Below, piece by piece: positions 1-64,000 of a DNA stretch of 64,000 bases. The notes below the pieces were generated by a model. It was not told the origin of the DNA. It saw only the letters and a program-made list of their open reading frames with translations, and made no database searches. Both the position numbers and the translations under genes were made by a program. The DNA lies in contig JASLYX010000003.1 in the NCBI GenBank assembly GCA_030739585.1, forward strand, positions 147,633 through 211,632, in the 5' to 3' direction. This DNA is from Candidatus Bathyarchaeota archaeon. Its GTDB lineage: Archaea > Thermoproteota > Bathyarchaeia > TCS64. Numbering within the stretch: position 1 is the first letter of the stretch; every line of letters starts with the position of its first letter.

Positions 1-437
1 TCATAGGTCGTTTGCCCAACCTGATTGAAGGACAGGATGAACGCGATGAACATTGCTGCTAGGCTCCCGATCTGGCTGAGGGCATTGATCTTCCCGATAA
101 CGGTCCCCCGGGTGAAATAGGTCGTATAGTCGCCCATCAGGCTACTCCACGCCGGTCTCACAATGCTCCCACATATTGCAGAACCAATAATGAGAGCCAT
201 TACCCAAGCCGGTGCCTGGACGAAGATGAGCATGCCTAAGATGGCTCCATTCAGAAACCTGCCGAGAGCAATGAAAACACGTTTCCCCTTGCGGTCCACA
301 AGTTGGCCCCAGTAGAGCTGGAGCATATGACCGCTCACGCCCTCAGCCGCCCTTAGATAGCTCATCTGGGTCACTGAGATCCCTACACTCACGGCGAGGA
401 AGCTCAGATATTTACGGATAAGGCTATCAGCGAACAT
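1..437 (-). CDS. MFS-type transporter, 5' part only; gene runs off window start
   Basis: Minus-strand frame is open from ATG at 437 to position 1 with no stop. Translation is hydrophobic and carries a G-x-L-x-D-R-K-G-K-R loop motif (LYWGQLVDRKGKRVF) typical of the MFS TM2-3 loop. Not in the ORF track because it is truncated at the window edge. Confidence 0.45.
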   Translation of the reverse strand, partial: MFADSLIRKYLSFLAVSVGISVTQMSYLRAAEGVSGHMLQLYWGQLVDRKGKRVFIALGRFLNGAILGMLIFVQAPAWVMALIIGSAICGSIVRPAWSSLMGDYTTYFTRGTVIGKINALSQIGSLAAMFIAFILSFNQVGQTTY

Positions 438-626
438 CCCCGTCACCCCTGTACCGTAAAGAGCTCTGCTGGGGATCAGTGCGAGATCTTCGGACTCCTC
501 ACTCAATAAATCACGGCCGGGTATTCACAATGAAGTAGTTAAAGATAACTAAAACATTAAGGTCTAACTCCGCCTTGAGGAGCATGACGGCGGAGGCCAT
601 GAATGTGAGGTGATCGCGTTGCCCAC

Positions 627-727
627 TCGCGCGCGTCATCATACATTAAGAAACCTTCGAAAAAACCTCTTAAACATAATTTTTTTGTGATTTACTGTGC
701 TGTAAGCTTCGACTATTCGCGCGCGAG
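627..727. repeat. inverted pair of TCGCGCGCG(A)GTCATC elements flanking an AT-rich 80-bp spacer
   Basis: CTCGCGCGCGTCATC at 627-641 and TCGCGCGCGAGTCATC at 717-732. Member of a wider intergenic (CG)n motif set (see findings). Confidence 0.3.
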
Positions 728-746
728 TCATCGTTGCCGGTAAGCC

Positions 747-1235
747 TTAGCTGCCGTCAGGAGGTGTGCCGGTGAAAACATTGGCGTTCGGCGTGGAGTT
801 GCCCGCAAGCCTCCTGAAGGAGTTGATCTGACCCACGTGGGTGAAGGCGTCTGAGATGGGACCGTTGAGGATATACCAGAAGGGTCTCCCCTTGATGGTC
901 ACTCCCTTCAGGTCCTCATCGCTCATAAGGATCAAGGTCCCTCTCAGGGCATAGATCATTTCCAAAACGCGCCTCCGAGTGATGGATATATGGTCTCCTT
1001 GCTTGAAGCCGCCGACACCAGATGATAGGCACATCCAGTTTACGAGAGTCCAAATATGCCTTACAAGCTCCTCGATGCTCATGCAGTCGGGGGCCGGTCT
1101 AAAGCCGTAATCCTCATCGCTGAGACCTTCTGTCGACCAACGGAGGCGGAACCCTAGTCCGTCAAGGAGGCGGACAAGTATTGTGGTTCCAGACAAGGCA
1201 TTGGGATACGGAGGAATTTGATGGTAAAGGTCCAT
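747..1235 (-). CDS. DinB/YfiT-like (DinB_2) putative metal-dependent hydrolase
   Basis: 162 aa with three spaced His (HIWTLVNW, GDHISI, FTHVGQ) in the spacing seen in DinB_2 four-helix-bundle proteins. Family assignment is from memory only. Confidence 0.4.
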   Translation of the reverse strand: MDLYHQIPPYPNALSGTTILVRLLDGLGFRLRWSTEGLSDEDYGFRPAPDCMSIEELVRHIWTLVNWMCLSSGVGGFKQGDHISITRRRVLEMIYALRGTLILMSDEDLKGVTIKGRPFWYILNGPISDAFTHVGQINSFRRLAGNSTPNANVFTGTPPDGS

Positions 1236-1437
1236 GTAGTTCAGATTCCAATTCGAGAACCTCGGTCTAAAGCACTTTCGGTCGTTCTATAGTGCAAGAA
1301 GGTTAGGGATGGATAATAAGCGCGCAGCTTAATTTCTACATACCTGAGGGATAGATGAAGGCTATCCTTTCCCGCGCGCGCTCAAAAAGAAGAAACGAGA
1401 TGTCTAATTTAGTCCTGGGAAGGGGATTTAAAAACGA

Positions 1438-2190
1438 TCACGGGTCCAACAGCATCTTCTTCAGCAGGTCTTCAGCGCGGGCTGTGTTAAAGACTGCGCA
1501 CTCGCAGGATTTGCCCATGATCTTGGCGGCCTCTGCAGGGGTGAGCCTGCGCATCTTGATGTAGTCGATCATCTTACGAATGAAGTTAAAGGAGACAAGT
1601 CCATGGCCGCAGAGAGTGTTTATGGTGAGCACGTCCCTCTCAGGGAGGCGGTCTTTGGCCCCCCAGAACCCGAGGGATTGCTCGACACTGTGCCGGTCTT
1701 TTCCCCTGGTTCTGCAGCACTCTTGGACTTCATCAAGGAGCCCGCTGACATTAATTGATATTCCGAGATCAGCCTCGATAAGTTCGGCGATGACATTTTT
1801 TAGGGAATCAAGGCTAGTGAAGACTGCGGCTGATGTGGCGCCATCTCCAAGGCTAGAAATCAGCTCATCAATATTAATGTCATCTTTGAAGATGTTTCCT
1901 TTCTTACTGCTCCCAGTGTTTACAGGATCGTATTTTTGGCAAATGCGGAGGAACTCCCGGATCTTAGCCCCGGAGCCCTTCCTGTTGATCCCCTTTGCCG
2001 TAGTAGTGAAGATTACATAGTCCTTCTTGAGCTCCTCGACCGTTCCCTGCCTGTGAAGCGTGTTGGTCACGTCAATACATCCCTGTGCAGTGGACGGCCT
2101 AGCCCTAGATTGGTCTTCCCGTTGGGAGAGAGAGAGTATCCCGCCTCCGCCACCCATCTCTGGTGGGGGACTGAGCCGTCGGGGAGGCAC
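1438..2190 (-). CDS. C-terminal portion of a frameshift-disrupted Fe-S protein (Cys-rich C-terminus CGHG...CxC)
   Basis: Overlaps the upstream ORF 2067-2882 by 124 nt in another frame. No independent RBS or promoter spacing. Cys motif LCGHGLVSF...GKSCECAVFN. Confidence 0.4.
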   Translation of the reverse strand: MPPRRLSPPPEMGGGGGILSLSQREDQSRARPSTAQGCIDVTNTLHRQGTVEELKKDYVIFTTTAKGINRKGSGAKIREFLRICQKYDPVNTGSSKKGNIFKDDINIDELISSLGDGATSAAVFTSLDSLKNVIAELIEADLGISINVSGLLDEVQECCRTRGKDRHSVEQSLGFWGAKDRLPERDVLTINTLCGHGLVSFNFIRKMIDYIKMRRLTPAEAAKIMGKSCECAVFNTARAEDLLKKMLLDP

Positions 2191-2882
2191 CGGGATGCAA
2201 CGGCAACGCTAAAGACGGTGTAGATCTCGCTCTGGACGGCCTGGAGGGCACTGAGGTAATCAGGGATCCTCTCTAGGATGGTCTTCGCCTCAATAATCGC
2301 AGATATAACCTTCTCATCAAGGACCTCCCCCCTTAACTTCCCTGTAACAAGGTCTTCCATGAGCTGGGTCACCGGGTTGTTGGGCTCAAACTCGGGCGCC
2401 AGGGGAGCAAGGGCCATAGCGACCGTCTGGACATCCCGAAAGTAGGCGCCAGTCCCGGGGCGCCCTAGCTCTACCACGATGCCCGCCTCCCCGGGTCCCA
2501 GTCGACCTGTGACGTCGTTGGTCTTAATTTCCTCGGTGCCCCGGCCGCCTATCCCGGTCTCTGGGTGGACCACAGTGGGGTCGCTAAACGTGGCCCGGAG
2601 GTTCCTGGGATACTCGAGCTTGGGGGGCTCTAGGGCTCCAGTGGGGCAGACGTCCACTGGAGCCATGTACTGGAGGTGGAAGAGGGATAGAACGCTACGC
2701 ACGGCTCTCATAAGAGAGGTAGTATACCCCTCATCCTTCAGGGTCCGGTAGCAGGTGGAGCACTCAACACAGTTGTCCTGATTGACAACAGATTTCCCGT
2801 TGAGGTTTAATGAGATAGCCCCCATGACGCAAACGGCGTGGCAATTGCCACATCCCACACACTTTTTCTCATTGATATTCAA
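2067..2882 (-). CDS. 4Fe-4S dicluster ferredoxin-domain protein (N-terminal portion of split gene)
   Basis: N-terminus has two canonical CxxCxxCxxxC(P) motifs (CVGCGNCHAVC; CVECSTCY...CP). C-terminus runs into the start of the 1438-2190 ORF. Confidence 0.55.
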   Translation of the reverse strand: MNINEKKCVGCGNCHAVCVMGAISLNLNGKSVVNQDNCVECSTCYRTLKDEGYTTSLMRAVRSVLSLFHLQYMAPVDVCPTGALEPPKLEYPRNLRATFSDPTVVHPETGIGGRGTEEIKTNDVTGRLGPGEAGIVVELGRPGTGAYFRDVQTVAMALAPLAPEFEPNNPVTQLMEDLVTGKLRGEVLDEKVISAIIEAKTILERIPDYLSALQAVQSEIYTVFSVAVASRCLPDGSVPHQRWVAEAGYSLSPNGKTNLGLGRPLHRDVLT

Positions 2883-3474
2883 ATCGACATTCCCCTGGTT
2901 CAGTTACAAGTGATTCGGACGCTGTTCTTTTCCAGAGAGGTTCAGGAGATGTAAAAGAATTTGCTTGTAATGCCCAATGGAGTGAAAATTGTCAAAGGGG
3001 TGATAAAATCAAAGAGAACGGAATCAAATACTACTTTTACGCGTATGCGCGGGCAATATTAAGTTAAAAATGATTGCTGATGAATATATCTCATCGCGCG
3101 CAGCCCCCTTCAAGAACTAAGGAGTAATCTAAGAATATTGATCTTGATCCAATTTTTTCTGAATCTTAAAGACAAAATTCATTACTAGAAAAATCCCAGC
3201 CCGTGAAAGCGGTTCTAAAATAAATCTAAGGGAAATAGGTTCTCGTCACTAATACGCGCTATCCCCTTGTCAGATTAGCCTTATTTGGCGTGATTACTGT
3301 GCAAAAAACGGAACGTGGGGTTATTAATGAGGAACTATGGTCACCCCTTTAAAGGTGAGTTGGGTAGCTCATGCAAAAGGTACGCATACTATTGCTTCAG
3401 AGCTAGGTTCATGCAAACCCTAAATGCATAGAGGATATCAATTATAGGGGGGGAAAATCATCACCAGAGCATCT

Positions 3475-5136
3475 ATGGGAAAGATGGGACCAAAGCCCGT
3501 GGTGCGGAACAAAAGTGTAGTTTGCAGTAGCTCTCATGCCAGTGTTACCAATACAATGTTACAAGTGATGAAAGACGGCGGCAATGCTGTGGACGCCACT
3601 ATCGCCGGCAGCATGATACAAGCCGTGGTGGAGCCTCACATGACAAATCATACGGGCAGCGTCTCATTTCTATATTGGGAGGCTGACTCCGGCCGTACAT
3701 ATCAGCTAAACGGTTCAGGCACACTCGTCCCCGGGTTGCCTCCCTTCCGGCCTGTTCCAGGTCTACCCGGATCTCATCTATCGGGGCCTGGCCACAATCC
3801 ATGCGCGTGTATTCCCGGTTTCATGCCTTCAATGGCAGCGTTACATGAACGCTTTAGCAGCAAATCGTGGGATTATTTATGCCAGCCTGCGATTAAAGCA
3901 GCAAAAAAGGGTCATATTATGTCATCTTTTGAGTATGCCGCGCTAAAGGCTGATCTCCGTCTCTACACGTATTTTCCATCTGGCCGTTCGCTATACACAC
4001 CGAACGGATTCCTTCCGGATGTGGGTGAATATTTCCGAAATCCAGATTTGGCTGAAACGTTGCAACGATTGGCGGTTGAGGGACCGACCTATTTCACAGA
4101 AGGGAAATGGGCGAAACATTTCGTGGCGGCCGCCAATAATCTTGGATGGCCAATTAACTTGGCCCAAATGACGGAGATCCCGCCGGAATGGGTCGATCCA
4201 CTTCGCTACGATCATCGCGGGCATGAGGTAATTCAATATTATCCCCCTCAGCGAACCGGAGTTTTCACTGCAATCGTGCTTGGTATTCTGAAGCAATTCG
4301 ATCTTGAATCATTAGGTCATTATACAGAGTCGGCTGAGGCACTCTATGTAATGGCCCACGCACTGCGCTACGCCCATTGGGAACTGGGTATGCTACGTGA
4401 TCCAGCAGTATTCGAGGTGCCGATAGACAGGTGGTTATCGCCTGAATTCCATGCAATGATAGCCGACATTATATGGAACAGCAGACCCAAAAAGGACCTG
4501 AGAGAACATGTACGAATCATCGCGGGGGACGCCGGTCTAGCCGCAGGTGGCATCAGCCCTGTCGCGACAAACGCCCAGAATCAACCCTCCGGAAGTTGCG
4601 AGTTAAGCGTTGTCGACTTGGAGGGCAACTGGGCTCAGTCGATGAACACAGGGCAAGCCGGAGGTATACCGGGCGTAGTAGTGGGCGGCGTGCCTATGAT
4701 CGGTAGCCACGCTAAAACCACCATGGCTGCGCCCATGGAGGGGTGGTTCGCAGGGGGAGGCAGGATGAGATCAATGATTGGCAGCACCATTGTAATGCTA
4801 GATGGCCAACCTTGGCTGGGGCTTGGAACCCCAGGTTATGTTTATGCAACAATTCCGCAGGTGTTAACTAGCATCCTTGATTACGGCATGGATCCTTATG
4901 AGGCATCAGTGATGCCGCGCATGTTCCCCCTCTATGACGACTACGTACTGGAGATCGAAAGCCGAATTCCGAAGAAGGTCTCAACTGACCTTGCTAGAAT
5001 GGGGATCCTACTGCGACCACTGGAACCATATAATACAAGCATGGGTTCATTCCAAATCAATTGGCGTGACCTAGAAACCGGCTTGCTCAACAGCAGCGCC
5101 GACCCACGCCGTATGGGGACAGCGGCAGGTTTTTAG
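3475..5136 (+). CDS. ggt: gamma-glutamyltranspeptidase family protein (Ntn hydrolase)
   Basis: 553 aa. C-terminal region aligns to the GGT small subunit (…LSVVDLEGNWAQ…GIPGVVVGG…MIGSTIVMLDGQPWLGLGTPG…). The nucleophile position reads SC instead of TT. Confidence 0.7.
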   Translation: MGKMGPKPVVRNKSVVCSSSHASVTNTMLQVMKDGGNAVDATIAGSMIQAVVEPHMTNHTGSVSFLYWEADSGRTYQLNGSGTLVPGLPPFRPVPGLPGSHLSGPGHNPCACIPGFMPSMAALHERFSSKSWDYLCQPAIKAAKKGHIMSSFEYAALKADLRLYTYFPSGRSLYTPNGFLPDVGEYFRNPDLAETLQRLAVEGPTYFTEGKWAKHFVAAANNLGWPINLAQMTEIPPEWVDPLRYDHRGHEVIQYYPPQRTGVFTAIVLGILKQFDLESLGHYTESAEALYVMAHALRYAHWELGMLRDPAVFEVPIDRWLSPEFHAMIADIIWNSRPKKDLREHVRIIAGDAGLAAGGISPVATNAQNQPSGSCELSVVDLEGNWAQSMNTGQAGGIPGVVVGGVPMIGSHAKTTMAAPMEGWFAGGGRMRSMIGSTIVMLDGQPWLGLGTPGYVYATIPQVLTSILDYGMDPYEASVMPRMFPLYDDYVLEIESRIPKKVSTDLARMGILLRPLEPYNTSMGSFQINWRDLETGLLNSSADPRRMGTAAGF

Positions 5137-5297
5137 TAAATCTACTAGACTACGAAAACAGAGAAAACCTTCAGTAAAATAATAAAGATCGCGCGCGCGA
5201 CTCTGTCGGACTATATCTCCACTGTTGATCTGCATTCACCATGGACGCTCAATAATAAGGCTGACATCGAGTTCGCCACCGTGGGTGGAGTGGAAAG

Positions 5298-5404
5298 TGC
5301 CGGGGATGGGATTTGAACCCACGCTCTCTATCCGGCCTGGGCGCTGGTGCCGCAGTCCTCTGGATCATGAGTCCAGCGCATTAGCCAAGCTATGCTACCC
5401 CGGC
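5298..5404 (-). tRNA. tRNA-Met/Ile2 (anticodon CAU) with ~32-nt insertion between anticodon stem and T-arm (putative non-canonical intron)
   Basis: Reverse complement folds as acceptor GCCGGGG/CCCCGGC, D-arm GCAT-AGCTTGGCTA-ATGC, anticodon arm CTGGA-CTCATGA-TCCAG (U33, CAU, A37), and T-arm GTGGG-TTCAAAT-CCCAT. There are 37 nt where a 5-nt variable loop is expected, and the intronic CCAGCGC can pair with exonic GCGCTGG. No encoded CCA. Confidence 0.6.
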
Positions 5405-5616
5405 TCCTGCAATGAGAGACCGTCCCTGAGATTTAAATCAGTCCCTGGGGACCCCACAGGTCATCAGACTTCCCCTGCATAAGTTGGTACCACAACTATT
5501 TTTAGGCATAGATGGCATTGGCTAGTATCGGGCTAGTAACAACGCCTTCGATCTCGGATCTGGGGGTTAAAGAATCAAGTCTTACCTCGGGGTATCCATC
5601 AAACAAACATATATAA

Positions 5617-6738
5617 CTAGAAAAGAAAATCCGGGGGTAGAGTCATCTTCTTGATCCGGGTCCCGGTGAGAGCCTCAATGCGAGCCAACTCAATTTCCTC
5701 CTCATAGGTGACTAGGGTGATCGCAGTACCTGCTTTCCCAGCCCTCGCGGTGCGCCCTATCCTGTGAAAGTACATGAAGGGGTCGTCCGGGATATCGTGG
5801 TTGATGATGAAAGGGACGTCTACAATATCGAGACCTCGGGCAGCAACCTCGGTTGCTACTAGAATGCTTACCTTGGCCTCTCTGAATCTGCCAAGCACCC
5901 CCTCTCGCCTTGCCTGGCTTAGTTGGCCGTGTATGGATTCCGCGTCGTAACCGGCCCTCTTGAGCAGCCCTGTAACCCGGTCCACCGTAGTTCTCCTGCG
6001 GCAAAAGATGAGAGCCCTATCAATTTTTAGGAGGTCTATAACTCGGGTCATTATGTCGAATTTCTCGTGGACGGCTACCCTCATGAATCGCTGGTCGATG
6101 CTCTCTACGGCGATTTCATCCTTGCTTGCTATAACCATCTGGGCCTCTGGGATATACCTCCTCGAGAGCCGCCGGGTCCGGTCGTCTATTGTGGCGGACC
6201 AGAGGCTCGCCTGTTTGTCATCCGGGGTTCGCCTCAAAATCCACTCGATGTCGTCAATGAAGCCCATATCCAGCATCCTGTCCGCTTCGTCCATGACCAG
6301 CGATCTAATTTTCCCGAGCTCCAAGGTGCCTCTCCTCATATGGTCCATGAGTCTCCCTGGAGTCCCTACCACGATATGGACACCCCTTCTGAGCTCATTG
6401 ATTTGCCTCTCGATGGAAACCCCGCCATAGATGGTGAGCACCCGAAGAGGTGTGTATTTGCCATAGCTGGCGAGGTCGTCAGCGATCTGCACTGCTAACT
6501 CCCGAGTCGGGGCCAAGATGAGTCCCTGAACCCCCCGTGCATCCCAGTCCAGTCTCTCAATTGTAGGTACACCAAAGGAGGCTGTCTTCCCGGTCCCTGT
6601 TTGCGCCTGTCCGATAAGGTTCACTCCTTTAAGCATCAGAGGGATTGCCTGCTCTTGGATGGGGAACATCTCCTTAAACCCCCTGTCAGCGAGGCCACGT
6701 TTTAAATCAGAGCTAATATCAAGTTCGGTGAAATTCAT
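5617..6738 (-). CDS. DEAD-box ATP-dependent RNA helicase (core only, 373 aa)
   Basis: Q-motif (FPIQ), Walker A AQTGTGKT, PTRELA, DEAD, SAT, HRIGRTARAG motifs all present. Confidence 0.9.
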   Translation of the reverse strand: MNFTELDISSDLKRGLADRGFKEMFPIQEQAIPLMLKGVNLIGQAQTGTGKTASFGVPTIERLDWDARGVQGLILAPTRELAVQIADDLASYGKYTPLRVLTIYGGVSIERQINELRRGVHIVVGTPGRLMDHMRRGTLELGKIRSLVMDEADRMLDMGFIDDIEWILRRTPDDKQASLWSATIDDRTRRLSRRYIPEAQMVIASKDEIAVESIDQRFMRVAVHEKFDIMTRVIDLLKIDRALIFCRRRTTVDRVTGLLKRAGYDAESIHGQLSQARREGVLGRFREAKVSILVATEVAARGLDIVDVPFIINHDIPDDPFMYFHRIGRTARAGKAGTAITLVTYEEEIELARIEALTGTRIKKMTLPPDFLF

Positions 6739-7309
6739 CGTAATTAATCATTCTCCTTTTTAACTATTGAGACAACGTGCATTGCAGGTCTATTAAAGAT
6801 TTAGTCCTTGGAAATAGGAGTACGCTTGTATGCGCTATGATAAGCATCTTAGCAGTTAATTATCTTCAAGACTCTCTAGTAGAGCGAAGTAAGCTTCTTG
6901 GTTAGGTTGAACGGGGAACAATAGAGTAGCTAGGGACATTATGCTATTTCTTTGAGGTCATTCTTTACAGCCTTGATACCCGGCCTATTGTTAAAACCGA
7001 TGAAGACGTTGTAGGCTGCGATAGGAAATTGCGTGCACAGCGTCCTAGAAAAAGACTCATCCTAAAGGTGACTATCCAGGGATTTTATCCGGGGCGATAC
7101 TCCTTTTGACGGAATATTTTTCTGCACAGCCAAGCATTTGGGTGACCTCATCCTCTGAGAGATAAAGGGGACTCATAGAAGTTTCTCTGATTATCTTTAG
7201 TTTAGTTAACAATTAGTAGAGGTAAGGAAAAGGAGAGTTTTTCTCTAGAGATAGAAATAAACTCACCGGATAATCTAAATTTCTCAGTTTACCTCAAGAC
7301 TAGTTAAAG

Positions 7310-8494
7310 ATGCAGAACGTCATCCGCCCCGTTTGGGCTAAGATAGACATGGACTCCCTAGCCCACAATATTGGAGAGGTTAGAACGATCACAAATCCTT
7401 CCGCAGAGATTATAGCGGTCGTAAAGGCAAACGCCTATGGCCACGGCGCAGTCCAATGCTCCAGAATCTTCCTTGAAAACGGCGCTAAATCCCTCGCGGT
7501 TGCAACTCTAAATGAGGCTATCGAGCTCAGAGTAGCGGGTATTGAAGCCCCTATTCTTATTCTCGGATATACTCCTGTTGAGCATTTCGAGACGATATTA
7601 AAATGGGGTATAACTTCAACCGTTTATACTGTCGAGGGAGCTAGGGCACTTGAAGAGGCAGCTGAATCAGTCGGGAAGGTCGCTAAGGCACATGTAAAAG
7701 TTGATACCGGCCTTGGGAGAATAGGGTTTCTCCCCACCAAAGAGGCGCTGAATGCAATAGAAGACATCGCTCAACTCCCCTTATTTGAGATTGAGGGTAT
7801 TTTCACTCACTTTGCCATCGCTGATGCGGAGGATAAGAAGTACACAAGGAGGCAGTTCGAAGATTTCTTAGGCTTCACGGAACAACTCGAGGTCCGGGGA
7901 ATAAGCCCCCTAAAGAGGCATGCAGCTAACAGTGCAGCGATCATTGACATTCCCGAGTACGCCCTAGACGCGGTGAGGCCGGGCTGCATGCTCTACGGAC
8001 TCTATCCCTCAGAGGAGGTGGATATGGGTAGAGTTGACCTCTGGCCCTCGATGACCTTGAGGACAAGGCTCTCCAACGTGAAGGTCGTCCCCCCGGGGAC
8101 AGGAATAAGCTATGGCCTTACCTACACCACGGGTGCAGAGAGCATTATCGGGAGTCTCCCAGTGGGATACGCTGACGGCTACAGTAGAGCCCTCTCGAAC
8201 CGGGCAAAAGTCCTAGTGAAGGGAAAAAGGGTCTCGGTCGTGGGGCGGGTATGCATGGACCAATGTATGGTCGATCTTAGTGGAGTGGAGGGAGCGGGGA
8301 TCGGTGACGAAGTCATCCTTTTTGGTAGCAGGAGGAGAGGGGCGCCAACTGTGAACGAGATAGCAAGATGGAGGGGGTCTATCGCTGAAGAGGTGGTTAG
8401 CACTATTTCTAGGAGGGTGCCCCGGGTCTATTCAAAAGGCGGGAAGATCGTCGAGATTGTGGACTATGTTCGGGATGGGGCTGAGAAGCGCTAG
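7310..8494 (+). CDS. alr: alanine racemase (PLP-dependent, fold type III)
   Basis: N-terminal AVVKANAYGHGA PLP-lysine motif, TIM-barrel plus C-terminal beta domain, length 394 aa. Confidence 0.85.
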   Translation: MQNVIRPVWAKIDMDSLAHNIGEVRTITNPSAEIIAVVKANAYGHGAVQCSRIFLENGAKSLAVATLNEAIELRVAGIEAPILILGYTPVEHFETILKWGITSTVYTVEGARALEEAAESVGKVAKAHVKVDTGLGRIGFLPTKEALNAIEDIAQLPLFEIEGIFTHFAIADAEDKKYTRRQFEDFLGFTEQLEVRGISPLKRHAANSAAIIDIPEYALDAVRPGCMLYGLYPSEEVDMGRVDLWPSMTLRTRLSNVKVVPPGTGISYGLTYTTGAESIIGSLPVGYADGYSRALSNRAKVLVKGKRVSVVGRVCMDQCMVDLSGVEGAGIGDEVILFGSRRRGAPTVNEIARWRGSIAEEVVSTISRRVPRVYSKGGKIVEIVDYVRDGAEKR

Positions 8495-8662
8495 GGTTTT
8501 TTCTTCACTCTTTTAGGAGGCAAGGTGTATTAGTTTCGAGAAGACCGTAGCGGGTCAATATAGCGGCCATGTACGTGATAGATACTGGTGATAGTCTCCA
8601 TTCATTTTTGCTCTCAGAGAAATTGAGGAATAAATAAATATTGTGCTTACCTCATTTGAAAC

Positions 8663-9700
8663 ATGGAAGTTACTCGTGAGAATTCTATGAATATTTACCG
8701 TCATCTTATTGACAATCCCCCTCGGGGGCCTGAGGCCCCTTACAAACCACTCCGGAAGGGCCTCTATTCTGTTGATGGTAAAAGCGTTGTATCTCTAGTT
8801 CGCACTGACGATCGGAGAAAAGGAATAAACGAGGCTTTTAGATTAATCGGAGGAAGTCCCCTTCTCTTTAAGGATGTGAAGGGCAATATCGTGATTAAAC
8901 CGAATTTAAACACGGATGATCCATTCCCTCGTAACACACATCCGGATACCATTCGCTTCATATCGGAGAGCCTCATCAACGCTGGCTTTCCAGCAGGCCA
9001 AATTATAGTGGGAGAATCCTCTGGCAGAGCCCGCGGGCTCCCCACACGTCACACAATGGAGAATATGGGGATAAAAGCCATAGCGGATGACCTAGGAATA
9101 CAATTGAGTTGTTTTGAAGAAGAGGAATATGTAACGGTCAGACCTCCAAAAAGCCGGTGGTGGCCTGATGGTATAAAAATCCCACGTAAAGTCTATGAGG
9201 CTGAAAGAGTAATCATTGCGCCGGTTATGGACCTTCATAGAGGTCCAGTTTCTTTCACTTTAGGACTTAAGATTGGGGTTGGTCTTTTGGACTCCATCGG
9301 ACGAGAATGGTTACATAACGGACCGGATTATCCCGAACCTGATTTCCTGGAAAAAGCTATGGAGATAAACTTGGCTTATTCTGCCGACCTAGTTGTAATG
9401 GATGGTATGATGTTCCGCCGGGAAAGATCTACAAGTCCTACGGCTATAGCTAAGCCAGGCATAATAATTGTTAGTAACGATAGAGTGGCCGCTGATGCAG
9501 TGGCAGCTACTGTAATGAAACATTACAAAACTGAAAAGATGATTGGAAAGCCCATCTTGGAGTATCCAACACTGCAAATGAGCAAAGCCAACGGTATAGG
9601 GACACCAACGATGAAGGAAATGATACTAAAAACTTCGAACTTGACGGCAGATAATGACTTTGAGGATATTATACAAGAAGTTCATAACGAGTTGAATTGA
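8663..9700 (+). CDS. DUF362-like protein (no ferredoxin domain)
   Basis: IVIKPNL…GESSG…DRVAADAVAATVM motifs recalled from DUF362 proteins. Assignment not verifiable here. Confidence 0.4.
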   Translation: MEVTRENSMNIYRHLIDNPPRGPEAPYKPLRKGLYSVDGKSVVSLVRTDDRRKGINEAFRLIGGSPLLFKDVKGNIVIKPNLNTDDPFPRNTHPDTIRFISESLINAGFPAGQIIVGESSGRARGLPTRHTMENMGIKAIADDLGIQLSCFEEEEYVTVRPPKSRWWPDGIKIPRKVYEAERVIIAPVMDLHRGPVSFTLGLKIGVGLLDSIGREWLHNGPDYPEPDFLEKAMEINLAYSADLVVMDGMMFRRERSTSPTAIAKPGIIIVSNDRVAADAVAATVMKHYKTEKMIGKPILEYPTLQMSKANGIGTPTMKEMILKTSNLTADNDFEDIIQEVHNELN

Positions 9701-9809
9701 GCCTGCTTTTGGCTCCTTTCAAATCTTAACTTAAAACAACTCTTCAGGTATAAACAGGCAAATCATAAAGGGCATTACATCAAATGCTTTCCTAAGTCAT
9801 TAATCAGGA

Positions 9810-10202
9810 CTATCCCGCGCTATTATTTATGGACATAGAATCAATGAAAGAGTTGAACACCGCTCTACATTTCACGGTGTCTTTCCTGTTTGGCCTGTTC
9901 TTTATATAATTATGCACATTCATCATCACATCACCTTTAACTGTAACAGCTAGCTTTTCCCCGATTTTGATTGCTCTAACCTCAATTCGTATCCGTGAGG
10001 GAAGGAAAGAGTTTCCAACAAAAAAACCCATCACGTCTTCCATCATACCTGACTTTAGGGTCTGATCGAATATCTCAAACACATGAACAGCCCCCTCATC
10101 GCGTTCGTATATTAAATAATCCCTTTTTTCACTAAATTCGCGGATCTTTTGGAATAAATGTTCTTTTGTTCTATTCTCAAGGAGAAGTTTCTTTCTCAAC
10201 AT
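9810..10202 (-). CDS. hypothetical protein
   Basis: 130-aa ORF in an AT-rich patch with no recognisable motif. Confidence 0.3.
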   Translation of the reverse strand: MLRKKLLLENRTKEHLFQKIREFSEKRDYLIYERDEGAVHVFEIFDQTLKSGMMEDVMGFFVGNSFLPSRIRIEVRAIKIGEKLAVTVKGDVMMNVHNYIKNRPNRKDTVKCRAVFNSFIDSMSINNSAG

Positions 10203-10391
10203 CCGAGAATCAAACGACCTCGAAGTATTTACTCATTTTGTAAATCTGAACAGGTTATAACAACTGATTAGGCTTGGAGAATTCTGGTATTTTTATGGAA
10301 TTTTAATTTGATGGATTGTCGGAAATTAGAGGTATGATTTATCACAACTACATGTGTGCGACTTTTTATTATCCTAAATTAATACTTAGAT

Positions 10392-10784
10392 ATGAAAAGC
10401 TACATCAAGATCTTTGGCCCACCTGTTTTAGAAGCGATAAGAGAACTTGAAAAAATAGCTGTAGGGCTACCCCAGGTCCGCATATGGGATACAGTGTTTG
10501 CAAGAGGTATACCAAAAAACCTGTCAAGAGATGTAGGGGGGCAACATTTTCAAAATAATAGGTTGGATTGGATCGGTTCATATTTTGAGAAACAGGGAGT
10601 ATCAATTTCAAGGGAACGAATTAAAAACATTGTTAGCTCCTCAGGTTCTTCAATTGGAAATTATGATTTTTTCTTTGAGTGGCTGGAGGGTCCAACCTTC
10701 GAAAATTTAACGATGTTGATTGAAAAAATTGATAATGCCCTAGCGCCACTAGGATGTCGGTACACAATTACTACTCTTAAATAA
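10392..10784 (+). CDS. hypothetical protein
   Basis: 130-aa ORF divergent from 9810-10202, in an AT-rich patch. Confidence 0.3.
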   Translation: MKSYIKIFGPPVLEAIRELEKIAVGLPQVRIWDTVFARGIPKNLSRDVGGQHFQNNRLDWIGSYFEKQGVSISRERIKNIVSSSGSSIGNYDFFFEWLEGPTFENLTMLIEKIDNALAPLGCRYTITTLK

Positions 10785-10910
10785 ATCTGAATATAACATT
10801 TTTATTATAGGTCGCTGCATTGGAAGAGAGACGAACATAAAAGAGAATTGGTTTTTTACGATCTCGTTTTTTACTGAAAGATATTATATACTTCAGGAAA
10901 GCAATTTCAT

Positions 10911-11660
10911 TTGATCAAAATGCACGTTATAGCGACAGAAGTTAATCCGATTAATACTAAGCAAGGAGTTGAAATCAGGACACTACTTAAACACGAAAAT
11001 AGTCAGTCAGGAGTCTTGAGTGTATCCCACATAACTCTTCAGCCAGGCAGTGAAATAGTATTCAATGATCCCATGACAGAGTATATGCACTACGTTATAC
11101 AGGGGTGCATAGGCTTTGGAGGGCTTAGTGGAGATCTGCTACCTAGTAACACAGCCATCTTTATACCATGCACCAAAACTGGCACTGAACCATATATAGC
11201 AAAGCACACAATCGCCCAGACGGGTGAGGCTGAAACTAGGTTATTGACCGTTGCCTGCAAGGTTTCCAAGCCAGCATTCAGCTGGTCCCGAAGGCTCGAT
11301 CGGAACCTATACCATATACCCCAATACCATTCCGGAAAACAGATCACAGGTCAGACAAAAGTGTTGAACGAGCAAGAACTCATAGGTCTAGGCGCCTCAA
11401 GGATTCATTGTGTAAAAGTCCAATCTCAAGCAACCGGAACCGAAATTCCACCTTACTGTGGTCCAGAGCGGATAATGTATCAACTTAGTAGCACAGGGGA
11501 GCTGGACTCCGATGGGGATAAAGTGAGGACTCGTCCTGGGTCCTTTATTTATACACCTGAGGGAGAGATGCACAGCGTTAATAACACACATGAAAAATTC
11601 CCTATGCAATACGTACTGGTAGAGTTTGTTGATCACGAACAAGTCCGGAGGGGTGAGTAA
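10911..11660 (+). CDS. bicupin-family protein, paralogue 1 of 5
   Basis: Two cupin-like halves joined by a conserved linker xKPAFSWSRRLDRNLYHIPQYH. C-terminal half has PEG..H..N. Clearly homologous to the ORFs at 11626, 27267, 30452 and 31226. Confidence 0.55.
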   Translation: MIKMHVIATEVNPINTKQGVEIRTLLKHENSQSGVLSVSHITLQPGSEIVFNDPMTEYMHYVIQGCIGFGGLSGDLLPSNTAIFIPCTKTGTEPYIAKHTIAQTGEAETRLLTVACKVSKPAFSWSRRLDRNLYHIPQYHSGKQITGQTKVLNEQELIGLGASRIHCVKVQSQATGTEIPPYCGPERIMYQLSSTGELDSDGDKVRTRPGSFIYTPEGEMHSVNNTHEKFPMQYVLVEFVDHEQVRRGE

Positions 11661-11661
11661 T

Positions 11662-12468
11662 ATGCATATAAATATCGAAGATGTTGAACCAGTTGAGATA
11701 AGTGATGGAGTCTTTGAACGGGTGCTAATGAAGCCTGAGGACAGCCGGCCAGGGGGCCTTGGCGCCAGACACTATGTTGTAAAAGAGGATTCTACAGTCA
11801 CCTTCGAGGAACCCTTAACAGAGTTTCAGCACTACATTATTTCAGGCGTCGGTTTCTATGGGGCCAACCTCGTTCACGGGGATACGACCATTTTCGCGCC
11901 AGCAGGAACACATGGCCCCACAAGCCAGCGGAAAGGCTTGAGGAGGCACAGCATCGCCAATGTAGGTGAAGGGGAACTACGGATGTTCACAATAGCCTAC
12001 AAAGTTCCAAGACCCGCTTTCAGATGGGCCAAGTCCCGAGTAAGAAATCTACATCAAGTACCTACTCCTCACCAAACAAGGTACGGATATACACAGATAA
12101 TAACAGAGGAAGAACACGCCATTATGGGAGCTCTGAAGATGCATGCAATTGACATACAGACACATCCGGGAGGATATGGCAGAGGAAAAATAGATCCAAA
12201 AACAGGGAAAAAGATCGGAGGCAGGAATCCCGAGGAGATACTGTACTGTCTTAGAGGTCTCGGAGAGTTCATGGGAGGCTTAGAAGGCGGTGAGGTAAGC
12301 ACTGCAAAGCCGGGATCGTTTGGTTATGTCACAGAGGGAGCCCTCCATGGAATATGGCACTCAACTAGCGATGTTCTCCAATATGTATGCATGGAGTTTA
12401 TAGAACACGACAAGAGCTGGACAGAAAGAGGCTATCAAGGCGAAGTAAGCCCCGCAGATTGGAAGTAA
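11662..12468 (+). CDS. bicupin-family protein, paralogue 2 (tandem with 10911)
   Basis: Start placed at MHINIEDV to match the paralogues' MHVNINDV. The ORF track extends to 11626. Shares the motifs PRPAFRWAKSRVRNLHQVP, TEEEHAIMGALKMHAIDIQTHP, NPEEILYCLRG.GE and KPGSFGYVTEGALHG. Confidence 0.6.
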   Translation: MHINIEDVEPVEISDGVFERVLMKPEDSRPGGLGARHYVVKEDSTVTFEEPLTEFQHYIISGVGFYGANLVHGDTTIFAPAGTHGPTSQRKGLRRHSIANVGEGELRMFTIAYKVPRPAFRWAKSRVRNLHQVPTPHQTRYGYTQIITEEEHAIMGALKMHAIDIQTHPGGYGRGKIDPKTGKKIGGRNPEEILYCLRGLGEFMGGLEGGEVSTAKPGSFGYVTEGALHGIWHSTSDVLQYVCMEFIEHDKSWTERGYQGEVSPADWK

Positions 12469-12480
12469 AAAAACACAATC

Positions 12481-12510
12481 TCTATTTTTTTTCTTATTTT
12501 TTTACGAGGG
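12481..12510 (+). terminator. oligo-T tract (archaeal-type terminator) after bicupin pair
   Basis: ttttttttcttatttttttacg immediately 3' of the stop at 12468. Confidence 0.3.
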
Positions 12511-12636
12511 ATCAATTCTAACAAAAACATATCTGGAGTCAGATAAATTACGCATGTTTTACTTTCCTCCGAATAAAATCAACAAATTATATAAGGAGCA
12601 TAATTATTCCTGAAAATATTACAAGCCTTAAGCGAG

Positions 12637-14565
12637 TTAAATCTGATAGGCCACAAATGTGGCCTCGTGGATAGCCTCAAGAATTCGACTAGGTCTGACA
12701 CAGTCACCTATTTTATACAGTTCGTTAACCTGACCCTCCAAGCTATCGTATAACTCATCACAAGAACGAGAGCCTACGGCTATCACAACAGTGCCCGCTT
12801 TGAAAACATGCTTTTTCGAGTTTGCCCCAGTCGCTTCCAAGCTGTCAGATGATATCTTGTTGACCTTCATTGAGGTGAAAACCCTAACCCCCATCTCTTG
12901 AAACCTTTCAAGCAGGAAAACTTTGCTGAAAGGCTCCATGTCTATCCCGACATCAGAGAGCATCTCTATTACAGCTACGGTCTTACCCTTCTCTGCAAGG
13001 TATTCAGCAGTCTCTAGTCCTACCATTCCTCCGCCCACGACGAACACATTATCTTTTGCTTTGAATTCACCGGCCAAGACCTCCCAAGCACTGACCACGT
13101 TAGGACCATCTACTCCAGGAATTCTGGGGATAATCTGTACGGACCCAGTTGCAACTACAACTGCATCTGGTGTTTCATTTTGAACTAGTTCCCTTGTAAC
13201 CTCTTTCCTGAGGACAATATTTACACCTGATTTGGCAGCTTGATTCACTAGATAATCAGTATAATAATTGATTTCTTCTTTTAGGGGTGGTGTGCCTGCC
13301 AGTATAAGCTGTCCACCTAGCATTCCCTGCTTTTCGTAAAGAGTTACATCGTGACCTCTTTGCGCTGCAACAGTCGCAGCAGTCATACCAGCAGGACCGC
13401 CTCCTATTACAAGTACTCGTTTCTGTTGTTTAGCCAGGGATAAAGGATAATTTTGAATTCGACCCAAATTCGGGTTAACTGTGCAATGTACCCGTATGTT
13501 TCTAGAAGTAGCCATCTCGCAACGGAGGCATGCGAAACAAGGCGTAATATCGTCAAATTTCCCCCTTCTCGCCTTAATCGGGAGCTCCGGGTCAGCAAAA
13601 AGCGCTCTCCCCATGGCGACTAGGTCTGCCTTTCCCTCCACTAATATTTGCTCAGCCAATCTGGGATCGTTTATCCTACCGACAGCGATAACGGGAATAT
13701 CGACAGTCTCCTTAATACCCTGAGCAAGATGGACATAAGCCGCCCTAGGGATGCACATAGGGGGCATTGCCTTATGATAGGACTCTACGATGCCCATGGT
13801 GACATCTATGCAAGATACGCCTGCGTCTGCTAGGTTTTTTGCGATGAACTTGTTGTCCTCAAGGGTGAGCCCCCCCTCTATGAATTCATCCCCGCTTATC
13901 CGCACCATTTGAGGGAAATCTTTACCTACTTTTTCCCTAGTCCTCTCGATGATTTCTAAGAGAAAGGTCAATCTCTTCTGAGGGGTCCCCCCATATGCAT
14001 CGGTCCGCTTGTTGACGAAAGGAGAGAGAAATTGGGAGATCAGATACCCACTAGCACCATGGTATTCTATTGCGTCGAAGCCGGCCTCTTTAGCTCTGAA
14101 CGATGCTTTGGCGAAGGCTTCAACCAAATAGTCTATTTCGTCCAAAGTTAGAGCTCTTGCGGTTGTCCCGTATGGCGCGCAGAATGCCTTTGAAGGCGCT
14201 ATTGGTACTTCGCCTACAGCTTCCGATGAAGAGATTGCTCTTCCTCCAAGGCTTAGCTGAATCGCTATCTTAGCCTTATGGATATGGACCGCTTCAACGA
14301 TGTCGTTAAGGCCACGTATATGCTCGTCAGTATCTATCCTCAGACGACCCGTCTTTTTTTCAAACGTAGTATCCACAAGGACCCAAGGGACTATAAGCAG
14401 GCCAGTTCCACCCTGTGCCCTGGTGAAATAATGATTAATGTGATAGCTGGTCGCTTCGCCTGAGACACTAGCGAAGCGGGTTCCCATAGGAGGCATCACT
14501 ATCCTGTTTTTTACCTCCATAGTCCCTATTCGAATTGGTTCAAATAGTCGAGTAAGAGCGGTCAT
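12637..14565 (-). CDS. Old-Yellow-Enzyme / 2,4-dienoyl-CoA reductase-like FMN+FAD+[4Fe-4S] oxidoreductase
   Basis: 642 aa. N-terminal OYE TIM-barrel (…NRIVMPPMGT…HGASGYLISQFLSP…), central CFACLRCE…C Fe-S motif, C-terminal Rossmann GGGPAGM. Confidence 0.8.
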   Translation of the reverse strand: MTALTRLFEPIRIGTMEVKNRIVMPPMGTRFASVSGEATSYHINHYFTRAQGGTGLLIVPWVLVDTTFEKKTGRLRIDTDEHIRGLNDIVEAVHIHKAKIAIQLSLGGRAISSSEAVGEVPIAPSKAFCAPYGTTARALTLDEIDYLVEAFAKASFRAKEAGFDAIEYHGASGYLISQFLSPFVNKRTDAYGGTPQKRLTFLLEIIERTREKVGKDFPQMVRISGDEFIEGGLTLEDNKFIAKNLADAGVSCIDVTMGIVESYHKAMPPMCIPRAAYVHLAQGIKETVDIPVIAVGRINDPRLAEQILVEGKADLVAMGRALFADPELPIKARRGKFDDITPCFACLRCEMATSRNIRVHCTVNPNLGRIQNYPLSLAKQQKRVLVIGGGPAGMTAATVAAQRGHDVTLYEKQGMLGGQLILAGTPPLKEEINYYTDYLVNQAAKSGVNIVLRKEVTRELVQNETPDAVVVATGSVQIIPRIPGVDGPNVVSAWEVLAGEFKAKDNVFVVGGGMVGLETAEYLAEKGKTVAVIEMLSDVGIDMEPFSKVFLLERFQEMGVRVFTSMKVNKISSDSLEATGANSKKHVFKAGTVVIAVGSRSCDELYDSLEGQVNELYKIGDCVRPSRILEAIHEATFVAYQI

Positions 14566-14706
14566 GCTTTCAATACCTCACAGGGAGCTATTTTAAAATT
14601 TTCCGACAGCCTCTTATTTGAAATAAATGCGAGTCATTGATTGAAACAAAAGAAATAAAAAGGAAGAGAACCCTGCAAGAAGGTCCTCTTTAAGTTTCAA
14701 ATATCA

Positions 14707-15888
14707 TTAGAGGTTGTAGGCCGCTATATAGGGAGCCCGCCAGTTTATGTACCAACCAAGGGTCTTGCATCCGGTGTCAGTTACTATGACGGTATCCTTA
14801 GAACGCCAGATCTCTCCATCTGGGCCGGATATAACTGGGTCTAGGACCAAAATCATTCCTGGCTTCAACTCTGTGTCATCGGTAGCGGTAAGATAGGGTG
14901 GCTCGTGGGATGTTACTCCTATTCCGTGGCCAACTCCAAGACCGTTTAGTAGCTTGATACCATCGTTTCCCGCCTTCTCTAATACAGAGTTATAGACCTT
15001 ACTGCATTTCACCCCAGGTTTGATAGTATCCATCGCCTTTTTCCTTAGCGATATTAGATCATTGAAAGTTTTGCTCTGCTCTGCGGTTGGTTCACCATTG
15101 ATCACCGTTCTAGTCGCATCAGACCAATAACCATCATAAGAGCTAACCATACCCAAACGCACAAGCTCCCCATTCTGTAACACCTTCTCCCAGCCAATCG
15201 CATATCGATCAACTAAGGGCCACATTTTTTTCGCGCTTATGCCAGATGCAGCTTGGGCCATAGAGTGATGTCCAACAGTATCGAGGCCTCGCTCCATGCA
15301 GTGAACCCTGGTGTCCTCTGCCAATGCCATCTCGGTCTTGGGATGTGTAACAATGATGTGATGAGCGGAACCGACGATTCCGTGGTCAGTCCGATAAGCT
15401 ACATCCTCAAGGAGCTCCGCTTCTTCGGATGTCTTGGTCATCCTGAGTGTTTTTATCCAATCACTGCAATCCACAATCTCTAGTCCAGAGAGAGCATTCT
15501 CAATATTATTGAATAGAGCGTTGGACACCCGATTCAGGTCAAGTCCGATCTTTCCCCCGTTATCAACTAACCCTTTGAGCTCCTCGGCTAGGGTTTTACT
15601 AGCGGGTTTAATGCTATCCTCTCCCTCCGTGTAGGGTGAGACTTTCTCAAGCCAACTCATGTTGCGAAGTGTCGATTCCCACTCAACGGGGCATATACAG
15701 ATTCTAATCCCATTTTTTGGCCATATTACTATCACGGGTCGGTCAGGGTAGCTATAGAGGAAAGGCATTGAGGCGCCACTAAGATATAGAACGTTATCCG
15801 AACCTACAGCTACTATTGCGTCATATTCAGAATTTTCTATTGCATTACAAACCTTTTCTTTTATACCGAGTTTCTTCATTTTTTTCAT
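14707..15888 (-). CDS. M24 family pita-bread hydrolase (creatinase/prolidase/ectoine-hydrolase-like)
   Basis: C-terminal domain has HGIGVTSHEPPYL, DTGC and other metal-ligand motifs. N-terminal creatinase-type domain. Confidence 0.8.
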   Translation of the reverse strand: MKKMKKLGIKEKVCNAIENSEYDAIVAVGSDNVLYLSGASMPFLYSYPDRPVIVIWPKNGIRICICPVEWESTLRNMSWLEKVSPYTEGEDSIKPASKTLAEELKGLVDNGGKIGLDLNRVSNALFNNIENALSGLEIVDCSDWIKTLRMTKTSEEAELLEDVAYRTDHGIVGSAHHIIVTHPKTEMALAEDTRVHCMERGLDTVGHHSMAQAASGISAKKMWPLVDRYAIGWEKVLQNGELVRLGMVSSYDGYWSDATRTVINGEPTAEQSKTFNDLISLRKKAMDTIKPGVKCSKVYNSVLEKAGNDGIKLLNGLGVGHGIGVTSHEPPYLTATDDTELKPGMILVLDPVISGPDGEIWRSKDTVIVTDTGCKTLGWYINWRAPYIAAYNL

Positions 15889-15891
15889 CTC

Positions 15892-17049
15892 CTAATGTGT
15901 CGACCTGAATCCTATCACAGAATATAGCTTGTCCCATGTCTTATACCAGCTAAGAAGAGTTGGAGAACTCTCCGTGATTTTGTAGATATCTTTAGAGTGG
16001 ATTAGCTCTTTTTCTGGACCATAAGTATAAACATCAAGTGCTATGACCATACCAGGTCTAAGGACGGTTTCATCCAAGGAGTTCAAGAAGGGGGCTTCTC
16101 TGTGGCTGACACCAACGCCATGACCAATCCCAGCCTCCTCAAAGAACGGTATCCCAAGCTCATAGGCTTTCTTTTTCACCTCGGCGAAAGCTTCGTTGCA
16201 TTTGGTGCCAGACTTGAGAGTCGCGAGGGCCACAGATTTTATCCTGAGGTTGTTCTCAAAAGCAGCTGACTGCTCATGAGTCGGATTTCCGATCACAGCC
16301 ATACGACCTGCATTTGACCAGTATCCTTTGAGGTGATTTGTTATATCTATCCGGGCAAGGTCCCCCTCCTTAATCCATCCTCTCTGAGCAGTGTAAAACA
16401 TCTGGGCAGCAGCTCCCACCTGAGTTGCCATGTGCTCTACGCCAGTGCCTCCGAATTCAAAGACATGAACTCTCACTCTCTCCGTAAACTCATTGATAGT
16501 ATATCCAGGGACAGCGACGGTCCCCTCTAAATGCATTAAAGCAGTGATGATTCCCAGCTCAGATTGATATGCTGCAGACTCGATTAATTTCACCTCCTGG
16601 GGAGTTTTTAATAAGCGAAGATCTCTGAGCACACTATCAAAAGGTATCCATTCAACATCAGAGATAATCTGTTTTAAATTATCTATAAATTGTTTTGATG
16701 CTCGGGTTTCGTCAATCCCGATTTTAGCTTTTTCAAGACCGAGTCGCGCCATTAGGACCTTGATTGTCCCGATGAGTGCCTTTGGGGGTAGGTCTTTGTT
16801 TTCGTCATAAGCTACCAGCTCCCCATTCCAGCCTTGGTCTCTTACTGCTTCCTCCCAGTCAATGGGACATGCAATACCACCTAGTCCCTCCTTGGTATGA
16901 AGCACTACAGCCTGCCTGTCCGGGTAATTGGAAGCAAAGGGGAGGATTAGATGACTCACATAGGTGAAGTTATCCACACCTATTACCAATAATGCATCCA
17001 GATCCTCGGTTGCTATGGCAGTATTAATTTTCTTATCGATCTCAATCAT
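15892..17049 (-). CDS. M24 family pita-bread hydrolase, tandem paralogue
   Basis: GHGVGVSHREAPFL motif. 4-nt spacing from the upstream paralogue suggests co-transcription. Confidence 0.8.
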   Translation of the reverse strand: MIEIDKKINTAIATEDLDALLVIGVDNFTYVSHLILPFASNYPDRQAVVLHTKEGLGGIACPIDWEEAVRDQGWNGELVAYDENKDLPPKALIGTIKVLMARLGLEKAKIGIDETRASKQFIDNLKQIISDVEWIPFDSVLRDLRLLKTPQEVKLIESAAYQSELGIITALMHLEGTVAVPGYTINEFTERVRVHVFEFGGTGVEHMATQVGAAAQMFYTAQRGWIKEGDLARIDITNHLKGYWSNAGRMAVIGNPTHEQSAAFENNLRIKSVALATLKSGTKCNEAFAEVKKKAYELGIPFFEEAGIGHGVGVSHREAPFLNSLDETVLRPGMVIALDVYTYGPEKELIHSKDIYKITESSPTLLSWYKTWDKLYSVIGFRSTH

Positions 17050-17147
17050 TTATTCATTCTTCCTTCCTGTTTTACGGAGATTACCATTCCAAATACGATA
17101 TGCGGAATTAAACGTTTTCGAGAGTGAACCGGTGTTCTTAAATAAAC

Positions 17148-18185
17148 TTGGATATCGCTTTCCTTATTATGTCAGGAGACAGTTTTAACCCTTTAGAAGT
17201 CAAAAAGGGAGAAAAAAAATTCGGATACGTGCCTATTGTAGATACGGTAGCAGCGAAGTTTGATATGCCCGTGGGCGTCGTTAATGGTGTTAATGATGGT
17301 CCCACCCTCGCAGTGACCGGAGGACTGTATCCCACTGAGTACTGTGGCGTCGAGGCAGCCTCCAGATTATACCAGCTCTTGGACCCCGAGAAACTATCGG
17401 GGCGGTTTATCACCATCCCCGTGATGAACATGAACGCGCTCCAGTTCCGAGTACCCGGACTAAACCTAACATCCTCCTCCACGACCCCCGTCGACAGGGG
17501 GAGAATAAACAGCTCATTCCCAGGGGACCCCGAGGGGAGACCCACCCAGATTCTCGCCCACAAGACGTTCAATATCCTCTCTAAAGCGAATTACCACGTC
17601 GACTTCAGGGGAGGAGACCTGAACGAGTCCCATCTCGTTCACACTATCGTGCTGAGGGCCGGAAAAGACACCGATGAGACAGGTGAAACCATGGCGAAAG
17701 TCGTCGGATACGAGTATGTGCTACCCAGCACCCCGGAGATAGGACACACGAGACCCGGCACGATGGTCTACGAACTGAACAACGCCGGTGTTGCCTCCAT
17801 CATCACCGAGAGCGGCCTTGGATACAGAGAGCAACCTCTCGAGGAGTTTGTCGAGTTGCACATCAGTGGCACATTGAACCTCTTGAAGCACTTCGGCATG
17901 AGCGAGGGTGAACCGACGAAGCCCAAGAATCAGAGATACCTGAACAGCAAATGGAATAGGGCGCCTGCCCCGGTTTCAGGCATCTGGACCGCCACCGCCG
18001 ACTATGGAGACATCTTCGAGAAAGGGGACGTTCTCGGCAGGATCACCGACCTCGACGGCTCCACGCTGGCAGAAGTGAACGCTCCGATCAGCGGTATCGT
18101 TCACACCATGTTCCCGAAGCGGGTAGTCCACAAGAACGACCCGCTGTTCCTGCTCCTTGAGATCGAGGGCAAAACAGGGTACTAG
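17148..18185 (+). CDS. AstE/AspA-family (succinylglutamate desuccinylase/aspartoacylase-like) deacylase paralogue; first Zn-ligand His replaced (YPTE)
   Basis: Family resemblance to 22259 and 23365 (…NGVNDGPTLAVTGG…E..GVEA…). The HxxE zinc motif reads LYPTE here. Confidence 0.6.
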   Translation: MDIAFLIMSGDSFNPLEVKKGEKKFGYVPIVDTVAAKFDMPVGVVNGVNDGPTLAVTGGLYPTEYCGVEAASRLYQLLDPEKLSGRFITIPVMNMNALQFRVPGLNLTSSSTTPVDRGRINSSFPGDPEGRPTQILAHKTFNILSKANYHVDFRGGDLNESHLVHTIVLRAGKDTDETGETMAKVVGYEYVLPSTPEIGHTRPGTMVYELNNAGVASIITESGLGYREQPLEEFVELHISGTLNLLKHFGMSEGEPTKPKNQRYLNSKWNRAPAPVSGIWTATADYGDIFEKGDVLGRITDLDGSTLAEVNAPISGIVHTMFPKRVVHKNDPLFLLLEIEGKTGY

Positions 18186-18359
18186 CAAGAGAGATTTTCC
18201 GAGGGACATTCATTCCCTCACTTTTTCTACTTATTTTGGTTCCATTTATTTTTTGTACCAAAGCAATTTTGTTTATAATGATCTATCCAAAAGTAAATTT
18301 GAATTCCATTTTTTAAATGAAAAAATAGTTATATAGGACAAATCTAATCTTTTTGGAAT

Positions 18360-19235
18360 ATGACAAAGTATCTTTTAGCAGATATGACTTCTGCCGAAGC
18401 TGCGAAGATAGTGAAAGAAAGGAAGATCGTTGTTGTGCCGGTGGGGGCGATACATAAGCATGGCGATGGTCCACTTGGAACAGATATGTTCTCCTGTACA
18501 GAGCTCGCTAGAAGGCTTGGCGAGGCAATTCCAGATAAAGTGATAGTTGTCCCGACACTCCCCTACGGAGTATCAGGCAGCGCTACTCTACCTGGGACTA
18601 TAAAAACTTCACAAGAACCTGTAAGGCAAATAATCAAGGAGATCTCGATGTCATTCGTCAAATTCGGTATCAAACACTTCTTATTTCTCACCGGCCACGG
18701 TGGGAATGACGGTGCATACCTGAGCGTAGCAAGAGAGCTCAATAAATTGGGAGTGTTATGTGCCTACGTCAGGTGGTGGGATCTTATGATCCAGCTGGAG
18801 GGGGACAAGAATCCAAACTTTAGAAACGTCAACCTCTTGGAACAAAGCGTTGACGCTGCATGCGGTAAAAATGACCCCTCGGTCTTGAGAGACGGCGAAG
18901 GCAGAACAGGGGCTTTCCAGCAACGTCTCCGAAAAGACGTGCTTAACGATAAGTTCAGTTCACCCGTGAAAATTGATGGGACCCTTATTTGTGCGGGCTC
19001 TGATCCCAAACTCACGAGTGTCCCTCATGGAGTGGTATACAATAAGGGGACAATTCAGATGCCGCTCCCTAGAGCAAAGGTGGATATAGATGATCCTGAG
19101 CCAGGCGAATGGGTGAGCATCTCCGACAAAGTTAGTGCAGAACAAGGCGATTACATACTGAACACTTGCAGAGACTGGCTTGTTGAGTTCTTAGCAGACT
19201 TTGAAACCCTCGAGATCCCGGAAAAATACCTATAA
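18360..19235 (+). CDS. creatininase-family cyclic amidohydrolase
   Basis: VVVPVGAIHKHGDGPLGTD… and LFLTGHGGN motifs are characteristic of the creatinine amidohydrolase fold. Confidence 0.75.
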   Translation: MTKYLLADMTSAEAAKIVKERKIVVVPVGAIHKHGDGPLGTDMFSCTELARRLGEAIPDKVIVVPTLPYGVSGSATLPGTIKTSQEPVRQIIKEISMSFVKFGIKHFLFLTGHGGNDGAYLSVARELNKLGVLCAYVRWWDLMIQLEGDKNPNFRNVNLLEQSVDAACGKNDPSVLRDGEGRTGAFQQRLRKDVLNDKFSSPVKIDGTLICAGSDPKLTSVPHGVVYNKGTIQMPLPRAKVDIDDPEPGEWVSISDKVSAEQGDYILNTCRDWLVEFLADFETLEIPEKYL

Positions 19236-19254
19236 AAAACAAATACCAGTAACC

Positions 19255-19290
19255 CTTTTTTTTCTTTTTACCATTTTTTCTTTGAACTCC
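19255..19290 (+). terminator. oligo-T tract after creatininase gene
   Basis: cccttttttttctttttaccattttttcttt. Confidence 0.3.
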
Positions 19291-19378
19291 ATTATTTGTA
19301 TCTATATGTTGAGGTAGATATCATATTTTCACTTTCTGAAAACGCTTAATACTAATCAACAATACTCTGAAGATTACT

Positions 19379-20545
19379 ATGGGAAAAAGATGGATATCAA
19401 AAAACCTGAAAAAAATGGAGCCCGACCCGTTTGGTGAATTAAGAGAAAAGATCCGCCACATGTCTAACGTAATCAATCTTAGTAGCGGAGATCCAGACTT
19501 CCCGACCCCGTCCCATATCGTTGAAGCGGCGTATAGGGCTCTCCAAGATGGATATACACACTACACGCTCACCAGTGGTCTTCCCGAGCTCAAAGAGGAG
19601 ATCGCTCAATACCAAAGGAAATTCCATATGAATCTGGATCCAGAAGGAGAAATATTGGTTACACCGGGAAGTCAACAAGCCTTGTTCCTGACACTCACCA
19701 GCATACTAAATAATGCAGATGAAGTTTTAATACCCGACCCGAGCTACACGGTTTATTCTCCAATCATTAAATATCTCGGAGCAAAGCCGATCATCTTTCC
19801 CTTGAACAGGGAAAATAACTTCCATATCGATCTACCAACCTTGGAAAAGAAAATTTCTCCCAAAACCAAGGCGCTAATAATTTGTTCTCCAAATAATCCC
19901 ACAGGAACTGTCTTCTCAGATGCTGACTTAGAGACAGTTGCAGCTATTGCCATAGAGAATGAGCTCCTTGTGATATCAGACGAGATTTACAGCGAGTTTG
20001 TCTGGAAAGGGAAACACAAATCGATCGCAACCTATCCAGGAATGAAAAATAGAACAGTGGTTATCGTAAGCTTTTCCAAGACCTTTTCCATGACCGGCTG
20101 GAGATTGGGTTACTTAATTGCAAACCAAGAGCTTACACAGATGATGGGGGGCCTTCAGGCTAATATGGTCATTTGCCCTGCTGGATTCGTTCAGAGAGCG
20201 GGGCTGGCCGCCCTTCAGGGGTCATGGGAGCCAGTGACTTTAATGGCTCAAGAGTACGAGAAAAGGGTAGATTATGTAGTCCAGCGCCTTAACGCATTAA
20301 AGGGTATATCCTGCCGCAAACCTGAAGGCGCCTTCTACGTCTGGGTTGATGTCTCGGCGCTTTGCCCCTCCAGCATTGACTTTTGCAACGACCTCCTCGA
20401 AAAGAAAGCACTCATAACAATGGCTGGAAAGTATTTCGGTCAACAAGGCGAGGGTTTCGTCAGATTAGCTCTGGTCAAACCCATGGATGTTTTAACTGAA
20501 GCTTTGGATAGAATGGACTCATACATCAACGGATTGGATATCTGA
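19379..20545 (+). CDS. class I/II PLP aminotransferase (aspartate aminotransferase-like)
   Basis: SFSKTFSMTGWRLGY PLP-lysine motif, 388 aa. Confidence 0.85.
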   Translation: MGKRWISKNLKKMEPDPFGELREKIRHMSNVINLSSGDPDFPTPSHIVEAAYRALQDGYTHYTLTSGLPELKEEIAQYQRKFHMNLDPEGEILVTPGSQQALFLTLTSILNNADEVLIPDPSYTVYSPIIKYLGAKPIIFPLNRENNFHIDLPTLEKKISPKTKALIICSPNNPTGTVFSDADLETVAAIAIENELLVISDEIYSEFVWKGKHKSIATYPGMKNRTVVIVSFSKTFSMTGWRLGYLIANQELTQMMGGLQANMVICPAGFVQRAGLAALQGSWEPVTLMAQEYEKRVDYVVQRLNALKGISCRKPEGAFYVWVDVSALCPSSIDFCNDLLEKKALITMAGKYFGQQGEGFVRLALVKPMDVLTEALDRMDSYINGLDI

Positions 20546-20701
20546 GATATTCGTCTCCCGTGTGTTCAACATTGCACATATCTTCAATGCATTTGTTTGT
20601 TTAATAATCACTTAAATCAAAGAGATTCAACGCACTAAATAGAAAAATAAGATACCCTCAATCGGGGGGTACATTGTATCAAATGAAGCTGCTGAAAAAA
20701 A

Positions 20702-22219
20702 TCAAGGAGAGCCATCATCTATTAGTTTGTATCCTGTCCAAAAATTGTCTCCACTATTCAGGTATTTGTCAAGTGAGTATCCTAGACTCTCGAAACGTTG
20801 GAAAGCAAGCTCTATCTCAGCACGGGCAAACCTCACAACTTCTGATTCATCAACGGTTTTCACTATTCTGTTCTCCATCAGAATCTTCCCGCGTACCATC
20901 GCAGTTGTGACATCGTGACCCGAACCGAAATATACCAAAAGTTGAGGAATATCCCTCAGCGGCGTATAGTGCGGACGATTTGAATTTATCAGTATGATAT
21001 CAGCCTGTTTCCCCACCTCAATGGAACCTATCTCTTTTTCGAGTCCAAGAACACGGGCTGCATCTATAGTTACCATTCTAAGAGCTTTCCCAGCGGGTAA
21101 ATAACTCGGGTTTTGTTCGTGATATCTCTGGATCAGGATCTCGTTCCTCATACTAAGGAAAAGGTCATAGGACATGTGTGGCGCTGCTCCGTCAGTTGAG
21201 GTTGCGACACAAACACCACTTTTAATAAGATCAGGAACGGGACACCGTCCGTGCCTGGTGGGTTCCGTTGCGGAAGGAGCCGTGGCGATCTTTGTATCAG
21301 TCTGGGAAATGATCTCAATCTCTTTCGCAGTAAGCCCGTTGCAATGAGCAAGAACAACGTCGGGACCGAACAGTTTGAAGATATTTTCTTTCCCGAACTT
21401 TTCAAGGCCGAACTCAAGTGCATCACCATAGAGGTGAGTGTGAATTTGAACCCCATATTTGTCCGCGAGCCGCCTCATCTCCATGGCTTTTTCCAGGAGG
21501 ACAGGGATGTCTTCGTCTCTATAGTTATAGGTAGCATCGTGTTTGGAGTGAGACGGCAGTCTCCCGCAAAGATACGGGAAAGAAAGGCAAACATATATCC
21601 TGCCATCCGCTTCCATGTGCCATTTTTCTATAACTTTTTTAGTATTTTCAATTGTCTCGTCATAGGTGTAGATATGTTTTGAAGGCTTTCCATCCGCCCA
21701 TATCGTTGACTCTAGACGGTTCTGTCCTGGAAGGAAGGGATCGGGAGGACCCACACCAATAACGGCCCTAATTCCCACCTCTTTTACGGCTTTAGCATTA
21801 TTGTCAGCCCAAGCGGGAGAGTCAAGTCGTGCTGGAGTCGCGCCAATAATAGAGACACCAGTTGTTGTTCCGGATTTTAACCGGTCTACAGCCGCGAGTA
21901 AACCATCGGCATACCAGAACTCCTCTGTGGATGCATTGAAGTAAAGATCGCTAGAGGGCCAACCTTTGAATGGGTTCCAGATACCTTTTATCATCGCGTG
22001 GCCTGCATGGGCATAGGTGTCAATTAGTCCGGGCAGAATGACAGAGTTTGAAGCGTCAATTACTCTGTCTGGATTGTATTTAGCCCCTAATTCTCCATGG
22101 GCTCCGATGTCTACGATTATCCCATTTTTGACTGCAATGGCTCCCTTTGTTATGATGTCATTTCGGGGGTTCATTGTGAGAATAGTCCCATTCTCAATGA
22201 GTAGATCTAGATCATACAT
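20702..22219 (-). CDS. amidohydrolase-superfamily metal-dependent hydrolase
   Basis: 505 aa. N-terminal ILPGLIDTYAHAGH (HxH-like metal motif), TIM-barrel amidohydrolase layout, C-terminal beta-sandwich. Confidence 0.7.
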   Translation of the reverse strand: MYDLDLLIENGTILTMNPRNDIITKGAIAVKNGIIVDIGAHGELGAKYNPDRVIDASNSVILPGLIDTYAHAGHAMIKGIWNPFKGWPSSDLYFNASTEEFWYADGLLAAVDRLKSGTTTGVSIIGATPARLDSPAWADNNAKAVKEVGIRAVIGVGPPDPFLPGQNRLESTIWADGKPSKHIYTYDETIENTKKVIEKWHMEADGRIYVCLSFPYLCGRLPSHSKHDATYNYRDEDIPVLLEKAMEMRRLADKYGVQIHTHLYGDALEFGLEKFGKENIFKLFGPDVVLAHCNGLTAKEIEIISQTDTKIATAPSATEPTRHGRCPVPDLIKSGVCVATSTDGAAPHMSYDLFLSMRNEILIQRYHEQNPSYLPAGKALRMVTIDAARVLGLEKEIGSIEVGKQADIILINSNRPHYTPLRDIPQLLVYFGSGHDVTTAMVRGKILMENRIVKTVDESEVVRFARAEIELAFQRFESLGYSLDKYLNSGDNFWTGYKLIDDGSP

Positions 22220-22258
22220 CTGGAACTCCCCCCTTTTTTCATTAGGGCTTGCTTATGT

Positions 22259-23272
22259 TTATGGGGGGGAGATGGAGATCAGACGTCCCCCCTCCTCTAT
22301 TGGACCATAGGTTCTGATGAAAATAACTAGCCCATCTATTGGTGCTTTGATCTCTTCAATCCCTTTTGGTATAGAGTGGACCTCGGCGAGCAACTGTCCC
22401 TTTTTGACAGAATCTCCGTTATCTACAACAGGATTGAATATTCCGCCGTTGACCGTTCTAACCGTTTTGGTGCCATCCTCTAAAGGATCCACTACAATCC
22501 TCTCTCCTTGATCAACGATCTCTCCGTCCAACATTTCCATGGCTTTCATCACGTTGAGGACTCCGGTAATGAAATATTCCACGTATTCGTCTTCAGGTAA
22601 GCCAGAGCCGCCTTGTCCTGCTTCGGGATAGATTCCAGCTCTACCCTCCCTCACGGCGACAAAAGGCATTGCCAATTGGACAGGCCATCCATAGTCCTCC
22701 TCATTATCTCCTTGGATGATGCGGTCTCCCCCAAAGGCAATTGATAGTTCAAGTGATCGTTTTCCTGCTCCGTTCCCAATTTCAGGGGGGGTATAGGCCA
22801 TGGGGTTATTAGACCCGCCCCGGCCTGCAGTATGCATATCGATTACACAGTCAGCCTCTGAGGCCAGCGTATTCAAGATATACTTCATTCTCTTGGAATA
22901 GGACCCTGTGGGTGATCCTGGGTGGACCCAATCGGGATCGATGGGGTCGTAGGGATTGGACCTTGATCTGAACACGTATCCTGCGGGATTCTGAACAGGT
23001 ACGAGGATTAGTTCACCTTTCACATCATTAAAGTCGATTTGGTCTTGCAGCCTTAGGATAGCCTCGACTCCATTAATCTCGTCGCCATGAATTCCACCGC
23101 CGACATATAACTTAGGGCCGGCTTGTTTTCCTATGATCCGAATGACATCAATATCCACCTCTACTCCACTTTTCATCTTTGTAGAAAAAGGAGGTACGGT
23201 ATTATGGGTGCCAACAGGTGGGATAGTATGTTTCTCGTAATATTTTCCGGGCTTTAAATTTTTGGAGTTCAT
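22259..23272 (-). CDS. AstE/AspA-family zinc deacylase
   Basis: GGGIHGDEINGVEA (HxxE Zn motif) and DMHTAGRG second His. Confidence 0.7.
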   Translation of the reverse strand: MNSKNLKPGKYYEKHTIPPVGTHNTVPPFSTKMKSGVEVDIDVIRIIGKQAGPKLYVGGGIHGDEINGVEAILRLQDQIDFNDVKGELILVPVQNPAGYVFRSRSNPYDPIDPDWVHPGSPTGSYSKRMKYILNTLASEADCVIDMHTAGRGGSNNPMAYTPPEIGNGAGKRSLELSIAFGGDRIIQGDNEEDYGWPVQLAMPFVAVREGRAGIYPEAGQGGSGLPEDEYVEYFITGVLNVMKAMEMLDGEIVDQGERIVVDPLEDGTKTVRTVNGGIFNPVVDNGDSVKKGQLLAEVHSIPKGIEEIKAPIDGLVIFIRTYGPIEEGGRLISISPP

Positions 23273-23364
23273 CGTTAATTAAATAATATAATTGCTTTTA
23301 AAAATAACTATGTCTAGATCAAATATAGTTAGACACAATTAAAAAAAGAAAGAAGATTTTGGGG

Positions 23365-24357
23365 TCACTCTATCTCTCGAATATCTTTACCTATCTCGTA
23401 GGTCACATCGCCTTCCCAAACTGCAGGTGAGGTGATCATATGGATGACACCGTCTGTTGGTACCACAATTTCTTCCAAGATCTTGCCATTCAGGTTCCGA
23501 ATCTCCCCTAGAACGTCCCCCTTTGTAACCAAGTCACCCCCCTTAACGTTTGAGATAAAGAATCCGCCATGTTCTGCGTACATATGATAGGGATTAAAGA
23601 CATTAGCCTTTTTTGGAATTTCCGGCTTTCCATCCATCATGTTTAGATGTTTGAGAGTATTTTGACAGCCTTTGACGACCATCTCTACTATATCTGATGT
23701 GCAGCGACCCATTCCTCCCGCTTCAGTTCCCACGGTCATTGGCATATATCGCCTCTTTCTCGGAGGCGATCCTGGGCGAGGCTTCCTGATCCCTTCCCTG
23801 ATCCACTTCCAGCCGAAGTTTCTGGCCATCGCCAGGTTCTCGTCATCTCTTTGTTGGTCTCCGTATCTACCGTACATGACACCGGTCAGCACGTCTTCCT
23901 CGAGATCTCCTCCGTGGAGGTTTAGTCTAAACTGGCTCTGGGCCAAGACCTCTTTATAGAAGGTCATTGCTAGCTGGTAGCTGTGCTTAGGGACTCCAGA
24001 TCCTCCTCTTGGGATTTTGTCAACATAACACCCACCTATATCCCGATAATCTATGGGGTTCCCATGCATCCACCGTGACTCGAATGCGAGCGTGTTCACC
24101 ACGGGTACAAGGATTATTTTTCCATTAATGTTGTCAGGATTTATATCCTCAATCAGCTTGAGACACCCAGCAGGGCCATTGTATTCTGATCCATGCTCAC
24201 CACCGTTTATACACAGAGTGGGGCCGTCCCCAGCCCCATTCACTAGAGTAATTGGAACTTGATGTTTATACGCGGGCCGTTCGTGAATGTACAAATCGCC
24301 CTGTACTTTTGTTCCCTTAGACGCTTCAAGATTCTGAACTTTTAGAGTGTCAGACAT
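23365..24357 (-). CDS. AstE/AspA-family zinc deacylase
   Basis: NGGEHGSEYNGPAG and NLHGGDLEED motifs. Paralogue of 22259. Confidence 0.7.
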   Translation of the reverse strand: MSDTLKVQNLEASKGTKVQGDLYIHERPAYKHQVPITLVNGAGDGPTLCINGGEHGSEYNGPAGCLKLIEDINPDNINGKIILVPVVNTLAFESRWMHGNPIDYRDIGGCYVDKIPRGGSGVPKHSYQLAMTFYKEVLAQSQFRLNLHGGDLEEDVLTGVMYGRYGDQQRDDENLAMARNFGWKWIREGIRKPRPGSPPRKRRYMPMTVGTEAGGMGRCTSDIVEMVVKGCQNTLKHLNMMDGKPEIPKKANVFNPYHMYAEHGGFFISNVKGGDLVTKGDVLGEIRNLNGKILEEIVVPTDGVIHMITSPAVWEGDVTYEIGKDIREIE

Positions 24358-24512
24358 ATCTCAATCAGTTGAAAGTTTCACATATCGAAATATAAACCAT
24401 GTCTTGTTTTATCCCAAGGTATTACGTCGAAAGGGACACCAGTCTGATGTAGAATAGGTAGCTATTCCCGTAAGATATTAAAATTGGATGTCGGCTTCAT
24501 TGATCCCACGGA

Positions 24513-25670
24513 TTGATCATGAAGGATATATTGGAGGACATCCGAGTTCTAGACCTCACCCAGTTCTGGTTTGGCCCTTACTGTACATTACTCTTAGCGG
24601 AGATGGGAGCAGAAGTTATTCGTGTTGAACCACCTTGGGGGGGCATCGATAGAATTGCCGATGGAGCCTTATTTGGCGGATCGAGTTATACTTTTCACCA
24701 TCACAATCTGAACAAGAAGGGGCTCACACTGAACCTCAAGTCACTCGAAGGGATCAAACTCTTCAAATCACTTGTGAAAGCATCAGACGTTGTCGTCCAG
24801 AACTTTAGACAGGGCAGCATGGAAAAACTTGGACTTGGTTATGAGGTGCTAAAGGGATTAAATCCAAAAATCATCTATGCCGCTCTATCTGGATTTGGCC
24901 AGTACGGCCCATACGCCAAACGTGGCTCTTTCGCTATGATCGCCGAAGCTATGAGTGGACACAGTCGCCTAACAGGTGACCTAGTTGATCCAAACGGTCC
25001 ACCACGTGAGATGGCTCAAGCATATGGAGATCTCGCCCCTGCAATTTTCGCAGCGATGAGCATCGTTTCCGCGATACGGTACAGGGATAAAACGCAACAG
25101 GGACAGATGATAGATGTGGCACAATTGGACTGCATGGTAGCTCTGAATACGGCCACAACAGGGTATAACCTCTCCGGACTCAAGCTCTGGGAGCTGAAGG
25201 ATAAGTTTCCAATGGGACGGGGTTTCGGGGGTCTAATAAAGACTGTGGACAATGGGTGGATCCGTTATGCGAGCTTCTCACCACGGATTATTGAAAGACT
25301 GAAGAGTCATCTTGGTGTTGATGAAATCGATGAAGAGAAGATTGCAGAACAAATTGGGAAAAAAAATAGAGAGGAGGCAGTGGAATTCTTCGTGAAGGCT
25401 GGAGTACCTGTAGCACCGGTTTATGATGTCGATGAAGTAGTGATAGATCCCCACTTGAAAGCCCGTGAAATGTTCGTAGATGTCAAACATCCTAAGGCAG
25501 GAGCTGTGAGAGTGCCTAACTTCCCAGTGAAATTCTCGGAGACTCCAGGAAAAATAGTTAATGCGGCCCCTCTACTTGGAGAGCACAGTAAAGAGATACT
25601 TGTAAGTTTATTAGGACTTTCGGGAGAACAAGTCTTTGAATTAGAGAAAAAGGGAGTCACTTCGACGTAG
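24513..25670 (+). CDS. family III CoA-transferase (CaiB/BaiF)
   Basis: RVLDLTQFWFGPYCTLLLAEMGAEVIRVEPP N-terminal signature. Confidence 0.85.
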   Translation: MIMKDILEDIRVLDLTQFWFGPYCTLLLAEMGAEVIRVEPPWGGIDRIADGALFGGSSYTFHHHNLNKKGLTLNLKSLEGIKLFKSLVKASDVVVQNFRQGSMEKLGLGYEVLKGLNPKIIYAALSGFGQYGPYAKRGSFAMIAEAMSGHSRLTGDLVDPNGPPREMAQAYGDLAPAIFAAMSIVSAIRYRDKTQQGQMIDVAQLDCMVALNTATTGYNLSGLKLWELKDKFPMGRGFGGLIKTVDNGWIRYASFSPRIIERLKSHLGVDEIDEEKIAEQIGKKNREEAVEFFVKAGVPVAPVYDVDEVVIDPHLKAREMFVDVKHPKAGAVRVPNFPVKFSETPGKIVNAAPLLGEHSKEILVSLLGLSGEQVFELEKKGVTST

Positions 25671-25976
25671 GAATATATAAGCATGAGAATAGTCCTCCCT
25701 ATATTCTGTTTAAGATTTCATTTTGAAAATAGTTTGTAGCTAGATTATATCTAACATTAAAGCGTGTTAAAAATAGTCTTGTAACGTTCGCGAAGATTTT
25801 GATAAATAATTCAAAATAGGGGTTTAGAGGTTGACTCCGAATTTAGGCACTCACGTGCTCACGATTAACATCTTGAACGGGTTGAATGGAGTTCCAAAGT
25901 CCCATTTTCGGGTTAAATACATAACGCCCCTTAGGTCAATAAAGCGTTATTCGTAAAACAAAAAATTAACCCTATC

Positions 25977-27221
25977 TTATGTATTAATCCATTTTCTCAG
26001 CTCATATCTCCGGGCCCAAGCCCTTACTTGACCTGACTCGAGAAAATGGTTAGTCCCAACATGAGGACCCATGTATGGCTCGATATTGCCGTTAGGGAAC
26101 ACCCAGATGACCGACCGTTTCTTAAGCTCGGCAATAGCCTTTTCAGACTCTGCTTTTGTTATGTGCTTATCCAAAAGCTCATCGATCATCCATGTCCCTG
26201 GTCGTGGCTCACGTTCAAGAATCTTTTCGAAGAGGATGTAAGCTAAAGGCGTGAACACATGACTGACGGAATGGGCTAGAACTGTTCCGATAATTCTCCT
26301 CAAAAGTGGGGAGAACTCAGGCTCAGGTAAGTTAACAGGATCAACAATTACCTGTTCTAAAAATGTCCTTAGATCAACTCCTTCTTGAAGCAGGGCTGGA
26401 ATTGAGTTCCAGTTTACCTTCTCAGGATCATTTTGCTTATAATGCATCAGAATCTTTACGAGGTCAAAACCACCGATGATTAAAAGGCTACAAAAGAGAT
26501 GGTTGGGTCTCCGGAATAATCTGGCTGGATTAGCAACATAATCCGCGAACTCCTGACGATATAACATGTTACGTCTAAAACCGAGATCTCCTCGACTTTC
26601 TCCGTAGATTATAAAGGCCATGAGGTTGCACAACCCCTCATCGAACCAAGGTACGAAGTTGGGAAAAGCTTGGATAGCAGGGTGAGCAAGTTCGTGAACT
26701 AGTAGAATCTCACTTTCTGGTACCAATGATGCTTCACCAATGTAGATCCCCTCGGGCATACCATATCGATCGGCCTGCCAACGGTCGGCCCCAAAGCCTC
26801 CCCCTTTTCGCCCGGGGGTAGGATCCCAAGGCAAAGAAGTTACGATGTTAATGGGGGGCGGTTCGTACTCTACCTCAAGCTTCTTCCGGAGATTAGGGAC
26901 GATTGTATCTTTTGCATAAGCCTCAAGCCTGCTCTTAATATCCCCAAAGTCTACCGAGTTTTGAGAGAGAAAGTCAACCACAGAGAAAATGTCCCGGCTT
27001 AGTAGGAGCAGGAACGCATACTCTTGATCTTTTTTCTGTTCTAGCTCATTAAGTATTTCTTGTCGAACCTGCTTCAGGGTTTGTAAAGTATCAAGGGTAT
27101 AATCCTTCTCAGACAGGCAGCCCCTAGAAACGATCTCCTCATATGGATATTGTTTTGGGTAAAGAGTTGTTTGAACACGACTCAGAGCATATCTTACCGC
27201 TCCTCTCTCATCTAACTTCAT
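25977..27221 (-). CDS. HExxH zinc-metallopeptidase-like protein (MA-clan-like)
   Basis: LLVHELAHPAI…WFDEG: HExxH with a downstream Glu. No further family assignment possible. Confidence 0.4.
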   Translation of the reverse strand: MKLDERGAVRYALSRVQTTLYPKQYPYEEIVSRGCLSEKDYTLDTLQTLKQVRQEILNELEQKKDQEYAFLLLLSRDIFSVVDFLSQNSVDFGDIKSRLEAYAKDTIVPNLRKKLEVEYEPPPINIVTSLPWDPTPGRKGGGFGADRWQADRYGMPEGIYIGEASLVPESEILLVHELAHPAIQAFPNFVPWFDEGLCNLMAFIIYGESRGDLGFRRNMLYRQEFADYVANPARLFRRPNHLFCSLLIIGGFDLVKILMHYKQNDPEKVNWNSIPALLQEGVDLRTFLEQVIVDPVNLPEPEFSPLLRRIIGTVLAHSVSHVFTPLAYILFEKILEREPRPGTWMIDELLDKHITKAESEKAIAELKKRSVIWVFPNGNIEPYMGPHVGTNHFLESGQVRAWARRYELRKWINT

Positions 27222-27386
27222 ATAATCTCACTATTGGTTTGTAATCTCAACTAGAAAATAACGTTTTTGAGTCTTTTTTGGTTAAACAAAAGGCTTGCAT
27301 CCGAACGCACAAGTAAAAGCTATTGGGCTAATGGCTACTATAATAAATTTCAAATACAAGAACAGAGTCGATTACTTCGATTCAAC

Positions 27387-28091
27387 ATGGGATATACAGC
27401 GAATATTGATGATGTCAAACCCGAAGAAATATCTCCGGGAGTACTAAAGAGAACACTTCTCACTTCCAAAAATACAGGACGCGGTCCCCCTGGAGATTTA
27501 ACTGCTACTCACTATACACTCACAAACGGGGGGACCTTGACTCTTGATGACCCCAACGTCGAATACCAGGATTATATCATCTGTGGTACAGCTCGCAGTG
27601 GCAAGGGATACATCCATGCGAACACAACTATGTTTGTCCCCTCCGGTAAGAAGCATACATTTACACATGCTGGAGAATCAGACCTTCGGATTTTATCGCA
27701 TTCCTACTCAGTCCCACACCCAAGCCATAAATGGTGTAAAACTAGAACAGCCCAACTAACTTTTCCCAATGGACAACAGCAACTTATGACCGAGGAGTTC
27801 CATGGCCTCGTTGGAGCCCACAGATTCCATGCCTTAGACGTGCAAGATTATGATGTCTCTGAACATACAAATCCTGAAGAAACCGCCTATTTCATGGCTG
27901 GTTCAGGTACAATGGGTTCTGGAGACGACGTATTTGAGTTCAAACCTGGTACTCTTGTTTACGTAGAAGAGGGCGACCTTCACTGGATTAAGCGTGATCA
28001 AAACTCATTGGTTCCACTCCACTATTTCGTGATGGAGTACACTGAACAAGACAAAATGTGGAGTTCGAGGGGTTTCCAAGGAAGCCTCTAG
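27387..28091 (+). CDS. bicupin-family protein, paralogue 3
   Basis: Start placed at MGYTANIDDV by analogy to the paralogues. The ORF track starts at 27267. Most divergent copy (PHPSHKWCKTRTAQL linker). Confidence 0.5.
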   Translation: MGYTANIDDVKPEEISPGVLKRTLLTSKNTGRGPPGDLTATHYTLTNGGTLTLDDPNVEYQDYIICGTARSGKGYIHANTTMFVPSGKKHTFTHAGESDLRILSHSYSVPHPSHKWCKTRTAQLTFPNGQQQLMTEEFHGLVGAHRFHALDVQDYDVSEHTNPEETAYFMAGSGTMGSGDDVFEFKPGTLVYVEEGDLHWIKRDQNSLVPLHYFVMEYTEQDKMWSSRGFQGSL

Positions 28092-28285
28092 TGCCATAAC
28101 ATGACAAATCATCTAAAATTGATTCCAATCCCCCCTTTTTTCCATTTTATTTATAAAATTATATTTAACGAATATCCGCGAATTGTTAAATAAAAAAGTA
28201 AAATAGCTTTTTTGAGGAGGATTCTTGGAGGGTATACCCTCCATTATTTCCCGAGCGTCCTGTTGATTTAATATTTAAATCGGTT

Positions 28286-30235
28286 TTATCGGAGATATTT
28301 TCCGAACCAGCGTATCATATGACCTAGCAGCTCCACTCTATGCTGTGGATTCCGTATTCCATGTGATTCACCAGGAAAGACAATCAGTTCAGTTTGGACG
28401 CCTAAAACCTTCAAAGCTGTGAACCACTGCTCTGCCTGCTCAATACTGCATCTGTAATCTTCATCGGCATGAATTATCATAGTGGGGGTCTTTACTTGAC
28501 CAGCGTACCTTATAGGTGACATCGATAGGTATTTCTCCTCATCCTCCCACGGTGTCCCTTCCATGTCATAACGGCCAAAGGTCCATCCTATGTCACTAGT
28601 TCCGTGAAAGCTGTGCCAATTACTGACACACGCTTGGGGGATAGCTGCCTTGAACCTATTATCGTGGGTTATGATCCAGTTTGTCAAAAATCCACCTTGA
28701 CTGATCCCGGTGACACCCAACAGGTCTGAATTGATAAATCCGTTGTTGTTTATTACGTGGTCCACTGCGTCCATCAAGTCCTTGTACTCCTGCTCGCCAT
28801 AGTGCCCGGAAGCCTCACCTTGAAACGCTTCGTTGTATCCCCCATTACCCCATTGGTTCAGGTAGAGAACCACCCATCCTTGTGCAGCTAAAACCTGAAA
28901 CCTATGCATGAAGCTATAGCCGAAACAGCCGGCAGAGCCTCCTCGGATGTAAAGGATCATCGGATATTTGTCTTTAGCATCAAAATCAGGGGGACGCATT
29001 AGCCATCCTTCGACTTTGTGCCCACCGGACGATTTAATGACAAACCTTTCATGGTCACAGATCTCAGTGCTATTCAAGTATTTTCTGTTAAAGTCTGTAA
29101 CTTGTCTTCTCGTATTTTCAACCGTTACCCATAGCTCAATAGGCGATGTAGTTTTAACGACATTGTACGCAATCTCACCGTTATCGGAAATACTCCAGTC
29201 CTCAATGCTGTGGTCTATATCTCCAATAACCATTTCGACTCCACCGCTCTCCACGGGAGTCCTGTACAGCCTGACAGCTCCCCCATAGGTCGATGTAAAG
29301 TAAACGAAATTAGAGTCACTGGACCATTGGGGGTTAGGGTTACCTCTCCATGGTTGAACATCAGAGCTGAGTTTATATCCGATATCTTGGTCAAACTCCT
29401 TTGTCAAATTCCGTGATTCACCGCCTTCTATAGGAACAAGCCAGATGTCTTGGTTGCTCCATTGGCGTCGTCGATAGTTGTGGCCAATATGAGCTATGAA
29501 ATCCCCCTTCGGGGAGGGGCTGAGGGCTGTAATTACGCGAGGGCCATCAGTAATCTTTGTAGGATCGCCGCCTTTGAGGTCTTGGATGTAGATGTATTTG
29601 TTTGTGGTAAGGTCTGCATCACCGTCAAGGTTGCTTATGAAAGCAATTTTCTCACTATCTATACACCATTCAGCTGTATCAACACCGAAGTCTCCCTGAG
29701 TCAACTGCTGCACTTTACCGCCGTCAGAAGGTACGACAAATAAATGGTGCCTTCTTCCCTCGATGAACCCTGAACCATTGAACTTGTACTTTAGACCAGT
29801 GATAACCCTTACATCACTACTCAGTTCATTTTCCCGAAAGGAAGATATGAATAAGATTTTTTTACCATCCGGAGACCACCTAGGGGAGAGTACTCCGCCC
29901 TCAACATTGGTTAGTTGTTTAGCTTCCCCTCCAGAAACAGGAATCGTGAATAGTTGCGAGGAGCTTTTCCCATCGGCATTAAGTGTAGAGGTGAAAAGGA
30001 TTCTTTTTTCATTTGGCGCCCACCTGGGGGATGTGTTTGAGCATCCTCTGAAGGAGAGTTGACTAATTTCACCTTCAACGTCTGCCTTCCAAATGTTGCT
30101 CAGGTACTCGTCTTTTTCATAATCCATTTTGGAATGAACAAATACAATTGTATGTCCATCTGAAGATATCTGGGGACTCGAAACATACCTTATCTGCATA
30201 AGGTCTTTCGCTTCAACCTTTCTTTTCATCTTCAA
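28286..30235 (-). CDS. S9 family serine peptidase (prolyl oligopeptidase/acylaminoacyl-peptidase type) with N-terminal beta-propeller
   Basis: C-terminal alpha/beta-hydrolase with GISQGG nucleophile elbow and D/H catalytic residues. Long N-terminal propeller repeats. Confidence 0.85.
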   Translation of the reverse strand: MKMKRKVEAKDLMQIRYVSSPQISSDGHTIVFVHSKMDYEKDEYLSNIWKADVEGEISQLSFRGCSNTSPRWAPNEKRILFTSTLNADGKSSSQLFTIPVSGGEAKQLTNVEGGVLSPRWSPDGKKILFISSFRENELSSDVRVITGLKYKFNGSGFIEGRRHHLFVVPSDGGKVQQLTQGDFGVDTAEWCIDSEKIAFISNLDGDADLTTNKYIYIQDLKGGDPTKITDGPRVITALSPSPKGDFIAHIGHNYRRRQWSNQDIWLVPIEGGESRNLTKEFDQDIGYKLSSDVQPWRGNPNPQWSSDSNFVYFTSTYGGAVRLYRTPVESGGVEMVIGDIDHSIEDWSISDNGEIAYNVVKTTSPIELWVTVENTRRQVTDFNRKYLNSTEICDHERFVIKSSGGHKVEGWLMRPPDFDAKDKYPMILYIRGGSAGCFGYSFMHRFQVLAAQGWVVLYLNQWGNGGYNEAFQGEASGHYGEQEYKDLMDAVDHVINNNGFINSDLLGVTGISQGGFLTNWIITHDNRFKAAIPQACVSNWHSFHGTSDIGWTFGRYDMEGTPWEDEEKYLSMSPIRYAGQVKTPTMIIHADEDYRCSIEQAEQWFTALKVLGVQTELIVFPGESHGIRNPQHRVELLGHMIRWFGKYLR

Positions 30236-30451
30236 TCTCTTCTAGCTGTTTGAACTATGTTCTATATGTTGATATTGTTATTAGATAATTTTTTTAATTG
30301 AGTTAAATGGGAGACAACAGTAATTCAAGAGAGTTCTCCTAATTAAAAAGGATGGATGTAGGGATATTAAGAGGGACTATAAATATGTTGAAGATAACCG
30401 AGGGTAAAAAGTTTTATATGTTGATTTAAATTAAATTAAATAGAAATTAAA

Positions 30452-31222
30452 ATGCATGTGAATATTAATGATGTTTCTGGAACGGAGATAAGTTCAGGAA
30501 CCATTGAAAGGATTCTCCTGAAAAGCAATGTGACCGCCTCAGGGGATCTCACAGTGAAACACTATGTGATGACTGAAGGGGGACAGATAGCATACGACGA
30601 GCCATTAACGGAATATCAACATTATACCATCCAAGGAGTCGTTGCGCGAGGAGGTCCAAATGGAGACCTCGTACATGGTGACAGTGCGATATTCGTCCCT
30701 TGTAGTGACCGTTTCCCTTCTGAAGGCACCACACCAAATGCCCGTCATATTCTTGCTCATAGTGGAGAGGGTAAAGTCCGGGTGTTGACTCTGGCTCATA
30801 AGATTCCCCAGCCTAATTTCAGATGGGCGAAAGGCAGAATTAAAAACCTCTTCCAAGTCCCACAGTATCACTCAAGTCGGCAGATGGTGGGTTATACTCA
30901 GATCTTTACTGAAGAAGAGCATGCTATCATGGGAGCGTTAAGAATGCATGGTATTGACATCCAGACAAACCCTCCGGGATACAAGCTACCCGACCATAAA
31001 AACCCCGAGGAGATCCTTTACGTCCTGAGGGGGGAGGGAGAAGTTACCTCAGGAGATAACACTTACAAAGTTTCGCCGGGTTCCCTGAGCTACACACCAG
31101 AAGGAGAGGTTCATAGTATAACAAATACTCATAAGAGCTTACCTCTTCAATATCTTGCAGTAGAATTTGTTAATCAAGAAAAGATGTGGGCTGCACGTGC
31201 AGGCATGTCAATGGAGAAATAG
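30452..31222 (+). CDS. bicupin-family protein, paralogue 4
   Basis: MHVNINDV…PQPNFRWAKGRIKNLFQVPQYH…TEEEHAIMGALRMHGIDIQTNP…NPEEILYVLRGEGE…SPGSLSYTPEGEVHSITN. Confidence 0.6.
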   Translation: MHVNINDVSGTEISSGTIERILLKSNVTASGDLTVKHYVMTEGGQIAYDEPLTEYQHYTIQGVVARGGPNGDLVHGDSAIFVPCSDRFPSEGTTPNARHILAHSGEGKVRVLTLAHKIPQPNFRWAKGRIKNLFQVPQYHSSRQMVGYTQIFTEEEHAIMGALRMHGIDIQTNPPGYKLPDHKNPEEILYVLRGEGEVTSGDNTYKVSPGSLSYTPEGEVHSITNTHKSLPLQYLAVEFVNQEKMWAARAGMSMEK

Positions 31223-31225
31223 AAA

Positions 31226-32032
31226 ATGCATGTAAATAGTTCAGATATCGAAGGCAAGGAAATCGCACCTGGGGTTGTTGAACGAGTTCTTGTTAGACCT
31301 GACCAATCCGTGCCCCCAGGGTTCAGCGCGAGACACTACGTGTTAACCAATGGCGGGCGTGTAGTTTTCAACGAATCTATGACTGAATTTCAACACTACA
31401 TCATCTCAGGCTGTGTTGTGGGCGCTCACGGAGATACTGCAATATTTATGCCGGCGGGAAACCACAACAAGGCTCAACAGATCCAGGGAAAGAGTATCCA
31501 TGGATTCAAACATGCTGGTGAGGGCGAGGCACGAATTATATCCTTAAGTCATAAGGTCCCGAGACCTGCCTTTAGATGGGCCAAATCTAGGAAAAGGAAC
31601 TTGTTCCAGATTCCAAGTCCCCACGCAGAAAGATGGGGGGCCACACAGATATTCACGGAAGAAGAACATGCTATCATGGGTGCCTTACGGATGCATGGCA
31701 TCGATGTACAAACACACCCAGCAGGATATCACCACCGTGAGCACAGAAACCCGGAAGGACGCCTCCATGAGGTACTTTACTTCCTGCGAGGGACTGGCGA
31801 GGCAATAGCGGATGGGGTCACATACAAAGTTCGCCCAGGATCATTCTGCTATTCCGGAATGAGAAGGGGTAAAAGAGGCGGGGTCCATGGCATCTATAAT
31901 CCTACTGACGACATCATCGAATATTTCGTTATGGAGATCACAGAACAAGACAAATCATGGACAGGTCGAGGGTTCGTTGGAGAGTCTCTAACGGGCGGAT
32001 ATATCTTCGATGCAGGTATCCCTGAAGAATAA
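31226..32032 (+). CDS. bicupin-family protein, paralogue 5 (tandem with 30452, 3-nt spacer)
   Basis: Same motifs as paralogue 4. PRPAFRWAKSRKRNLFQIPSPH linker. Confidence 0.6.
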   Translation: MHVNSSDIEGKEIAPGVVERVLVRPDQSVPPGFSARHYVLTNGGRVVFNESMTEFQHYIISGCVVGAHGDTAIFMPAGNHNKAQQIQGKSIHGFKHAGEGEARIISLSHKVPRPAFRWAKSRKRNLFQIPSPHAERWGATQIFTEEEHAIMGALRMHGIDVQTHPAGYHHREHRNPEGRLHEVLYFLRGTGEAIADGVTYKVRPGSFCYSGMRRGKRGGVHGIYNPTDDIIEYFVMEITEQDKSWTGRGFVGESLTGGYIFDAGIPEE

Positions 32033-32040
32033 ACTCCACT

Positions 32041-32070
32041 TTTTCCTTTTTTTATACTATTTTTTATTTG
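32041..32070 (+). terminator. oligo-T tract after second bicupin pair
   Basis: ttttcctttttttatactattttttatttg. Confidence 0.3.
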
Positions 32071-32105
32071 AGTTGTTTTTAAAATAGATCTCGGAACCTC
32101 TCTCA

Positions 32106-32840
32106 CTATACGTGGATAGTTGTGTCTTTCATGAATCCACGTTCCGCTAGATCTCGATATATTCTATTTTCAGTTTCTTTATTTAACCTATAAGGGGAAC
32201 TTGTTTCCCATTTTTTACGCGTTTTTGAGTGCGCAAATATTATCTCATCAGTTGGAAAGCTGTATGTGTTTTCGTGTAAGATCGCCTCAATGGGCCATCT
32301 TACTCTCTCGGCTGGGATTTCATCAGGATAACCAATACAGAGTAGAAGAAAGGGAAGTACATTCTTTGGCACATTAAGTAATTCCGATATTCTAGGTATT
32401 GCAGTCCAGATTGACCCGACAAAACATGATGCTAACCCAAGAGCCTCTGCCGCTATTGTCATATTTTCTGCAGCTAAGGATGCATCAATTAACCCCAGAA
32501 TGAATTTACTTACAGTCTCAAACTTAGCTTCGATTCCAAGTTTCTCACTCAACTTTATATGGCGTGCATAATCTGTGCAGATGACAATCCATACCGGGGC
32601 TTCCATCATGAATTGTCGGGTAGATTGGTGGCTCACGGTAGCATCCATAATATCCGTTCTTTTTTGTTGATCAGAAATCAGGATAAAACTATAAGCCTCG
32701 ACTTTACATGCGGTCGGAGCTCTTTGCCCCGCCTTAACTATTTTTTTTATATGCTCTTTTGAAACTTTTTTGGATTTAAATTTTCTAATACTCTTTCGCT
32801 CTAAAATTTTTGTGAGGAGATGCTCAGTGTGACTCTCCAT
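32106..32840 (-). CDS. nitroreductase-family flavoprotein
   Basis: N-terminal RKSIRKF motif and overall length and pattern of nitroreductase/SagB-like FMN proteins. Confidence 0.6.
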   Translation of the reverse strand: MESHTEHLLTKILERKSIRKFKSKKVSKEHIKKIVKAGQRAPTACKVEAYSFILISDQQKRTDIMDATVSHQSTRQFMMEAPVWIVICTDYARHIKLSEKLGIEAKFETVSKFILGLIDASLAAENMTIAAEALGLASCFVGSIWTAIPRISELLNVPKNVLPFLLLCIGYPDEIPAERVRWPIEAILHENTYSFPTDEIIFAHSKTRKKWETSSPYRLNKETENRIYRDLAERGFMKDTTIHV

Positions 32841-33335
32841 TTTGATCAGAAGGGTACTATTAAAAAATCCTATTTAAATTGAATAGTGGATTAACTTGGT
32901 TGATTTAGACGTTTGGTTCTTAGGCATTCCCTTTCTTGTTAATTCCGTTTCACACATTCACCAACATGTGGCATAAGAACAGCTTAGCAACTAGTTCCCG
33001 CGCGCATAATGATAAACAGTTATCAAGAAGACACAGACCTTCAAGTTGAGAGGGGTTAACCTCATCCAGGGTTACCCGTAGTTTTTTCGGGCTGGGACCT
33101 CACGGTCGTGCATCAACGAGGCTCAAGGAGTGAAACCACTATAAAAGTGGAGTCTACCTGAGGTTTTGTACGAGATGTTTGGTCACAAGTTAAATCAGTT
33201 TTTAGGGTCTGCCCCTCCTTGAACTGACCGAGTGGGGGGAGATAAGGACAGGGGATATATTACATACATGCCAACGTGTAATAATCAAGTGTAAGTTTAT
33301 GAGACTAATCTCCTTTATATAACGTCGGTGTCGAC

Positions 33336-34586
33336 TTGCCTATAAAAAATATACTAATTATAGAATATTTGTCTTCTGGTGCTTTGGTTCCAGATGAGCA
33401 GATACCAGGGAGTCTTTTAGCAGAAGGTTTCGCTATGCTTGCTTCTGTGTGCGCCGATTTTACTACATTATTAGCTCCTAAGGGTCGAAGGGCAGTTCAC
33501 ACTTTATTGGATCATCGATTGAAACCATACGGGTCTATTCTAGAGGGCCATGTCTATAAATACTTAAAACGGAAAACCCTTGAAGAGACCCTAGAAAAAA
33601 TTATAGCGAAATATGATGCGACACTCATAATTGCTCCCGATGGTCCTCCGCTTTTAAATTTACTGGAAATTGCTGAAGATGCTGGTGTAATAATAGTTGG
33701 TCCTTCTACAGCGGAAATTGAAAAGGTTAGTCCAAAAAGTCTACTTTATGAGCGATGTAATCAGCTAGATATCCTTTCTCCACCCGAATATAGAGTGCTA
33801 ACTGACACAGAAAATTTTTCTACCTTTCGTAGAGAACTGGCTTTCTTACACGAGAAATGGCATTCTCCCATAGTTATAAAGCCAGATATGGGTTGTGGCG
33901 GACAAGGGTTGTCAATAGTATTAGAAAAGAATAAAAAAAATTTAAAAATAGCTTATGAAAAAGCTAAAGTTTATGATGAAGCAATAATTCTTCAAAAAAT
34001 GGTCCGTGGATCTTCCATCAGTCTAAATCTAATTGGAACTACAGATTTGCCTAAGATTTTATCTATTAATAAGCAGTTTCTGTGCCTATCATCTCCTGAT
34101 GGAAATACAGAATATATAGGGGGATTGACTCCAATTGAATACGAAAAAGTTCCAGCGATTATAGAGGATATTAGGAAGTTAACGGCGGATACTGGCTATA
34201 GAGGTTATTTCGGAATTGATCTGGTAGTGGATAACAAGGGTTATTCTATTGTCGATCTGAATCCTAGGATTACTACTAGCTACACGGGGCTACGGGAAGT
34301 TTCATTAGTTAATCCTGCACAAATAATGAGAGATGTTGCTTTAGGAAACTCGCCTCCTACTCCTCGAATTGAAGGAAGTGTTCGATTTGGAAAAGTTCCT
34401 TTTCATTCCTCAACTTTGGAGTTAGCACTAGAAATTTTCGAAATGCCGGGATGCTTAAGCCCTCCATTTCATTTTACAGATAAACCTCATGCATTTTTTA
34501 CAGCAAAAGGTGACGATAGTGAGGAATCCAAAAAAAAATTCTCAAAATATATACAAGATACAAAAGGTCTAATTGTATCGAGCTAA
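33336..34586 (+). CDS. ATP-grasp superfamily ligase (COG2232-like), low-GC gene
   Basis: TTG start. ILIIEYLSSG pre-ATP-grasp N-terminus, PIVIKPDMGCGGQGLSIV ATP-binding segment, …GYFGIDLVVDNKGYSIVDLNPR catalytic segment. Markedly AT-richer codon usage than neighbours. Confidence 0.6.
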   Translation: MPIKNILIIEYLSSGALVPDEQIPGSLLAEGFAMLASVCADFTTLLAPKGRRAVHTLLDHRLKPYGSILEGHVYKYLKRKTLEETLEKIIAKYDATLIIAPDGPPLLNLLEIAEDAGVIIVGPSTAEIEKVSPKSLLYERCNQLDILSPPEYRVLTDTENFSTFRRELAFLHEKWHSPIVIKPDMGCGGQGLSIVLEKNKKNLKIAYEKAKVYDEAIILQKMVRGSSISLNLIGTTDLPKILSINKQFLCLSSPDGNTEYIGGLTPIEYEKVPAIIEDIRKLTADTGYRGYFGIDLVVDNKGYSIVDLNPRITTSYTGLREVSLVNPAQIMRDVALGNSPPTPRIEGSVRFGKVPFHSSTLELALEIFEMPGCLSPPFHFTDKPHAFFTAKGDDSEESKKKFSKYIQDTKGLIVSS

Positions 34587-34945
34587 ATGTTCTGAATAGA
34601 ATAAATAAATGTATTTTTCGTTCTAATCATCCCTTTTAATCGTGGTCTTAGAGTATCTTGGAGTTAATACCACTATATTTTTCATTGTATTATAGGGATA
34701 TAAAAAAAAGGAAGTCAAAAATATTCATGCATGAGTTTGAAAAGCGTTACAAACGCGTAATAACGCTTGCACGCTTAAGGTTCAGTTTTCAGGGTGCGCG
34801 CTCAGAGCGATGAGAAGGATCTCAAAGATATTACTCCGGCACGATATTATTCAAAGGGGAGAGGGTAGATCTAGAATACTCCCGAGGAGTGCATCAGTAT
34901 AGGCATAACACGCGAGGAAGGGAAGGCGACCATGTTCTTAATCCT

Positions 34946-36064
34946 CTAATCCTTAATGGGATAGGAGGTGAGCTCTCGGGTGAGCCTTGTGAGGCGCTCA
35001 CATCCCCCGGCAGTGCAGACGACGGTATCTTCGACTCGGATCCCTATCTCCCCCACAATGTAAATTCCAGGCTCAATGGTGAACGTCATCCCGGCCTCAA
35101 GTTCCAGCTCGTTTCCCTGCACAATATAAGGGCGTTCGTGCACCTGGAGACCTATACCATGGCCCAAGCGATGAATAAAGTACTCCCCACAGCCCCCGTT
35201 ATCAATCACCTTACGGGCGATCGAGTCTAGTTCTCCACATGAGACCCCTGGCCTAACCGCTTTGTAGGCGATCTGATTGGCTTCATTGACGAGAGCATAG
35301 AGCTCCGCCTCGCGCGTAGAGGGCTTCCCGTAGAAGACTGTCCGAGTTAGATCCGAGGAGTAACCATGAACATTAGTCCCTAAATCCACTAAGACGCAAT
35401 CCCCTGGCTCCAATTCTCTCTCACCGGGTCGGCCGTGGGGTAGGGCGGCTCTCTCACCAAAGAGTACCCCTACAAAACCAGCTCCACCCCCATTGGACCT
35501 GATCTCGGAGGTGAGGATGCCCGCAAGTTCCCTCTCGGTCAGCCCCGTGTGCAGGTTCCCGAAGCCTACCTCGAGGGCTTTATCAGTGATTGCGCAGGCC
35601 ATCCTCATCCAGTCTAGCTCCTGCTGGGACTTTACCATCCGAATCTGGCTCATGTAAGAGGTGGCATCAACAAAGAACAGTTTAGGGAGTCTTTCTATGA
35701 GCCTGTTAATCCATCCCCATGGGGCGTCCTCATTAATGGCCACCACGGCGTCTTCTAAATCTAGGCGCTCGAAGTTCTCGGCTAAAATCTCCACAGGGTC
35801 CTCGTGCTCCAACCAGAGGTCCACATCAGTTATCCATGATTTCTGGCCCCGGAGTTCTGCTTCCAGCTGATTAACAACCAGAACAGGGTTCCCGCTGAAG
35901 GGGATGAGGGCAGCCGCGAGCCGCTCGCTTGGCCCTATAGAAAAACCGGTATAGTAGCCTATATCTGCTCCAGGGAATAGGAGCAGTGCATCTGCGCCCC
36001 TCGTGTTCAGAATATCAAGGGCCTCGTCTGCCTTCTCTTTGTGGAAGTCAGTCATTGCGATCAA
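34946..36064 (-). CDS. M24B Xaa-Pro dipeptidase/aminopeptidase
   Basis: HRLGHGIGLQVHERPY, DTVVCT and other pita-bread metal ligands. Confidence 0.85.
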   Translation of the reverse strand: MIAMTDFHKEKADEALDILNTRGADALLLFPGADIGYYTGFSIGPSERLAAALIPFSGNPVLVVNQLEAELRGQKSWITDVDLWLEHEDPVEILAENFERLDLEDAVVAINEDAPWGWINRLIERLPKLFFVDATSYMSQIRMVKSQQELDWMRMACAITDKALEVGFGNLHTGLTERELAGILTSEIRSNGGGAGFVGVLFGERAALPHGRPGERELEPGDCVLVDLGTNVHGYSSDLTRTVFYGKPSTREAELYALVNEANQIAYKAVRPGVSCGELDSIARKVIDNGGCGEYFIHRLGHGIGLQVHERPYIVQGNELELEAGMTFTIEPGIYIVGEIGIRVEDTVVCTAGGCERLTRLTRELTSYPIKD

Positions 36065-36198
36065 GATTCAGATAGTGTGCTCGCTAATATGAGTTCGCCC
36101 CTTCGGGGAACATTGAATGTAGACTAGCCTTGGAGGTACTTTGATTCCACCGCGTATGAAAAGAAGAAAACAAAGGGGCAACGACAACGTTTCCGATT

Positions 36199-37266
36199 TT
36201 GTTAAATAAGATTTTTTTCCATCCATTAAGGATGCAAGTCCCACCAAGAAACTATCCTTCAATATCAATAATTGTACCTGTGAGAAACTCAGTTAAGACT
36301 ATTGTTGCCCTCATGGAATCTCTTATGGAGCTCGAATACTCCTCTCAAAAGATCGAAATTGTGGTAGTAGACGGTGACTCCTTCGATGGCACCCGAAAGA
36401 TCGTAGAAGAGTACCCTGTCCGAGTCGTTTGCGAGGAGGGGAGAGGCATCAACGCCGCGAGAAACACGGGCATCAAATGGAGCACTGGGCAGATTATAGC
36501 CTTCACCGATGGGGACTGCGTCGTGCCCCCGGATTGGGCGAGTTCAATCGCAAGGAACTTCCAGAGCCCCATAGTAGGTTTCGTTGGGGGTAACGTGGAG
36601 GGCTACAATAAGGGAGACCTTCTTTCCACCTATATGGACGAGACCTTTTTTAACGTAAAGCCTAGTTATAAGTTGCGCAAAGTAGCAACGCAGCTTGTAT
36701 TACGCCAGTTCCCTGCGGGATGCAATATGGCATTTAGGCGGAGTGCCCTTTTCAAGATAGGTAACTTCGACGAAAGGATCAAGTTCGGTTTCGATGACCT
36801 GGTTCCAGTCGAAGAGTTAGGGAAAGCTGGGTTCCAAATTGTCCTCGATCCAAAAGTCTACGTCTACCATCAGCATCGAACCCGTTTCTGGGAGATACTA
36901 TTTCAACACTTCAGTTATGGTCGGGGGGGTGCTAAGCTCATAAAGGTGAAACGCAGGAGCAAGCTAGCCCAATGGTTCATTACATATCTGATCTCATCGA
37001 CGTTCTCCCTGATTATCATATTGACGCTCCTTTCCGTAGGACTAATGCTGAATCAGCATATGTTAATAGATATTGCCATAGGCATATTCATATTCTTCTA
37101 CGCAGTCCTGACTTTGCTTTACCTTGAGACGGCGCAAAGGACCCGTACCCTTAGAAAAATGTTATTCTACCCGATCCTGGACATCACCCGAGGGATTTTC
37201 TTTACCTTAGGAGGAATAATACAGCTCTTAAAGGAGACAAGAGGGTCTACGAAAGCAAGCCTCTAG
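36199..37266 (+). CDS. family-2 glycosyltransferase with C-terminal membrane domain
   Basis: SIIVPVRNSV…VVDGDSFDGT…FTDGDCVVPPDW (DxD) motifs. Two to three C-terminal TM helices. Confidence 0.8.
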   Translation: MLNKIFFHPLRMQVPPRNYPSISIIVPVRNSVKTIVALMESLMELEYSSQKIEIVVVDGDSFDGTRKIVEEYPVRVVCEEGRGINAARNTGIKWSTGQIIAFTDGDCVVPPDWASSIARNFQSPIVGFVGGNVEGYNKGDLLSTYMDETFFNVKPSYKLRKVATQLVLRQFPAGCNMAFRRSALFKIGNFDERIKFGFDDLVPVEELGKAGFQIVLDPKVYVYHQHRTRFWEILFQHFSYGRGGAKLIKVKRRSKLAQWFITYLISSTFSLIIILTLLSVGLMLNQHMLIDIAIGIFIFFYAVLTLLYLETAQRTRTLRKMLFYPILDITRGIFFTLGGIIQLLKETRGSTKASL

Positions 37267-37872
37267 AGTGGGAAAATCTCCTATATGTCACCCTGAACAG
37301 CGATTCACTTAACTGACTAATAGAGGGATCAACGGGAGGTCCCTGGAGTACGATCTCATACCCCAGGGATTTTTCTCCCTCATTGATGATCACCCGCTCT
37401 ACCTTGATTCTCAACTTCAAGAGTCCCTGTCTAGGATCTGGAGGTCGGCGACCTTATCTATATTGAAGCGCCCAAACTAGTGGTCGATCACAAGAATCTT
37501 TGCGGGAAAAATGGTCCTTAGGATACATCATTAAGAAGCCTGCTTGTGTGAAAAGGGGGGGGACTTTTAGTCCTCTTTTAGTTTATCTTAGGGGAACCCT
37601 CTTTGAGCACGTTTCTCCATCATCGCACTCACTCATCTTTCATCTTATAGGTGAACCATTTCACGATGCGGCTTATGTGGAAGAGTTAAGGGATCCCCTT
37701 CGACGTCGGCATAGTCACGATGGAAATCACCGCATCTCACCTAATCCTCAGGCCCATCGATAGAGATCATTTCAAGGTCTTTGATCTAGCCGTTCCTCAG
37801 CTAGTTGATTCGCCTCAGGGCTAACCTTAGGAACTCCGGCTTCATCACCTAGGCGAAACGCTATTCTAAAGT

Positions 37873-38667
37873 TTGCGGCGGTACTGTTGCTTATGTGATT
37901 CTTTGCCAGCTCAAAGGGATATCCTTATCGCACTGCTCGAGAGGACAAGAGAGGGGCCCACCGACTTTGAGGGGCTCCGGAAGATGGTAAGGGTAACCGA
38001 TGAGGCTTTCACCGTATTCCTCGAACACCTCACCAAACAAGGATTAATCAGAGCCGGCAAAGAAACCCTCGACGCTACCTTGGAACAGAGGCTTGAGATC
38101 GCGATCAGGGCCGTGATGGTTGGTGCCGATATGGAAAGGGTGAGCAAGGCACTCGGGTGGCTCGAGTTCGAGGAGATGACAGCCTACATCTTCGAGGAGA
38201 ATAGATACAATGTGAGGCGGCGGTTCCGCTTCAAAGCAGAAGGAAGGCGCTGGGAGATCGACGTCCTGGCGACTCGGAAGCCACTAGTTCTCTGCGTCGA
38301 GTGCAAACACTGGACCAACGGGCTCGGGAGCATAACTGCGCGGAAGATTGTGGAGACCCACCTAGAAAAGGTCAGAGTTCTCAGCGAGAACCCTGCCATC
38401 CTTGTAGATAATGGGATACTGAAAGACTGGAAACGAGCAATCTTCGTTCCCATGACGCTCTCCTTGCAACCTGCCCGGAACAAGATCTACAGGAGGATCC
38501 CAGTAGTCTCCATTTTTGAGCTCCCTGGTTTCATCAACGAGTTTCAAGGTCAAATGGAGTGGCTCGCCAGCTTCACAGTTGAACTACCAGAAGTAAAACA
38601 GAGACCCAAGCAAACAGTGCTGAAGAAAAAGAGGAAAAAGAAAATGGCGAAGAAAAGAACTACCTGA
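37873..38667 (+). CDS. winged-helix + PD-(D/E)xK nuclease-fold protein with Lys-rich tail
   Basis: N-terminal wHTH (ILIALLERTREG…). Core …E…RWEIDVLA…LVLCVECKHW gives the D/E-x-K triad arrangement of Hjc/Mrr-like nucleases. C-terminal KKKRKKKMAKKR. Confidence 0.45.
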   Translation: MRRYCCLCDSLPAQRDILIALLERTREGPTDFEGLRKMVRVTDEAFTVFLEHLTKQGLIRAGKETLDATLEQRLEIAIRAVMVGADMERVSKALGWLEFEEMTAYIFEENRYNVRRRFRFKAEGRRWEIDVLATRKPLVLCVECKHWTNGLGSITARKIVETHLEKVRVLSENPAILVDNGILKDWKRAIFVPMTLSLQPARNKIYRRIPVVSIFELPGFINEFQGQMEWLASFTVELPEVKQRPKQTVLKKKRKKKMAKKRTT

Positions 38668-40492
38668 GTTCAACGTACTTGGCGAGTTGAACAGCCTCTG
38701 AGTGCAGCCTGAGTTTTTTCATGGTCGCTGTTGTGGGGATTCCCCTTTTGTCCCATCCCCGCTTGTCATAGTAGACCTGAAGGAGATCATCAAACTTTTT
38801 CCTATCAAGGCTGCTCCCCGCCAGGGAGCCTTGGGTTGTTGGCTCATCGAACCATCGCTTTGGTGGATAATCCATTTTTCTGCCCCAAACACCTCCATAT
38901 TCCCTAACCCAGAAGGCCCGGATCAAGGCATATATCCTATCTCCCAACTCCCAGAACTTATTGAGGGTCGTCTCAACCCCTGTCGCGGCCTTGAAGTACT
39001 CAGTATAGTGGTCTAGCTCAAAACCAAGCTCGATCCAAGGGAATCGACAAGTGACGAGGCTCTCAAACATCCCGCCCCGGATCCTCTGTAACTCGATGAC
39101 CTTTTCGGCTTTCTCAGCGTTATACTCGGTCCTGGTACCTGATGAAATCTCCCAGCTTATTATCCATGCGTCCTTATGATGTGCCCCAATGGGCGAGGTC
39201 CCAAAGCTCAGCGCCATCCCCGGGCAGAGGTGACAGTTGTATGCGCTACACTCTAGCCCCTTCACCTCGATCGTAAAGTCAGAGGCCCCTCCCCCTATAT
39301 TTTCAGCAGCAGCCAAAGTACCCAGTCCTAAGGTGGCCCCGAGACCTCTCATATATGCTAGATCCTCCAAAAGCTTCTTGGCCCCCTCAAAGTCCCCCCA
39401 TCCGATCTTTTCGCTTATGAGACCCTTTTCGGAGGCCTCCATCGCGAAGGCTATACATGCCCCGGCGCCGATGGTGTCAAGTCCAAGCTCGTCACACATC
39501 CTGTTCAGAGTCGCAATCTGCTTAAGATCCCCTAATCCAATGTTTGAGCCCAACATCGCAACATTCTCGTAGTCGAGCTCGCTCTCTGCACCGTCCACGT
39601 TGAGAACCACATTGCCACAGGTCATATTGCAGTTAGGGCATCCCTTCTGCCTAACTGTTGTATTCTCCATGGAGTATCCGTTAATGGCGTCAGCCTCCTC
39701 GAAGATCCCTTCTCGGAAGTTGCGAGTGGGTAGAGTCTCAGCCTCCTGACACCACTCCAGTATAGCCATAGTACCTTGACGTTTCCACCACTTGAAACTC
39801 TGCTTCTCCAGGATGAGATTATAGCCTACCTTCCCAAGCCTATTCAGTTCATCAATATCGTGGGCTGGGAGGGCCTTTGTGCCTAGTAAGACCACGGCCT
39901 TCAAATTCTTGGAGCCCATCACAGCCCCCATCCCAGGACGTCCCCCTGCCCGCCCTTCCTGGGAGACCACCGTACTGACCCTGCACAGATTCTCCCCTGA
40001 AGGCCCGATGAGTAAAACCCCCGAAGCCCGACCATGTCTCTCTTTTAGCATTGCCTCGGCTGTGAATGAGTCCTGGCCCCAGAGGTCGGAGGCATCCTTT
40101 ATGGAATACTCATCGTTCTCGATGTGGAGGTAGACTGGTTTCTCGGATCTACCGGAGACCACGACAGCGTCTATCCCCGCCTTCCTGAGGTTTACCGAGG
40201 CCCAGGAGCCTAGGTTGCCGTCCCCGTAGCCCCCAGTTAGGGGACTTTTTGAAGCTACTACCATCTTGCCACTGTTGGGGATGACGTGGCCGGTAAGGGG
40301 ACCCGTCGCGAAGATGAGTATGTTCTTTGGGCCTAAAGGGTCCACACCAGGCTCGAGTTCGTCCCAGAGTAGTTTAATGGCAAAGCCCCGACCTCCTATA
40401 AAGCGCCTCGCGAAGTCCTCGGAGTACTCCTCAGCAAAAGCTGTGCCCTTTGTAAGATTAACCCGGAGGAGTTTCCCATTCCATCCCTTCAT
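38660..40492 (-). CDS. aldehyde:ferredoxin oxidoreductase family (tungstopterin enzyme)
   Basis: N-terminal MKGWNGKLLRVNLTKG… AOR signature and conserved Cys for the 4Fe-4S cluster. Confidence 0.9.
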   Translation of the reverse strand: MKGWNGKLLRVNLTKGTAFAEEYSEDFARRFIGGRGFAIKLLWDELEPGVDPLGPKNILIFATGPLTGHVIPNSGKMVVASKSPLTGGYGDGNLGSWASVNLRKAGIDAVVVSGRSEKPVYLHIENDEYSIKDASDLWGQDSFTAEAMLKERHGRASGVLLIGPSGENLCRVSTVVSQEGRAGGRPGMGAVMGSKNLKAVVLLGTKALPAHDIDELNRLGKVGYNLILEKQSFKWWKRQGTMAILEWCQEAETLPTRNFREGIFEEADAINGYSMENTTVRQKGCPNCNMTCGNVVLNVDGAESELDYENVAMLGSNIGLGDLKQIATLNRMCDELGLDTIGAGACIAFAMEASEKGLISEKIGWGDFEGAKKLLEDLAYMRGLGATLGLGTLAAAENIGGGASDFTIEVKGLECSAYNCHLCPGMALSFGTSPIGAHHKDAWIISWEISSGTRTEYNAEKAEKVIELQRIRGGMFESLVTCRFPWIELGFELDHYTEYFKAATGVETTLNKFWELGDRIYALIRAFWVREYGGVWGRKMDYPPKRWFDEPTTQGSLAGSSLDRKKFDDLLQVYYDKRGWDKRGIPTTATMKKLRLHSEAVQLAKYVELR

Positions 40493-40565
40493 GTAATGAT
40501 CACTAACAATGAAAAGGTGAGACTCCGAATAAGCTTTTCACCTGACAAAAAAAGCATCTGGCAGT

Positions 40566-40847
40566 TCATCCGCCTGCTGCGGGGGGCAAATAGACCACCT
40601 CATCCCCTTCGCTGAGAGGAGTATTAAGGCCCCCAAGGAGGTCAATGTTCCTCCCGTTAACAAGGATTGCTAGGTCCCCGCCGACGATCCTGTAATTACC
40701 GAGGTATCCCCTGCGTTTCTGGCCTGCTTTCCTGGCGACCTTAGAGGTTAAAGTCCCCACGGTAGCACCGCTTTTAAGCTCTACGCTATATCTCCGTCCA
40801 ATGACGGGTACAAGGTCGGCGAAGACCCTGACCGTGACCTTCATCAA
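40566..40847 (-). CDS. MoaD/ThiS-family sulfur carrier (C-terminal GG)
   Basis: 93 aa ending …PPAAGG. Beta-grasp-sized and placed between two AOR genes. Confidence 0.75.
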   Translation of the reverse strand: MMKVTVRVFADLVPVIGRRYSVELKSGATVGTLTSKVARKAGQKRRGYLGNYRIVGGDLAILVNGRNIDLLGGLNTPLSEGDEVVYLPPAAGG

Positions 40848-40893
40848 ACTAGCTTGTGGATACTAGAAAATAAAGGGAATGTAAAGAAAGACG

Positions 40894-42753
40894 CTATTTC
40901 CGCAGGTTCTTTATCGAGGCTTCGACATCGCCCAGCCCATATTTTTCTAAGGCCGCCTTAGTAGGGATACCCCTTTCGTCCCATCCAAGGGTCTCGAAAT
41001 AGGCCGCCCTCTTTTCCCCCACGACGATCTTATCCGTGGTTCGGCCTTTATAGGGACCGCTTGGTAGGGCTTCGTAGAACCGGGGTGGGTTATCGTCATC
41101 CTCTAGGGGTTCCCAAAAAATATCTGGTCCCCCGAAGAGGAGGAGTGCCCTCTGGAGGGTAACTATCCTAGGTCCCTGTTCGGTACGCCAGCCCTCTCGG
41201 CTTATGGGAAAACCGGTCACACCTTTTGCGAAGTCAAAGACCAGCTGCTGGGGCACTCCTGAGTAGGTGAAATTACAAAAGACTCCTGAGTCAGTGAAGA
41301 CCGAGGCGGACATCTCCGAGTAACCATCCACGGAAACGCTGGTATGATCTCCTCCCTGGACGTTAGGTCCGTAGCTGATATCATGGGTATAGTCAGCGTC
41401 GCTCCGGGTACCGTGGGCGCCGATCTCGATGGCCTTGACATGGACCACATATTTAGTGAGATCCATGCCTTTCATCTCACCCAGCTTTAAGGCGGCCCTG
41501 TAGGAGCCCTCTGCTAAGATGTCTCCAATGCCTTCTCTTTGAGCGATCATATAAGCAAGCTGCTCGAAGGCGGCGGTATCCCCCCACTCTAACTTTAGCC
41601 CGATCTCCTCCTCGGAAAGGATGCCCCGCTGGTAGAGCTCCGCTGCAAAACCCATAGTATTGGGCCCGTTGATACCACTATGGCCTAGTTTGTCGCAGAG
41701 GGTACTGATGTGGATGTTATCACCAGGGTCGAAGATTCCGAGGTTGGTCCCACAATAGGCCTGAAGCTCGTAGTCAGGCATGTCGGTGATGTCCCCTTTC
41801 CAGCGGCCGCTCTTGATGCAGCTCACTTTCATGCAACTGGTGCTGCATCCGTAGTCAGCCCAGTACTTTTTGACCCAGTACTTGTTTTCGAAACGGGGCC
41901 CGCCGAAGCTCTCAGCGTCGTGCCACTCCTCCTGCCAGTTACGTACTGGCTCGGAGCTTGTTTCATTCCCCACAATGAAGCCAGCATAGCCAGTACCCCA
42001 TCGGCGCATGCTCCGTGGCCTGACGAGGTGGTCTTCCGTCTTCTCCAGCATCAGCTTTACAGCCTCAGGGGCATCAACCTTGGGGATCATCCCCCTGCCC
42101 TTTGCAACGATGGCCTTAAGGTTCTTTGAGCCCATCACCGCACCATAGCCCCCGTAGCCCGCCGCGTGGCAGAGCTTGGAACAGACTGCAGAGTTACGGA
42201 CCATATTTTCCCCTGCTGGGCCGATATAGATCTTGCCGGGCTCCCGTATGAGCCCGATGTGCCTATTCCTATTGGTTAGTTCATCAACGACCTCCACATT
42301 CAGAGTCTTGATGATCTCCTCGCTCTCCTTACCCCAAAGGTGGTCAGCTCCTACTATCTCGCCACCGTCATCAGTGACGAGGATATATACGGGGTCCTTA
42401 GATTTTCCTGTGACGATAACTCCGTCGTAACCCGCCATCTTAAGTTCTGAAGCGAACTCGGTACTAGCCGTGGAACCTACAGTACCGTTGCTCAAGGGAG
42501 ACTTCCCTGTAACACATATCCTGGCCCCAGGGTAGATTGCCGTCATGGGTCCTGTAAGGGCTAACAGGATGTTCTCGGGTCCTAAGGGGTCCACCTTTGC
42601 CCAAACTTTTCCGAGACGGTCCCAAAGTATCTTTGCCCCTAATCCCCGGCCGCCGAAGTATTGTTCTAGGATCTCGTTACTAAAGTTGACGTCCTTTACC
42701 TTGCCCTTGGTGAGGTTAACCTCTAAGAATTTACCCGCATATCCACCAGGCAT
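40894..42753 (-). CDS. aldehyde:ferredoxin oxidoreductase family paralogue
   Basis: MPGGYAGKFLEVNLTKGKV… N-terminus, 619 aa. Confidence 0.9.
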   Translation of the reverse strand: MPGGYAGKFLEVNLTKGKVKDVNFSNEILEQYFGGRGLGAKILWDRLGKVWAKVDPLGPENILLALTGPMTAIYPGARICVTGKSPLSNGTVGSTASTEFASELKMAGYDGVIVTGKSKDPVYILVTDDGGEIVGADHLWGKESEEIIKTLNVEVVDELTNRNRHIGLIREPGKIYIGPAGENMVRNSAVCSKLCHAAGYGGYGAVMGSKNLKAIVAKGRGMIPKVDAPEAVKLMLEKTEDHLVRPRSMRRWGTGYAGFIVGNETSSEPVRNWQEEWHDAESFGGPRFENKYWVKKYWADYGCSTSCMKVSCIKSGRWKGDITDMPDYELQAYCGTNLGIFDPGDNIHISTLCDKLGHSGINGPNTMGFAAELYQRGILSEEEIGLKLEWGDTAAFEQLAYMIAQREGIGDILAEGSYRAALKLGEMKGMDLTKYVVHVKAIEIGAHGTRSDADYTHDISYGPNVQGGDHTSVSVDGYSEMSASVFTDSGVFCNFTYSGVPQQLVFDFAKGVTGFPISREGWRTEQGPRIVTLQRALLLFGGPDIFWEPLEDDDNPPRFYEALPSGPYKGRTTDKIVVGEKRAAYFETLGWDERGIPTKAALEKYGLGDVEASIKNLRK

Positions 42754-43275
42754 CTAGATAACCTCCTCTCCCTTCTCCCCGAAGAGATTCACCGCTAGCT
42801 CCTTTGCTACTTGGATTGGATGGACTGCAAAGAGCTTGTGGTTCCCGTTGGGGCTCTCATTGACCACTGCGAGAGCGTTGTACCTCGCCTTTTGGCAGGA
42901 CTTGACGCACTCGGGGTCCCCACCGCAGAGATCACAGATTACCGCCTTCTTAGTTTCAGGATGAAGTATTGGTATTTGACCGGGGCAGGCCTTGATGCAG
43001 AGAGAGCAGCTTGTGCACTTATCATCGTCCACCAGCACTGCGCTGGTCTCTTCTTCGACGCTGAGGGCGTCCACAGGACAGCTCTCGATACAAGGATAAT
43101 CCTGGCACTGGGCACAGAAATGGGGCACCTCGACCCCAGGGAAGGGCATAAAGACCCTGATTCTAGAGGCCTCGGGCCATATCCAGTCCTCGTGATGGAT
43201 ACTGCAAGCAATTTCGCATCTACGGCATCCGGTACAATTGAGATAATCTCTTGTGATCCATATCTGATCGGTCAT
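42754..43275 (-). CDS. 4Fe-4S polyferredoxin-like electron-transfer subunit
   Basis: Multiple CxxCxxCxxxCP motifs. Stop overlaps the AOR start (translational coupling). Confidence 0.8.
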   Translation of the reverse strand: MTDQIWITRDYLNCTGCRRCEIACSIHHEDWIWPEASRIRVFMPFPGVEVPHFCAQCQDYPCIESCPVDALSVEEETSAVLVDDDKCTSCSLCIKACPGQIPILHPETKKAVICDLCGGDPECVKSCQKARYNALAVVNESPNGNHKLFAVHPIQVAKELAVNLFGEKGEEVI

Positions 43276-43401
43276 ATTCTCACCAGAATTGTTGCTTTCA
43301 ATTACGCCTCTCTCAATAAAAAAAGTTTGCTGATAGTAAAAAGAGATCGGATTATGCGTTTAAAAGAGCATCAACCTTGGGCTATGCTCTCCTTAACCTG
43401 C

Positions 43402-44184
43402 TTAGGCATTCTTTCGAGTGTGCCATCGATTCATGATCATGCTCAAGAGTTCAGGCTGGAGCACATGAAGAGTCTTCGCCTCCCCTTTTGGTATAAAGAT
43501 CCTGATCAGCATTAGCTTCCCCAGACGATCCCCCGTCTCCAGGTAGGCCTCAGGCTTCCTTAGCTGCTCATCCAAGTGCCTCTCATGAAACTCAGCAATA
43601 GCGGGTTGAATGCACTCGTCTAGGATGACCCTGTTAGACAACTCATGCCCGAATCCCACAGTAAAAGTGTACTTGATAAACCCCTCATGAGTGAGGTTTA
43701 ATATCCGGCTGTTCATTACCTGGGTGTTGGGCACCTTCAGCAGATTGAATGTTGGAGTGTACAAGTTCGTGTAGTTTATAGTGATCTCCTCAACCTGCCC
43801 CTCCAGAGCGCCGATCTTCACATAGTCCTTTACCTTAAAGGGCTGGGTTACCAGTACGTAGAATCCTGCTACCACGTTGTTAATGGTCTGGCTAGAACCG
43901 AAGCCCAAGACGGCACCAATAAGAGCTGAACTCCCCACGAACCAGTCGGTGGGGAGGCTCCAAACCCTAAGAAGAACTGTGGAGGCTACCATGATTGCGG
44001 CGACCCTAAAAACAAGCCTTGCAGCGTTCATCGCATGTGGCTCCAACTCGGCATTCTTTCCAGTACGGGAGAGGAGCCGGCTCAGGTACTTGTAAGTGAT
44101 AAAGATCACCACAATCGCCACAACACTCTGAAGAAGCTTCACGGCATCAGGGGGAAGCTGAGCCCAAATATCCAACAACGACAT
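43402..44184 (-). CDS. small-conductance mechanosensitive channel (MscS family)
   Basis: Three N-terminal TM helices plus the conserved beta-domain VKDYVKIGALEGQVEEITINYTNLYT. Confidence 0.85.
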   Translation of the reverse strand: MSLLDIWAQLPPDAVKLLQSVVAIVVIFITYKYLSRLLSRTGKNAELEPHAMNAARLVFRVAAIMVASTVLLRVWSLPTDWFVGSSALIGAVLGFGSSQTINNVVAGFYVLVTQPFKVKDYVKIGALEGQVEEITINYTNLYTPTFNLLKVPNTQVMNSRILNLTHEGFIKYTFTVGFGHELSNRVILDECIQPAIAEFHERHLDEQLRKPEAYLETGDRLGKLMLIRIFIPKGEAKTLHVLQPELLSMIMNRWHTRKNA

Positions 44185-44810
44185 ATACAGACTTTCAGAA
44201 GGCTCTCGCCTTATCTATTTTTCGAGTGTTTTCTCGAAAAATGGTTTTTTGTGCTCCGCACGCATATATTATCTCTAAGGGGAACTACAGCCAGCCCCTG
44301 AGTTAGAGGACTGGGTGGAAGAGTAGGAGCCTGATAGATATAGCCTGGAACCCCCAGAGGAGGATCGTGCTGAGGAAGAGTGGAGGTTCACGAAGTCCCC
44401 GGGGCTGAGGCAGGTTGCTTTTAGGATAGTTATCAAAGGCCTCAAAGCTCACGCTTTGCATCTGCTGGTTTATGAAAGCTAAGATCATTGAAGAGTCTCA
44501 CAGTATAGCTTAAATCATCAAAGGAGAACGCTGACTGAATAGCCCTCTCAAAGGCTTGAAAATAAAGCCCTATCCAAAAAAAAACTAATAGAAGATAAGA
44601 ATACTATAATTGCTACCCGATTTCCACTGCATTTTGAAGAAAAGAGAACTGGAATAAATTAAAAATAGAGGGCAAGGGTACCCCATTCATAAATAGATCT
44701 CCAAACACCTAGGTGATCAAAAAAAAGTCCTTTGAGATTATATTCAACTCAATAAGCTAAACCATCCAGCTAAATTTCCGTAAAATAAGCGACCGCTCAC
44801 TAGGTGGGAA

Positions 44811-44886
44811 TGGAGCCCCGGGCGGGAGTCGAACCCGCGGCCAACAGCTTACAAGGCTGCCGCTCTGGCCACTGAGCTACCGGGGC
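44811..44886 (-). tRNA. tRNA-Thr (anticodon UGU), CCA encoded
   Basis: Reverse complement: GCCCCGG-TA-GCTC-AGTGGCCA-GAGC-G-GCAGC-CTTGTAA-GCTGT-TGGCC-GCGGG-TTCGACT-CCCGC-CCGGGGC-T-CCA. Canonical cloverleaf, 76 nt. Confidence 0.85.
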
Positions 44887-45732
44887 GCAGTCACAACAAA
44901 TAACCACCCAACATATAATTATTAGTCAATCGAGTCTAGAGCCGCTATTCTATGTAAAGGGGTTAAATAAGTATGGGTCGATGCCCCTCACTGTTTGCCG
45001 ATATCTAACGTATTTTTCCGCCCGGAGCTAAATGAGAGGAGCATCTGGATGGCGTGTTCTGATGATGTAGTGTAGGGCTTTAGGGTATAGGACGATCCCC
45101 AGGCCGAGGAGGATTTTTACACGGATAACGCGTATCACGTTTTGGTGAAGTATTTCCCTTGTTTCGGGAATTTAAGGCCCATCAACAGCTAGGCAGGCCA
45201 GGACGTGATTAATAGCTTTGACCAGCTGCCTTTAGTGAAGTCGGTGCCTGGGAGGATCTATGTGGGGGCGGCGAGCGGAAGGGGTATCATGAAGTGCGAT
45301 GCTATTGGGAGGATCGCTTCATCCCTGTATGTTGGTGAAAAGAAGGCGGAACTCGTCGGGGGGTGCCGGTTCCGGGTCTCAGACCAGAGGATCCACCACG
45401 GGCGGAGCGGGAGACTCTGGTTATCCAGGTTCCCGGTTCTTTAGGCATTCAAGGACACTCTCCGCCATGATGTGGACCGCCTTGAGGCTGAGGACATCAT
45501 GGTATGAGCCGATTCGGAACGCGCCGCTAGACGGGTGCTAAAATATTATCTCCAAGGATCCAGCTACCTCTTTGCGCGCGCTGGGCGCTAAAGTCTCTCT
45601 AGAATTGTGCCTTAGTTCCACTATCTTTGCATAATATTTGCATCAGGTTTTAGAATTGAATATAAATGTCCCCTACGTGGGCTATAACAAACAAGAAATG
45701 AGTAAGATCCAAGTCCGAGATAGGGAAAAGTA

Positions 45733-46509
45733 ATGATCAACTCTATCGCTATAGTAGTCATTGTCTTGATCATCGCGGGCTCCCTCTTCATCGTAAAGCA
45801 GTGGGAGAACGCGGCAGTACTTCGCTTAGGAAAGATCATCAAAACTGTAGAGCCGGATCTTAACTTCAAGATACCTATCATCGACACAATCACCAAGGTC
45901 GATATGAGGACCCAGACCGTTGACCTCAAAGGCCAGTCAGCCATCACCGCGGATAACATCTCCTTGAGCGTCGATGCCGTCATCTTCATGACTATTGAGG
46001 ACCCCGAGAAGATCATCACCCAGATCGTCAACTATAGGGACGCCGTCTCTAAGTATGCCCAAACGGCCATACGGAACATCATCGGCCAGTATAACCTTGA
46101 CGACCTCCTTGAGAGCAGAGAGGAGATCGCGATCAAACTCAAAGATGAGATCGACATACTCTCCAAGGATTGGGGCATCGATATCGCAAGGGCAGGCCTC
46201 CAAGACATCAGCCTCCCAAAGGACATGAAGCGAGCCTTCGCTGTCCAGGCCGAAGCGGAGAGGGAAAGCAGAGCCATTCTCATCAAGGCTGAAGCTGAGC
46301 TCCAGGCCTCTTCTAAACTCGCTGAGGCCGCCATGAACATGCAAGATCCCAATGCCATGCAGCTAAGAATCCTCTCAACGGTGAACGATGTGAGCAAGGA
46401 CCAGAGCAACACTATCATCTTGGCCCTTCCCCTGGAGACCCTAAAAGCCGCAGGGGTCCAAGGCGTAGCAAGCCTCTCAGCCATAGGCTCAAAGAAAAAC
46501 ACGAACTAG
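45733..46509 (+). CDS. SPFH/band-7 stomatin-like protein
   Basis: N-terminal TM, then VKQWENAAVLRLGK… SPFH domain and coiled-coil AEAERESRAILIKAEAE. Confidence 0.9.
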   Translation: MINSIAIVVIVLIIAGSLFIVKQWENAAVLRLGKIIKTVEPDLNFKIPIIDTITKVDMRTQTVDLKGQSAITADNISLSVDAVIFMTIEDPEKIITQIVNYRDAVSKYAQTAIRNIIGQYNLDDLLESREEIAIKLKDEIDILSKDWGIDIARAGLQDISLPKDMKRAFAVQAEAERESRAILIKAEAELQASSKLAEAAMNMQDPNAMQLRILSTVNDVSKDQSNTIILALPLETLKAAGVQGVASLSAIGSKKNTN

Positions 46510-46660
46510 CCAGACCCGGCTAGGACCCCTATGTTTCGGTTAATAAGTGAGGCCCCCCAAGGCAGTTTCATCTTCCCCTTCTTGAGGTCACGCGTGCGAC
46601 AACCCCTAATCTCTCCTCAAGCTTACCTTATATGACACCTTCGAACAAGAAGAGTGACAT

Positions 46661-47617
46661 ATGTTTCATCCAACAGTCATCGTCATCTCCCACGGAGAAG
46701 ATGCTGACGGTATCACATGCGCAGCCCTAATAAAGCGTATGAAGCAAGCCCGACCTGTCTTGGTCAACTACGACGAGCTCAAAGACGCCTTGAGGAACAT
46801 CCAGCCCCCACTAGACGAATTATATTTCTGCGACCTCAACGTCAGGGAGGATCTTCTTGAGGAGTTTCTTCGAATCGCCAGCTTCAGCCGGGTTACTATT
46901 GTAGACCACCATCCTACTGCACCCGGCATCCTAGAACAAATAGAGAATGCCGGGGCAGAGGTGATCCACGACACTAGGGACTGCGCCAGCGTCCTCCTCT
47001 ATAACCGATATAGGGACGAGCTAGGACGGAAAGCGGGGAGGATGGCTGCATTCGCTGCATGGGCAGACCAGTTCGATGATGGCCCCATCGCCAAAACTCT
47101 TCTCCTGGACTACGACCGGCAATCCGTTCAGCATGAGGGACTACTCCTAGCCCACGCCCTACCCCAAAGGGCCACCAAGGAGTTTAGAGCAAAGGTACTA
47201 GATGCGATAAGCCGCCTCGAACCCCCTCACAGGACTCAAGGAGTGCCGGAGGCCGCTATCGAGCATCTTGAAAAGGTTGCTACCCTCATAAACACCCTTA
47301 CTGGAAAGGCGAAGCGCCTCCGTGTGCTGGCATACGTGAAAGTTGACGAAGGGTTGTCCTCAGGCTCCGTCGCAGGGCTCATAACAGACGCCATTGGAAC
47401 TCAGGTAGGCGTTTGCTATAAGCAGAAGGGCGATCACATAAACATCTCGCTCAGAAGCAGACGGGAGCTTCCCCATCATTTAGGGGAGATAACAAGACGG
47501 ATCGCCACTGGACTCGGAGGCTTTGGAGGCGGCCACAAACATGCCAGCGGGGCAAGTATACCCGGGGAAGCTCTTGAGAAGTTCCTAGAGCAGTTGGATG
47601 CGAGACTCAGCCTATAA
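46661..47617 (+). CDS. DHH-family phosphoesterase (NrnA/RecJ-like)
   Basis: DHH motif (TIVDHHPT), DADG, and DHHA1 GGGHKHASGA motif. Confidence 0.8.
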   Translation: MFHPTVIVISHGEDADGITCAALIKRMKQARPVLVNYDELKDALRNIQPPLDELYFCDLNVREDLLEEFLRIASFSRVTIVDHHPTAPGILEQIENAGAEVIHDTRDCASVLLYNRYRDELGRKAGRMAAFAAWADQFDDGPIAKTLLLDYDRQSVQHEGLLLAHALPQRATKEFRAKVLDAISRLEPPHRTQGVPEAAIEHLEKVATLINTLTGKAKRLRVLAYVKVDEGLSSGSVAGLITDAIGTQVGVCYKQKGDHINISLRSRRELPHHLGEITRRIATGLGGFGGGHKHASGASIPGEALEKFLEQLDARLSL

Positions 47618-47659
47618 GAGAATAAGTTAACGTTGTATTCGGTCGGTTGTCTTAGTTCA

Positions 47660-48106
47660 CTATTGGATGTTATAAGATAGTTCTAGGAGTTTCTTTGTAA
47701 TCCTATACCGGGTCTTCATTATTGTGAGGTGGCCTATCTGGGCGGTCCTTGGTGTGTGGTGTTTGTTGCAAGCATTTACATTCCAATCGGGGATGTGGAG
47801 GATGGTCAGCCTGGTGATGGCGGCGGGGATGGGGAATAAATCGTAAATGGCGTCGCCGTGTTGCTCTTCAGCATCTATTCTCTCCATTTCGACGACATCA
47901 ACATGGGCATCTTCCAGTATCTTGGAGTTTGCGAGCTCCTCAATGTGGAGGACCTCTTTAGGTGTTGGTTTCCGGTTAAACTGGAGGGTAAGCCTCCCAT
48001 GGTTCTCCTTAACGTGCACACCGGCGGTCCACCTGGCACCTAGTACCTTCACAGCAGCACCTTTGAGGACATGTAAAGCTGTGTGGGTCCTCGTCTCGAT
48101 AGCCAT
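47660..48106 (-). CDS. AlaX-S-type tRNA editing domain protein (Ser-tRNA(Ala) deacylase)
   Basis: HTALHVL (HxxxH) and CNKHH (CxxxH) zinc motifs of the Thr/Ala-tRNA synthetase second additional domain. 148 aa. Confidence 0.65.
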   Translation of the reverse strand: MAIETRTHTALHVLKGAAVKVLGARWTAGVHVKENHGRLTLQFNRKPTPKEVLHIEELANSKILEDAHVDVVEMERIDAEEQHGDAIYDLFPIPAAITRLTILHIPDWNVNACNKHHTPRTAQIGHLTIMKTRYRITKKLLELSYNIQ

Positions 48107-48478
48107 TGTGTATTCACCTAATCCTTAGGAGTTCCTCTATATCGCGATACTCAAAGACAGTCTGAATTGCTCGTGCTATATAATGAAGCTGCTACTATAT
48201 GCTCGCGTACAATGAGGTTAGGTTCTACTTGGCAGAGCATGCCGCATGGATCAAAGCGATTCCTCAAGATGGCCCTTAGGGTATTCTCAACTCTAATCTC
48301 CTCATTCCCCTTTTTGAGGCCCAATATCACAAACACCAAATATCTCCTGGCCCAATTCCGTTTAAAACCATGTGGGCCTTCTACAAAATATTGACGCAGC
48401 AGATTAGATAGTGTCGAGATTGCCACACACTAAAACCTAGCATCCAGAGAAGGCATTAAGTGAGCGTTAGTATAACAA

Positions 48479-49813
48479 TTGACTATTGGTGAAAATGGAA
48501 TGACGGAAATAGATTTTGCCCTCGGAAGCAGGTACACAGAAAAGTACAATACCCTCTCTCTTAGGAAGAGGGCTGAGATCCAAAATAATTGGCTTAAGGA
48601 GCGCCTCGACAAGGTGCTTCCGGAGATTATGACAAGAGAGGGCTTTGATATGTGGATAGTCACATCCCGCGAATCCAACGAGGACCCCACATATTTTTCA
48701 TTGACACCAGAGCCTACCCTATACGCAAAAAGGCGCACGATCCTCCTCTTCCACCTAAAGAACGGGGAGCTAGAGAGACTTACTGTCTCTAAGTCAGGGT
48801 CCCCCGGCTTCTATAAGGCCGTCTGGGACCCCAAGAAAGAGAAACAGCATGTATGCCTCGGCAGGATTGTCCGAGAACGAGATCCTGAGTCAATCGGAAT
48901 AAACACATCCCAGATGACCCAGTATAGCGACGGCCTTACTCACAGCGATTACATCTACCTCGAGAAGGCCCTTGGTAAAGAGTACATGGCTAGAACTAAG
49001 GGCGCTTGGAGGCTTACCTGTGGTTGGCTGGAGAGACGGATCCTCCCTGAGGTCATGGCCTACGAGAGCCTCGTGGAGATCACCCACGCCATAATCGCAG
49101 AAGCCTTCTCAAGCAGAATAATCACCCCCGGGATCACCACAGTTGATGACGTAGCGTGGTGGATGCGGCAGAAGATCCGTGACCTTGGCTTCCTCGCCTG
49201 GTTCCAACCTAGTATAGACCTGCAGGCCGAGGACGTTGATATGATCCCAATGGGACGCAGCAAGATAGAGGGAGAGCGGCGGACTATCATGCCGGGTGAC
49301 CTTATCCACTGCGATGTTGGATTCAGATATCTTGGGCTTCATACTGACGTCCAGCAAAACGCATACGTCCTGAAGCCGGGGGAAATCAACGCCCCTGAGG
49401 GCCTTAAAAAGGCAATAACCCTTGGCAATAGGCTCCAGGACATCCATGCCGAGTCCATGATTACCGGCAGAACAGGAAACGAAATCTTGAAAGCCGCACG
49501 GGAGAAAGCGAAGACGGAAGGGATCAAAGCCAGCATCTATACTCATCCTATCGGGTTTCACGGCCACGCCGCGGGGCCTATTATAGGGCTCTGGGATAAC
49601 CAGAGGGGCGTCCCAGGGATGGGGGACTACGAGCTTTTCAACGATACATGCTACTCTATTGAACTCAACGTACGATGCGGTATTCCTGAGTGGGGAGGAA
49701 AACAGATCCGCATGTCTCTTGAGCAGGACGCTGTATTCACCAAGGGAAAACTGAGGTTCTTAGCAGGGAGACAGAAAAAGCTACATCTCGTGGGGAGTCC
49801 TCTTCCTACTTGA
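48479..49813 (+). CDS. M24-like pita-bread hydrolase (divergent)
   Basis: GDLIHCDVGFRYLGLHTD, HPIGFHGHAAGP and YSIELNV segments match M24 metal-ligand blocks. Atypical N-terminal domain. Confidence 0.55.
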   Translation: MTIGENGMTEIDFALGSRYTEKYNTLSLRKRAEIQNNWLKERLDKVLPEIMTREGFDMWIVTSRESNEDPTYFSLTPEPTLYAKRRTILLFHLKNGELERLTVSKSGSPGFYKAVWDPKKEKQHVCLGRIVRERDPESIGINTSQMTQYSDGLTHSDYIYLEKALGKEYMARTKGAWRLTCGWLERRILPEVMAYESLVEITHAIIAEAFSSRIITPGITTVDDVAWWMRQKIRDLGFLAWFQPSIDLQAEDVDMIPMGRSKIEGERRTIMPGDLIHCDVGFRYLGLHTDVQQNAYVLKPGEINAPEGLKKAITLGNRLQDIHAESMITGRTGNEILKAAREKAKTEGIKASIYTHPIGFHGHAAGPIIGLWDNQRGVPGMGDYELFNDTCYSIELNVRCGIPEWGGKQIRMSLEQDAVFTKGKLRFLAGRQKKLHLVGSPLPT

Positions 49814-50092
49814 TCTTCCTAAAAGGGGGTCTAATTCACACGCGCTGAGAGCTTGGAAAATTAAGGAGTGCAGGCTCGTTTTCCTAAATATCATCTTCTA
49901 AGCAGTCCATCACGAGATTGTCCCTTTTGGGATATTAAAAAACTGATTTGAGGCAGATAAGAGCCTCACGGGGACAACAGGGACCTTCAACCCTCGCCGA
50001 TTCTCGTGGATCCAGACGGAAAAACGGATTCGTGCGCGGATGCCAACGTTCCCTTGAGGTTTTACAATACTTTTTAGGTTCAAAGTTCTCAT

Positions 50093-50917
50093 CTACTTCA
50101 TGTAAAAGGGATCTGTAAGCAAGGTCCTAAGAAACGAGATCTTCCCTAGGAACGCTCCGTCCAGCAGATAGACGTCAAAATCATCAACGTTAACAGCTCC
50201 AGACCTGAATAGGGGACCCAGAAGGCCCTTTGGTGTCTCTGCATTGACAGGAATCCCCCCCATGAGATCGTTAAACGTAGGCATAATCACTAATTGAGGG
50301 GGGCGGATAATTGTACCGAAAGCCGCCTCGAAGGAGGCCAAGGGATTCTCCTTCACTTTTATTTTCTCAAATCCCATGAGTGCCACCGCGAGGCTCACAG
50401 GATCAAGATTGCCTCTCACCCAAGCCCTACGCGTAAACCTCACACCCAAAGGCGTGTTTAACTGGACTGCAGGATGGTTGTGTCCCATGACAATAAGGTC
50501 TGCCGCGAGGAGCGGGGGATAAGGCCAAGCGTGGCCGTGAAGGACTGCGACCTGATACTCATCTCCAAAGAGGGCGCCCCGGCTGGGATGAATCTCTACC
50601 TCTTCGGGGGCGAGGTTCTGGATGTTCGCGTCATGATTGCCCCGAACTAGACTAACCCTATCAACCTCACTAAGAAGGGCGTTAAAGAATCGGGGGATTT
50701 CCCTCTTCTCCTGAAAGCTAGTGAGAGGGACACCATGCTTTAGATCTCCGAGAATGACGACCCTATCGGGATTATGCTCCAACACCAGATCCATGAACTC
50801 CCTAAGAAAGCGGTTGGTCTGGTAAGGGATGCTGATACCCATCTTCGCGAGCTCATATTCAATGCCCAAATGAAAGTCAGTAGCTAAGAGGATCCTCTCT
50901 CCAGCCTCAATGAGCAT
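50093..50917 (-). CDS. calcineurin-like metallophosphoesterase
   Basis: LLATDFHLG, ILGDLKHG, VRGNHD, LHGHAWP, MGHNHP motifs. Start placed at MLIEAGER. The ORF-track extension to 51220 is low-complexity and overlaps a better-looking opposite-strand frame. Confidence 0.65.
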   Translation of the reverse strand: MLIEAGERILLATDFHLGIEYELAKMGISIPYQTNRFLREFMDLVLEHNPDRVVILGDLKHGVPLTSFQEKREIPRFFNALLSEVDRVSLVRGNHDANIQNLAPEEVEIHPSRGALFGDEYQVAVLHGHAWPYPPLLAADLIVMGHNHPAVQLNTPLGVRFTRRAWVRGNLDPVSLAVALMGFEKIKVKENPLASFEAAFGTIIRPPQLVIMPTFNDLMGGIPVNAETPKGLLGPLFRSGAVNVDDFDVYLLDGAFLGKISFLRTLLTDPFYMK

Positions 50918-51278
50918 CGCCGGCCAAGGAGTGAGAAGCTTGAACACCTGGATCCCCGCCCAATATCCTGCGACGTTCAATTTAAACCCGGTTCCTAACC
51001 CTCTACTGACAAAAAAGTTGTAAAGGGAGGCATCAAGATATCCCTGGAGATTCAAACTGGCAATCACTGAGGAGCGACGGGTCCTAGAGCAAATCTGCGA
51101 TGAGCTAAGAGCCACGCCAACCCTCACTAAGGCCCAATGGGATCGTCTCAGGTCAAGCCTTGCAGATCGCTTCGATAAGGCTTGGAGGATCGTAGGACAG
51201 AAAAGAGTAAAAAAGTACATCTTTGAGCGCTCAGGTCGGGTAGTCTGGATCGTCGTTGGTCGGGGAAGCGAATATCAA

Positions 51279-51479
51279 GTGCTCCCCTATTCCGGGTACT
51301 GCGACTGTAGCGACTTCTATTTCAGAGTTGTTGATGGGGAGGCTGGACTCTGCTACCACCTCCTAGCGCAGAGACTCTCAGAAGCCCTCAATGAGTATGA
51401 GGAGATCCGGGAAGATGATGAAGTGTATGAGCCTCTCATGGAGGATTGGCGTCGCCTCTCAGCGGATCAAGCATCGTAA
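51279..51479 (+). CDS. SWIM-type zinc-finger small protein; upstream in-frame sequence lacks a start codon
   Basis: YCDCSDFYF…GLCYHLL fits CxCxnCxH. The frame is open back to 51024 with protein-like sequence but no ATG, GTG or TTG. Confidence 0.35.
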   Translation: MLPYSGYCDCSDFYFRVVDGEAGLCYHLLAQRLSEALNEYEEIREDDEVYEPLMEDWRRLSADQAS

Positions 51480-51680
51480 GTGACAGCTTAAATATGGGTC
51501 ATGTTGTGATCTCTTCGAAGCATGACGTCCCCTGCCTTCTTCAACTTCCTACAGCAAATGTCCATACTCCTGGGCGTGATCACCCTAGGTCTGGGATTCC
51601 TCCATCTCTTTATCCAAAAAGATGAAGATTAGCGTAGCAATTTTATTCCTAAATCGCAGAAGGATGAGATAGGTGTCGTA

Positions 51681-53192
51681 TTGTCAAGTGTAGAAGAGAT
51701 CATAAAAAGGATACTGGCCTTGAGGCCCAACCTAACTAGGGAGGCTGTAGAGAGACTTATTGATGAGGAGCGAGCAAAGGCTGCAGGGCTCCTCACCGAA
51801 GAGGCCGCTACCCACCTTGTAGCCTCAAACCTGGGTCTTGATGGTGCCGGGGAGCGCATCGAGGCTAAGGTGAAGATAGGTGATCTCACTACTGGGCTCA
51901 GTGATGTCTCTATCACAGCAAGGGTGATTTTCATCTCCCTACCCCATACTTTCACCCGAACGGATGGAACAGAGGGAAAAGTCCTTAATATGCTCCTAGG
52001 GGACTCTACGGGCTCAGTAACTGCTGTTTTCTGGGACAACAAAGCGGACCAGGTCTCCGCGAGCAAAGTGGCCCCAGGAAAGATTGTCCGAGTTCTCCAT
52101 GGATACAGCCGCGAAAGGAGAGGAGAAATCCAGATAAACGTAGGAAATCGGGGGCAGATCTACATGGAGCCCTTGGACGCCGTAGAAAACGACTACCCGG
52201 ACCTAGAGAGCTTCTACAAGACCCCAGGGGAGATATTCAACCCGGGAACGGTGAACCTCATAGGAGTCATAATGGACAAGTCCCCAGTATCCAAATTCAA
52301 CAGGCAGGACGGCTCAGAGGGCCGGGTTGCCCGTGTCAGCCTTGAAGAAGGAGAGGGGAGGATCAATCTAGTCCTCTGGGACAATAAAGTAGATGAAATA
52401 AAAGGGCTGGAGCCCGGCACTAGGATTAGGGTTACCGGAGGGAACGCCAGAGAACGCCAGGATAGAAGCCTTGAGGTCCACAGTAATTATGGGACCATCC
52501 TAGAGGTCCTAGAGATAGGTACAATGCCTGTGAATCCCGTCCCCAAGTGGACCAAGATCGGGAACCTTAGAACGGGGATGAACAACGTCAACACCGTAGG
52601 CAGGATCACCAACATCGGTAGTATACGAGAGTTCAACAGACGAGACGGGGGCTCTGGAAGGGTCATTTCGGTCCTCCTCGAGGATGAAACCGGCAACGTG
52701 AGACTCAGTCTCTGGGATGACGACGTTAAGATGGTTGACGACATAAAGCCCAGCACTATCATCTCTATAGAGAACGGCTACACTCGGCTCAGCCTTGGGG
52801 ATATAGGGCTAAATATAGGCCAGAGAGGTAAACTCCAGATCAACCCTAAAGATATCAAGATCGCTGAGTCAAACCTAGATACCAAGATTGTCCCCCTCGG
52901 GGAACTAAGGGAGGGCCAGACTAATATTCATGTCCGGGGCACCGTCTTGGAGCCCCCCGAGGTTAGGGAGGTTGAGACATCTCGGGGCCCTGCCACTGTT
53001 GCATCTTTCCGCATTGATGACGGCACCGGAGAGGTCCGAGTCTCATTTTGGAGGGACCTAGTGGACCAAGTAGAGGGTTTATCCGGGGGGACCCAAGTCC
53101 GGATAGAGAACTGCAATATCCGAGAGCCCTTCGACGGGCTTCTGCAGGTTAGCTCCGGGATGTTTACCCGGATCGTAGTGGAAAAGAAGTAA
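51681..53192 (+). CDS. rpa: replication protein A (ssDNA-binding) with four OB folds
   Basis: Four repeats, each carrying G(N/E)V(R/T)…(F/L)W(D/R)…V(D/K) (e.g. GSVTAVFWDNKADQV, GRINLVLWDNKVDEI, GNVRLSLWDDDVKMV, GEVRVSFWRDLVDQV). Confidence 0.85.
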   Translation: MSSVEEIIKRILALRPNLTREAVERLIDEERAKAAGLLTEEAATHLVASNLGLDGAGERIEAKVKIGDLTTGLSDVSITARVIFISLPHTFTRTDGTEGKVLNMLLGDSTGSVTAVFWDNKADQVSASKVAPGKIVRVLHGYSRERRGEIQINVGNRGQIYMEPLDAVENDYPDLESFYKTPGEIFNPGTVNLIGVIMDKSPVSKFNRQDGSEGRVARVSLEEGEGRINLVLWDNKVDEIKGLEPGTRIRVTGGNARERQDRSLEVHSNYGTILEVLEIGTMPVNPVPKWTKIGNLRTGMNNVNTVGRITNIGSIREFNRRDGGSGRVISVLLEDETGNVRLSLWDDDVKMVDDIKPSTIISIENGYTRLSLGDIGLNIGQRGKLQINPKDIKIAESNLDTKIVPLGELREGQTNIHVRGTVLEPPEVREVETSRGPATVASFRIDDGTGEVRVSFWRDLVDQVEGLSGGTQVRIENCNIREPFDGLLQVSSGMFTRIVVEKK

Positions 53193-53250
53193 GAAAAAAA
53201 CTTAGTCCAGTCACAATATATGCGGGGACTCTGAACCCTCAAAGCTATGT

Positions 53251-53616
53251 TCAATCATCACTTTGGTCTCCCTCTAGCGCCTCTATTTGAGTATGTTGTT
53301 CTCTCAAGTAAACGCTCGCATATGAGGGCTGGGCGATCCGGATCTCTATGGTGGAAACAAACCGCTCTTTTCCTTCCTCTCCAATGTGCTTATCCGTTCC
53401 TATCTCAATCTTATCAACCTCAAGATCCTTTAGAAAGACACTCTGAAGCATGTTGATGGCGTCCACGGCTTTAGTGATATGCCGCCCCCTCGCCCTCAAG
53501 ATAACATGTTCTGTGCCTGCGTTGAATAAGGTCATACAAGCAACCACGTAGTTCATGATGGGCTTAAGCCCAACGACAACGAAATCCCTAGAAGATTTGA
53601 GAGGTGAGTTGTTCAT
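53251..53616 (-). CDS. albA: Alba chromatin/RNA-binding protein
   Basis: VVVGLKPIMNYVVACMTLF…ILRARGRHITKAVDA…IEIGT matches Alba/Sso10b. Extra acidic C-terminal tail. Confidence 0.85.
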   Translation of the reverse strand: MNNSPLKSSRDFVVVGLKPIMNYVVACMTLFNAGTEHVILRARGRHITKAVDAINMLQSVFLKDLEVDKIEIGTDKHIGEEGKERFVSTIEIRIAQPSYASVYLREQHTQIEALEGDQSDD

Positions 53617-54043
53617 TTCTTATTTTCTATAAAGCTCTCCCTTATTAAAATTCTACATCCAGTGCACCACGAAAGTGCCTATCAAAAACAGTCGAAGATT
53701 TATGAAGGGCTGCTTTCCCCGATGAATAAAGAAAATCGCCACAAGTTCTCTATCTACTAAGGGTAATGCTACGCTCAGCAAGCCAAAATGGAGACCAGAG
53801 TGTGGATTCAACCTAATATCAAGTGTAAATATCATGAGGGTCCTAGGCCTGAAAATAATAAAATCCCTAAGAAAAGAATATTATGGGAAAGAAAGGTACA
53901 AAAAAGGGAGCAGTAGACTCCAAGATACGCGCTGCGTTCAAAGAGGTCTATCTATGAAACCCTCTTCCCAGCAAATCAAATTATAGGCGTTAGTCTTTCA
54001 AGGGTTCATCAGGACAAAAGAAGTAGAAATACTATTACAGGGG

Positions 54044-54211
54044 TTAGAAAACTACATGGGCTACGATTACACTAAGGACGAGTAAAATAGCTCCCCCTAG
54101 AACGAACTCTGGCCTTATCTTTATGCCATATGCCTCGTCCTGAAAGAAGCGCATCAGTCCCGCACTAGAAGCAGGCATAGATGGAGTGCTCTCTTTTTTC
54201 TTCTTGCTCAT
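54044..54211 (-). CDS. secG: preprotein translocase subunit Sec61beta/SecG (55 aa; below ORF-track cutoff)
   Basis: MSKKKKESTPSMPASSAGLMRFFQDEAYGIKIRPEFVLGGAILLVLSVIVAHVVF: basic N-terminus, SAGLMRFF motif, single C-terminal TM. Confidence 0.6.
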   Translation of the reverse strand: MSKKKKESTPSMPASSAGLMRFFQDEAYGIKIRPEFVLGGAILLVLSVIVAHVVF

Positions 54212-54272
54212 TTAAGCATCTCTTTTCTTGAATGGAGACTAGGAGAAAAAGGTTTGGTTTAGTCTACTGTTA

Positions 54273-57200
54273 TTAACCTCTCATGAAATCTGTAAGACTG
54301 ATCTGTTTATCAAGCTGTTCCTTTACATCCTCTTCTTCACGGAAAAGTGATTGGAGCTCTTCGTTTACGAGGAACAGCCTATCGCTATAATAGCTATCTA
54401 AGTCAAACTGTTGTACGAGGTTCAGAGCGGGAGAAACGTATTTCTTAATGCCTCCTTTGTACACGGTGAGGCTTAGCTTGCCACCGCAGCGAAGGCATAC
54501 CCCTTTAAGTGGGACCCGCCGGTACTTCCGGTTGCAGCCCATGCAACGGAACTTCTGACTGGTGAAAGCCCTGAGGTTTCCGAAGATATCCTTCATGAAA
54601 TGACTTGTTATCACCTTGAGCGCGACGACCTCAGCGTCTACAGCCCAGATCTTTTCGCTTAGATCCAGCTGACTCTCTAGTTTTTCTAGCATAGACTTAA
54701 GGGTAGTATATGCCCCGAAATGAGCCCCTAGGTTGATATCACTGCAAACCTCGGTGTACTTCATGTCTTGGAATTGGCCGATCGACCCAATCCTGTCTCC
54801 GATAGTCTCGATAACGGCGGCATACTCTCTAGGGTTTGCACCCTGCTCGCAAAGCGAATAGAATTCAGGGGGATATGCAGACATTACATCGACATTGAGG
54901 GCTTCCTTATCTACCTCACTGGGGTTCAGCACGGGGATAACATAGAGAGGCGCATCCATGAGACCTCCGCTCTGCTCTGGGAGGAAGTCCCGGCTAAAGT
55001 TGAGAAGGGGATCCAACGCCAGCATAATACCGTCCTCGTCTCCGTCACAGTTACGGCGCTTTGCTGCATGCCATAGGGGATGTGCATAGCAAACTCGGGT
55101 TCTGGTATAACCGATAACACGTCCTATGATGGTAGCGCTGGTGTGGGGAGCAAGTCCATGGATGAGTTGCCCCACCATTTGGCCCCTTTCATTGATCTGG
55201 TAGTAGGGATCTACGCCGTAAAATAATGTAAGGAGGTCATCTATGAACTTCGAGGCCTTGACAAGATAGTCGCCGCAATCCTCTGGTAAAACGATGTCTT
55301 GGACCTTGAGCTCTAACATCTGATCGGCATTCTTCAAGGGATTCCCATGCATGTCATAGATATACCCGAGATTCCGGAGCTGCTCTATGTTACCTCCAAC
55401 CTCTGAGGGGGTAAAGTGGGTGAGAGGAACATCAGTGAGATCGTATCTTAATGTGCCATCCTTGAAGACTGAGAGATCATAACGAGCCCTGAGAAAACCT
55501 TTCTCAAGGGGCTCCGCAGTCTTATTCTTATTCATGAGTGCCTTTACACATTTGAATCGTGCCGGGAGCTGTTCTCCTAACTTGGCTCCAATCTTTTTCC
55601 AGGCTTGATCTAAAAGGCTCCTCAGGTCTAGGTCCGTTGAGTGACTGCAATTAGTTTCCACTTTGCAGACTGGGCAGACCATGGTATCAACTGCCCTCCC
55701 GCATCTAGGACATCTTTTTCGCGCAATAGCTGTCTCCCCGCAGACGTGGCAACAGACCCCGTAGCAAAGTGTCCCGCACTGGGAGCAGTAATTGGCAGAG
55801 ATTTGAATAGCGGTAGTCTGTCCCTTTTTAGTCTTTAAAATATTCCTTTGTGCACCCCCGGCACTACCGATGGGAAAGAGGCCATGAACATAGGGGGACA
55901 TTTTCCTTTCTTTTGCCTTCTCAGGGCGCCCCATCCTGGCACCCACATGAACAGGCGCCTTATCCCTGATGTCGATGTCTGAAAGGGCCCTAACAATCTC
56001 CAAGGGCGTCCCTTCCACTACGTCTATTTTTGATTCATATAATCTGAGAAGTTTTTCTAAAATTGGGGCGACCATGTCAAGGCCCACCATACTTCCAAAA
56101 TAGTCATGAGGTATCAGGAGCATTTCTAGGATTCTCTTAGTTTCGGGTTCTAACCTAAGTTCATAAGGGGCTTGGGATGGCCATGATTCCGCAAGGGCAT
56201 TTCGGAGCCTTAATAATTCTTCTCGAGTTACAGCATTCCATGTATAGGTATACCTCGGGTGGAGGGGTACTCCAAACTCTGTCAAGGTAATAGCTTCAAT
56301 GGGACTGGGTATTGTGTCTTTTTTCGCTATAAACGCTTCAAGTCTCGTGGTGCTAATCGGGGTTCCAAGACTGCTTTTGTTTATGGTGTGCCTCAGGTCT
56401 TGTACCCATTGGTTCTCGTCGTAACCCGACTTTAACAGTGTCTTATTGTTCTGGAGGAAATCTCCAACGTTAACTAGAACATCCCCGAGGAAAAGAATCT
56501 CCTCAATTCTCTCAAAAAGCCTGTTGGCTTCATTCTCGGTCTCTATGCGTACGACTGAGCCATCCTTGAGCTTGACAACGGGAGCTTCAATGGAGTCTAC
56601 TGGTGTAATAGCTGCAGATTTCCCAGGGAGCTCTATACGAAGCTGGACCCCGGTGCAGAGGAATCGGTTAAGGATGATCATAGTTGCTGGGTGAACTCCC
56701 ACAGCGGCAAGCCCTGTAGTCCTAGCGCGGCCGTACCTTAGCCTGAAGCCGCCAATTCTGTTTGGAAAAGAAAAGACGGGCCGGCCGACGATGATTTCCG
56801 CCATAAAGCTTGCCTCAGGCTTCTTCTTAGAGTTAATTTCTGCCGGTTTGTTTCCGATATTGACCAGCCAATCCCAACCCTCCAACCTGAGAGACTCGCA
56901 AATCCCATGTAGCTTCTTTGCCCGCCCCACGATGCCATCAATGACAACTATAAGGGCCCCGCCTCTGAGACGATTTGTTTCAATCCCAGGAATATCCCTA
57001 TAGTTGGAGACCTCGAAATGATCAGTGGAGACCCCAGTTGCCTCCACTGTGAGGCACCTGAGCGCGTAGTCCAGGTCGGCTTCGGTAACATGAAACTGAA
57101 ACCGCCTCACCCTCTGCCTGTAGAGTGTCACCTCTTCAATGAACCTGCCTATAGTGTCATCTGATGGTTTAAACCTGTCAAGGCCCAGCATCCGTCTAAC

Positions 57201-57674
57201 ATAATCGGCAACTACAAGGGTTAGGGCTTGGGCGGTACCTCCTGCTGGTCGAATGGGCCCCGCAAAATATACTGCGAGATAGCTCGTCTTGTCAGAGTTC
57301 TGTTTTATTTTTATTTCTGGGATGCCTTGAATAGGGGCTACAGTGACCCCCTCGGTCACAATGGCGAGGGCCGTTCGAACCGCCTGGTCAGCCGCGTCTA
57401 TTGCTTCGAGCCTCCCAAATCGTCCTTCCACGATTTCACCTGCGATTTTAAAGGCCATGGCACGACGGTCCATACCCTCGAGCTCGCGCATTCTGTCCCT
57501 GATGCCTGAAGGACCAATGAGCTTTTCAATGCGCTCAGCGATATCATGAGTGATCTGAGGTTCGGGCTCAAGGCTAGGGTCTAGACCATTCCTTTTTGCA
57601 TTACGAGCTACATCGTATAGATCGTTAAGCCCGTCTACTAAGGAGTCAAAATATTCCGCGGCTTCGGAGGACAT
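54273..57674 (-). CDS. DNA polymerase II (PolD) large subunit DP2
   Basis: ~1134 aa with the characteristic Zn-finger clusters (CSQCGTLCYGVCCHVCG; CPRCGRAVDTMVCPVCK; CMGCNRKY…CLRCGGK) and DP2 catalytic region. Start placed at MSSEAAEYF. The ORF track extends to 57851. Confidence 0.9.
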   Translation of the reverse strand: MSSEAAEYFDSLVDGLNDLYDVARNAKRNGLDPSLEPEPQITHDIAERIEKLIGPSGIRDRMRELEGMDRRAMAFKIAGEIVEGRFGRLEAIDAADQAVRTALAIVTEGVTVAPIQGIPEIKIKQNSDKTSYLAVYFAGPIRPAGGTAQALTLVVADYVRRMLGLDRFKPSDDTIGRFIEEVTLYRQRVRRFQFHVTEADLDYALRCLTVEATGVSTDHFEVSNYRDIPGIETNRLRGGALIVVIDGIVGRAKKLHGICESLRLEGWDWLVNIGNKPAEINSKKKPEASFMAEIIVGRPVFSFPNRIGGFRLRYGRARTTGLAAVGVHPATMIILNRFLCTGVQLRIELPGKSAAITPVDSIEAPVVKLKDGSVVRIETENEANRLFERIEEILFLGDVLVNVGDFLQNNKTLLKSGYDENQWVQDLRHTINKSSLGTPISTTRLEAFIAKKDTIPSPIEAITLTEFGVPLHPRYTYTWNAVTREELLRLRNALAESWPSQAPYELRLEPETKRILEMLLIPHDYFGSMVGLDMVAPILEKLLRLYESKIDVVEGTPLEIVRALSDIDIRDKAPVHVGARMGRPEKAKERKMSPYVHGLFPIGSAGGAQRNILKTKKGQTTAIQISANYCSQCGTLCYGVCCHVCGETAIARKRCPRCGRAVDTMVCPVCKVETNCSHSTDLDLRSLLDQAWKKIGAKLGEQLPARFKCVKALMNKNKTAEPLEKGFLRARYDLSVFKDGTLRYDLTDVPLTHFTPSEVGGNIEQLRNLGYIYDMHGNPLKNADQMLELKVQDIVLPEDCGDYLVKASKFIDDLLTLFYGVDPYYQINERGQMVGQLIHGLAPHTSATIIGRVIGYTRTRVCYAHPLWHAAKRRNCDGDEDGIMLALDPLLNFSRDFLPEQSGGLMDAPLYVIPVLNPSEVDKEALNVDVMSAYPPEFYSLCEQGANPREYAAVIETIGDRIGSIGQFQDMKYTEVCSDINLGAHFGAYTTLKSMLEKLESQLDLSEKIWAVDAEVVALKVITSHFMKDIFGNLRAFTSQKFRCMGCNRKYRRVPLKGVCLRCGGKLSLTVYKGGIKKYVSPALNLVQQFDLDSYYSDRLFLVNEELQSLFREEEDVKEQLDKQISLTDFMRG

Positions 57675-58021
57675 TGAGATTTTTGTCAATGTAGACTCTC
57701 CGCTATTCGGGGCTATGGATTCTGCAGAGCATGATAGTGGGCCACTTTTCAAGCTCCCGGCCTGTCGATGAAATATAAGCCTCAGACGCGATCCCGCTTC
57801 TCTTCCCGACGCACTCCTTGCAGCGAACATGGCGCACGTCTGATGGACCATCGCAACTCCCGCAGTTCAATAAGAGCGTGTTCCCAAGCCCCCTGAGGGG
57901 GGTCCAAGAGTACTCATTTTCTTCGTAAACTGGTTCAAAATCGGGCCAAACGTCATATAACCGGGGCTTCAGAAGGACCTTTTTAAGTGCATTAAAGAAG
58001 CTCTCGAATGAGGTCAGAGTA

Positions 58022-58795
58022 TCACCTAAACTCTATACTAGACACTATCTCGTTTATGCTTTCCCTGACTAGCCTATTCTCTTCAACTAGATTTCCTGTA
58101 ACAATAATGTCAGCACCCGCATCAACGGCCTTTTTAGCCATAGATGCGTTTCTAATTCCCCCCCCAACAATAAGAGGCACGTCTAGTTGGTTCTTCACAA
58201 CTTTTATCATAGTGGAAGGGACAGGAGCCTTAGCCCCCGACCCTGCCTCAAGGTATATGAAACGGGTACCAAGCATCTGGGATGCAAGGGCGTATGCAGT
58301 TGCCAATTCTGGGCGGTCATATGGAATGCCTCTTGCTTGGCCAATGTAACCAACGGTGCCTCCTGGCCCAATGATAATGTAACCCAATGGTATCGCCTCC
58401 AATCCATAACTTTTCACGGTATATGCCGCCATCGCTTGGGCATCTATAACATAATATGTGAGCCTTGAATTAAGAAGGGACATAAACCAAATAGCATCTG
58501 CATACTTGCTTATTCCCGTGATGTCGTTAGGGAATAGGATTATAGGAATATCTACTTTAGCTTTGATTTTCTTGATTCCAACATCGAGATCATACTTAGA
58601 GATTAGAGTCGATCCACCCACCATTAGCGCAAATGTTCCACCTTTTTTCGCCTCAGAGGCAATCTCTACGCTTTTCTTAGAGCCTATTTTTTGGGGGTCC
58701 AACAGTGTCATGTGGATAGCCCCCTTATCAATTATTGCTTCTTTAATTTGATTTTCAACAGAATCAAGCAATCTCCTCTTCCTCCTGGCTCCCAT
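58022..58795 (-). CDS. geranylgeranylglyceryl phosphate synthase (PcrB/GGGPS family)
   Basis: AIHMTLLDPQK…LMVGGST…IVGGGIR… (TIM-barrel GGGPS motifs). Confidence 0.8.
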   Translation of the reverse strand: MGARRKRRLLDSVENQIKEAIIDKGAIHMTLLDPQKIGSKKSVEIASEAKKGGTFALMVGGSTLISKYDLDVGIKKIKAKVDIPIILFPNDITGISKYADAIWFMSLLNSRLTYYVIDAQAMAAYTVKSYGLEAIPLGYIIIGPGGTVGYIGQARGIPYDRPELATAYALASQMLGTRFIYLEAGSGAKAPVPSTMIKVVKNQLDVPLIVGGGIRNASMAKKAVDAGADIIVTGNLVEENRLVRESINEIVSSIEFR

Positions 58796-59021
58796 GAGTA
58801 TAATATTGGTCTATGAAAGTACAGTAGGCATCTACGGACATTAAGTTTCTAGTGGCGGCGAAGCTTGTCCTGAGGGAGCAATTACTGCAGATCACTGTAG
58901 CTTTGCTCTCGGCCTTATTGATGCTTGCCTTCACAGTATTTTTGCCACATCGAGGACATAGAAAGAGCTCTGGTAAGGCCCTCCGAATGTATTTTGTTAC
59001 CTGTTTTTTTCTGCGTCCCAT
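58764..59021 (-). CDS. transcription elongation factor Elf1-like Zn-ribbon protein
   Basis: MGRRKKQ… basic N-terminus, CPRCG…CSNC zinc ribbon, …VDAYCTFID… and acidic tail. Matches eukaryotic/archaeal Elf1 (DUF701) layout. Confidence 0.7.
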   Translation of the reverse strand: MGRRKKQVTKYIRRALPELFLCPRCGKNTVKASINKAESKATVICSNCSLRTSFAATRNLMSVDAYCTFIDQYYTHGSQEEEEIA

Positions 59022-59050
59022 TACAGTTTCACCATTGAGATTTTAGATCA

Positions 59051-59854
59051 TCAGGTGAGGGAAGATAGTCTTAAGATTAACGGGAGATGACGCTTATGCT
59101 CATTTGTTTTTACCCGGTTAAGAATACTCTTAACTACTTCTAAATCCGCACCAGTTCGTAAGGAAATATCTTGCGAGGTATAGCCGTTCTTATAGTCTAA
59201 CAAGATCATATCGATGGTATCATAGGTTGCTCCCATTTCTTTTTCATCAGACTGCCCAGGCCAAAGTCCAGCACTTGGGGTTTTATTTATGATCTTGGGG
59301 GGTATTCCCATGTATTTCGCTAGTTGCTTTATCTGACCCTTAAAAAGGTCTCCAAAAGGCATCAAATCAACCCCCCCATCCCCATATTTTGTAAAATAAC
59401 CGGTCAAAAGCTCTGTTTTATTAGAACTTCCAACAACCATCATTCTTAGGGTATTTGCGTAATGGTAGGAAATTAACATCCGAATCCGTGGTCTAATATT
59501 GCCTGTAGATAATTTATCACATTTATTGTGATAAGGAAGGGTTTTACTTATGGAGTCTAGGATAGGCGTGATATCTACGATGTCACATGTTACATCATAA
59601 AGTTGCGTAAGATGAATCACATCCGTGATATCACGTTCAGATGTGATGTCACGTTCAGGCATAGTAATTGCATGTACACGTTTAGGTCCTAAGGCTTTTG
59701 CTAAATAGGAAAGTGTAAGTGCTGAATCAATTCCGCCACTTACTGCGATTATAGCTCCATTTAATCCGGATTTATGTACTTGATATGAAATAAACTTGGT
59801 AATTTTAGACGAAATTTCTATAGGGTCTATATTTAGGGATTCAGTACCAAACAT
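59051..59854 (-). CDS. nadE: NH3-dependent NAD+ synthetase (PP-loop ATP pyrophosphatase)
   Basis: AIIAVSGGIDSALT (SGGxDS PP-loop) and overall NadE layout. Contains an in-frame 15-bp tandem duplication (ERDIT-SERDIT). Confidence 0.9.
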   Translation of the reverse strand: MFGTESLNIDPIEISSKITKFISYQVHKSGLNGAIIAVSGGIDSALTLSYLAKALGPKRVHAITMPERDITSERDITDVIHLTQLYDVTCDIVDITPILDSISKTLPYHNKCDKLSTGNIRPRIRMLISYHYANTLRMMVVGSSNKTELLTGYFTKYGDGGVDLMPFGDLFKGQIKQLAKYMGIPPKIINKTPSAGLWPGQSDEKEMGATYDTIDMILLDYKNGYTSQDISLRTGADLEVVKSILNRVKTNEHKRHLPLILRLSSLT

Positions 59855-60100
59855 GTTTTGTATTAATGTTTATTATGTAAAAAGATTCTGATTAGGTCTA
59901 AATTACATTAAAATGTAAAGTATCGTTATTTTATTTGTAGTATTTATCATTTTGGAGATTAAATATAAAAAAACCTTAAGGACAAAAAGACTAATATGAC
60001 TTTTGAAATTGTATACACTTTTGTATACCAGGTATCTATAATTTAGGATGTAAAGTTATGAGGTATAGAGGTGTAAAATATTTTTAACCAGGTTCAAAAA

Positions 60101-60535
60101 ATGATTAATAATATAAATAGAAATCCTATTATTTCTATTTTATTAAAAAACAGTAATTTAACTAATATACAATTCGAAAGCATTCTAATTGACCATTATT
60201 CGGAAAATATGAGCTCTAATCATATTAATTATGATAATAAGGCACTTTTAAGGTCAAAAAAGGTAAGTAGGGGATCATTTGGCCGTACTTTGAATCAGGG
60301 ACGAAAAAATATAATTTCGTCTATTTATACAATAATCTTGTTAAGTTATATTGGAATATATGATACATACCCTTTTGAAGATTACAAAAATATCGCAGAT
60401 AAATTAAGTGAATATACTTCATTTATTGAAAAATCTAATAATTCAAATTTAAATTTAAGATTAAAAAAATTAGAACTTGAATTAATGAAGGGTTTAGAGT
60501 CTTTGGCTAACCCTAAAAACCTCAAAAGTTTGTGA
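60101..60535 (+). CDS. hypothetical protein (Asn/Ile/Lys-rich), in AT-rich islet
   Basis: 144-aa ORF in <30% GC DNA. Its stop codon lies inside the TGTGATATCACA palindrome. Confidence 0.3.
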   Translation: MINNINRNPIISILLKNSNLTNIQFESILIDHYSENMSSNHINYDNKALLRSKKVSRGSFGRTLNQGRKNIISSIYTIILLSYIGIYDTYPFEDYKNIADKLSEYTSFIEKSNNSNLNLRLKKLELELMKGLESLANPKNLKSL

Positions 60536-60542
60536 TATCACA
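60531..60542. promoter_or_regulatory. perfect 12-bp palindrome TGTGATATCACA (candidate operator); related half-sites cluster at 60793-60852
   Basis: Read directly. Additional GTGTGATATCAT, GGATATCACACC, AAATCACAT and ACATGTGATT copies upstream of the wHTH regulator gene. Confidence 0.3.
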
Positions 60543-61108
60543 ATAAATCACACAAGTTAAAAATCTACTCTAACAAATTTATTGATGAATAAATAGATCG
60601 GGTTAAAATAAAGCTGTTTTCTGAATAATTCTTAGTTATATAGTCATAATTGTCTATAATTGATAAAAAAGGCCTTTTTATTCAATAATTTGGAAAAGAG
60701 AAGATAAATATTAATTTGATGTATAAATTTTAGGGGATTTTATATTTATCGGCAAAAAAAACATTTACTTTTCAAAATTTTTTTTATATTAGTGTGATAT
60801 CATATGATTTCCTGGATATCACACCAAATCACATAGAAGTTACATGTGATTTTTCAATAATTCATTTTTATTAACAATCAAAGTACCTCAATTATAACTA
60901 AAATATTTTAACAAAATTCTCTCTCCTATTAAGAATAACCGTTAAGAACTTGAATCCTAACAAATAGTTGATATTCTTATATGATAATAATAACTTTTTT
61001 TTATTAATATTCTTATATTATGTTATTTTTATATCATAAGAATAAAAACAATCATATACATCATCATCAATTTCTGTTATTGTCAACCTTATTATTTGGG
61101 AATAAAAA

Positions 61109-61774
61109 ATGGAATTATTTTTTGCAACCTTAATGCTTTTTACAGTAACTTTTTTTGCATCTTTTATTTATTATCAAAAGATCCGTCTAGCTCATGAGGA
61201 ATATACTAAATCTAAATTAATAGTAAAAGGAATAACTAACGGCTACAATAAGCAGGTCTCTAGGTTAAGTAAAGCTATTTCTGGTATGAAGGGCGAAGCA
61301 TCAGAAACTTATGATGTAGCTCTTCAAGCCTTAAACATGAGCAGGAAGGCCATAGCGGCTTCTATATCAGGCGAAGCTGAAAGAAAAATCTTAACTAATA
61401 TGTTCGAAGATACGAAAAATACAATAAATGACCTTAGAAAAGAGGTTCAGGTGATTTCGAAAAGACCAGTATCTATGTTGCCGGCTTCAATAGATGCGCC
61501 CATACCCCTTCAACAGAAGGATGTCCTAGATCAACTTACCCCAACGGAATTTGAAGTGCTTATTTTAATTGATGAATTGGCGGAGGGGTCTGTTCCGGAG
61601 ATCCGCAAAAGAATCAAAAAGACCCGAGAACATACTGCAAGAGTTTTAAAGAAATTATTTGATAAAGGTTTCATTGACAGGAATAGCAATAGCATGCCCT
61701 ACAGATATTACCTTAGGAAAGAAATAATGGAGCTTGTAAAAAATTATAATTCTCGAAACGAGATGAACCTTTAA
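61109..61774 (+). CDS. membrane-anchored winged-helix transcriptional regulator
   Basis: N-terminal TM (LFFATLMLFTVTFFASFIYY). C-terminal LTPTEFEVLILIDELAEGSVPEIRKRIKKTREHTARVLKKLFDKGFIDR resembles a TrmB/MarR-type wHTH. Confidence 0.45.
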   Translation: MELFFATLMLFTVTFFASFIYYQKIRLAHEEYTKSKLIVKGITNGYNKQVSRLSKAISGMKGEASETYDVALQALNMSRKAIAASISGEAERKILTNMFEDTKNTINDLRKEVQVISKRPVSMLPASIDAPIPLQQKDVLDQLTPTEFEVLILIDELAEGSVPEIRKRIKKTREHTARVLKKLFDKGFIDRNSNSMPYRYYLRKEIMELVKNYNSRNEMNL

Positions 61775-61826
61775 TCATCTCCGCAATTCTTAATTGCTAT
61801 ATTAGTTGAAACCATCCTGATAATTC

Positions 61827-62171
61827 ATGAAGTCAACTCGAATAGGTGACGCACCTAAATTTAGTCCTGTGAAAGGTGCTATGATGGAACTAATAGGTGA
61901 TGGTGAGCGAATGACCTTTATCCGGATCACATCCCAACCAGGCGTAACCTTTCCAAATCATTCCCATCATCACGAACAGATAGGAACCTGTATAGAAGGA
62001 AAAGGGATTCTTTCATGTGGCGAGATAGAGTTAGAAGTCAAGCCAGGGCATTCATGGGTTGTATCGCCAAACGAAATACACAAATTTGTAACCGGAGATG
62101 AACTAACAATCATTTACGAGTCATGGAGCCCACCACGGGAGGATTACCGCGAGCTCGCGAAAATGATTTAA
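61827..62171 (+). CDS. single-domain cupin protein
   Basis: …FPNHSHHHEQIGTCIEGKG… and …GHSWVVSPNEIHKF… fit the two cupin motifs. Confidence 0.6.
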   Translation: MKSTRIGDAPKFSPVKGAMMELIGDGERMTFIRITSQPGVTFPNHSHHHEQIGTCIEGKGILSCGEIELEVKPGHSWVVSPNEIHKFVTGDELTIIYESWSPPREDYRELAKMI

Positions 62172-62208
62172 TCAGTTTTATCTTTATCATCTTCCGGAGA
62201 TTATTTTT

Positions 62209-63708
62209 GTGTCTGAAAATTTGAGGAAAGTCCTTGAAGATATCATAAAGGCTGGTTACCAGCTTACAGCAGACGGGTTTGAGTATCTCAAGACCTTAGA
62301 AGGCGAGAGCCTCGGGGAAAGTGTTCAAGGCGCACTTACCCACGCTTCTAATACTTCACCAGAAATAACGATTCTAGACAAGGCCTTTCTTCAGGATGTC
62401 TACAAGAAAGATGAGAGGATCCCCAAAGCCTTCACATTTGCTTCCCGCACCCCCCGGACCAAACCCCTAGCTGCTGAATACGACGAACTGATACGTTTAC
62501 CCGAGAATATTCCGGGGGAACCCGAAGGTAACATTAACGGATACTTAGAGCTTTTCCGGAATCGTTTCAGTAAGTTGGAGCGTATCCTCCGTCACCGGAT
62601 TGATGTCAGAGACGCAGTCTCCATTAAAAGCGCGTTAAAAATGCCCCTCAAGTCAAAGTTGAAGGTTATCGGCATTGTAACAACAAGGAGGTCTAGAGGT
62701 CATCGTTTATTTTTAGACATCGAGGATCGGGAGGATTCAATCACCGTGATGGCGACAGACAGCGAAGTGGTTCGAAAAGGGCTTTCTATCCTCCAGGATC
62801 AGGTTCTTTGTATAGATGCTATTAAGTACCGTCAGGACCTCCTCGTCGCTAAAGACTTTATCTGGCCGGATATTCCAAGTAAACCCCCAAACAGATCAAA
62901 AGAGCCTTTATGTGCCGCGTTTCTATCGGACATCCATATTGGTAGCATCCACTTCAATAAAGAGCTCTTTGATCGTTTCACCCGTTGGATGAATCTCGAA
63001 TTAGGTTCTCTGCAGTCCAAGAAGCTCGCAGGCCGGGTAAAATACGTAATTATCGCCGGGGACCTCGTAGATGGCATCGGGGTTTATCCAAACCAAATAA
63101 GGGAACTCGAGATCACAGATATACGGGAGCAATACAAGATCGCAGGGATGCTTCTTCAGGAACTCCCTGAATATGTTGAGATCATCATTATTCCAGGCAA
63201 CCACGACGCAGTCAGGAAGAGTTTACCCCAGGATCCACTCTCCCGGGAATACGCTGAGGTCTTAGACGAGAACGCAAGGATTCACCTCTACGGGAATCCA
63301 AGTCGTCTCCAACTTCATAACGTTGAGACGTTCATAAGTCACGGAAAGGCCCTTGACGAGATCTTGGCACATGCCCCCGGTCTCGAATTTCAAAAACCGG
63401 TAGAAGGCATGGAACTTCTCCTTCGTTGCAGACACGTAGCCCCCACCTACGGTAGTTCGACACCTATCGCCCCGGAGAGGGAGGACCGATTAGTGATATC
63501 AACTACCCCCGATATCTTCCATATGGGGCATATCCACATTTTTGGAACCAAGAAATATAAAGGATCAACCTTAATTGCCTCTGCATCTTGGCAGAATCAA
63601 ACACCCTTCCAGGTACGGGTCAACCTTACACCAACGATCGGAGTCGCTCCAATTGTAGACCTCCAGACCCATAAAGTTATACCCATTGACTTCAAGAAAT
63701 TTGGGTAG
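62209..63708 (+). CDS. DNA polymerase II (PolD) small subunit DP1 (calcineurin-like phosphodiesterase domain)
   Basis: C-terminal FLSDIHIGS, IIAGDLVDGIG, IIIPGNHDA, HMGHIHIFG PDE motifs. ~500 aa with N-terminal OB-like region. DP2 lies 4.5 kb away. Confidence 0.75.
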   Translation: MSENLRKVLEDIIKAGYQLTADGFEYLKTLEGESLGESVQGALTHASNTSPEITILDKAFLQDVYKKDERIPKAFTFASRTPRTKPLAAEYDELIRLPENIPGEPEGNINGYLELFRNRFSKLERILRHRIDVRDAVSIKSALKMPLKSKLKVIGIVTTRRSRGHRLFLDIEDREDSITVMATDSEVVRKGLSILQDQVLCIDAIKYRQDLLVAKDFIWPDIPSKPPNRSKEPLCAAFLSDIHIGSIHFNKELFDRFTRWMNLELGSLQSKKLAGRVKYVIIAGDLVDGIGVYPNQIRELEITDIREQYKIAGMLLQELPEYVEIIIIPGNHDAVRKSLPQDPLSREYAEVLDENARIHLYGNPSRLQLHNVETFISHGKALDEILAHAPGLEFQKPVEGMELLLRCRHVAPTYGSSTPIAPEREDRLVISTTPDIFHMGHIHIFGTKKYKGSTLIASASWQNQTPFQVRVNLTPTIGVAPIVDLQTHKVIPIDFKKFG

Positions 63709-64000
63709 ACTCACAGGCCGCCAACTCCACTACTCTAGCAAGCTGATGGGGTCAGCTTATCAACACAAAAGTCTTGAGGTCTGCCATGTAGCCTTCTGAA
63801 CTGAATTTTATGACCAAAAATAGATCTCCACTTTTCCCTGAATTACTCGAGTGCTATGAATTTCATCCCACCTTTTCGATATTACCCATCTTCACTCCCA
63901 GATAGGAAAGTGTGTCTTTATTATCGTATACCCTGCACTATGTATGGCTTTTTTGCAAAATTGATGACGATAAGGTTTCACGTTTTTTGTGATTCATATA

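Follow-up and report, generated by a model that had tools for sequence, protein, structure and literature searches.

A Bathyarchaeia bicupin family with paired A and B genes: a possible two-subunit metal enzyme encoded near AstE/AspA-type deacylases

The abundant, uncultured archaea called Bathyarchaeia are believed to feed on recalcitrant organic matter, detrital protein included, and generic annotations underlie much of what is inferred about their catabolism. The window considered here, i.e. the whole 64-kb stretch of DNA that was analysed, contains five related cupin genes, arranged as two tandem pairs and a singleton. The window proteins are named 'hypothetical protein' of Candidatus Bathyarchaeota by NCBI, and distant relatives of the five bear generic names only ('mannose-6-phosphate isomerase-like', 'quercetin dioxygenase-like'). 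What these genes encode, and why they come in pairs, is the question raised by the locus. A conserved, lineage-restricted family linked to deacylases, peptidases and peptide transporters would point to a reaction beyond current annotation.

Searches with a family HMM and tblastn found exactly five full-length paralogues and no fragments in the window, all on the forward strand and where the earlier note had placed them; a weak tblastn match at 46198-46347 (E 0.003) was considered as a sixth copy and taken as chance. The relationship of the five is clear, as had been claimed: pairwise BLASTP gives 27-51% identity (E 1e-28 to 1e-89), the N-terminal halves compared alone give E 1e-15 to 1e-39, and the full-length alignment displays the shared motifs and 33 invariant columns. 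The linker described as invariant is less uniform, since it diverges in copies 1 and 3 and only P121 and W125 of its motif are identical in all five. The start of copy 1, previously set at the TTG at 10911, most likely lies at the ATG at 10920, in keeping with the family N-terminus MHVNI.DV. The ATG starts of copies 2 and 3 (11662 and 27387) are kept as before; ORF calling puts earlier TTG starts on both (11626 and 27267). The five genes form three separate transcription units, namely pair, singleton and pair (Table 1).

Table 1. Bicupin genes of the window and the neighbouring features discussed in the text
Feature	Position	Strand	Remark
Bicupin copy 1, subtype A* (divergent A)	10920..11660	+	246 aa from ATG; first gene of pair 1
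Shine-Dalgarno-like GGAGGGGTGA	11647..11656	+	Read by eye; lies inside the 3' end of copy 1, with the copy 2 ATG 5 nt downstream
Bicupin copy 2, subtype B	11662..12468	+	268 aa; second gene of pair 1
Context block	12637..17049	-	OYE/FadH-type flavoenzyme and two M24/creatinase_N genes
OYE/FadH-type flavoenzyme	12637-14565	-	
M24/creatinase_N genes, two	14707-15888 and 15892-17049	-	
AstE/AspA-family deacylase-like gene (a)	17148..18185	+	Pfam AstE_AspA_cat
AstE/AspA-family gene (b)	22259..23272	-	
AstE/AspA-family gene (c)	23365..24357	-	
Bicupin copy 3, subtype S (singleton)	27387..28091	+	234 aa from ATG
Bicupin copy 4, subtype A	30452..31222	+	256 aa; first gene of pair 2; protein used for the structure model
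Bicupin copy 5, subtype B	31226..32032	+	268 aa; second gene of pair 2

The bicupin fold proposed earlier for the five genes is borne out by the AlphaFold2 model of copy 4, a compact bicupin (pLDDT 93, pTM 0.90) in which two tandem double-stranded beta-helix barrels are predicted in one chain. Profile-profile comparison detects no similarity between the N and C halves. No family covering the full protein was found in Pfam, NCBIfam or the PDB; the C-terminal barrel alone scores, as generic Cupin_2, a model that hits every one of the five copies and passes its cut-off in three (48.9 bits in copy 4). This barrel matches the sequences of generic single-barrel Cupin_2 proteins (TM1287, 1o4t; Thermococcus phosphomannose isomerase, 7zvy) at E ~1e-5 and over both cupin motifs. 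These proteins, however, have one barrel, with no counterpart of the N barrel, the conserved linker or the EEEHA.MGA segment. Compared with the cupin consensus (G-x5-H-x-H-x3,4-E-x6-G and G-x5-P-x-G-x2-H-x3-N), motif 1 of the C barrel is altered (G176-x5-H182-x-N184-x2-E187-x6-G194) and motif 2 is exact (G210-x5-P216-x-G218-x2-H221-x3-N225), whereas the N barrel has no canonical motif. Among 1.84 billion representatives the whole family amounts to only 15 clusters at E<1e-30, and its genome matches are archaeal MAGs in eight cases out of eight (six labelled Bathyarchaeia, one 'Thaumarchaeota' and one 'uncultured archaeon'), so that it appears essentially confined to Bathyarchaeia.

The earlier note could name no cupin family for these proteins, and the models searched agree, those of EctC, oxalate decarboxylase, ureidoglycine aminohydrolase (see below), pirin and DMSP lyase all lying far below their cut-offs. 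EctC (NCBIfam PRK13290) reaches 14 bits in two copies against a cut-off of 128, and the cupin DMSP lyase model PF16867 14.4 bits in one copy only (Pfam gathering cut-off 27); oxalate decarboxylase TIGR03404 matches none of the five copies, and the pirin model stays far below its cut-off. Cupin_1 matches a single copy, in its C-terminal half, and for the fold match to oxalate decarboxylase/oxidase the TM-score on the target is lower (0.45-0.5). Literature searches found nothing relevant on bicupins or succinylglutamate desuccinylase in Bathyarchaeia, or on clusters of cupin and aspartoacylase genes.

The pairs themselves follow a rule. In each tandem pair of the window an A-type gene precedes a B-type gene, and the B clade, which is monophyletic (95% bootstrap), contains one member of every A/B pair. 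Same-type identity across the pairs is 51% for B-B and 41% for A-A, against 34% within pair 1 and 45% within pair 2. Another Bathyarchaeia contig, L009, holds one-to-one orthologues of four of the five copies (65-84% identity) in the same A+B pairing: copy 1 groups with the gene at 17587-18381 (100% bootstrap, 65% identity), copy 2 corresponds to 16779-17594 (84%), copy 4 to 9989-10759 (67%) and copy 5, a member of the B clade, to 11586-12407 (78%). Copy 3 clusters with genes of L020 (2279), L068 (342) and L039 (83). The tree implies three or more duplications in which the A+B pair was copied whole. The copies thus read as old paralogues of distinct subtypes (A, B and S), of which the A+B pair is what multiplied, without local expansion. 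The earlier proposal that a five-member expansion implies substrate diversification is, as worded, not supported by this picture of old subtypes with paired orthologues in L009; diversification between A/B pairs is possible.

Across the family, 14-15 complete A/B pairs occur in 11 non-redundant contig groups, with four more whose partner is lost at a contig end, and up to six bicupin copies are found per locus. Among contigs showing both flanks, none has an A or B gene with family-free flanks on both sides. Irregular arrangements are a B-A-B triple in L020, two adjacent B genes beside the contig end in L068, and the L009 orthologues of pair 2, which are separated by 827 nt. The paired genes are otherwise close: 1 nt separates the copy 1 stop from the copy 2 ATG, 3 nt separate the copy 4 stop from the copy 5 ATG (with GGAG at 31213-31216), and elsewhere the spacing is a 10-nt overlap (L007) or 1 and 18 nt (L009). 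Shine-Dalgarno-like motifs lie upstream of the second gene in A/B pairs, and the one read by eye before copy 2 suggests that its translation is coupled to that of copy 1.

Such strict pairing leads to a testable two-subunit hypothesis, and multiplication of the pair is easier to reconcile with several isoforms of a two-subunit protein than with five isoenzymes acting independently. A and B would be co-translated and then assembled as a hetero-oligomer acting as a divalent-metal-dependent enzyme, and the genome would carry two A/B isoforms of it plus one stand-alone S-type protein. The reaction would probably be non-oxidative (C-N hydrolysis, ring opening or isomerisation) and its substrate a small carboxylate of peptide or modified amino-acid origin. 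The analysis shows paralogy, a predicted bicupin fold, the A/B pairing rule, residue conservation and neighbour enrichment; we infer the heteromer from gene arrangement, and metal binding, type of chemistry and substrate class likewise. Taken as a whole, this reading is tentatively preferred, with slightly less than an even chance of being right. If true, the fold, so far known mainly from homomeric enzymes, would gain a heteromeric type; a literature search found no description of a heteromeric or heterodimeric bicupin enzyme.

Conservation, computed across 116 sequences, bears on both the metal site and the pairing. About 45 polar positions, eight of them histidines, stay near-invariant between subtypes that share no more than 30-50% identity. 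Strict invariance among polar residues is limited to H37 and E54, both in the N barrel, where Q56, H57, Y58, H99 and E106 are near-invariant. The C barrel likely holds a 2-His-1-Glu metal site, residues being assigned to the pocket from motif register alone. In the linker, a basic stretch is conserved (R124, W125, K127 and R129), which suggests an anionic substrate.

Departures from this set are unevenly distributed. Copy 1 has lost the family-conserved Q56, R124, R129, Q150, H157, D169, H182 and N184; it and its L009 orthologue lack at least eight such residues, yet the two still share 65% identity and each stays paired with an intact B gene. Copy 2, like its orthologues, has Gly in place of H182, which is thus absent from both members of pair 1, so that the C-barrel site cannot be a universal active site. 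In copy 3, H57D is found and the loop residue G176 is missing, whereas copies 4 and 5 retain almost the entire set. Decay on the other side is seen in one B sub-lineage without H99, E186 and Y190, the A partner of which retains all three. One-sided decay of this kind, as far as sequences can tell, is typical of a non-catalytic partner subunit.

These data also bear on the notion that the copies are independent homomeric isoenzymes with their own substrate preferences, adjacent through co-regulation or because the steps they catalyse are parallel or successive. In favour of this notion, compact bicupins of solved structure are homomeric or monomeric, and subtypes T, C and D occur as single genes, implying that the bicupin fold can function without a paralogous partner; copy 3 also stands alone, and nearly full residue sets are found in both copies 4 and 5. 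However, wherever the flanks can be seen A and B occur together, duplication copied the pair whole, its genes appear to be translationally coupled, and in two lineages one partner has a degenerate residue set. Independent isoenzymes are hence considered unlikely, although they keep an appreciable share of the probability. Far less credit is given to non-catalytic bicupins, e.g. small-molecule-binding or storage-like proteins, a very improbable reading despite the many bicupins (seed globulins, pirin-like proteins) that are not classical enzymes: the near-invariant polar positions speak against it, as do the catabolic enzymes around the genes and the absence of Pfam DNA-binding or signalling domains from the five proteins.

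Of all neighbour families, AstE/AspA alone is conserved throughout the bicupin family. A gene of this type lies within 5 kb in 16 of the 34 non-redundant loci of at least 8 kb, and the family accounts for 7.9% of genes within 5 kb versus 2.8% beyond. Other neighbours are Opp ATPase (10 of the 34 loci), M24 (7), amidohydrolases (7-8) and 2-hydroxyacid dehydrogenase (7). In the window, AstE/AspA gene (a) is 59% identical to a gene of L009, and orthologues of gene (c) adjoin bicupins in L009, L016 and L017 (58-62% identity). The OYE/FadH and M24 block recurs near a T-type bicupin in L016 (64%, 50% and 50% identity) and, according to gene-cluster labels, in L085 and L089. Synteny with M24, AstE/AspA and creatininase genes, a point raised by the earlier note, is therefore found elsewhere, mostly for AstE/AspA and less often for the other two; its statement that each copy sits next to hydrolases holds only in part, as neither the nitroreductase nor the OYE-type reductase is a hydrolase. 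The bicupin units of the window face away from or towards their neighbours, with no shared operon and no co-transcription with a hydrolase.

This wider setting suggests peptide and amino-acid catabolism. None of the neighbouring enzymes reaches the NCBIfam cut-off for a characterised enzyme, which makes the substrate class a guess from context. The A/B enzyme would work in concert with AstE/AspA-type deacylases, with enzymes of the M24 and amidohydrolase types and with peptide uptake of the Opp/Dpp type. A more specific version, doubtful though it deserves mention, is an obligate A/B heteromer, one subunit of which is able to decay to a non-catalytic partner, catalysing an undescribed Bathyarchaeia-specific step that, together with AstE/AspA-type deacylases, degrades N-acylated, cyclic or D-residue-containing amino-acid derivatives.

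In context only, the M24/creatinase_N genes adjoining an AstE/AspA gene resemble DoeA+DoeB (EutD/EutE) of ectoine hydrolysis and deacetylation. DoeB is the sole NCBIfam model matched by the AstE/AspA copies, and the best match of gene (a), at 78.6 bits against a cut-off of 402.7. An ectoine or hydroxyectoine (Doe/Eut) pathway was suggested by the M24, AstE/AspA, OCD and PLP-enzyme genes of L016, and was rejected: the PLP enzyme, at first taken as EutB-like, is TrpB-like, the OCD-family protein falls below the EutC cut-off, and the DoeA/DoeB scores are far too low (78-91 versus 403; 25-91 versus 575-613). No cupin is known to belong to the Doe/Eut pathway.

The closest folds to the copy 4 model are ureidoglycine aminohydrolase and BacB/AerE. 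In analogy with the former, the bicupins would release ammonia by hydrolysis of an unstable alpha-amino or ureido intermediate formed by ring-opening amidohydrolases, in the catabolism of ureides, purines or other N-heterocycles. The ureidoglycine aminohydrolase group (AllE/YlbA, 1rc6; Arabidopsis UGlyAH, 4e2q; DR1152, 1sfn; EF2996, 1sef) has a similar compact bicupin fold, at 11-15% identity. However, TIGR03214 (AllE) gives 16.3 and 18.6 bits in two copies, against a cut-off of 200, and no match in the others, and hhalign with E. coli AllE reaches 23% probability over 44 columns with the wrong barrels aligned. The C-barrel Mn motif of AllE (E-x-H-x3-H...Q), whose residues correspond to the metal ligands of the Arabidopsis structure, is absent; the family has H182-x-N184-x2-E187...H221 instead. 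UGlyAH is a homomer and allE a single gene in E. coli, whereas the Bathyarchaeia genes come as A+B pairs. No allantoate amidohydrolase or allantoin-pathway clustering was found in the window or among the recurrent annotated neighbour clusters of 64 locus groups. Only T-type relatives adjoin an allantoinase/dihydroorotase-like gene; this allantoinase-scoring gene also passes the dihydroorotase model and adjoins an ATCase-scoring gene, so that it may simply be pyrC beside pyrB. A role in allantoin or carbamoyl-phosphate metabolism may exist at the T-type loci; for the family, ureidoglycine-type chemistry has a slim chance.

Somewhat less slim, yet still improbable, is a likeness to BacB/AerE (3h7j, 5zbf), isomerases of bacilysin and aeruginosin biosynthesis, according to which the bicupins would isomerise or tautomerise metal-bound 2-oxo acids (arylpyruvates or similar) supplied by neighbouring aminotransferases in amino-acid fermentation. 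BacB is a monomer whose two barrels have identical H-x-H-x3-Q...H metal sites (PMC2797259). In the Bathyarchaeia family, by contrast, the N barrel lacks HxH and the cupin motif is confined to the C barrel in altered form, with N for the second His and E for Q (H-x-N-x2-E...H). There is no sequence-level match, the genes are paired, and their context is catabolic and not biosynthetic, with a deacylase, not a transaminase, as the most consistent neighbour.

That the family consists of O2-dependent cupin dioxygenases (quercetinase, gentisate or 3-hydroxyanthranilate type) with aromatic substrates has a similarly slender chance. No dioxygenase model scores with the five bicupins, and genes of ring-cleavage pathways are absent from the conserved neighbours of the family. 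Most relatives lie on metagenome contigs whose names suggest sediment or peat, and the window encodes two tungsten-type aldehyde:ferredoxin oxidoreductases together with ferredoxins, proteins typical of anaerobes.

Five paralogous bicupin genes, all on the + strand, are found in the window, as the earlier note had read from the sequence, and their relationship is borne out by the ORF listing, full-length alignment, BLASTP and a family HMM. The copies align over their whole length, 33 columns being invariant, pairwise BLASTP identities range from 27 to 51% (E 1e-28 to 1e-89), and the N-terminal 118 residues taken alone are matched at E 1e-15 to 1e-39. The family HMM detects exactly these five genes in the window, and tblastn revealed no further copies, fragments or pseudogenes there; one extra match outside them (E 0.003) was taken as chance. 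GC content of the bicupin region (0.42-0.49) does not differ markedly from its surroundings. Family members begin with MHVNI.DV, which makes ATG 10920 the most likely start of copy 1 in place of TTG 10911 as first proposed; the ATG starts proposed for copies 2 and 3 fit.

Bicupin genes of the window, with their one-to-one orthologues in L009, a sediment contig carrying six copies
Gene	Type	ORF	Start	Strand	Basis	L009 orthologue	Identity
Copy 1 (pair 1)	A*	10911-11660	ATG 10920 (likelier)	+	ORF listing, family N-terminus	17587-18381	65%
Copy 2 (pair 1)	B	11626/11662-12468	ATG 11662	+	ORF listing, family N-terminus	16779-17594	84%
Copy 3 (singleton)	S	27267/27387-28091	ATG 27387	+	ORF listing, family N-terminus		
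Copy 4 (pair 2)	A	30452-31222		+	ORF listing	9989-10759	67%
Copy 5 (pair 2)	B	31226-32032		+	ORF listing	11586-12407	78%

The label 'bicupin' is right. Pfam assigns Cupin_2 only, on the C-terminal half (48.9, 30.8, 28.5, 23.6 and 18.5 bits for the five copies; cut-off 27.2), and nothing on the N-terminal half, and an AlphaFold2 model of copy 4, computed from an alignment of 62 sequences, displays two beta-barrels and a C-terminal helix (pLDDT 93, pTM 0.90). The N barrel is recognisable only from this predicted fold. Profile comparison detects no similarity between the N and C halves; the family profile, run against PDB sequences, retrieves single-barrel cupins only, via the C half (E ~1e-5), and the N half alone matches nothing. 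The earlier note could not match the genes to a named cupin family, and curated models agree: those for EctC, oxalate decarboxylase, pirin and DMSP-lyase all score far below cut-off, and nothing in NCBIfam comes near one, the top model being ureidoglycine aminohydrolase (UGlyAH; 16-18 bits versus 200). No description of the family was found in the literature. A word-indexed search returned 61 clusters, all metagenomic and with generic automatic names only; when 1.84 billion representatives were searched exhaustively with the HMM, 15 proteins passed E<1e-30 and 74 passed E<1e-10, with many fragments among the hits; and 185,579 species genomes yielded only 8 family loci, all in archaeal MAGs (labelled Bathyarchaeia in six cases, 'Thaumarchaeota' and 'uncultured archaeon' in one each). 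The window's bicupins are recorded as 'hypothetical protein' or 'cupin domain-containing protein' from Candidatus Bathyarchaeota MAGs, with sources including Tara Oceans, and informative names are absent from more distant full-length relatives too. The family is new and lineage-restricted inside the well-known cupin superfamily, and no curated family explains the five genes.

Related loci (97, reduced to 64 non-redundant groups with 116 distinct full-length sequences) fall by distance trees into eight subtypes, named A, A*, B, S, C, D, E and T. In the B clade (95% bootstrap) are copies 2 and 5 and, from each of the other A/B pairs, one gene; the genes paired with them make up the A group (53% support), with copy 1 and its long-branched A* lineage inside it. 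Between the two window pairs the B genes are 51% and the A genes 41% identical, versus 34% within pair 1 and 45% within pair 2; since four window copies have one-to-one orthologues in L009 and same-type identity across pairs exceeds that within pair 1, the A+B pair is old and was duplicated as a unit. Complete A/B pairs number 14-15 in 11 non-redundant groups, in both orders (B>A and A>B), and four further cases have lost the partner to a contig end; the arrangement table holds no A or B gene with family-free flanks on both sides. This conserved A+B pairing, absent from the earlier note, is unusual. C>D pairs occur in 8 groups, C and D being also found alone; T-type genes are single in every case; S-type genes are also single, and share a contig with A/B genes in three groups (the window, L020 and L068) and adjoin a D-type gene in a fourth (L039). 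Copy number reaches six in L009/L022, L009 packing three A/B pairs into 13 kb, and five in L020 (S, a B-A-B triple flanked by peptide-transporter genes, and one further B). Paired genes are separated by 1 and 3 nt in the window and by 1 and 18 nt in L009, and overlap by 10 nt in L007. By eye, GGAGGGGTGA and GGAG lie upstream of the second genes of the window pairs, genes 1, 3 and 4 have AT-rich TATA-like boxes ~30-45 nt on their 5' side, and genes 2, 3 and 5 have oligo-T runs on their 3' side; on this reading the window has three transcription units, one for each pair and one for the singleton between them.

In all subtypes, some 45 positions occupied by polar residues or glycine hardly vary. 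The C barrel has motif 2 in exact cupin form (G210-x5-P216-x-G218-x2-H221-x3-N225) and motif 1 in altered form (G176-x5-H182-x-N184-x2-E187-x6-G194), which suggests a putative 2-His-1-Glu site. The N barrel has no cupin motif and contains H37 and E54, the sole polar residues of the family that never vary, besides conserved Q56, H57, Y58, H99, H103, E106 and R110; R124, W125, K127, R129 and N132 are conserved in the linker, and E154, E155, H157, R164, H166, D169 and Q171 ahead of the C barrel. From the motif register we infer which of these residues would belong to pockets. To call the linker invariant was an overstatement, as copies 1 and 3 diverge there and the five copies all agree at just two residues of its motif, P121 and W125. 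Losses in copy 1 and its orthologue comprise Q56, R124, R129, Q150, H157, D169, H182 and N184, H182 being the only loss in their B partners; in another pair lineage, B has lost H99, E186 and Y190 and has N132 replaced by H, its A partner retaining all. Such losses exclude the C-barrel site as the universal active site. The decay is lineage-specific and one-sided, as would be expected when, in a complex of paralogues, one subunit loses the site it had. Gene order, coupling, phylogeny and one-sided decay make an A+B heteromer, on balance, somewhat probable; the main rival, the earlier note's independent homomeric isoenzymes with diversified substrates, seems rather unlikely.

The neighbours in the window are those listed earlier: alanine racemase, DUF362, an OYE/FadH-type flavoenzyme, two M24/creatinase_N, three AstE/AspA, a creatininase-family gene, a class I/II aminotransferase, a TRZ/ATZ-type amidohydrolase, a class III CoA-transferase, a 414-aa HExxH protein, an S9 peptidase, a nitroreductase, an ATP-grasp gene and a third M24 gene. 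Ten neighbours compared with NCBIfam reach the cut-off of no characterised enzyme, and the aminotransferase, ATP-grasp and S9 genes likewise fall under it. Synteny of homologues with AstE/AspA and M24 genes, which the earlier note had suggested checking, is recovered in a census of families within 5 kb of a bicupin gene at the 34 non-redundant loci that span 8 kb or more: AstE/AspA (16/34), Opp/Dpp ATPase (10), SDR (9), Amidohydro_1 (Xaa-Pro-dipeptidase-like; 8), M24, Amidohydro_2 and D-2-hydroxyacid dehydrogenase (7 each), GFO/IDH/MocA (6), nitroreductase and SBP_bac_5 (5 each), Aminotran_3 and Aminotran_1_2 (4 each). AstE/AspA genes make up 30/381 genes within 5 kb (7.9%) versus 4/143 beyond and adjoin A/B, C/D, D and T types alike; an AstE/AspA-type deacylase is the only family-wide neighbour link. 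The window's OYE-M24-M24 block recurs beside T-type genes (L016, L085, L089). What these neighbourhoods have in common is uptake of peptides and acylated amino acids and their hydrolysis, then transamination and reduction. The archaeal alanine racemase (7310-8494) is bona fide (TIGR00492, 385 bits versus a cut-off of 168), two other contig groups (L007 7775-8980; L038) have such a gene just 5' of an A/B pair, and Asp/Glu racemase and M55 D-aminopeptidase are present at other family loci, which hints at use of D-amino acids.

We propose, as a possibility somewhat short of even, that A and B would assemble into a heteromeric, divalent-metal-dependent enzyme that would act on a small anionic metabolite containing nitrogen, converting it non-oxidatively (by C-N hydrolysis, ring opening or isomerisation) in a pathway shared with AstE/AspA-type deacylases; the window would encode two A/B isoforms, with one S-type protein standing alone. 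The proposed type of chemistry and of substrate, drawn from fold neighbours and context, is doubtful. UGlyAH is the closest fold, and UGlyAH-like deamination is a rival chemistry; membership of that family was rejected on model score, profile comparison (E. coli AllE: 23% probability over 44 columns, with the wrong barrels aligned) and ligand motif, the AllE pattern E-x-H-x3-H...Q being unmatched, and no allantoate amidohydrolase gene was identified near family genes. BacB-like 2-oxo-acid isomerisation is another; BacB is a monomer with H-x-H-x3-Q...H sites in both barrels (PMC2797259), whereas the present family has the motif, altered, in one barrel only. O2-dependent dioxygenation, a further rival, is made less likely in that the window has two aldehyde:ferredoxin oxidoreductase (AOR)-like genes and ferredoxins, and conserved ring-cleavage partner genes are absent. 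The AOR-like ORFs (610 and 619 aa from translations, followed by a 4Fe-4S ferredoxin-like gene; 38660-43275) are 33% identical to a Pfam-annotated AFOR gene of L007, and these genes suggest an anaerobic, amino-acid-fermenting host.

The gene of the 414-aa protein (25977-27221; HELAH motif, no Pfam match) and copy 3 are divergently transcribed. A 130-aa ORF without Pfam match (10392-10784) lies directly upstream of pair 1; in another Bathyarchaeia MAG, a homologue sharing 50% identity with it (L015 8221-8613) is 1.4 kb away from a C-type bicupin. Two M24/creatinase_N genes stand back to back with an AstE/AspA gene (14707-18185), a pairing recalling the ectoine hydrolase/deacetylase DoeA/DoeB, with scores far under curated cut-offs. 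T-type loci (L016, L072, L085, L089) carry a conserved block in divergent orientation to the bicupin, in the order allantoinase- and dihydroorotase-passing gene, ATCase-scoring gene, then M24 genes (L016, L085, L089), with OYE-type and F420/luciferase-like oxidoreductase genes nearby in L085 and L089; this block may represent either pyrC-pyrB or a carbamoyl route of catabolism. A few kb from T-type genes there is repeatedly a second, distant bicupin that shares about 29% identity with the family and scores 83-113 bits with its HMM (L016 15884-16585, L081 9943-10662, L085 12530-13243); it adjoins a DHDPS-family gene in L081/L089 and L085. In the window, a 114-aa single-barrel cupin with a histidine-rich NHSHHHEQ stretch (61827-62171), just upstream of a 499-aa ORF (62209-63708), is unrelated to the five copies, as the family HMM fails to detect it. 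At 60001-62000, GC falls to 0.29 (0.40-0.54 elsewhere) around unannotated ORFs (60101-60535, 61109-61774), and this segment may be foreign or otherwise unusual DNA.

Follow-up and report, generated by a model that had tools for sequence, protein, structure and literature searches.

Two paired-paralogue hydrolase modules in a putative catabolic gene island of a mesopelagic Bathyarchaeon

The locus

The island described here belongs to a Candidatus Bathyarchaeota MAG obtained from Tara mesopelagic samples, the host being a pelagic Bathyarchaeon. Within the window, i.e. the whole 64-kb stretch of DNA that was analyzed, positions 12637-25670 hold a real 13-kb cluster of C–N bond hydrolases. Pfam analysis retrieved all ten ORFs of the original prediction, with the same coordinates and domains; three further genes, outside the interval, are linked to it.

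12637-14565, minus strand: FadH/NCR-like OYE + FAD/NAD(P) enoyl-(CoA) reductase (Oxidored_FMN and Pyr_redox_2)
14707-15888, minus strand: M24A, likely catalytic partner of a tandem (Creatinase_N and Peptidase_M24; Pfam, 99.7 bits)
15892-17049, minus strand: M24B, degenerate partner of the tandem (Creatinase_N and Peptidase_M24; Pfam, 83 bits)
17148-18185, plus strand: AstE1 (AstE_AspA_cat), both Zn-ligand His missing (Y...E...R)
18360-19235, plus strand: creatininase-family metal hydrolase (PF02633, 114.6 bits, N-terminal 142 residues only)
19379-20545, plus strand: class I (aspartate/aromatic-type) PLP aminotransferase (Aminotran_1_2, 255 bits)
20702-22219, minus strand: TRZ/ATZ-type, deaminase-like amidohydrolase with a variant metal motif (Amidohydro_1, 147 bits)
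22259-23272, minus strand: AstE2 (AstE_AspA_cat), canonical Zn deacylase, H-E-H kept
23365-24357, minus strand: AstE3 (AstE_AspA_cat), canonical Zn deacylase, conserved partner of AstE1
24513-25670, plus strand: family III (CaiB/BaiF) CoA-transferase (CoA_transf_3, 299.6 bits)
8663-9700, plus strand (outside, linked): DUF362 protein (PF04015)
25977-27221, minus strand (outside, linked): HExxH...E protein with a predicted winged-helix domain, candidate regulator
28286-30235, minus strand (outside, linked): S9 acyl-peptide hydrolase-type serine peptidase (Peptidase_S9 and PD40)

The island is probably catabolic and is compositionally distinct from its flanks, with a mean gene GC of ~0.46 as compared to ~0.53. 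Most of its intergenic gaps carry T-tracts and TATA-like boxes, which suggests that the genes are mostly separate transcription units. A gamma-glutamyltranspeptidase, a canonical prolidase and two AFORs are encoded in the same neighbourhood, while no importer gene is present anywhere in the 64-kb window. Comparative genomics covered ~130 loci. Since orthologues of most island genes, with the exceptions of AstE2 and the aminotransferase, recur jointly and in differing orders on independent contigs, their clustering goes beyond chance. In loci L049, L050, L057 and L136, for example, orthologues of the creatininase-family, OYE, CoA-transferase, cupin and HExxH genes are reshuffled with AstE1 or the M24 pair.

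The AstE3-AstE1 pair

AstE1, whose start is mostly placed at 17169 by gene callers (338 aa), lacks the family's Zn site. The replacement of its first Zn-ligand His, already spotted in the original prediction, is confirmed by alignment to 3cdx and 6twl (GGLYPTEY, H to Y); the same alignment reveals that the second is replaced as well (VDFRGGD, H to R), the ligand Glu being retained. The Y/F/R-E-R pattern, together with the equivalent of the catalytic Glu, is found in 118/118 representatives of the AstE1 family. These are 57-84% identical and retain E64, R154 and E221. The family encompasses at least 230 clusters, mostly from Bathyarchaeota where the organism is given.

AstE3, whose PDB relatives are 3cdx and DoeB (6twl), belongs to a group in which H-E-H is kept in 36/36 orthologues. 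Such orthologues (62-75% identity) occur in 44 of the 70 loci with an AstE1-type gene, and in 27 of 46 judgeable metagenome loci they immediately precede AstE1, with gaps mostly between -55 and +35 bp. Recurrent partners of the two genes are DUF362, SDR, EamA, OCD, the S9 acyl-peptide hydrolase and the island's amidohydrolase. DUF362 orthologues lie ~2 kb upstream of AstE3-AstE1 in 26/70 loci; DUF362 shares a Pfam clan with the N-terminal domain of LarA (PMC11770544). S9 orthologues precede DUF362-AstE3-AstE1 arrays in six of the 70 loci, and orthologues of the amidohydrolase (39-45% identity) flank them, up- or downstream, in six loci. AstE3-AstE1 is a widespread enzyme pair, previously uncharacterised. 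As characterised family members are dimeric, the Zn-binding AstE3 and its Zn-less paralogue would form a heterodimer, in which AstE1 would be either a metal-independent variant or a subunit that handles substrate or has no catalytic role. Both the heterodimer and a catalytic competence of AstE1 are proposed on the basis of gene order and conserved residues only.

The third family member, AstE2, sits 39 bp upstream of the amidohydrolase, and a close orthologue is absent from the other loci examined.

The M24B-M24A pair

Only 3 bp separate the M24B and M24A ORFs, and M24B lies directly upstream of M24A in 34/38 M24A-bearing loci. The tandem occurs in Bathyarchaeia, Chloroflexi, Desulfovibrionaceae (including the cultured Bilophila wadsworthia) and others, and represents a second widespread and previously uncharacterised module. 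The canonical DDHEE metal-ligand set is absent throughout both families, whereas it is present in three other M24 types compared; the true DDHEE prolidase of the window has a gene of its own (34946-36064). M24B displays DNHDK instead, and only 17 of 27 members of its family retain the ligand His, ligand 5 being K or R. In M24A the ligands are GDHDK, the family pattern being mostly E/G-D-H-D-K, with the His retained in 36/37 members. M24A forms a discrete family of 79 clusters scoring at least 245 bits, after which scores fall to ~100 bits. Its invariant residues include H177, H196, R244, Y254, H321, E329 and D365, and 21 positions are invariant across 32 sequences of 36-73% identity. The AF2 model of M24A (pLDDT 91) predicts a fold equidistant from those of prolidase, creatinase, EutD and DddP.

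M24B and M24A are probably co-transcribed and may assemble as a heterodimer of creatinase/prolidase fold devoid of a dinuclear metal centre, in which the conserved residues that are candidates for catalysis would be those of M24A, with M24B as the degenerate partner. This assembly, as well as the catalytic competence of either subunit, is deduced from the gene arrangement and the conserved residues only. The loss of metal ligands in M24A, M24B and AstE1 could also reflect a binding or regulatory role instead of catalysis.

The neighbours of the M24 pair vary. A VOC gene lies upstream in 14 loci and SHMT directly upstream in eight Bathyarchaeia loci, while an Asp/Glu racemase is found nearby in four; in L050, carbamate-kinase-like and OTCase-like genes adjoin M24A. 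An AstE gene follows directly downstream in 11 Bathyarchaeia loci. The general idea of the original prediction, that the M24 proteins work with an AstE/AspA deacylase and not as ordinary peptidases, holds. Bacterial M24 pairs are coupled mostly to Opp/Dpp-type peptide importers, with OppB/C and SBP_bac_5 genes directly downstream in six loci, and the Bilophila pair neighbours an SBP_bac_3 ABC system and PhzF. The M24 and AstE3-AstE1 pairs are mostly found apart, the former being present in only 2/70 AstE1 loci, and may therefore serve different substrates.

Accessory enzymes

The creatininase-family protein falls under the MftE, creatininase and IolN cut-offs, its subfamily being left unassigned. 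Its motifs HKHGD...GTD...GHGGN are present in 7/7 orthologues. These are tied to AstE1 through racemase and TusA/DsrE genes in L049, L050, L074 and L136, and in L056, L067 and L071 the AstE1 and creatininase-family genes are ~2 kb apart. More generally, cyclic-amide-type neighbours (Asp/Glu/hydantoin racemase, creatininase family, hydantoinase A/B) are recurrent. The nearest relatives of the amidohydrolase are AtzA and the MTA/SAH deaminases, with the first His of HxH being Tyr in 5/6 orthologues.

The best solved relatives of the reductase are 2-naphthoyl-CoA reductase (6qkg, 320 bits) and FadH (1ps9, 267 bits); an orthologue follows M24A in L049 (76%) and another is found in L136 (61%). The CoA-transferase has formyl-CoA and succinate-hydroxymethylglutarate CoA-transferases as PDB relatives, and orthologues of 70-76% identity in L050 and L057. 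The aminotransferase reaches no equivalog cut-off, and other loci with the modules do not conserve it; AstE2 and the CoA module are likewise poorly conserved with either pair. The S9 peptidase has 8wt1, the acyl-peptide hydrolase 5yzm, PH0594 and AARE as PDB relatives.

Function of the island

Our preferred reading, to which we give about an even chance, is that the island combines two paired-paralogue hydrolase modules with accessory enzymes in order to scavenge N-substituted or cyclic amino-acid derivatives or unusual dipeptides. The accessories would be the creatininase-family enzyme, the amidohydrolase, AstE2, the aminotransferase, the CoA-transferase and reductase couple, the S9 enzyme, DUF362, cupins and the candidate HExxH-wHTH regulator. 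Small N-substituted derivatives would be taken up or released, some of them perhaps through action of the S9 enzyme on blocked peptides; candidates are N-acyl or N-carbamoyl amino acids, cyclic amides or amidines, and unusual (iso-, D-, cyclic) dipeptides. Either the M24 pair, the creatininase-family enzyme or the amidohydrolase may then open them, before the AstE enzymes remove the acyl group. The free amino acid would be transaminated and a carboxylic-acid product converted to a CoA thioester, with reduction of its C=C bond.

The original prediction favoured degradation of ectoine or creatinine. Its association of M24 hydrolases with AstE deacylases stands; its specific assignments are not supported. 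A pathway in which DoeA/DoeB analogues would break down ectoine, hydroxyectoine or a closely similar cyclic amidine osmolyte ahead of a transamination step is very improbable, even though true DoeA likewise lacks the M24 metal ligands, M24-AstE adjacency recurs, the fold of M24A is about as close to EutD (TM 0.76-0.78) as to other M24 types, and related loci hold families matching EutA (racemase) and EutC (OCD), one OCD in L010 being 38% identical to EutC. The DoeA model gives 68 bits (cut-off 575) and the DoeB model 78-85 bits (cut-off 402.7). M24A matches DoeA with E=1e-9 (24% identity) and M24B with 3e-5, more weakly than the window's canonical prolidase does (3e-24). Moreover, the co-occurring racemases do not match EutA, a two-subunit M24 and a Zn-less AstE1 have no eut/doe counterpart, and bacterial M24 pairs keep company with Opp/Dpp importers. 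The aminotransferase is of class I and not a class III DABA transaminase, which the window lacks, together with an Ehu/Ueh/Tea-type importer and an aspartate-semialdehyde dehydrogenase. Creatinine- or creatine-type (guanidino/glycocyamidine) degradation, in which the creatininase-family enzyme would open the ring and the M24 pair would release urea as a creatinase-like amidinohydrolase, is likewise very improbable. The two genes are 1.3 kb apart, the M24A model superposes on creatinases (TM 0.79-0.81), the SHMT gene upstream of the pair in eight Bathyarchaeia loci makes glycine a possible product, carbamate-kinase-like and OTCase-like genes adjoin M24A in L050, and a haloarchaeal plasmid groups creatininase and AstE with sarcosine/one-carbon genes. 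Nevertheless, the creatininase model gives 51 bits against a cut-off of 235, with the first ligand Glu replaced by His; PDB matches to creatinase (1e-14) are weaker than those to prolidase (5e-24); the creatininase-family gene tracks AstE1 and not the M24 pair in most loci; and neither sarcosine oxidase/dehydrogenase nor urease is encoded in the window. The island is most probably not an ectoine or creatinine pathway.

The original prediction had set its osmolyte against generic proteolysis, too strongly so, as the S9 acyl-peptide hydrolase, gamma-glutamyltranspeptidase and canonical prolidase lie in the same neighbourhood. Salvage of N-terminally blocked peptides is unlikely but has some merit: the S9 enzyme would free N-acyl amino acids, AstE2 and AstE3/AstE1 would deacylate them, and the aminotransferase would channel the amino acid into fermentation, with peptide trimming as the separate activity of the M24 pair and the remaining hydrolases. 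Acyl-peptide hydrolases and AARE are the group in which the S9 enzyme falls, the two AFORs lie close by, as do the transpeptidase and the prolidase, Opp/Dpp importers flank the bacterial M24 pair, and AstE paralogues alternate with oligopeptide ABC systems and an M20 peptidase on a Cytobacillus plasmid. However, the S9 gene is restricted to the six AstE1 loci mentioned above, and this scheme leaves unexplained both the metal-site loss in M24A/M24B and AstE1 and the recurrent racemase, creatininase-family, TusA/DsrE and hydantoinase neighbours. It is distinctly unlikely that the island has no functional unity, i.e. that unrelated hydrolase genes accreted in a flexible genome region, the ligand-poor proteins being non-catalytic relics. 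The apparently separate transcription units, the lower GC and the separation of the two pairs in other genomes would fit such an accretion, whereas the joint recurrence of most island orthologues (not AstE2 or the aminotransferase) in several arrangements and the strong conservation of AstE1 and M24A argue against it.

Comparison with known systems

The enzymes of the CphZ/AstE/aspartoacylase family are dimers whose substrates are N-acyl or beta-linked acidic amino acids. CphZ, a homodimer with isodipeptidase activity, requires the H-E-H Zn triad as well as a catalytic Glu (PMC9974463). AstE2 and AstE3 have both of these elements and also the two-domain fold, whereas in AstE1 the His residues are changed to Y/F and R, despite its high conservation and its pairing with AstE3. 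No such pairing of a catalytic with a degenerate paralogue was found in the literature searched.

Canonical M24B Xaa-Pro dipeptidases/aminopeptidases P (1pv9, 2zsg) are the best sequence and fold matches of the M24 pair (88 bits, TM 0.74-0.80) and share its two-domain architecture. In contrast to them, the pair never has all five metal ligands at once, the Glu of ligand 5 being replaced throughout by K, R, S or N.

In mammals, AARE acts with aminoacylases of the AstE/AspA family (ACY2/ACY3). The island similarly links an S9 acyl-peptide-hydrolase-type enzyme to AstE/AspA-type deacylases, but the link exists in a minority of loci and ring-opening-type enzymes are present in addition. The creatininase and creatinase system involves the same two superfamilies, and creatinase is also a metal-free M24 protein; here, however, scores stay below the subfamily models, the ligand pattern of M24A is that of its own family, and sarcosine-handling enzymes are absent from the window.

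EutD and EutE function as a bimodule (PMC8739950). In the EutD/DoeA-EutE/DoeB system (6twj, 6twk, 6yo9, 6twl, 6twm), as in the island, an M24 protein without dinuclear metal accompanies an AstE/AspA-fold deacylase, and racemase and OCD-family genes are common to that system and to island-related loci. Identities are 18-27% to DoeA and 23-35% to DoeB, the island-related racemases are unrelated to EutA, the M24 component of the island is a pair of two paralogues, and AstE1, the deacylase next to it, has no Zn site. In its proposed logic the island resembles EutD/EutE, with genes that are not orthologous.

Gene content and setting of the island

ORF listing combined with Pfam and NCBIfam scans recovered all the genes named in the original prediction, at the coordinates it had assigned to them. 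None of the ten island proteins reaches an NCBIfam equivalog cut-off.

Genes of the island as assigned by Pfam/NCBIfam (coordinates in the window, strand, product)
12637-14565, minus: FadH-like OYE + Pyr_redox_2 reductase (OYE)
14707-15888, minus: M24A, Creatinase_N + Peptidase_M24
15892-17049, minus: M24B, Creatinase_N + Peptidase_M24
17148-18185, plus: AstE1, AstE_AspA_cat
18360-19235, plus: creatininase-family protein
19379-20545, plus: class I aminotransferase
20702-22219, minus: TRZ/ATZ-type amidohydrolase
22259-23272, minus: AstE2, AstE_AspA_cat
23365-24357, minus: AstE3, AstE_AspA_cat
24513-25670, plus: family III CoA-transferase

Identical proteins are present in NCBI (Candidatus Bathyarchaeota archaeon MBQ03219-MBQ03232, assembly GCA_002726865.1) and in Tara mesopelagic samples, and many marine assemblies hold near-identical copies of the island. 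The remainder of the window encodes archaeal core machinery (PolD DP1 and DP2, RPA, GGGP synthase). The flanks also contain a gamma-glutamyltranspeptidase, an alanine racemase, a DUF362 protein, five bicupin-like paralogues, an S9 peptidase, a canonical prolidase and two aldehyde:ferredoxin oxidoreductases; no solute importer gene was found in the 64-kb window. Genes between 8.6 and 34.6 kb have a GC content of 0.37-0.49, with the exception of AstE1 (0.54), as compared to 0.50-0.58 in the flanks; over the ~26-kb block at 8663-34586, coding GC is ~0.46 versus ~0.53 in the flanking housekeeping genes. An integrated-element origin of this block was considered and not retained: neither an integrase nor an att-like repeat of the nearby tRNA-Met was found, which leaves the GC difference alone. 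This tRNA-Met (CAU; 5298-5404, minus strand), missed by ARAGORN and scoring 59 bits with Rfam, bears a ~33-nt insertion after the anticodon arm, which resembles an archaeal intron in a non-canonical place. Most island genes are set apart by T-tracts and TATA-like boxes, and only two neighboring pairs have the appearance of co-transcription, M24B/M24A (3 bp apart) and AstE2/amidohydrolase (39 bp apart).

Several other features are found in the surroundings. Shortly before the island, this archaeon encodes the alanine racemase (7310-8494) and the gamma-glutamyltranspeptidase (3475-5136); considered alongside the racemases of related loci, they hint at the use of D-amino-acid or gamma-linked peptides. 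The five bicupin-like paralogues (~250-280 aa; 10911-11660, 11626-12468, 27267-28091, 30452-31222 and 31226-32032) have orthologues alongside AstE1 and creatininase-family genes in loci L049, L056, L057, L133 and L136 from other genomes or metagenomes. Their assignment as ureidoglycine aminohydrolases was discarded, the matches being insignificant (E 0.001-0.005). ORF 10392-10784 (plus strand, 130 aa) matches no family; in eight soil/peat Bathyarchaeia genomes, its orthologues (40-48% identical) precede the M24 pair by 1-5 kb. NCBIfam provides no specific name for the cupins, DUF362, the HExxH protein (25977-27221) or the 130-aa ORFs. The decamer TATATGTTGA occurs three times exactly (19303-19312, 30263-30272 and 30415-30424; 0.10 expected), each time in intergenic DNA that resembles a promoter: ahead of the aminotransferase and in the spacer between the divergent S9 and cupin genes. 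It was picked by eye and, with one mismatch allowed, is not significant, and it was rejected as a shared promoter motif. Finally, two ORFs of GC 0.24 and 0.36 (60101-61774), between NAD synthase and PolD DP1, sit within a 2-kb stretch of 0.29 GC that may be foreign or fast-evolving DNA.

The M24B-M24A pair

M24A belongs to a discrete family: 79 clusters score at least 245 bits, after which scores drop to ~100 bits, the level of generic M24 proteins. A scan of one genome per species, using an alignment of 10 sequences, showed that most of the family is found in Bathyarchaeia and Anaerolineae/Chloroflexia; Desulfovibrionaceae (including the cultured Bilophila wadsworthia ATCC 49260), Spirochaetes and Clostridia-type MAGs contribute a few members. 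Of 38 loci with M24A, 34 have an M24B orthologue as its immediate upstream neighbor; of the other four, three lie where the contig ends and one adjoins transposases.

In place of the DDHEE metal ligands of canonical Xaa-Pro dipeptidases, the window proteins display GDHDK (M24A) and DNHDK (M24B), and none of 64 members of the two families has DDHEE. The histidine is kept in 36/37 M24A sequences, in which ligand 4 is D, R, S, N, A, C or T and ligand 5 is K, S, R or N; it is kept in just 17/27 M24B sequences. The DDHEE motif was observed in the controls, namely the window prolidase, the fourth M24 protein of the window and the L058-type M24 of related loci. To note, this fourth protein (48479-49813, plus strand, 444 aa) keeps DDHEE while matching Peptidase_M24 with only 45 bits.

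The AF2 model of M24A (pLDDT 91) exhibits TM-scores of 0.70-0.80 with prolidases, 0.79-0.81 with creatinases, 0.76-0.78 with EutD and 0.75-0.77 with DddP, at 16-23% identity, and the fold search did not tell these four subfamilies apart. The predicted fold is of the two-domain creatinase/prolidase type and, since it superposes equally on all four, M24A would belong to no characterised subfamily.

The surroundings of the pair are informative. A glyoxalase/VOC gene immediately precedes it in 14 loci, eight of them with an intervening SHMT gene. In 11 Bathyarchaeia loci the pair is immediately followed by a canonical AstE keeping H-E-H; in six loci from Chloroflexi or spirochaetes, OppB/OppC and SBP_bac_5 genes take that place. 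The Bilophila pair is preceded by an SBP_bac_3 ABC system and followed by a PhzF-like isomerase. PhzF-like genes are found near the pair in five loci, Asp/Glu racemases in four, and TldD/PmbA with a GntR regulator in L007-L009.

The AstE3-AstE1 pair

The three island AstE proteins match the AstE_AspA_cat Pfam model with 43.5, 61.3 and 53.0 bits (cut-off 25). AstE2 and AstE3 keep the H-E-H zinc triad and the catalytic Glu. The original prediction that the first Zn-ligand His is replaced in the ORF at 17148 (AstE1) was correct and even understated, as both His are gone (GGLYPTEY, VDFRGGD); the ligand Glu is kept, as aligned to the solved structures 3cdx and DoeB 6twl. The resulting Y-E-R triad is not peculiar to the window: 118 full-length protein-database representatives of the AstE1 type carry Y/F/R-E-R (one Y-G-R), all 118 keeping the catalytic-Glu equivalent, while AstE3-type proteins carry H-E-H in 36/36. 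Among AstE1-type metagenome ORFs, 59/67 are Y/F/L-E-R and six are HEH, the latter probably being distant matches at ~30% identity. Loss of canonical metal ligands is a family trait of M24A, M24B and AstE1.

The AstE1 family comprises at least 230 clusters, mostly named Bathyarchaeota where the source gives an organism. A metagenome scan with the AstE1 profile yielded 80 loci, 70 of which have an AstE1-type gene at 40% identity or more. These 70 also contain an AstE3 orthologue (62-75% identical) in 44 cases, DUF362 in 26, the amidohydrolase in six, S9 in six, the creatininase-family gene in four and the M24 pair in two. Counted from tblastn hits, AstE3 is directly upstream of AstE1 on the same strand in 27 of the 46 loci with enough upstream sequence and elsewhere in the locus in six; gaps are mostly -55 to +35 bp. 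The usual order is DUF362, an SDR gene on the opposite strand, AstE3, AstE1, and one or two EamA transporters, preceded by S9 or by another M24 with the amidohydrolase and an OCD. The characterised AstE/AspA member CphZ is a homodimer that needs the H-E-H zinc triad and the catalytic Glu (PMC9974463). Because characterised members are of this kind, we infer by analogy that AstE3 and AstE1 may dimerise with each other, AstE3 being the catalytic subunit and AstE1 a Zn-less one that would be either non-catalytic or metal-independent.

Accessory genes and links between modules

The island genes re-occur elsewhere in shuffled order. In L049 (M24A 73% identical), one strand carries a cupin, the creatininase-family gene, DsrH/E/E, TusA, an Asp/Glu racemase and AstE1, with M24B, M24A and OYE divergent from the AstE1 arm. 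L050 (58%) has the same left arm, followed by M24B-M24A, carbamate-kinase-like and OTCase-like genes, and the CoA-transferase. L136 assembles a cupin, the creatininase-family gene, DsrH/E/E, TusA, a racemase, AstE1, SDR, a thioredoxin-like gene, the HExxH protein, DUF362, a second creatininase-family gene and OYE. AstE1, AstE3, the CoA-transferase, DUF362, SDR and the creatininase-family gene are joined in L057 and L074. A 9.2-Mb genome harbors an AstE1-type gene (F-E-R) near hydantoinase A/B, a DAO-type oxidase and an amidohydrolase. The TusA and three DsrE/DsrH-like sulfur-relay genes (L049 5703-6979, L050 2316-3636, L136 2449-3675), absent from the window, lie downstream of AstE1, between the Asp/Glu/hydantoin racemase and the creatininase-family gene.

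The creatininase-family site HKHGD...GTD...GHGGN is kept in 7/7 orthologues. The amidohydrolase has Tyr for the first His of HxH in 5/6 orthologues (DTY[AG]H[AS]GH); the window protein (20702-22219, minus strand) also bears a ~150-residue insertion relative to AtzA and MTA deaminases. The reductase combines Oxidored_FMN (252 bits) and Pyr_redox_2 (120 bits) and has the FadH/NCR-type arrangement of an OYE FMN domain, an Fe-S linker and FAD/NAD(P) domains; a CxxCxxC...C cluster was spotted by eye in the translation. Its closest PDB relatives, 2-naphthoyl-CoA reductase (NCR; 6qkg, 320 bits) and FadH (1ps9, 267 bits), are both CoA-ester reductases, and it reaches no NCBIfam equivalog cut-off (BaiCD 551 vs 825). 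This closeness fits its pairing with the CoA-transferase, a full-length CoA_transf_3 protein (residues 7-359, 299.6 bits; no equivalog cut-off reached).

Proposed function and alternatives

M24B with M24A, and AstE3 with AstE1, are tightly and widely paired, have a defined domain content and keep recurrent partner families. On the basis of gene adjacency and coupling, each pair would form a heterodimer; M24A and AstE3 would be the working subunits. Substrates would proceed from opening to deacylation to transamination, with a side branch of CoA activation and enoyl reduction, and would be small N-substituted or cyclic amino-acid derivatives or unusual dipeptides. We give this general model about an even chance. 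As the two pairs are mostly apart in other loci, they may act on different but related substrates. A bolder joint claim is that they are two new obligate heteromeric C-N hydrolases, each made up of one working subunit and a paralogue that is degenerate or metal-independent, and that they open and de-acylate small cyclic or N-blocked nitrogen compounds, such as hydantoin-/thiohydantoin-type rings, diketopiperazines or N-carbamoyl amino acids; as a whole, it is tentative and rather unlikely to hold. The TusA/DsrE genes of related loci hint that some substrates carry sulfur. The thiohydantoin/ergothioneine idea is speculative, a literature search on it having returned nothing usable.

Ectoine degradation, the first of two pathways proposed in the original prediction, is a very unlikely function. 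The DoeA model NF038259 gives M24A 68 and M24B 24.6 bits (cut-off 575), and the DoeB model TIGR02994 gives the three deacylases 78.6, 84.8 and 77.8 bits (cut-off 402.7). The reference was a genuine ehuABCD-eutABC-doeA-doeB cluster on a Pararhizobium plasmid (L052). M24A is 24% identical to its DoeA (E=1e-9; M24B 3e-5), the canonical prolidase of the window being closer (3e-24); the genuine DoeA ligand pattern is E-P-Y-M/T-T; and AstE1, AstE2 and AstE3 are 23-35% identical to its DoeB. Racemases of related loci do not match EutA at all; an OCD encoded in a distant locus shares 38% identity with EutC. The transaminase expected after DoeA/DoeB is here a class I enzyme, and the 64 kb contain no class III DABA transaminase, ectoine importer (Ehu/Ueh/Tea) or aspartate-semialdehyde dehydrogenase. 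Creatinine degradation fares slightly worse. The creatininase-family protein obtains 50.8 bits with TIGR04448 (cut-off 235), its Pfam match is limited to residues 7-142, and its first ligand Glu is changed to His (HKHGD); on the M24 side, PDB phmmer gives 5.5e-24 for prolidase and 1e-14 to 2e-7 for creatinases, with equal fold TM-scores (0.74-0.80 and 0.79-0.81, respectively); and neither sarcosine oxidase nor urease was found in the window. To note, L053 (Halorientalis marina plasmid NZ_CP095488.1, 181137-182897) has a creatininase-family gene divergently paired with an AstE/AspA gene, close to three large FAD oxidoreductases, ETF, MTHFR, SHMT, an aminomethyltransferase-family protein and DHFR; it is possibly a creatinine/sarcosine-type one-carbon cluster without an M24 creatinase.

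Salvage of blocked peptides, a variant of the general model, is improbable; the neighboring S9 enzyme is of the acyl-peptide hydrolase type. It is still less probable that the island has no functional unity. The shuffled re-occurrence of the gene set is the main evidence suggesting a functionally coherent island and not a chance accretion.

Significance

Bathyarchaeia rank with the most abundant archaea of sediments and also occur in the dark ocean; their organic nitrogen diet is still largely deduced from generic 'peptidase' annotations. As judged from sequence, the 'Xaa-Pro peptidase' and 'predicted deacylase' genes considered here belong to two discrete, widely distributed, uncharacterised and mis-annotated families, which would be unable to work as annotated because their canonical metal sites are missing. 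The M24-pair and AstE1 families travel with ring-opening-type hydrolases, racemases and importers. The finding, uncharacterised subfamilies in an abundant lineage of archaea, is genuine. Defining the substrate would correct a common annotation error and name a dissolved organic nitrogen source for these archaea. It would also reveal new chemistry in two superfamilies, M24 and AstE/AspA, with two candidate pairs of a catalytic enzyme and a pseudo-enzyme among the additions. Should the pairs be obligate heteromers, a nitrogen pool outside known pathways would be open to Bathyarchaeia and, for the M24 pair, to Chloroflexi and Bilophila. As this pair also occurs in cultured Bilophila wadsworthia, it is experimentally testable.

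Comparison with the Eut/Doe bimodule

The association of M24 and AstE/AspA proteins had been likened to DoeA/DoeB. The analogy of logic stands; membership does not, in view of the curated models and the comparison with L052. In PMC8739950, which quotes Mais et al. (2020) on the juxtaposition, the Eut bimodule is defined by juxtaposed eutD and eutE, both being required, and by a transient interaction. In the window, M24B divergently adjoins AstE1, and in Bathyarchaeal relatives M24A is followed by a canonical AstE, neither protein being a Doe orthologue. The arrangement, a metal-site-free M24 hydrolase beside an AstE-fold deacylase, matches the bimodule only in outline and differs from the eutD-eutE pair in that AstE1, the neighbor of M24B, is devoid of a Zn site.
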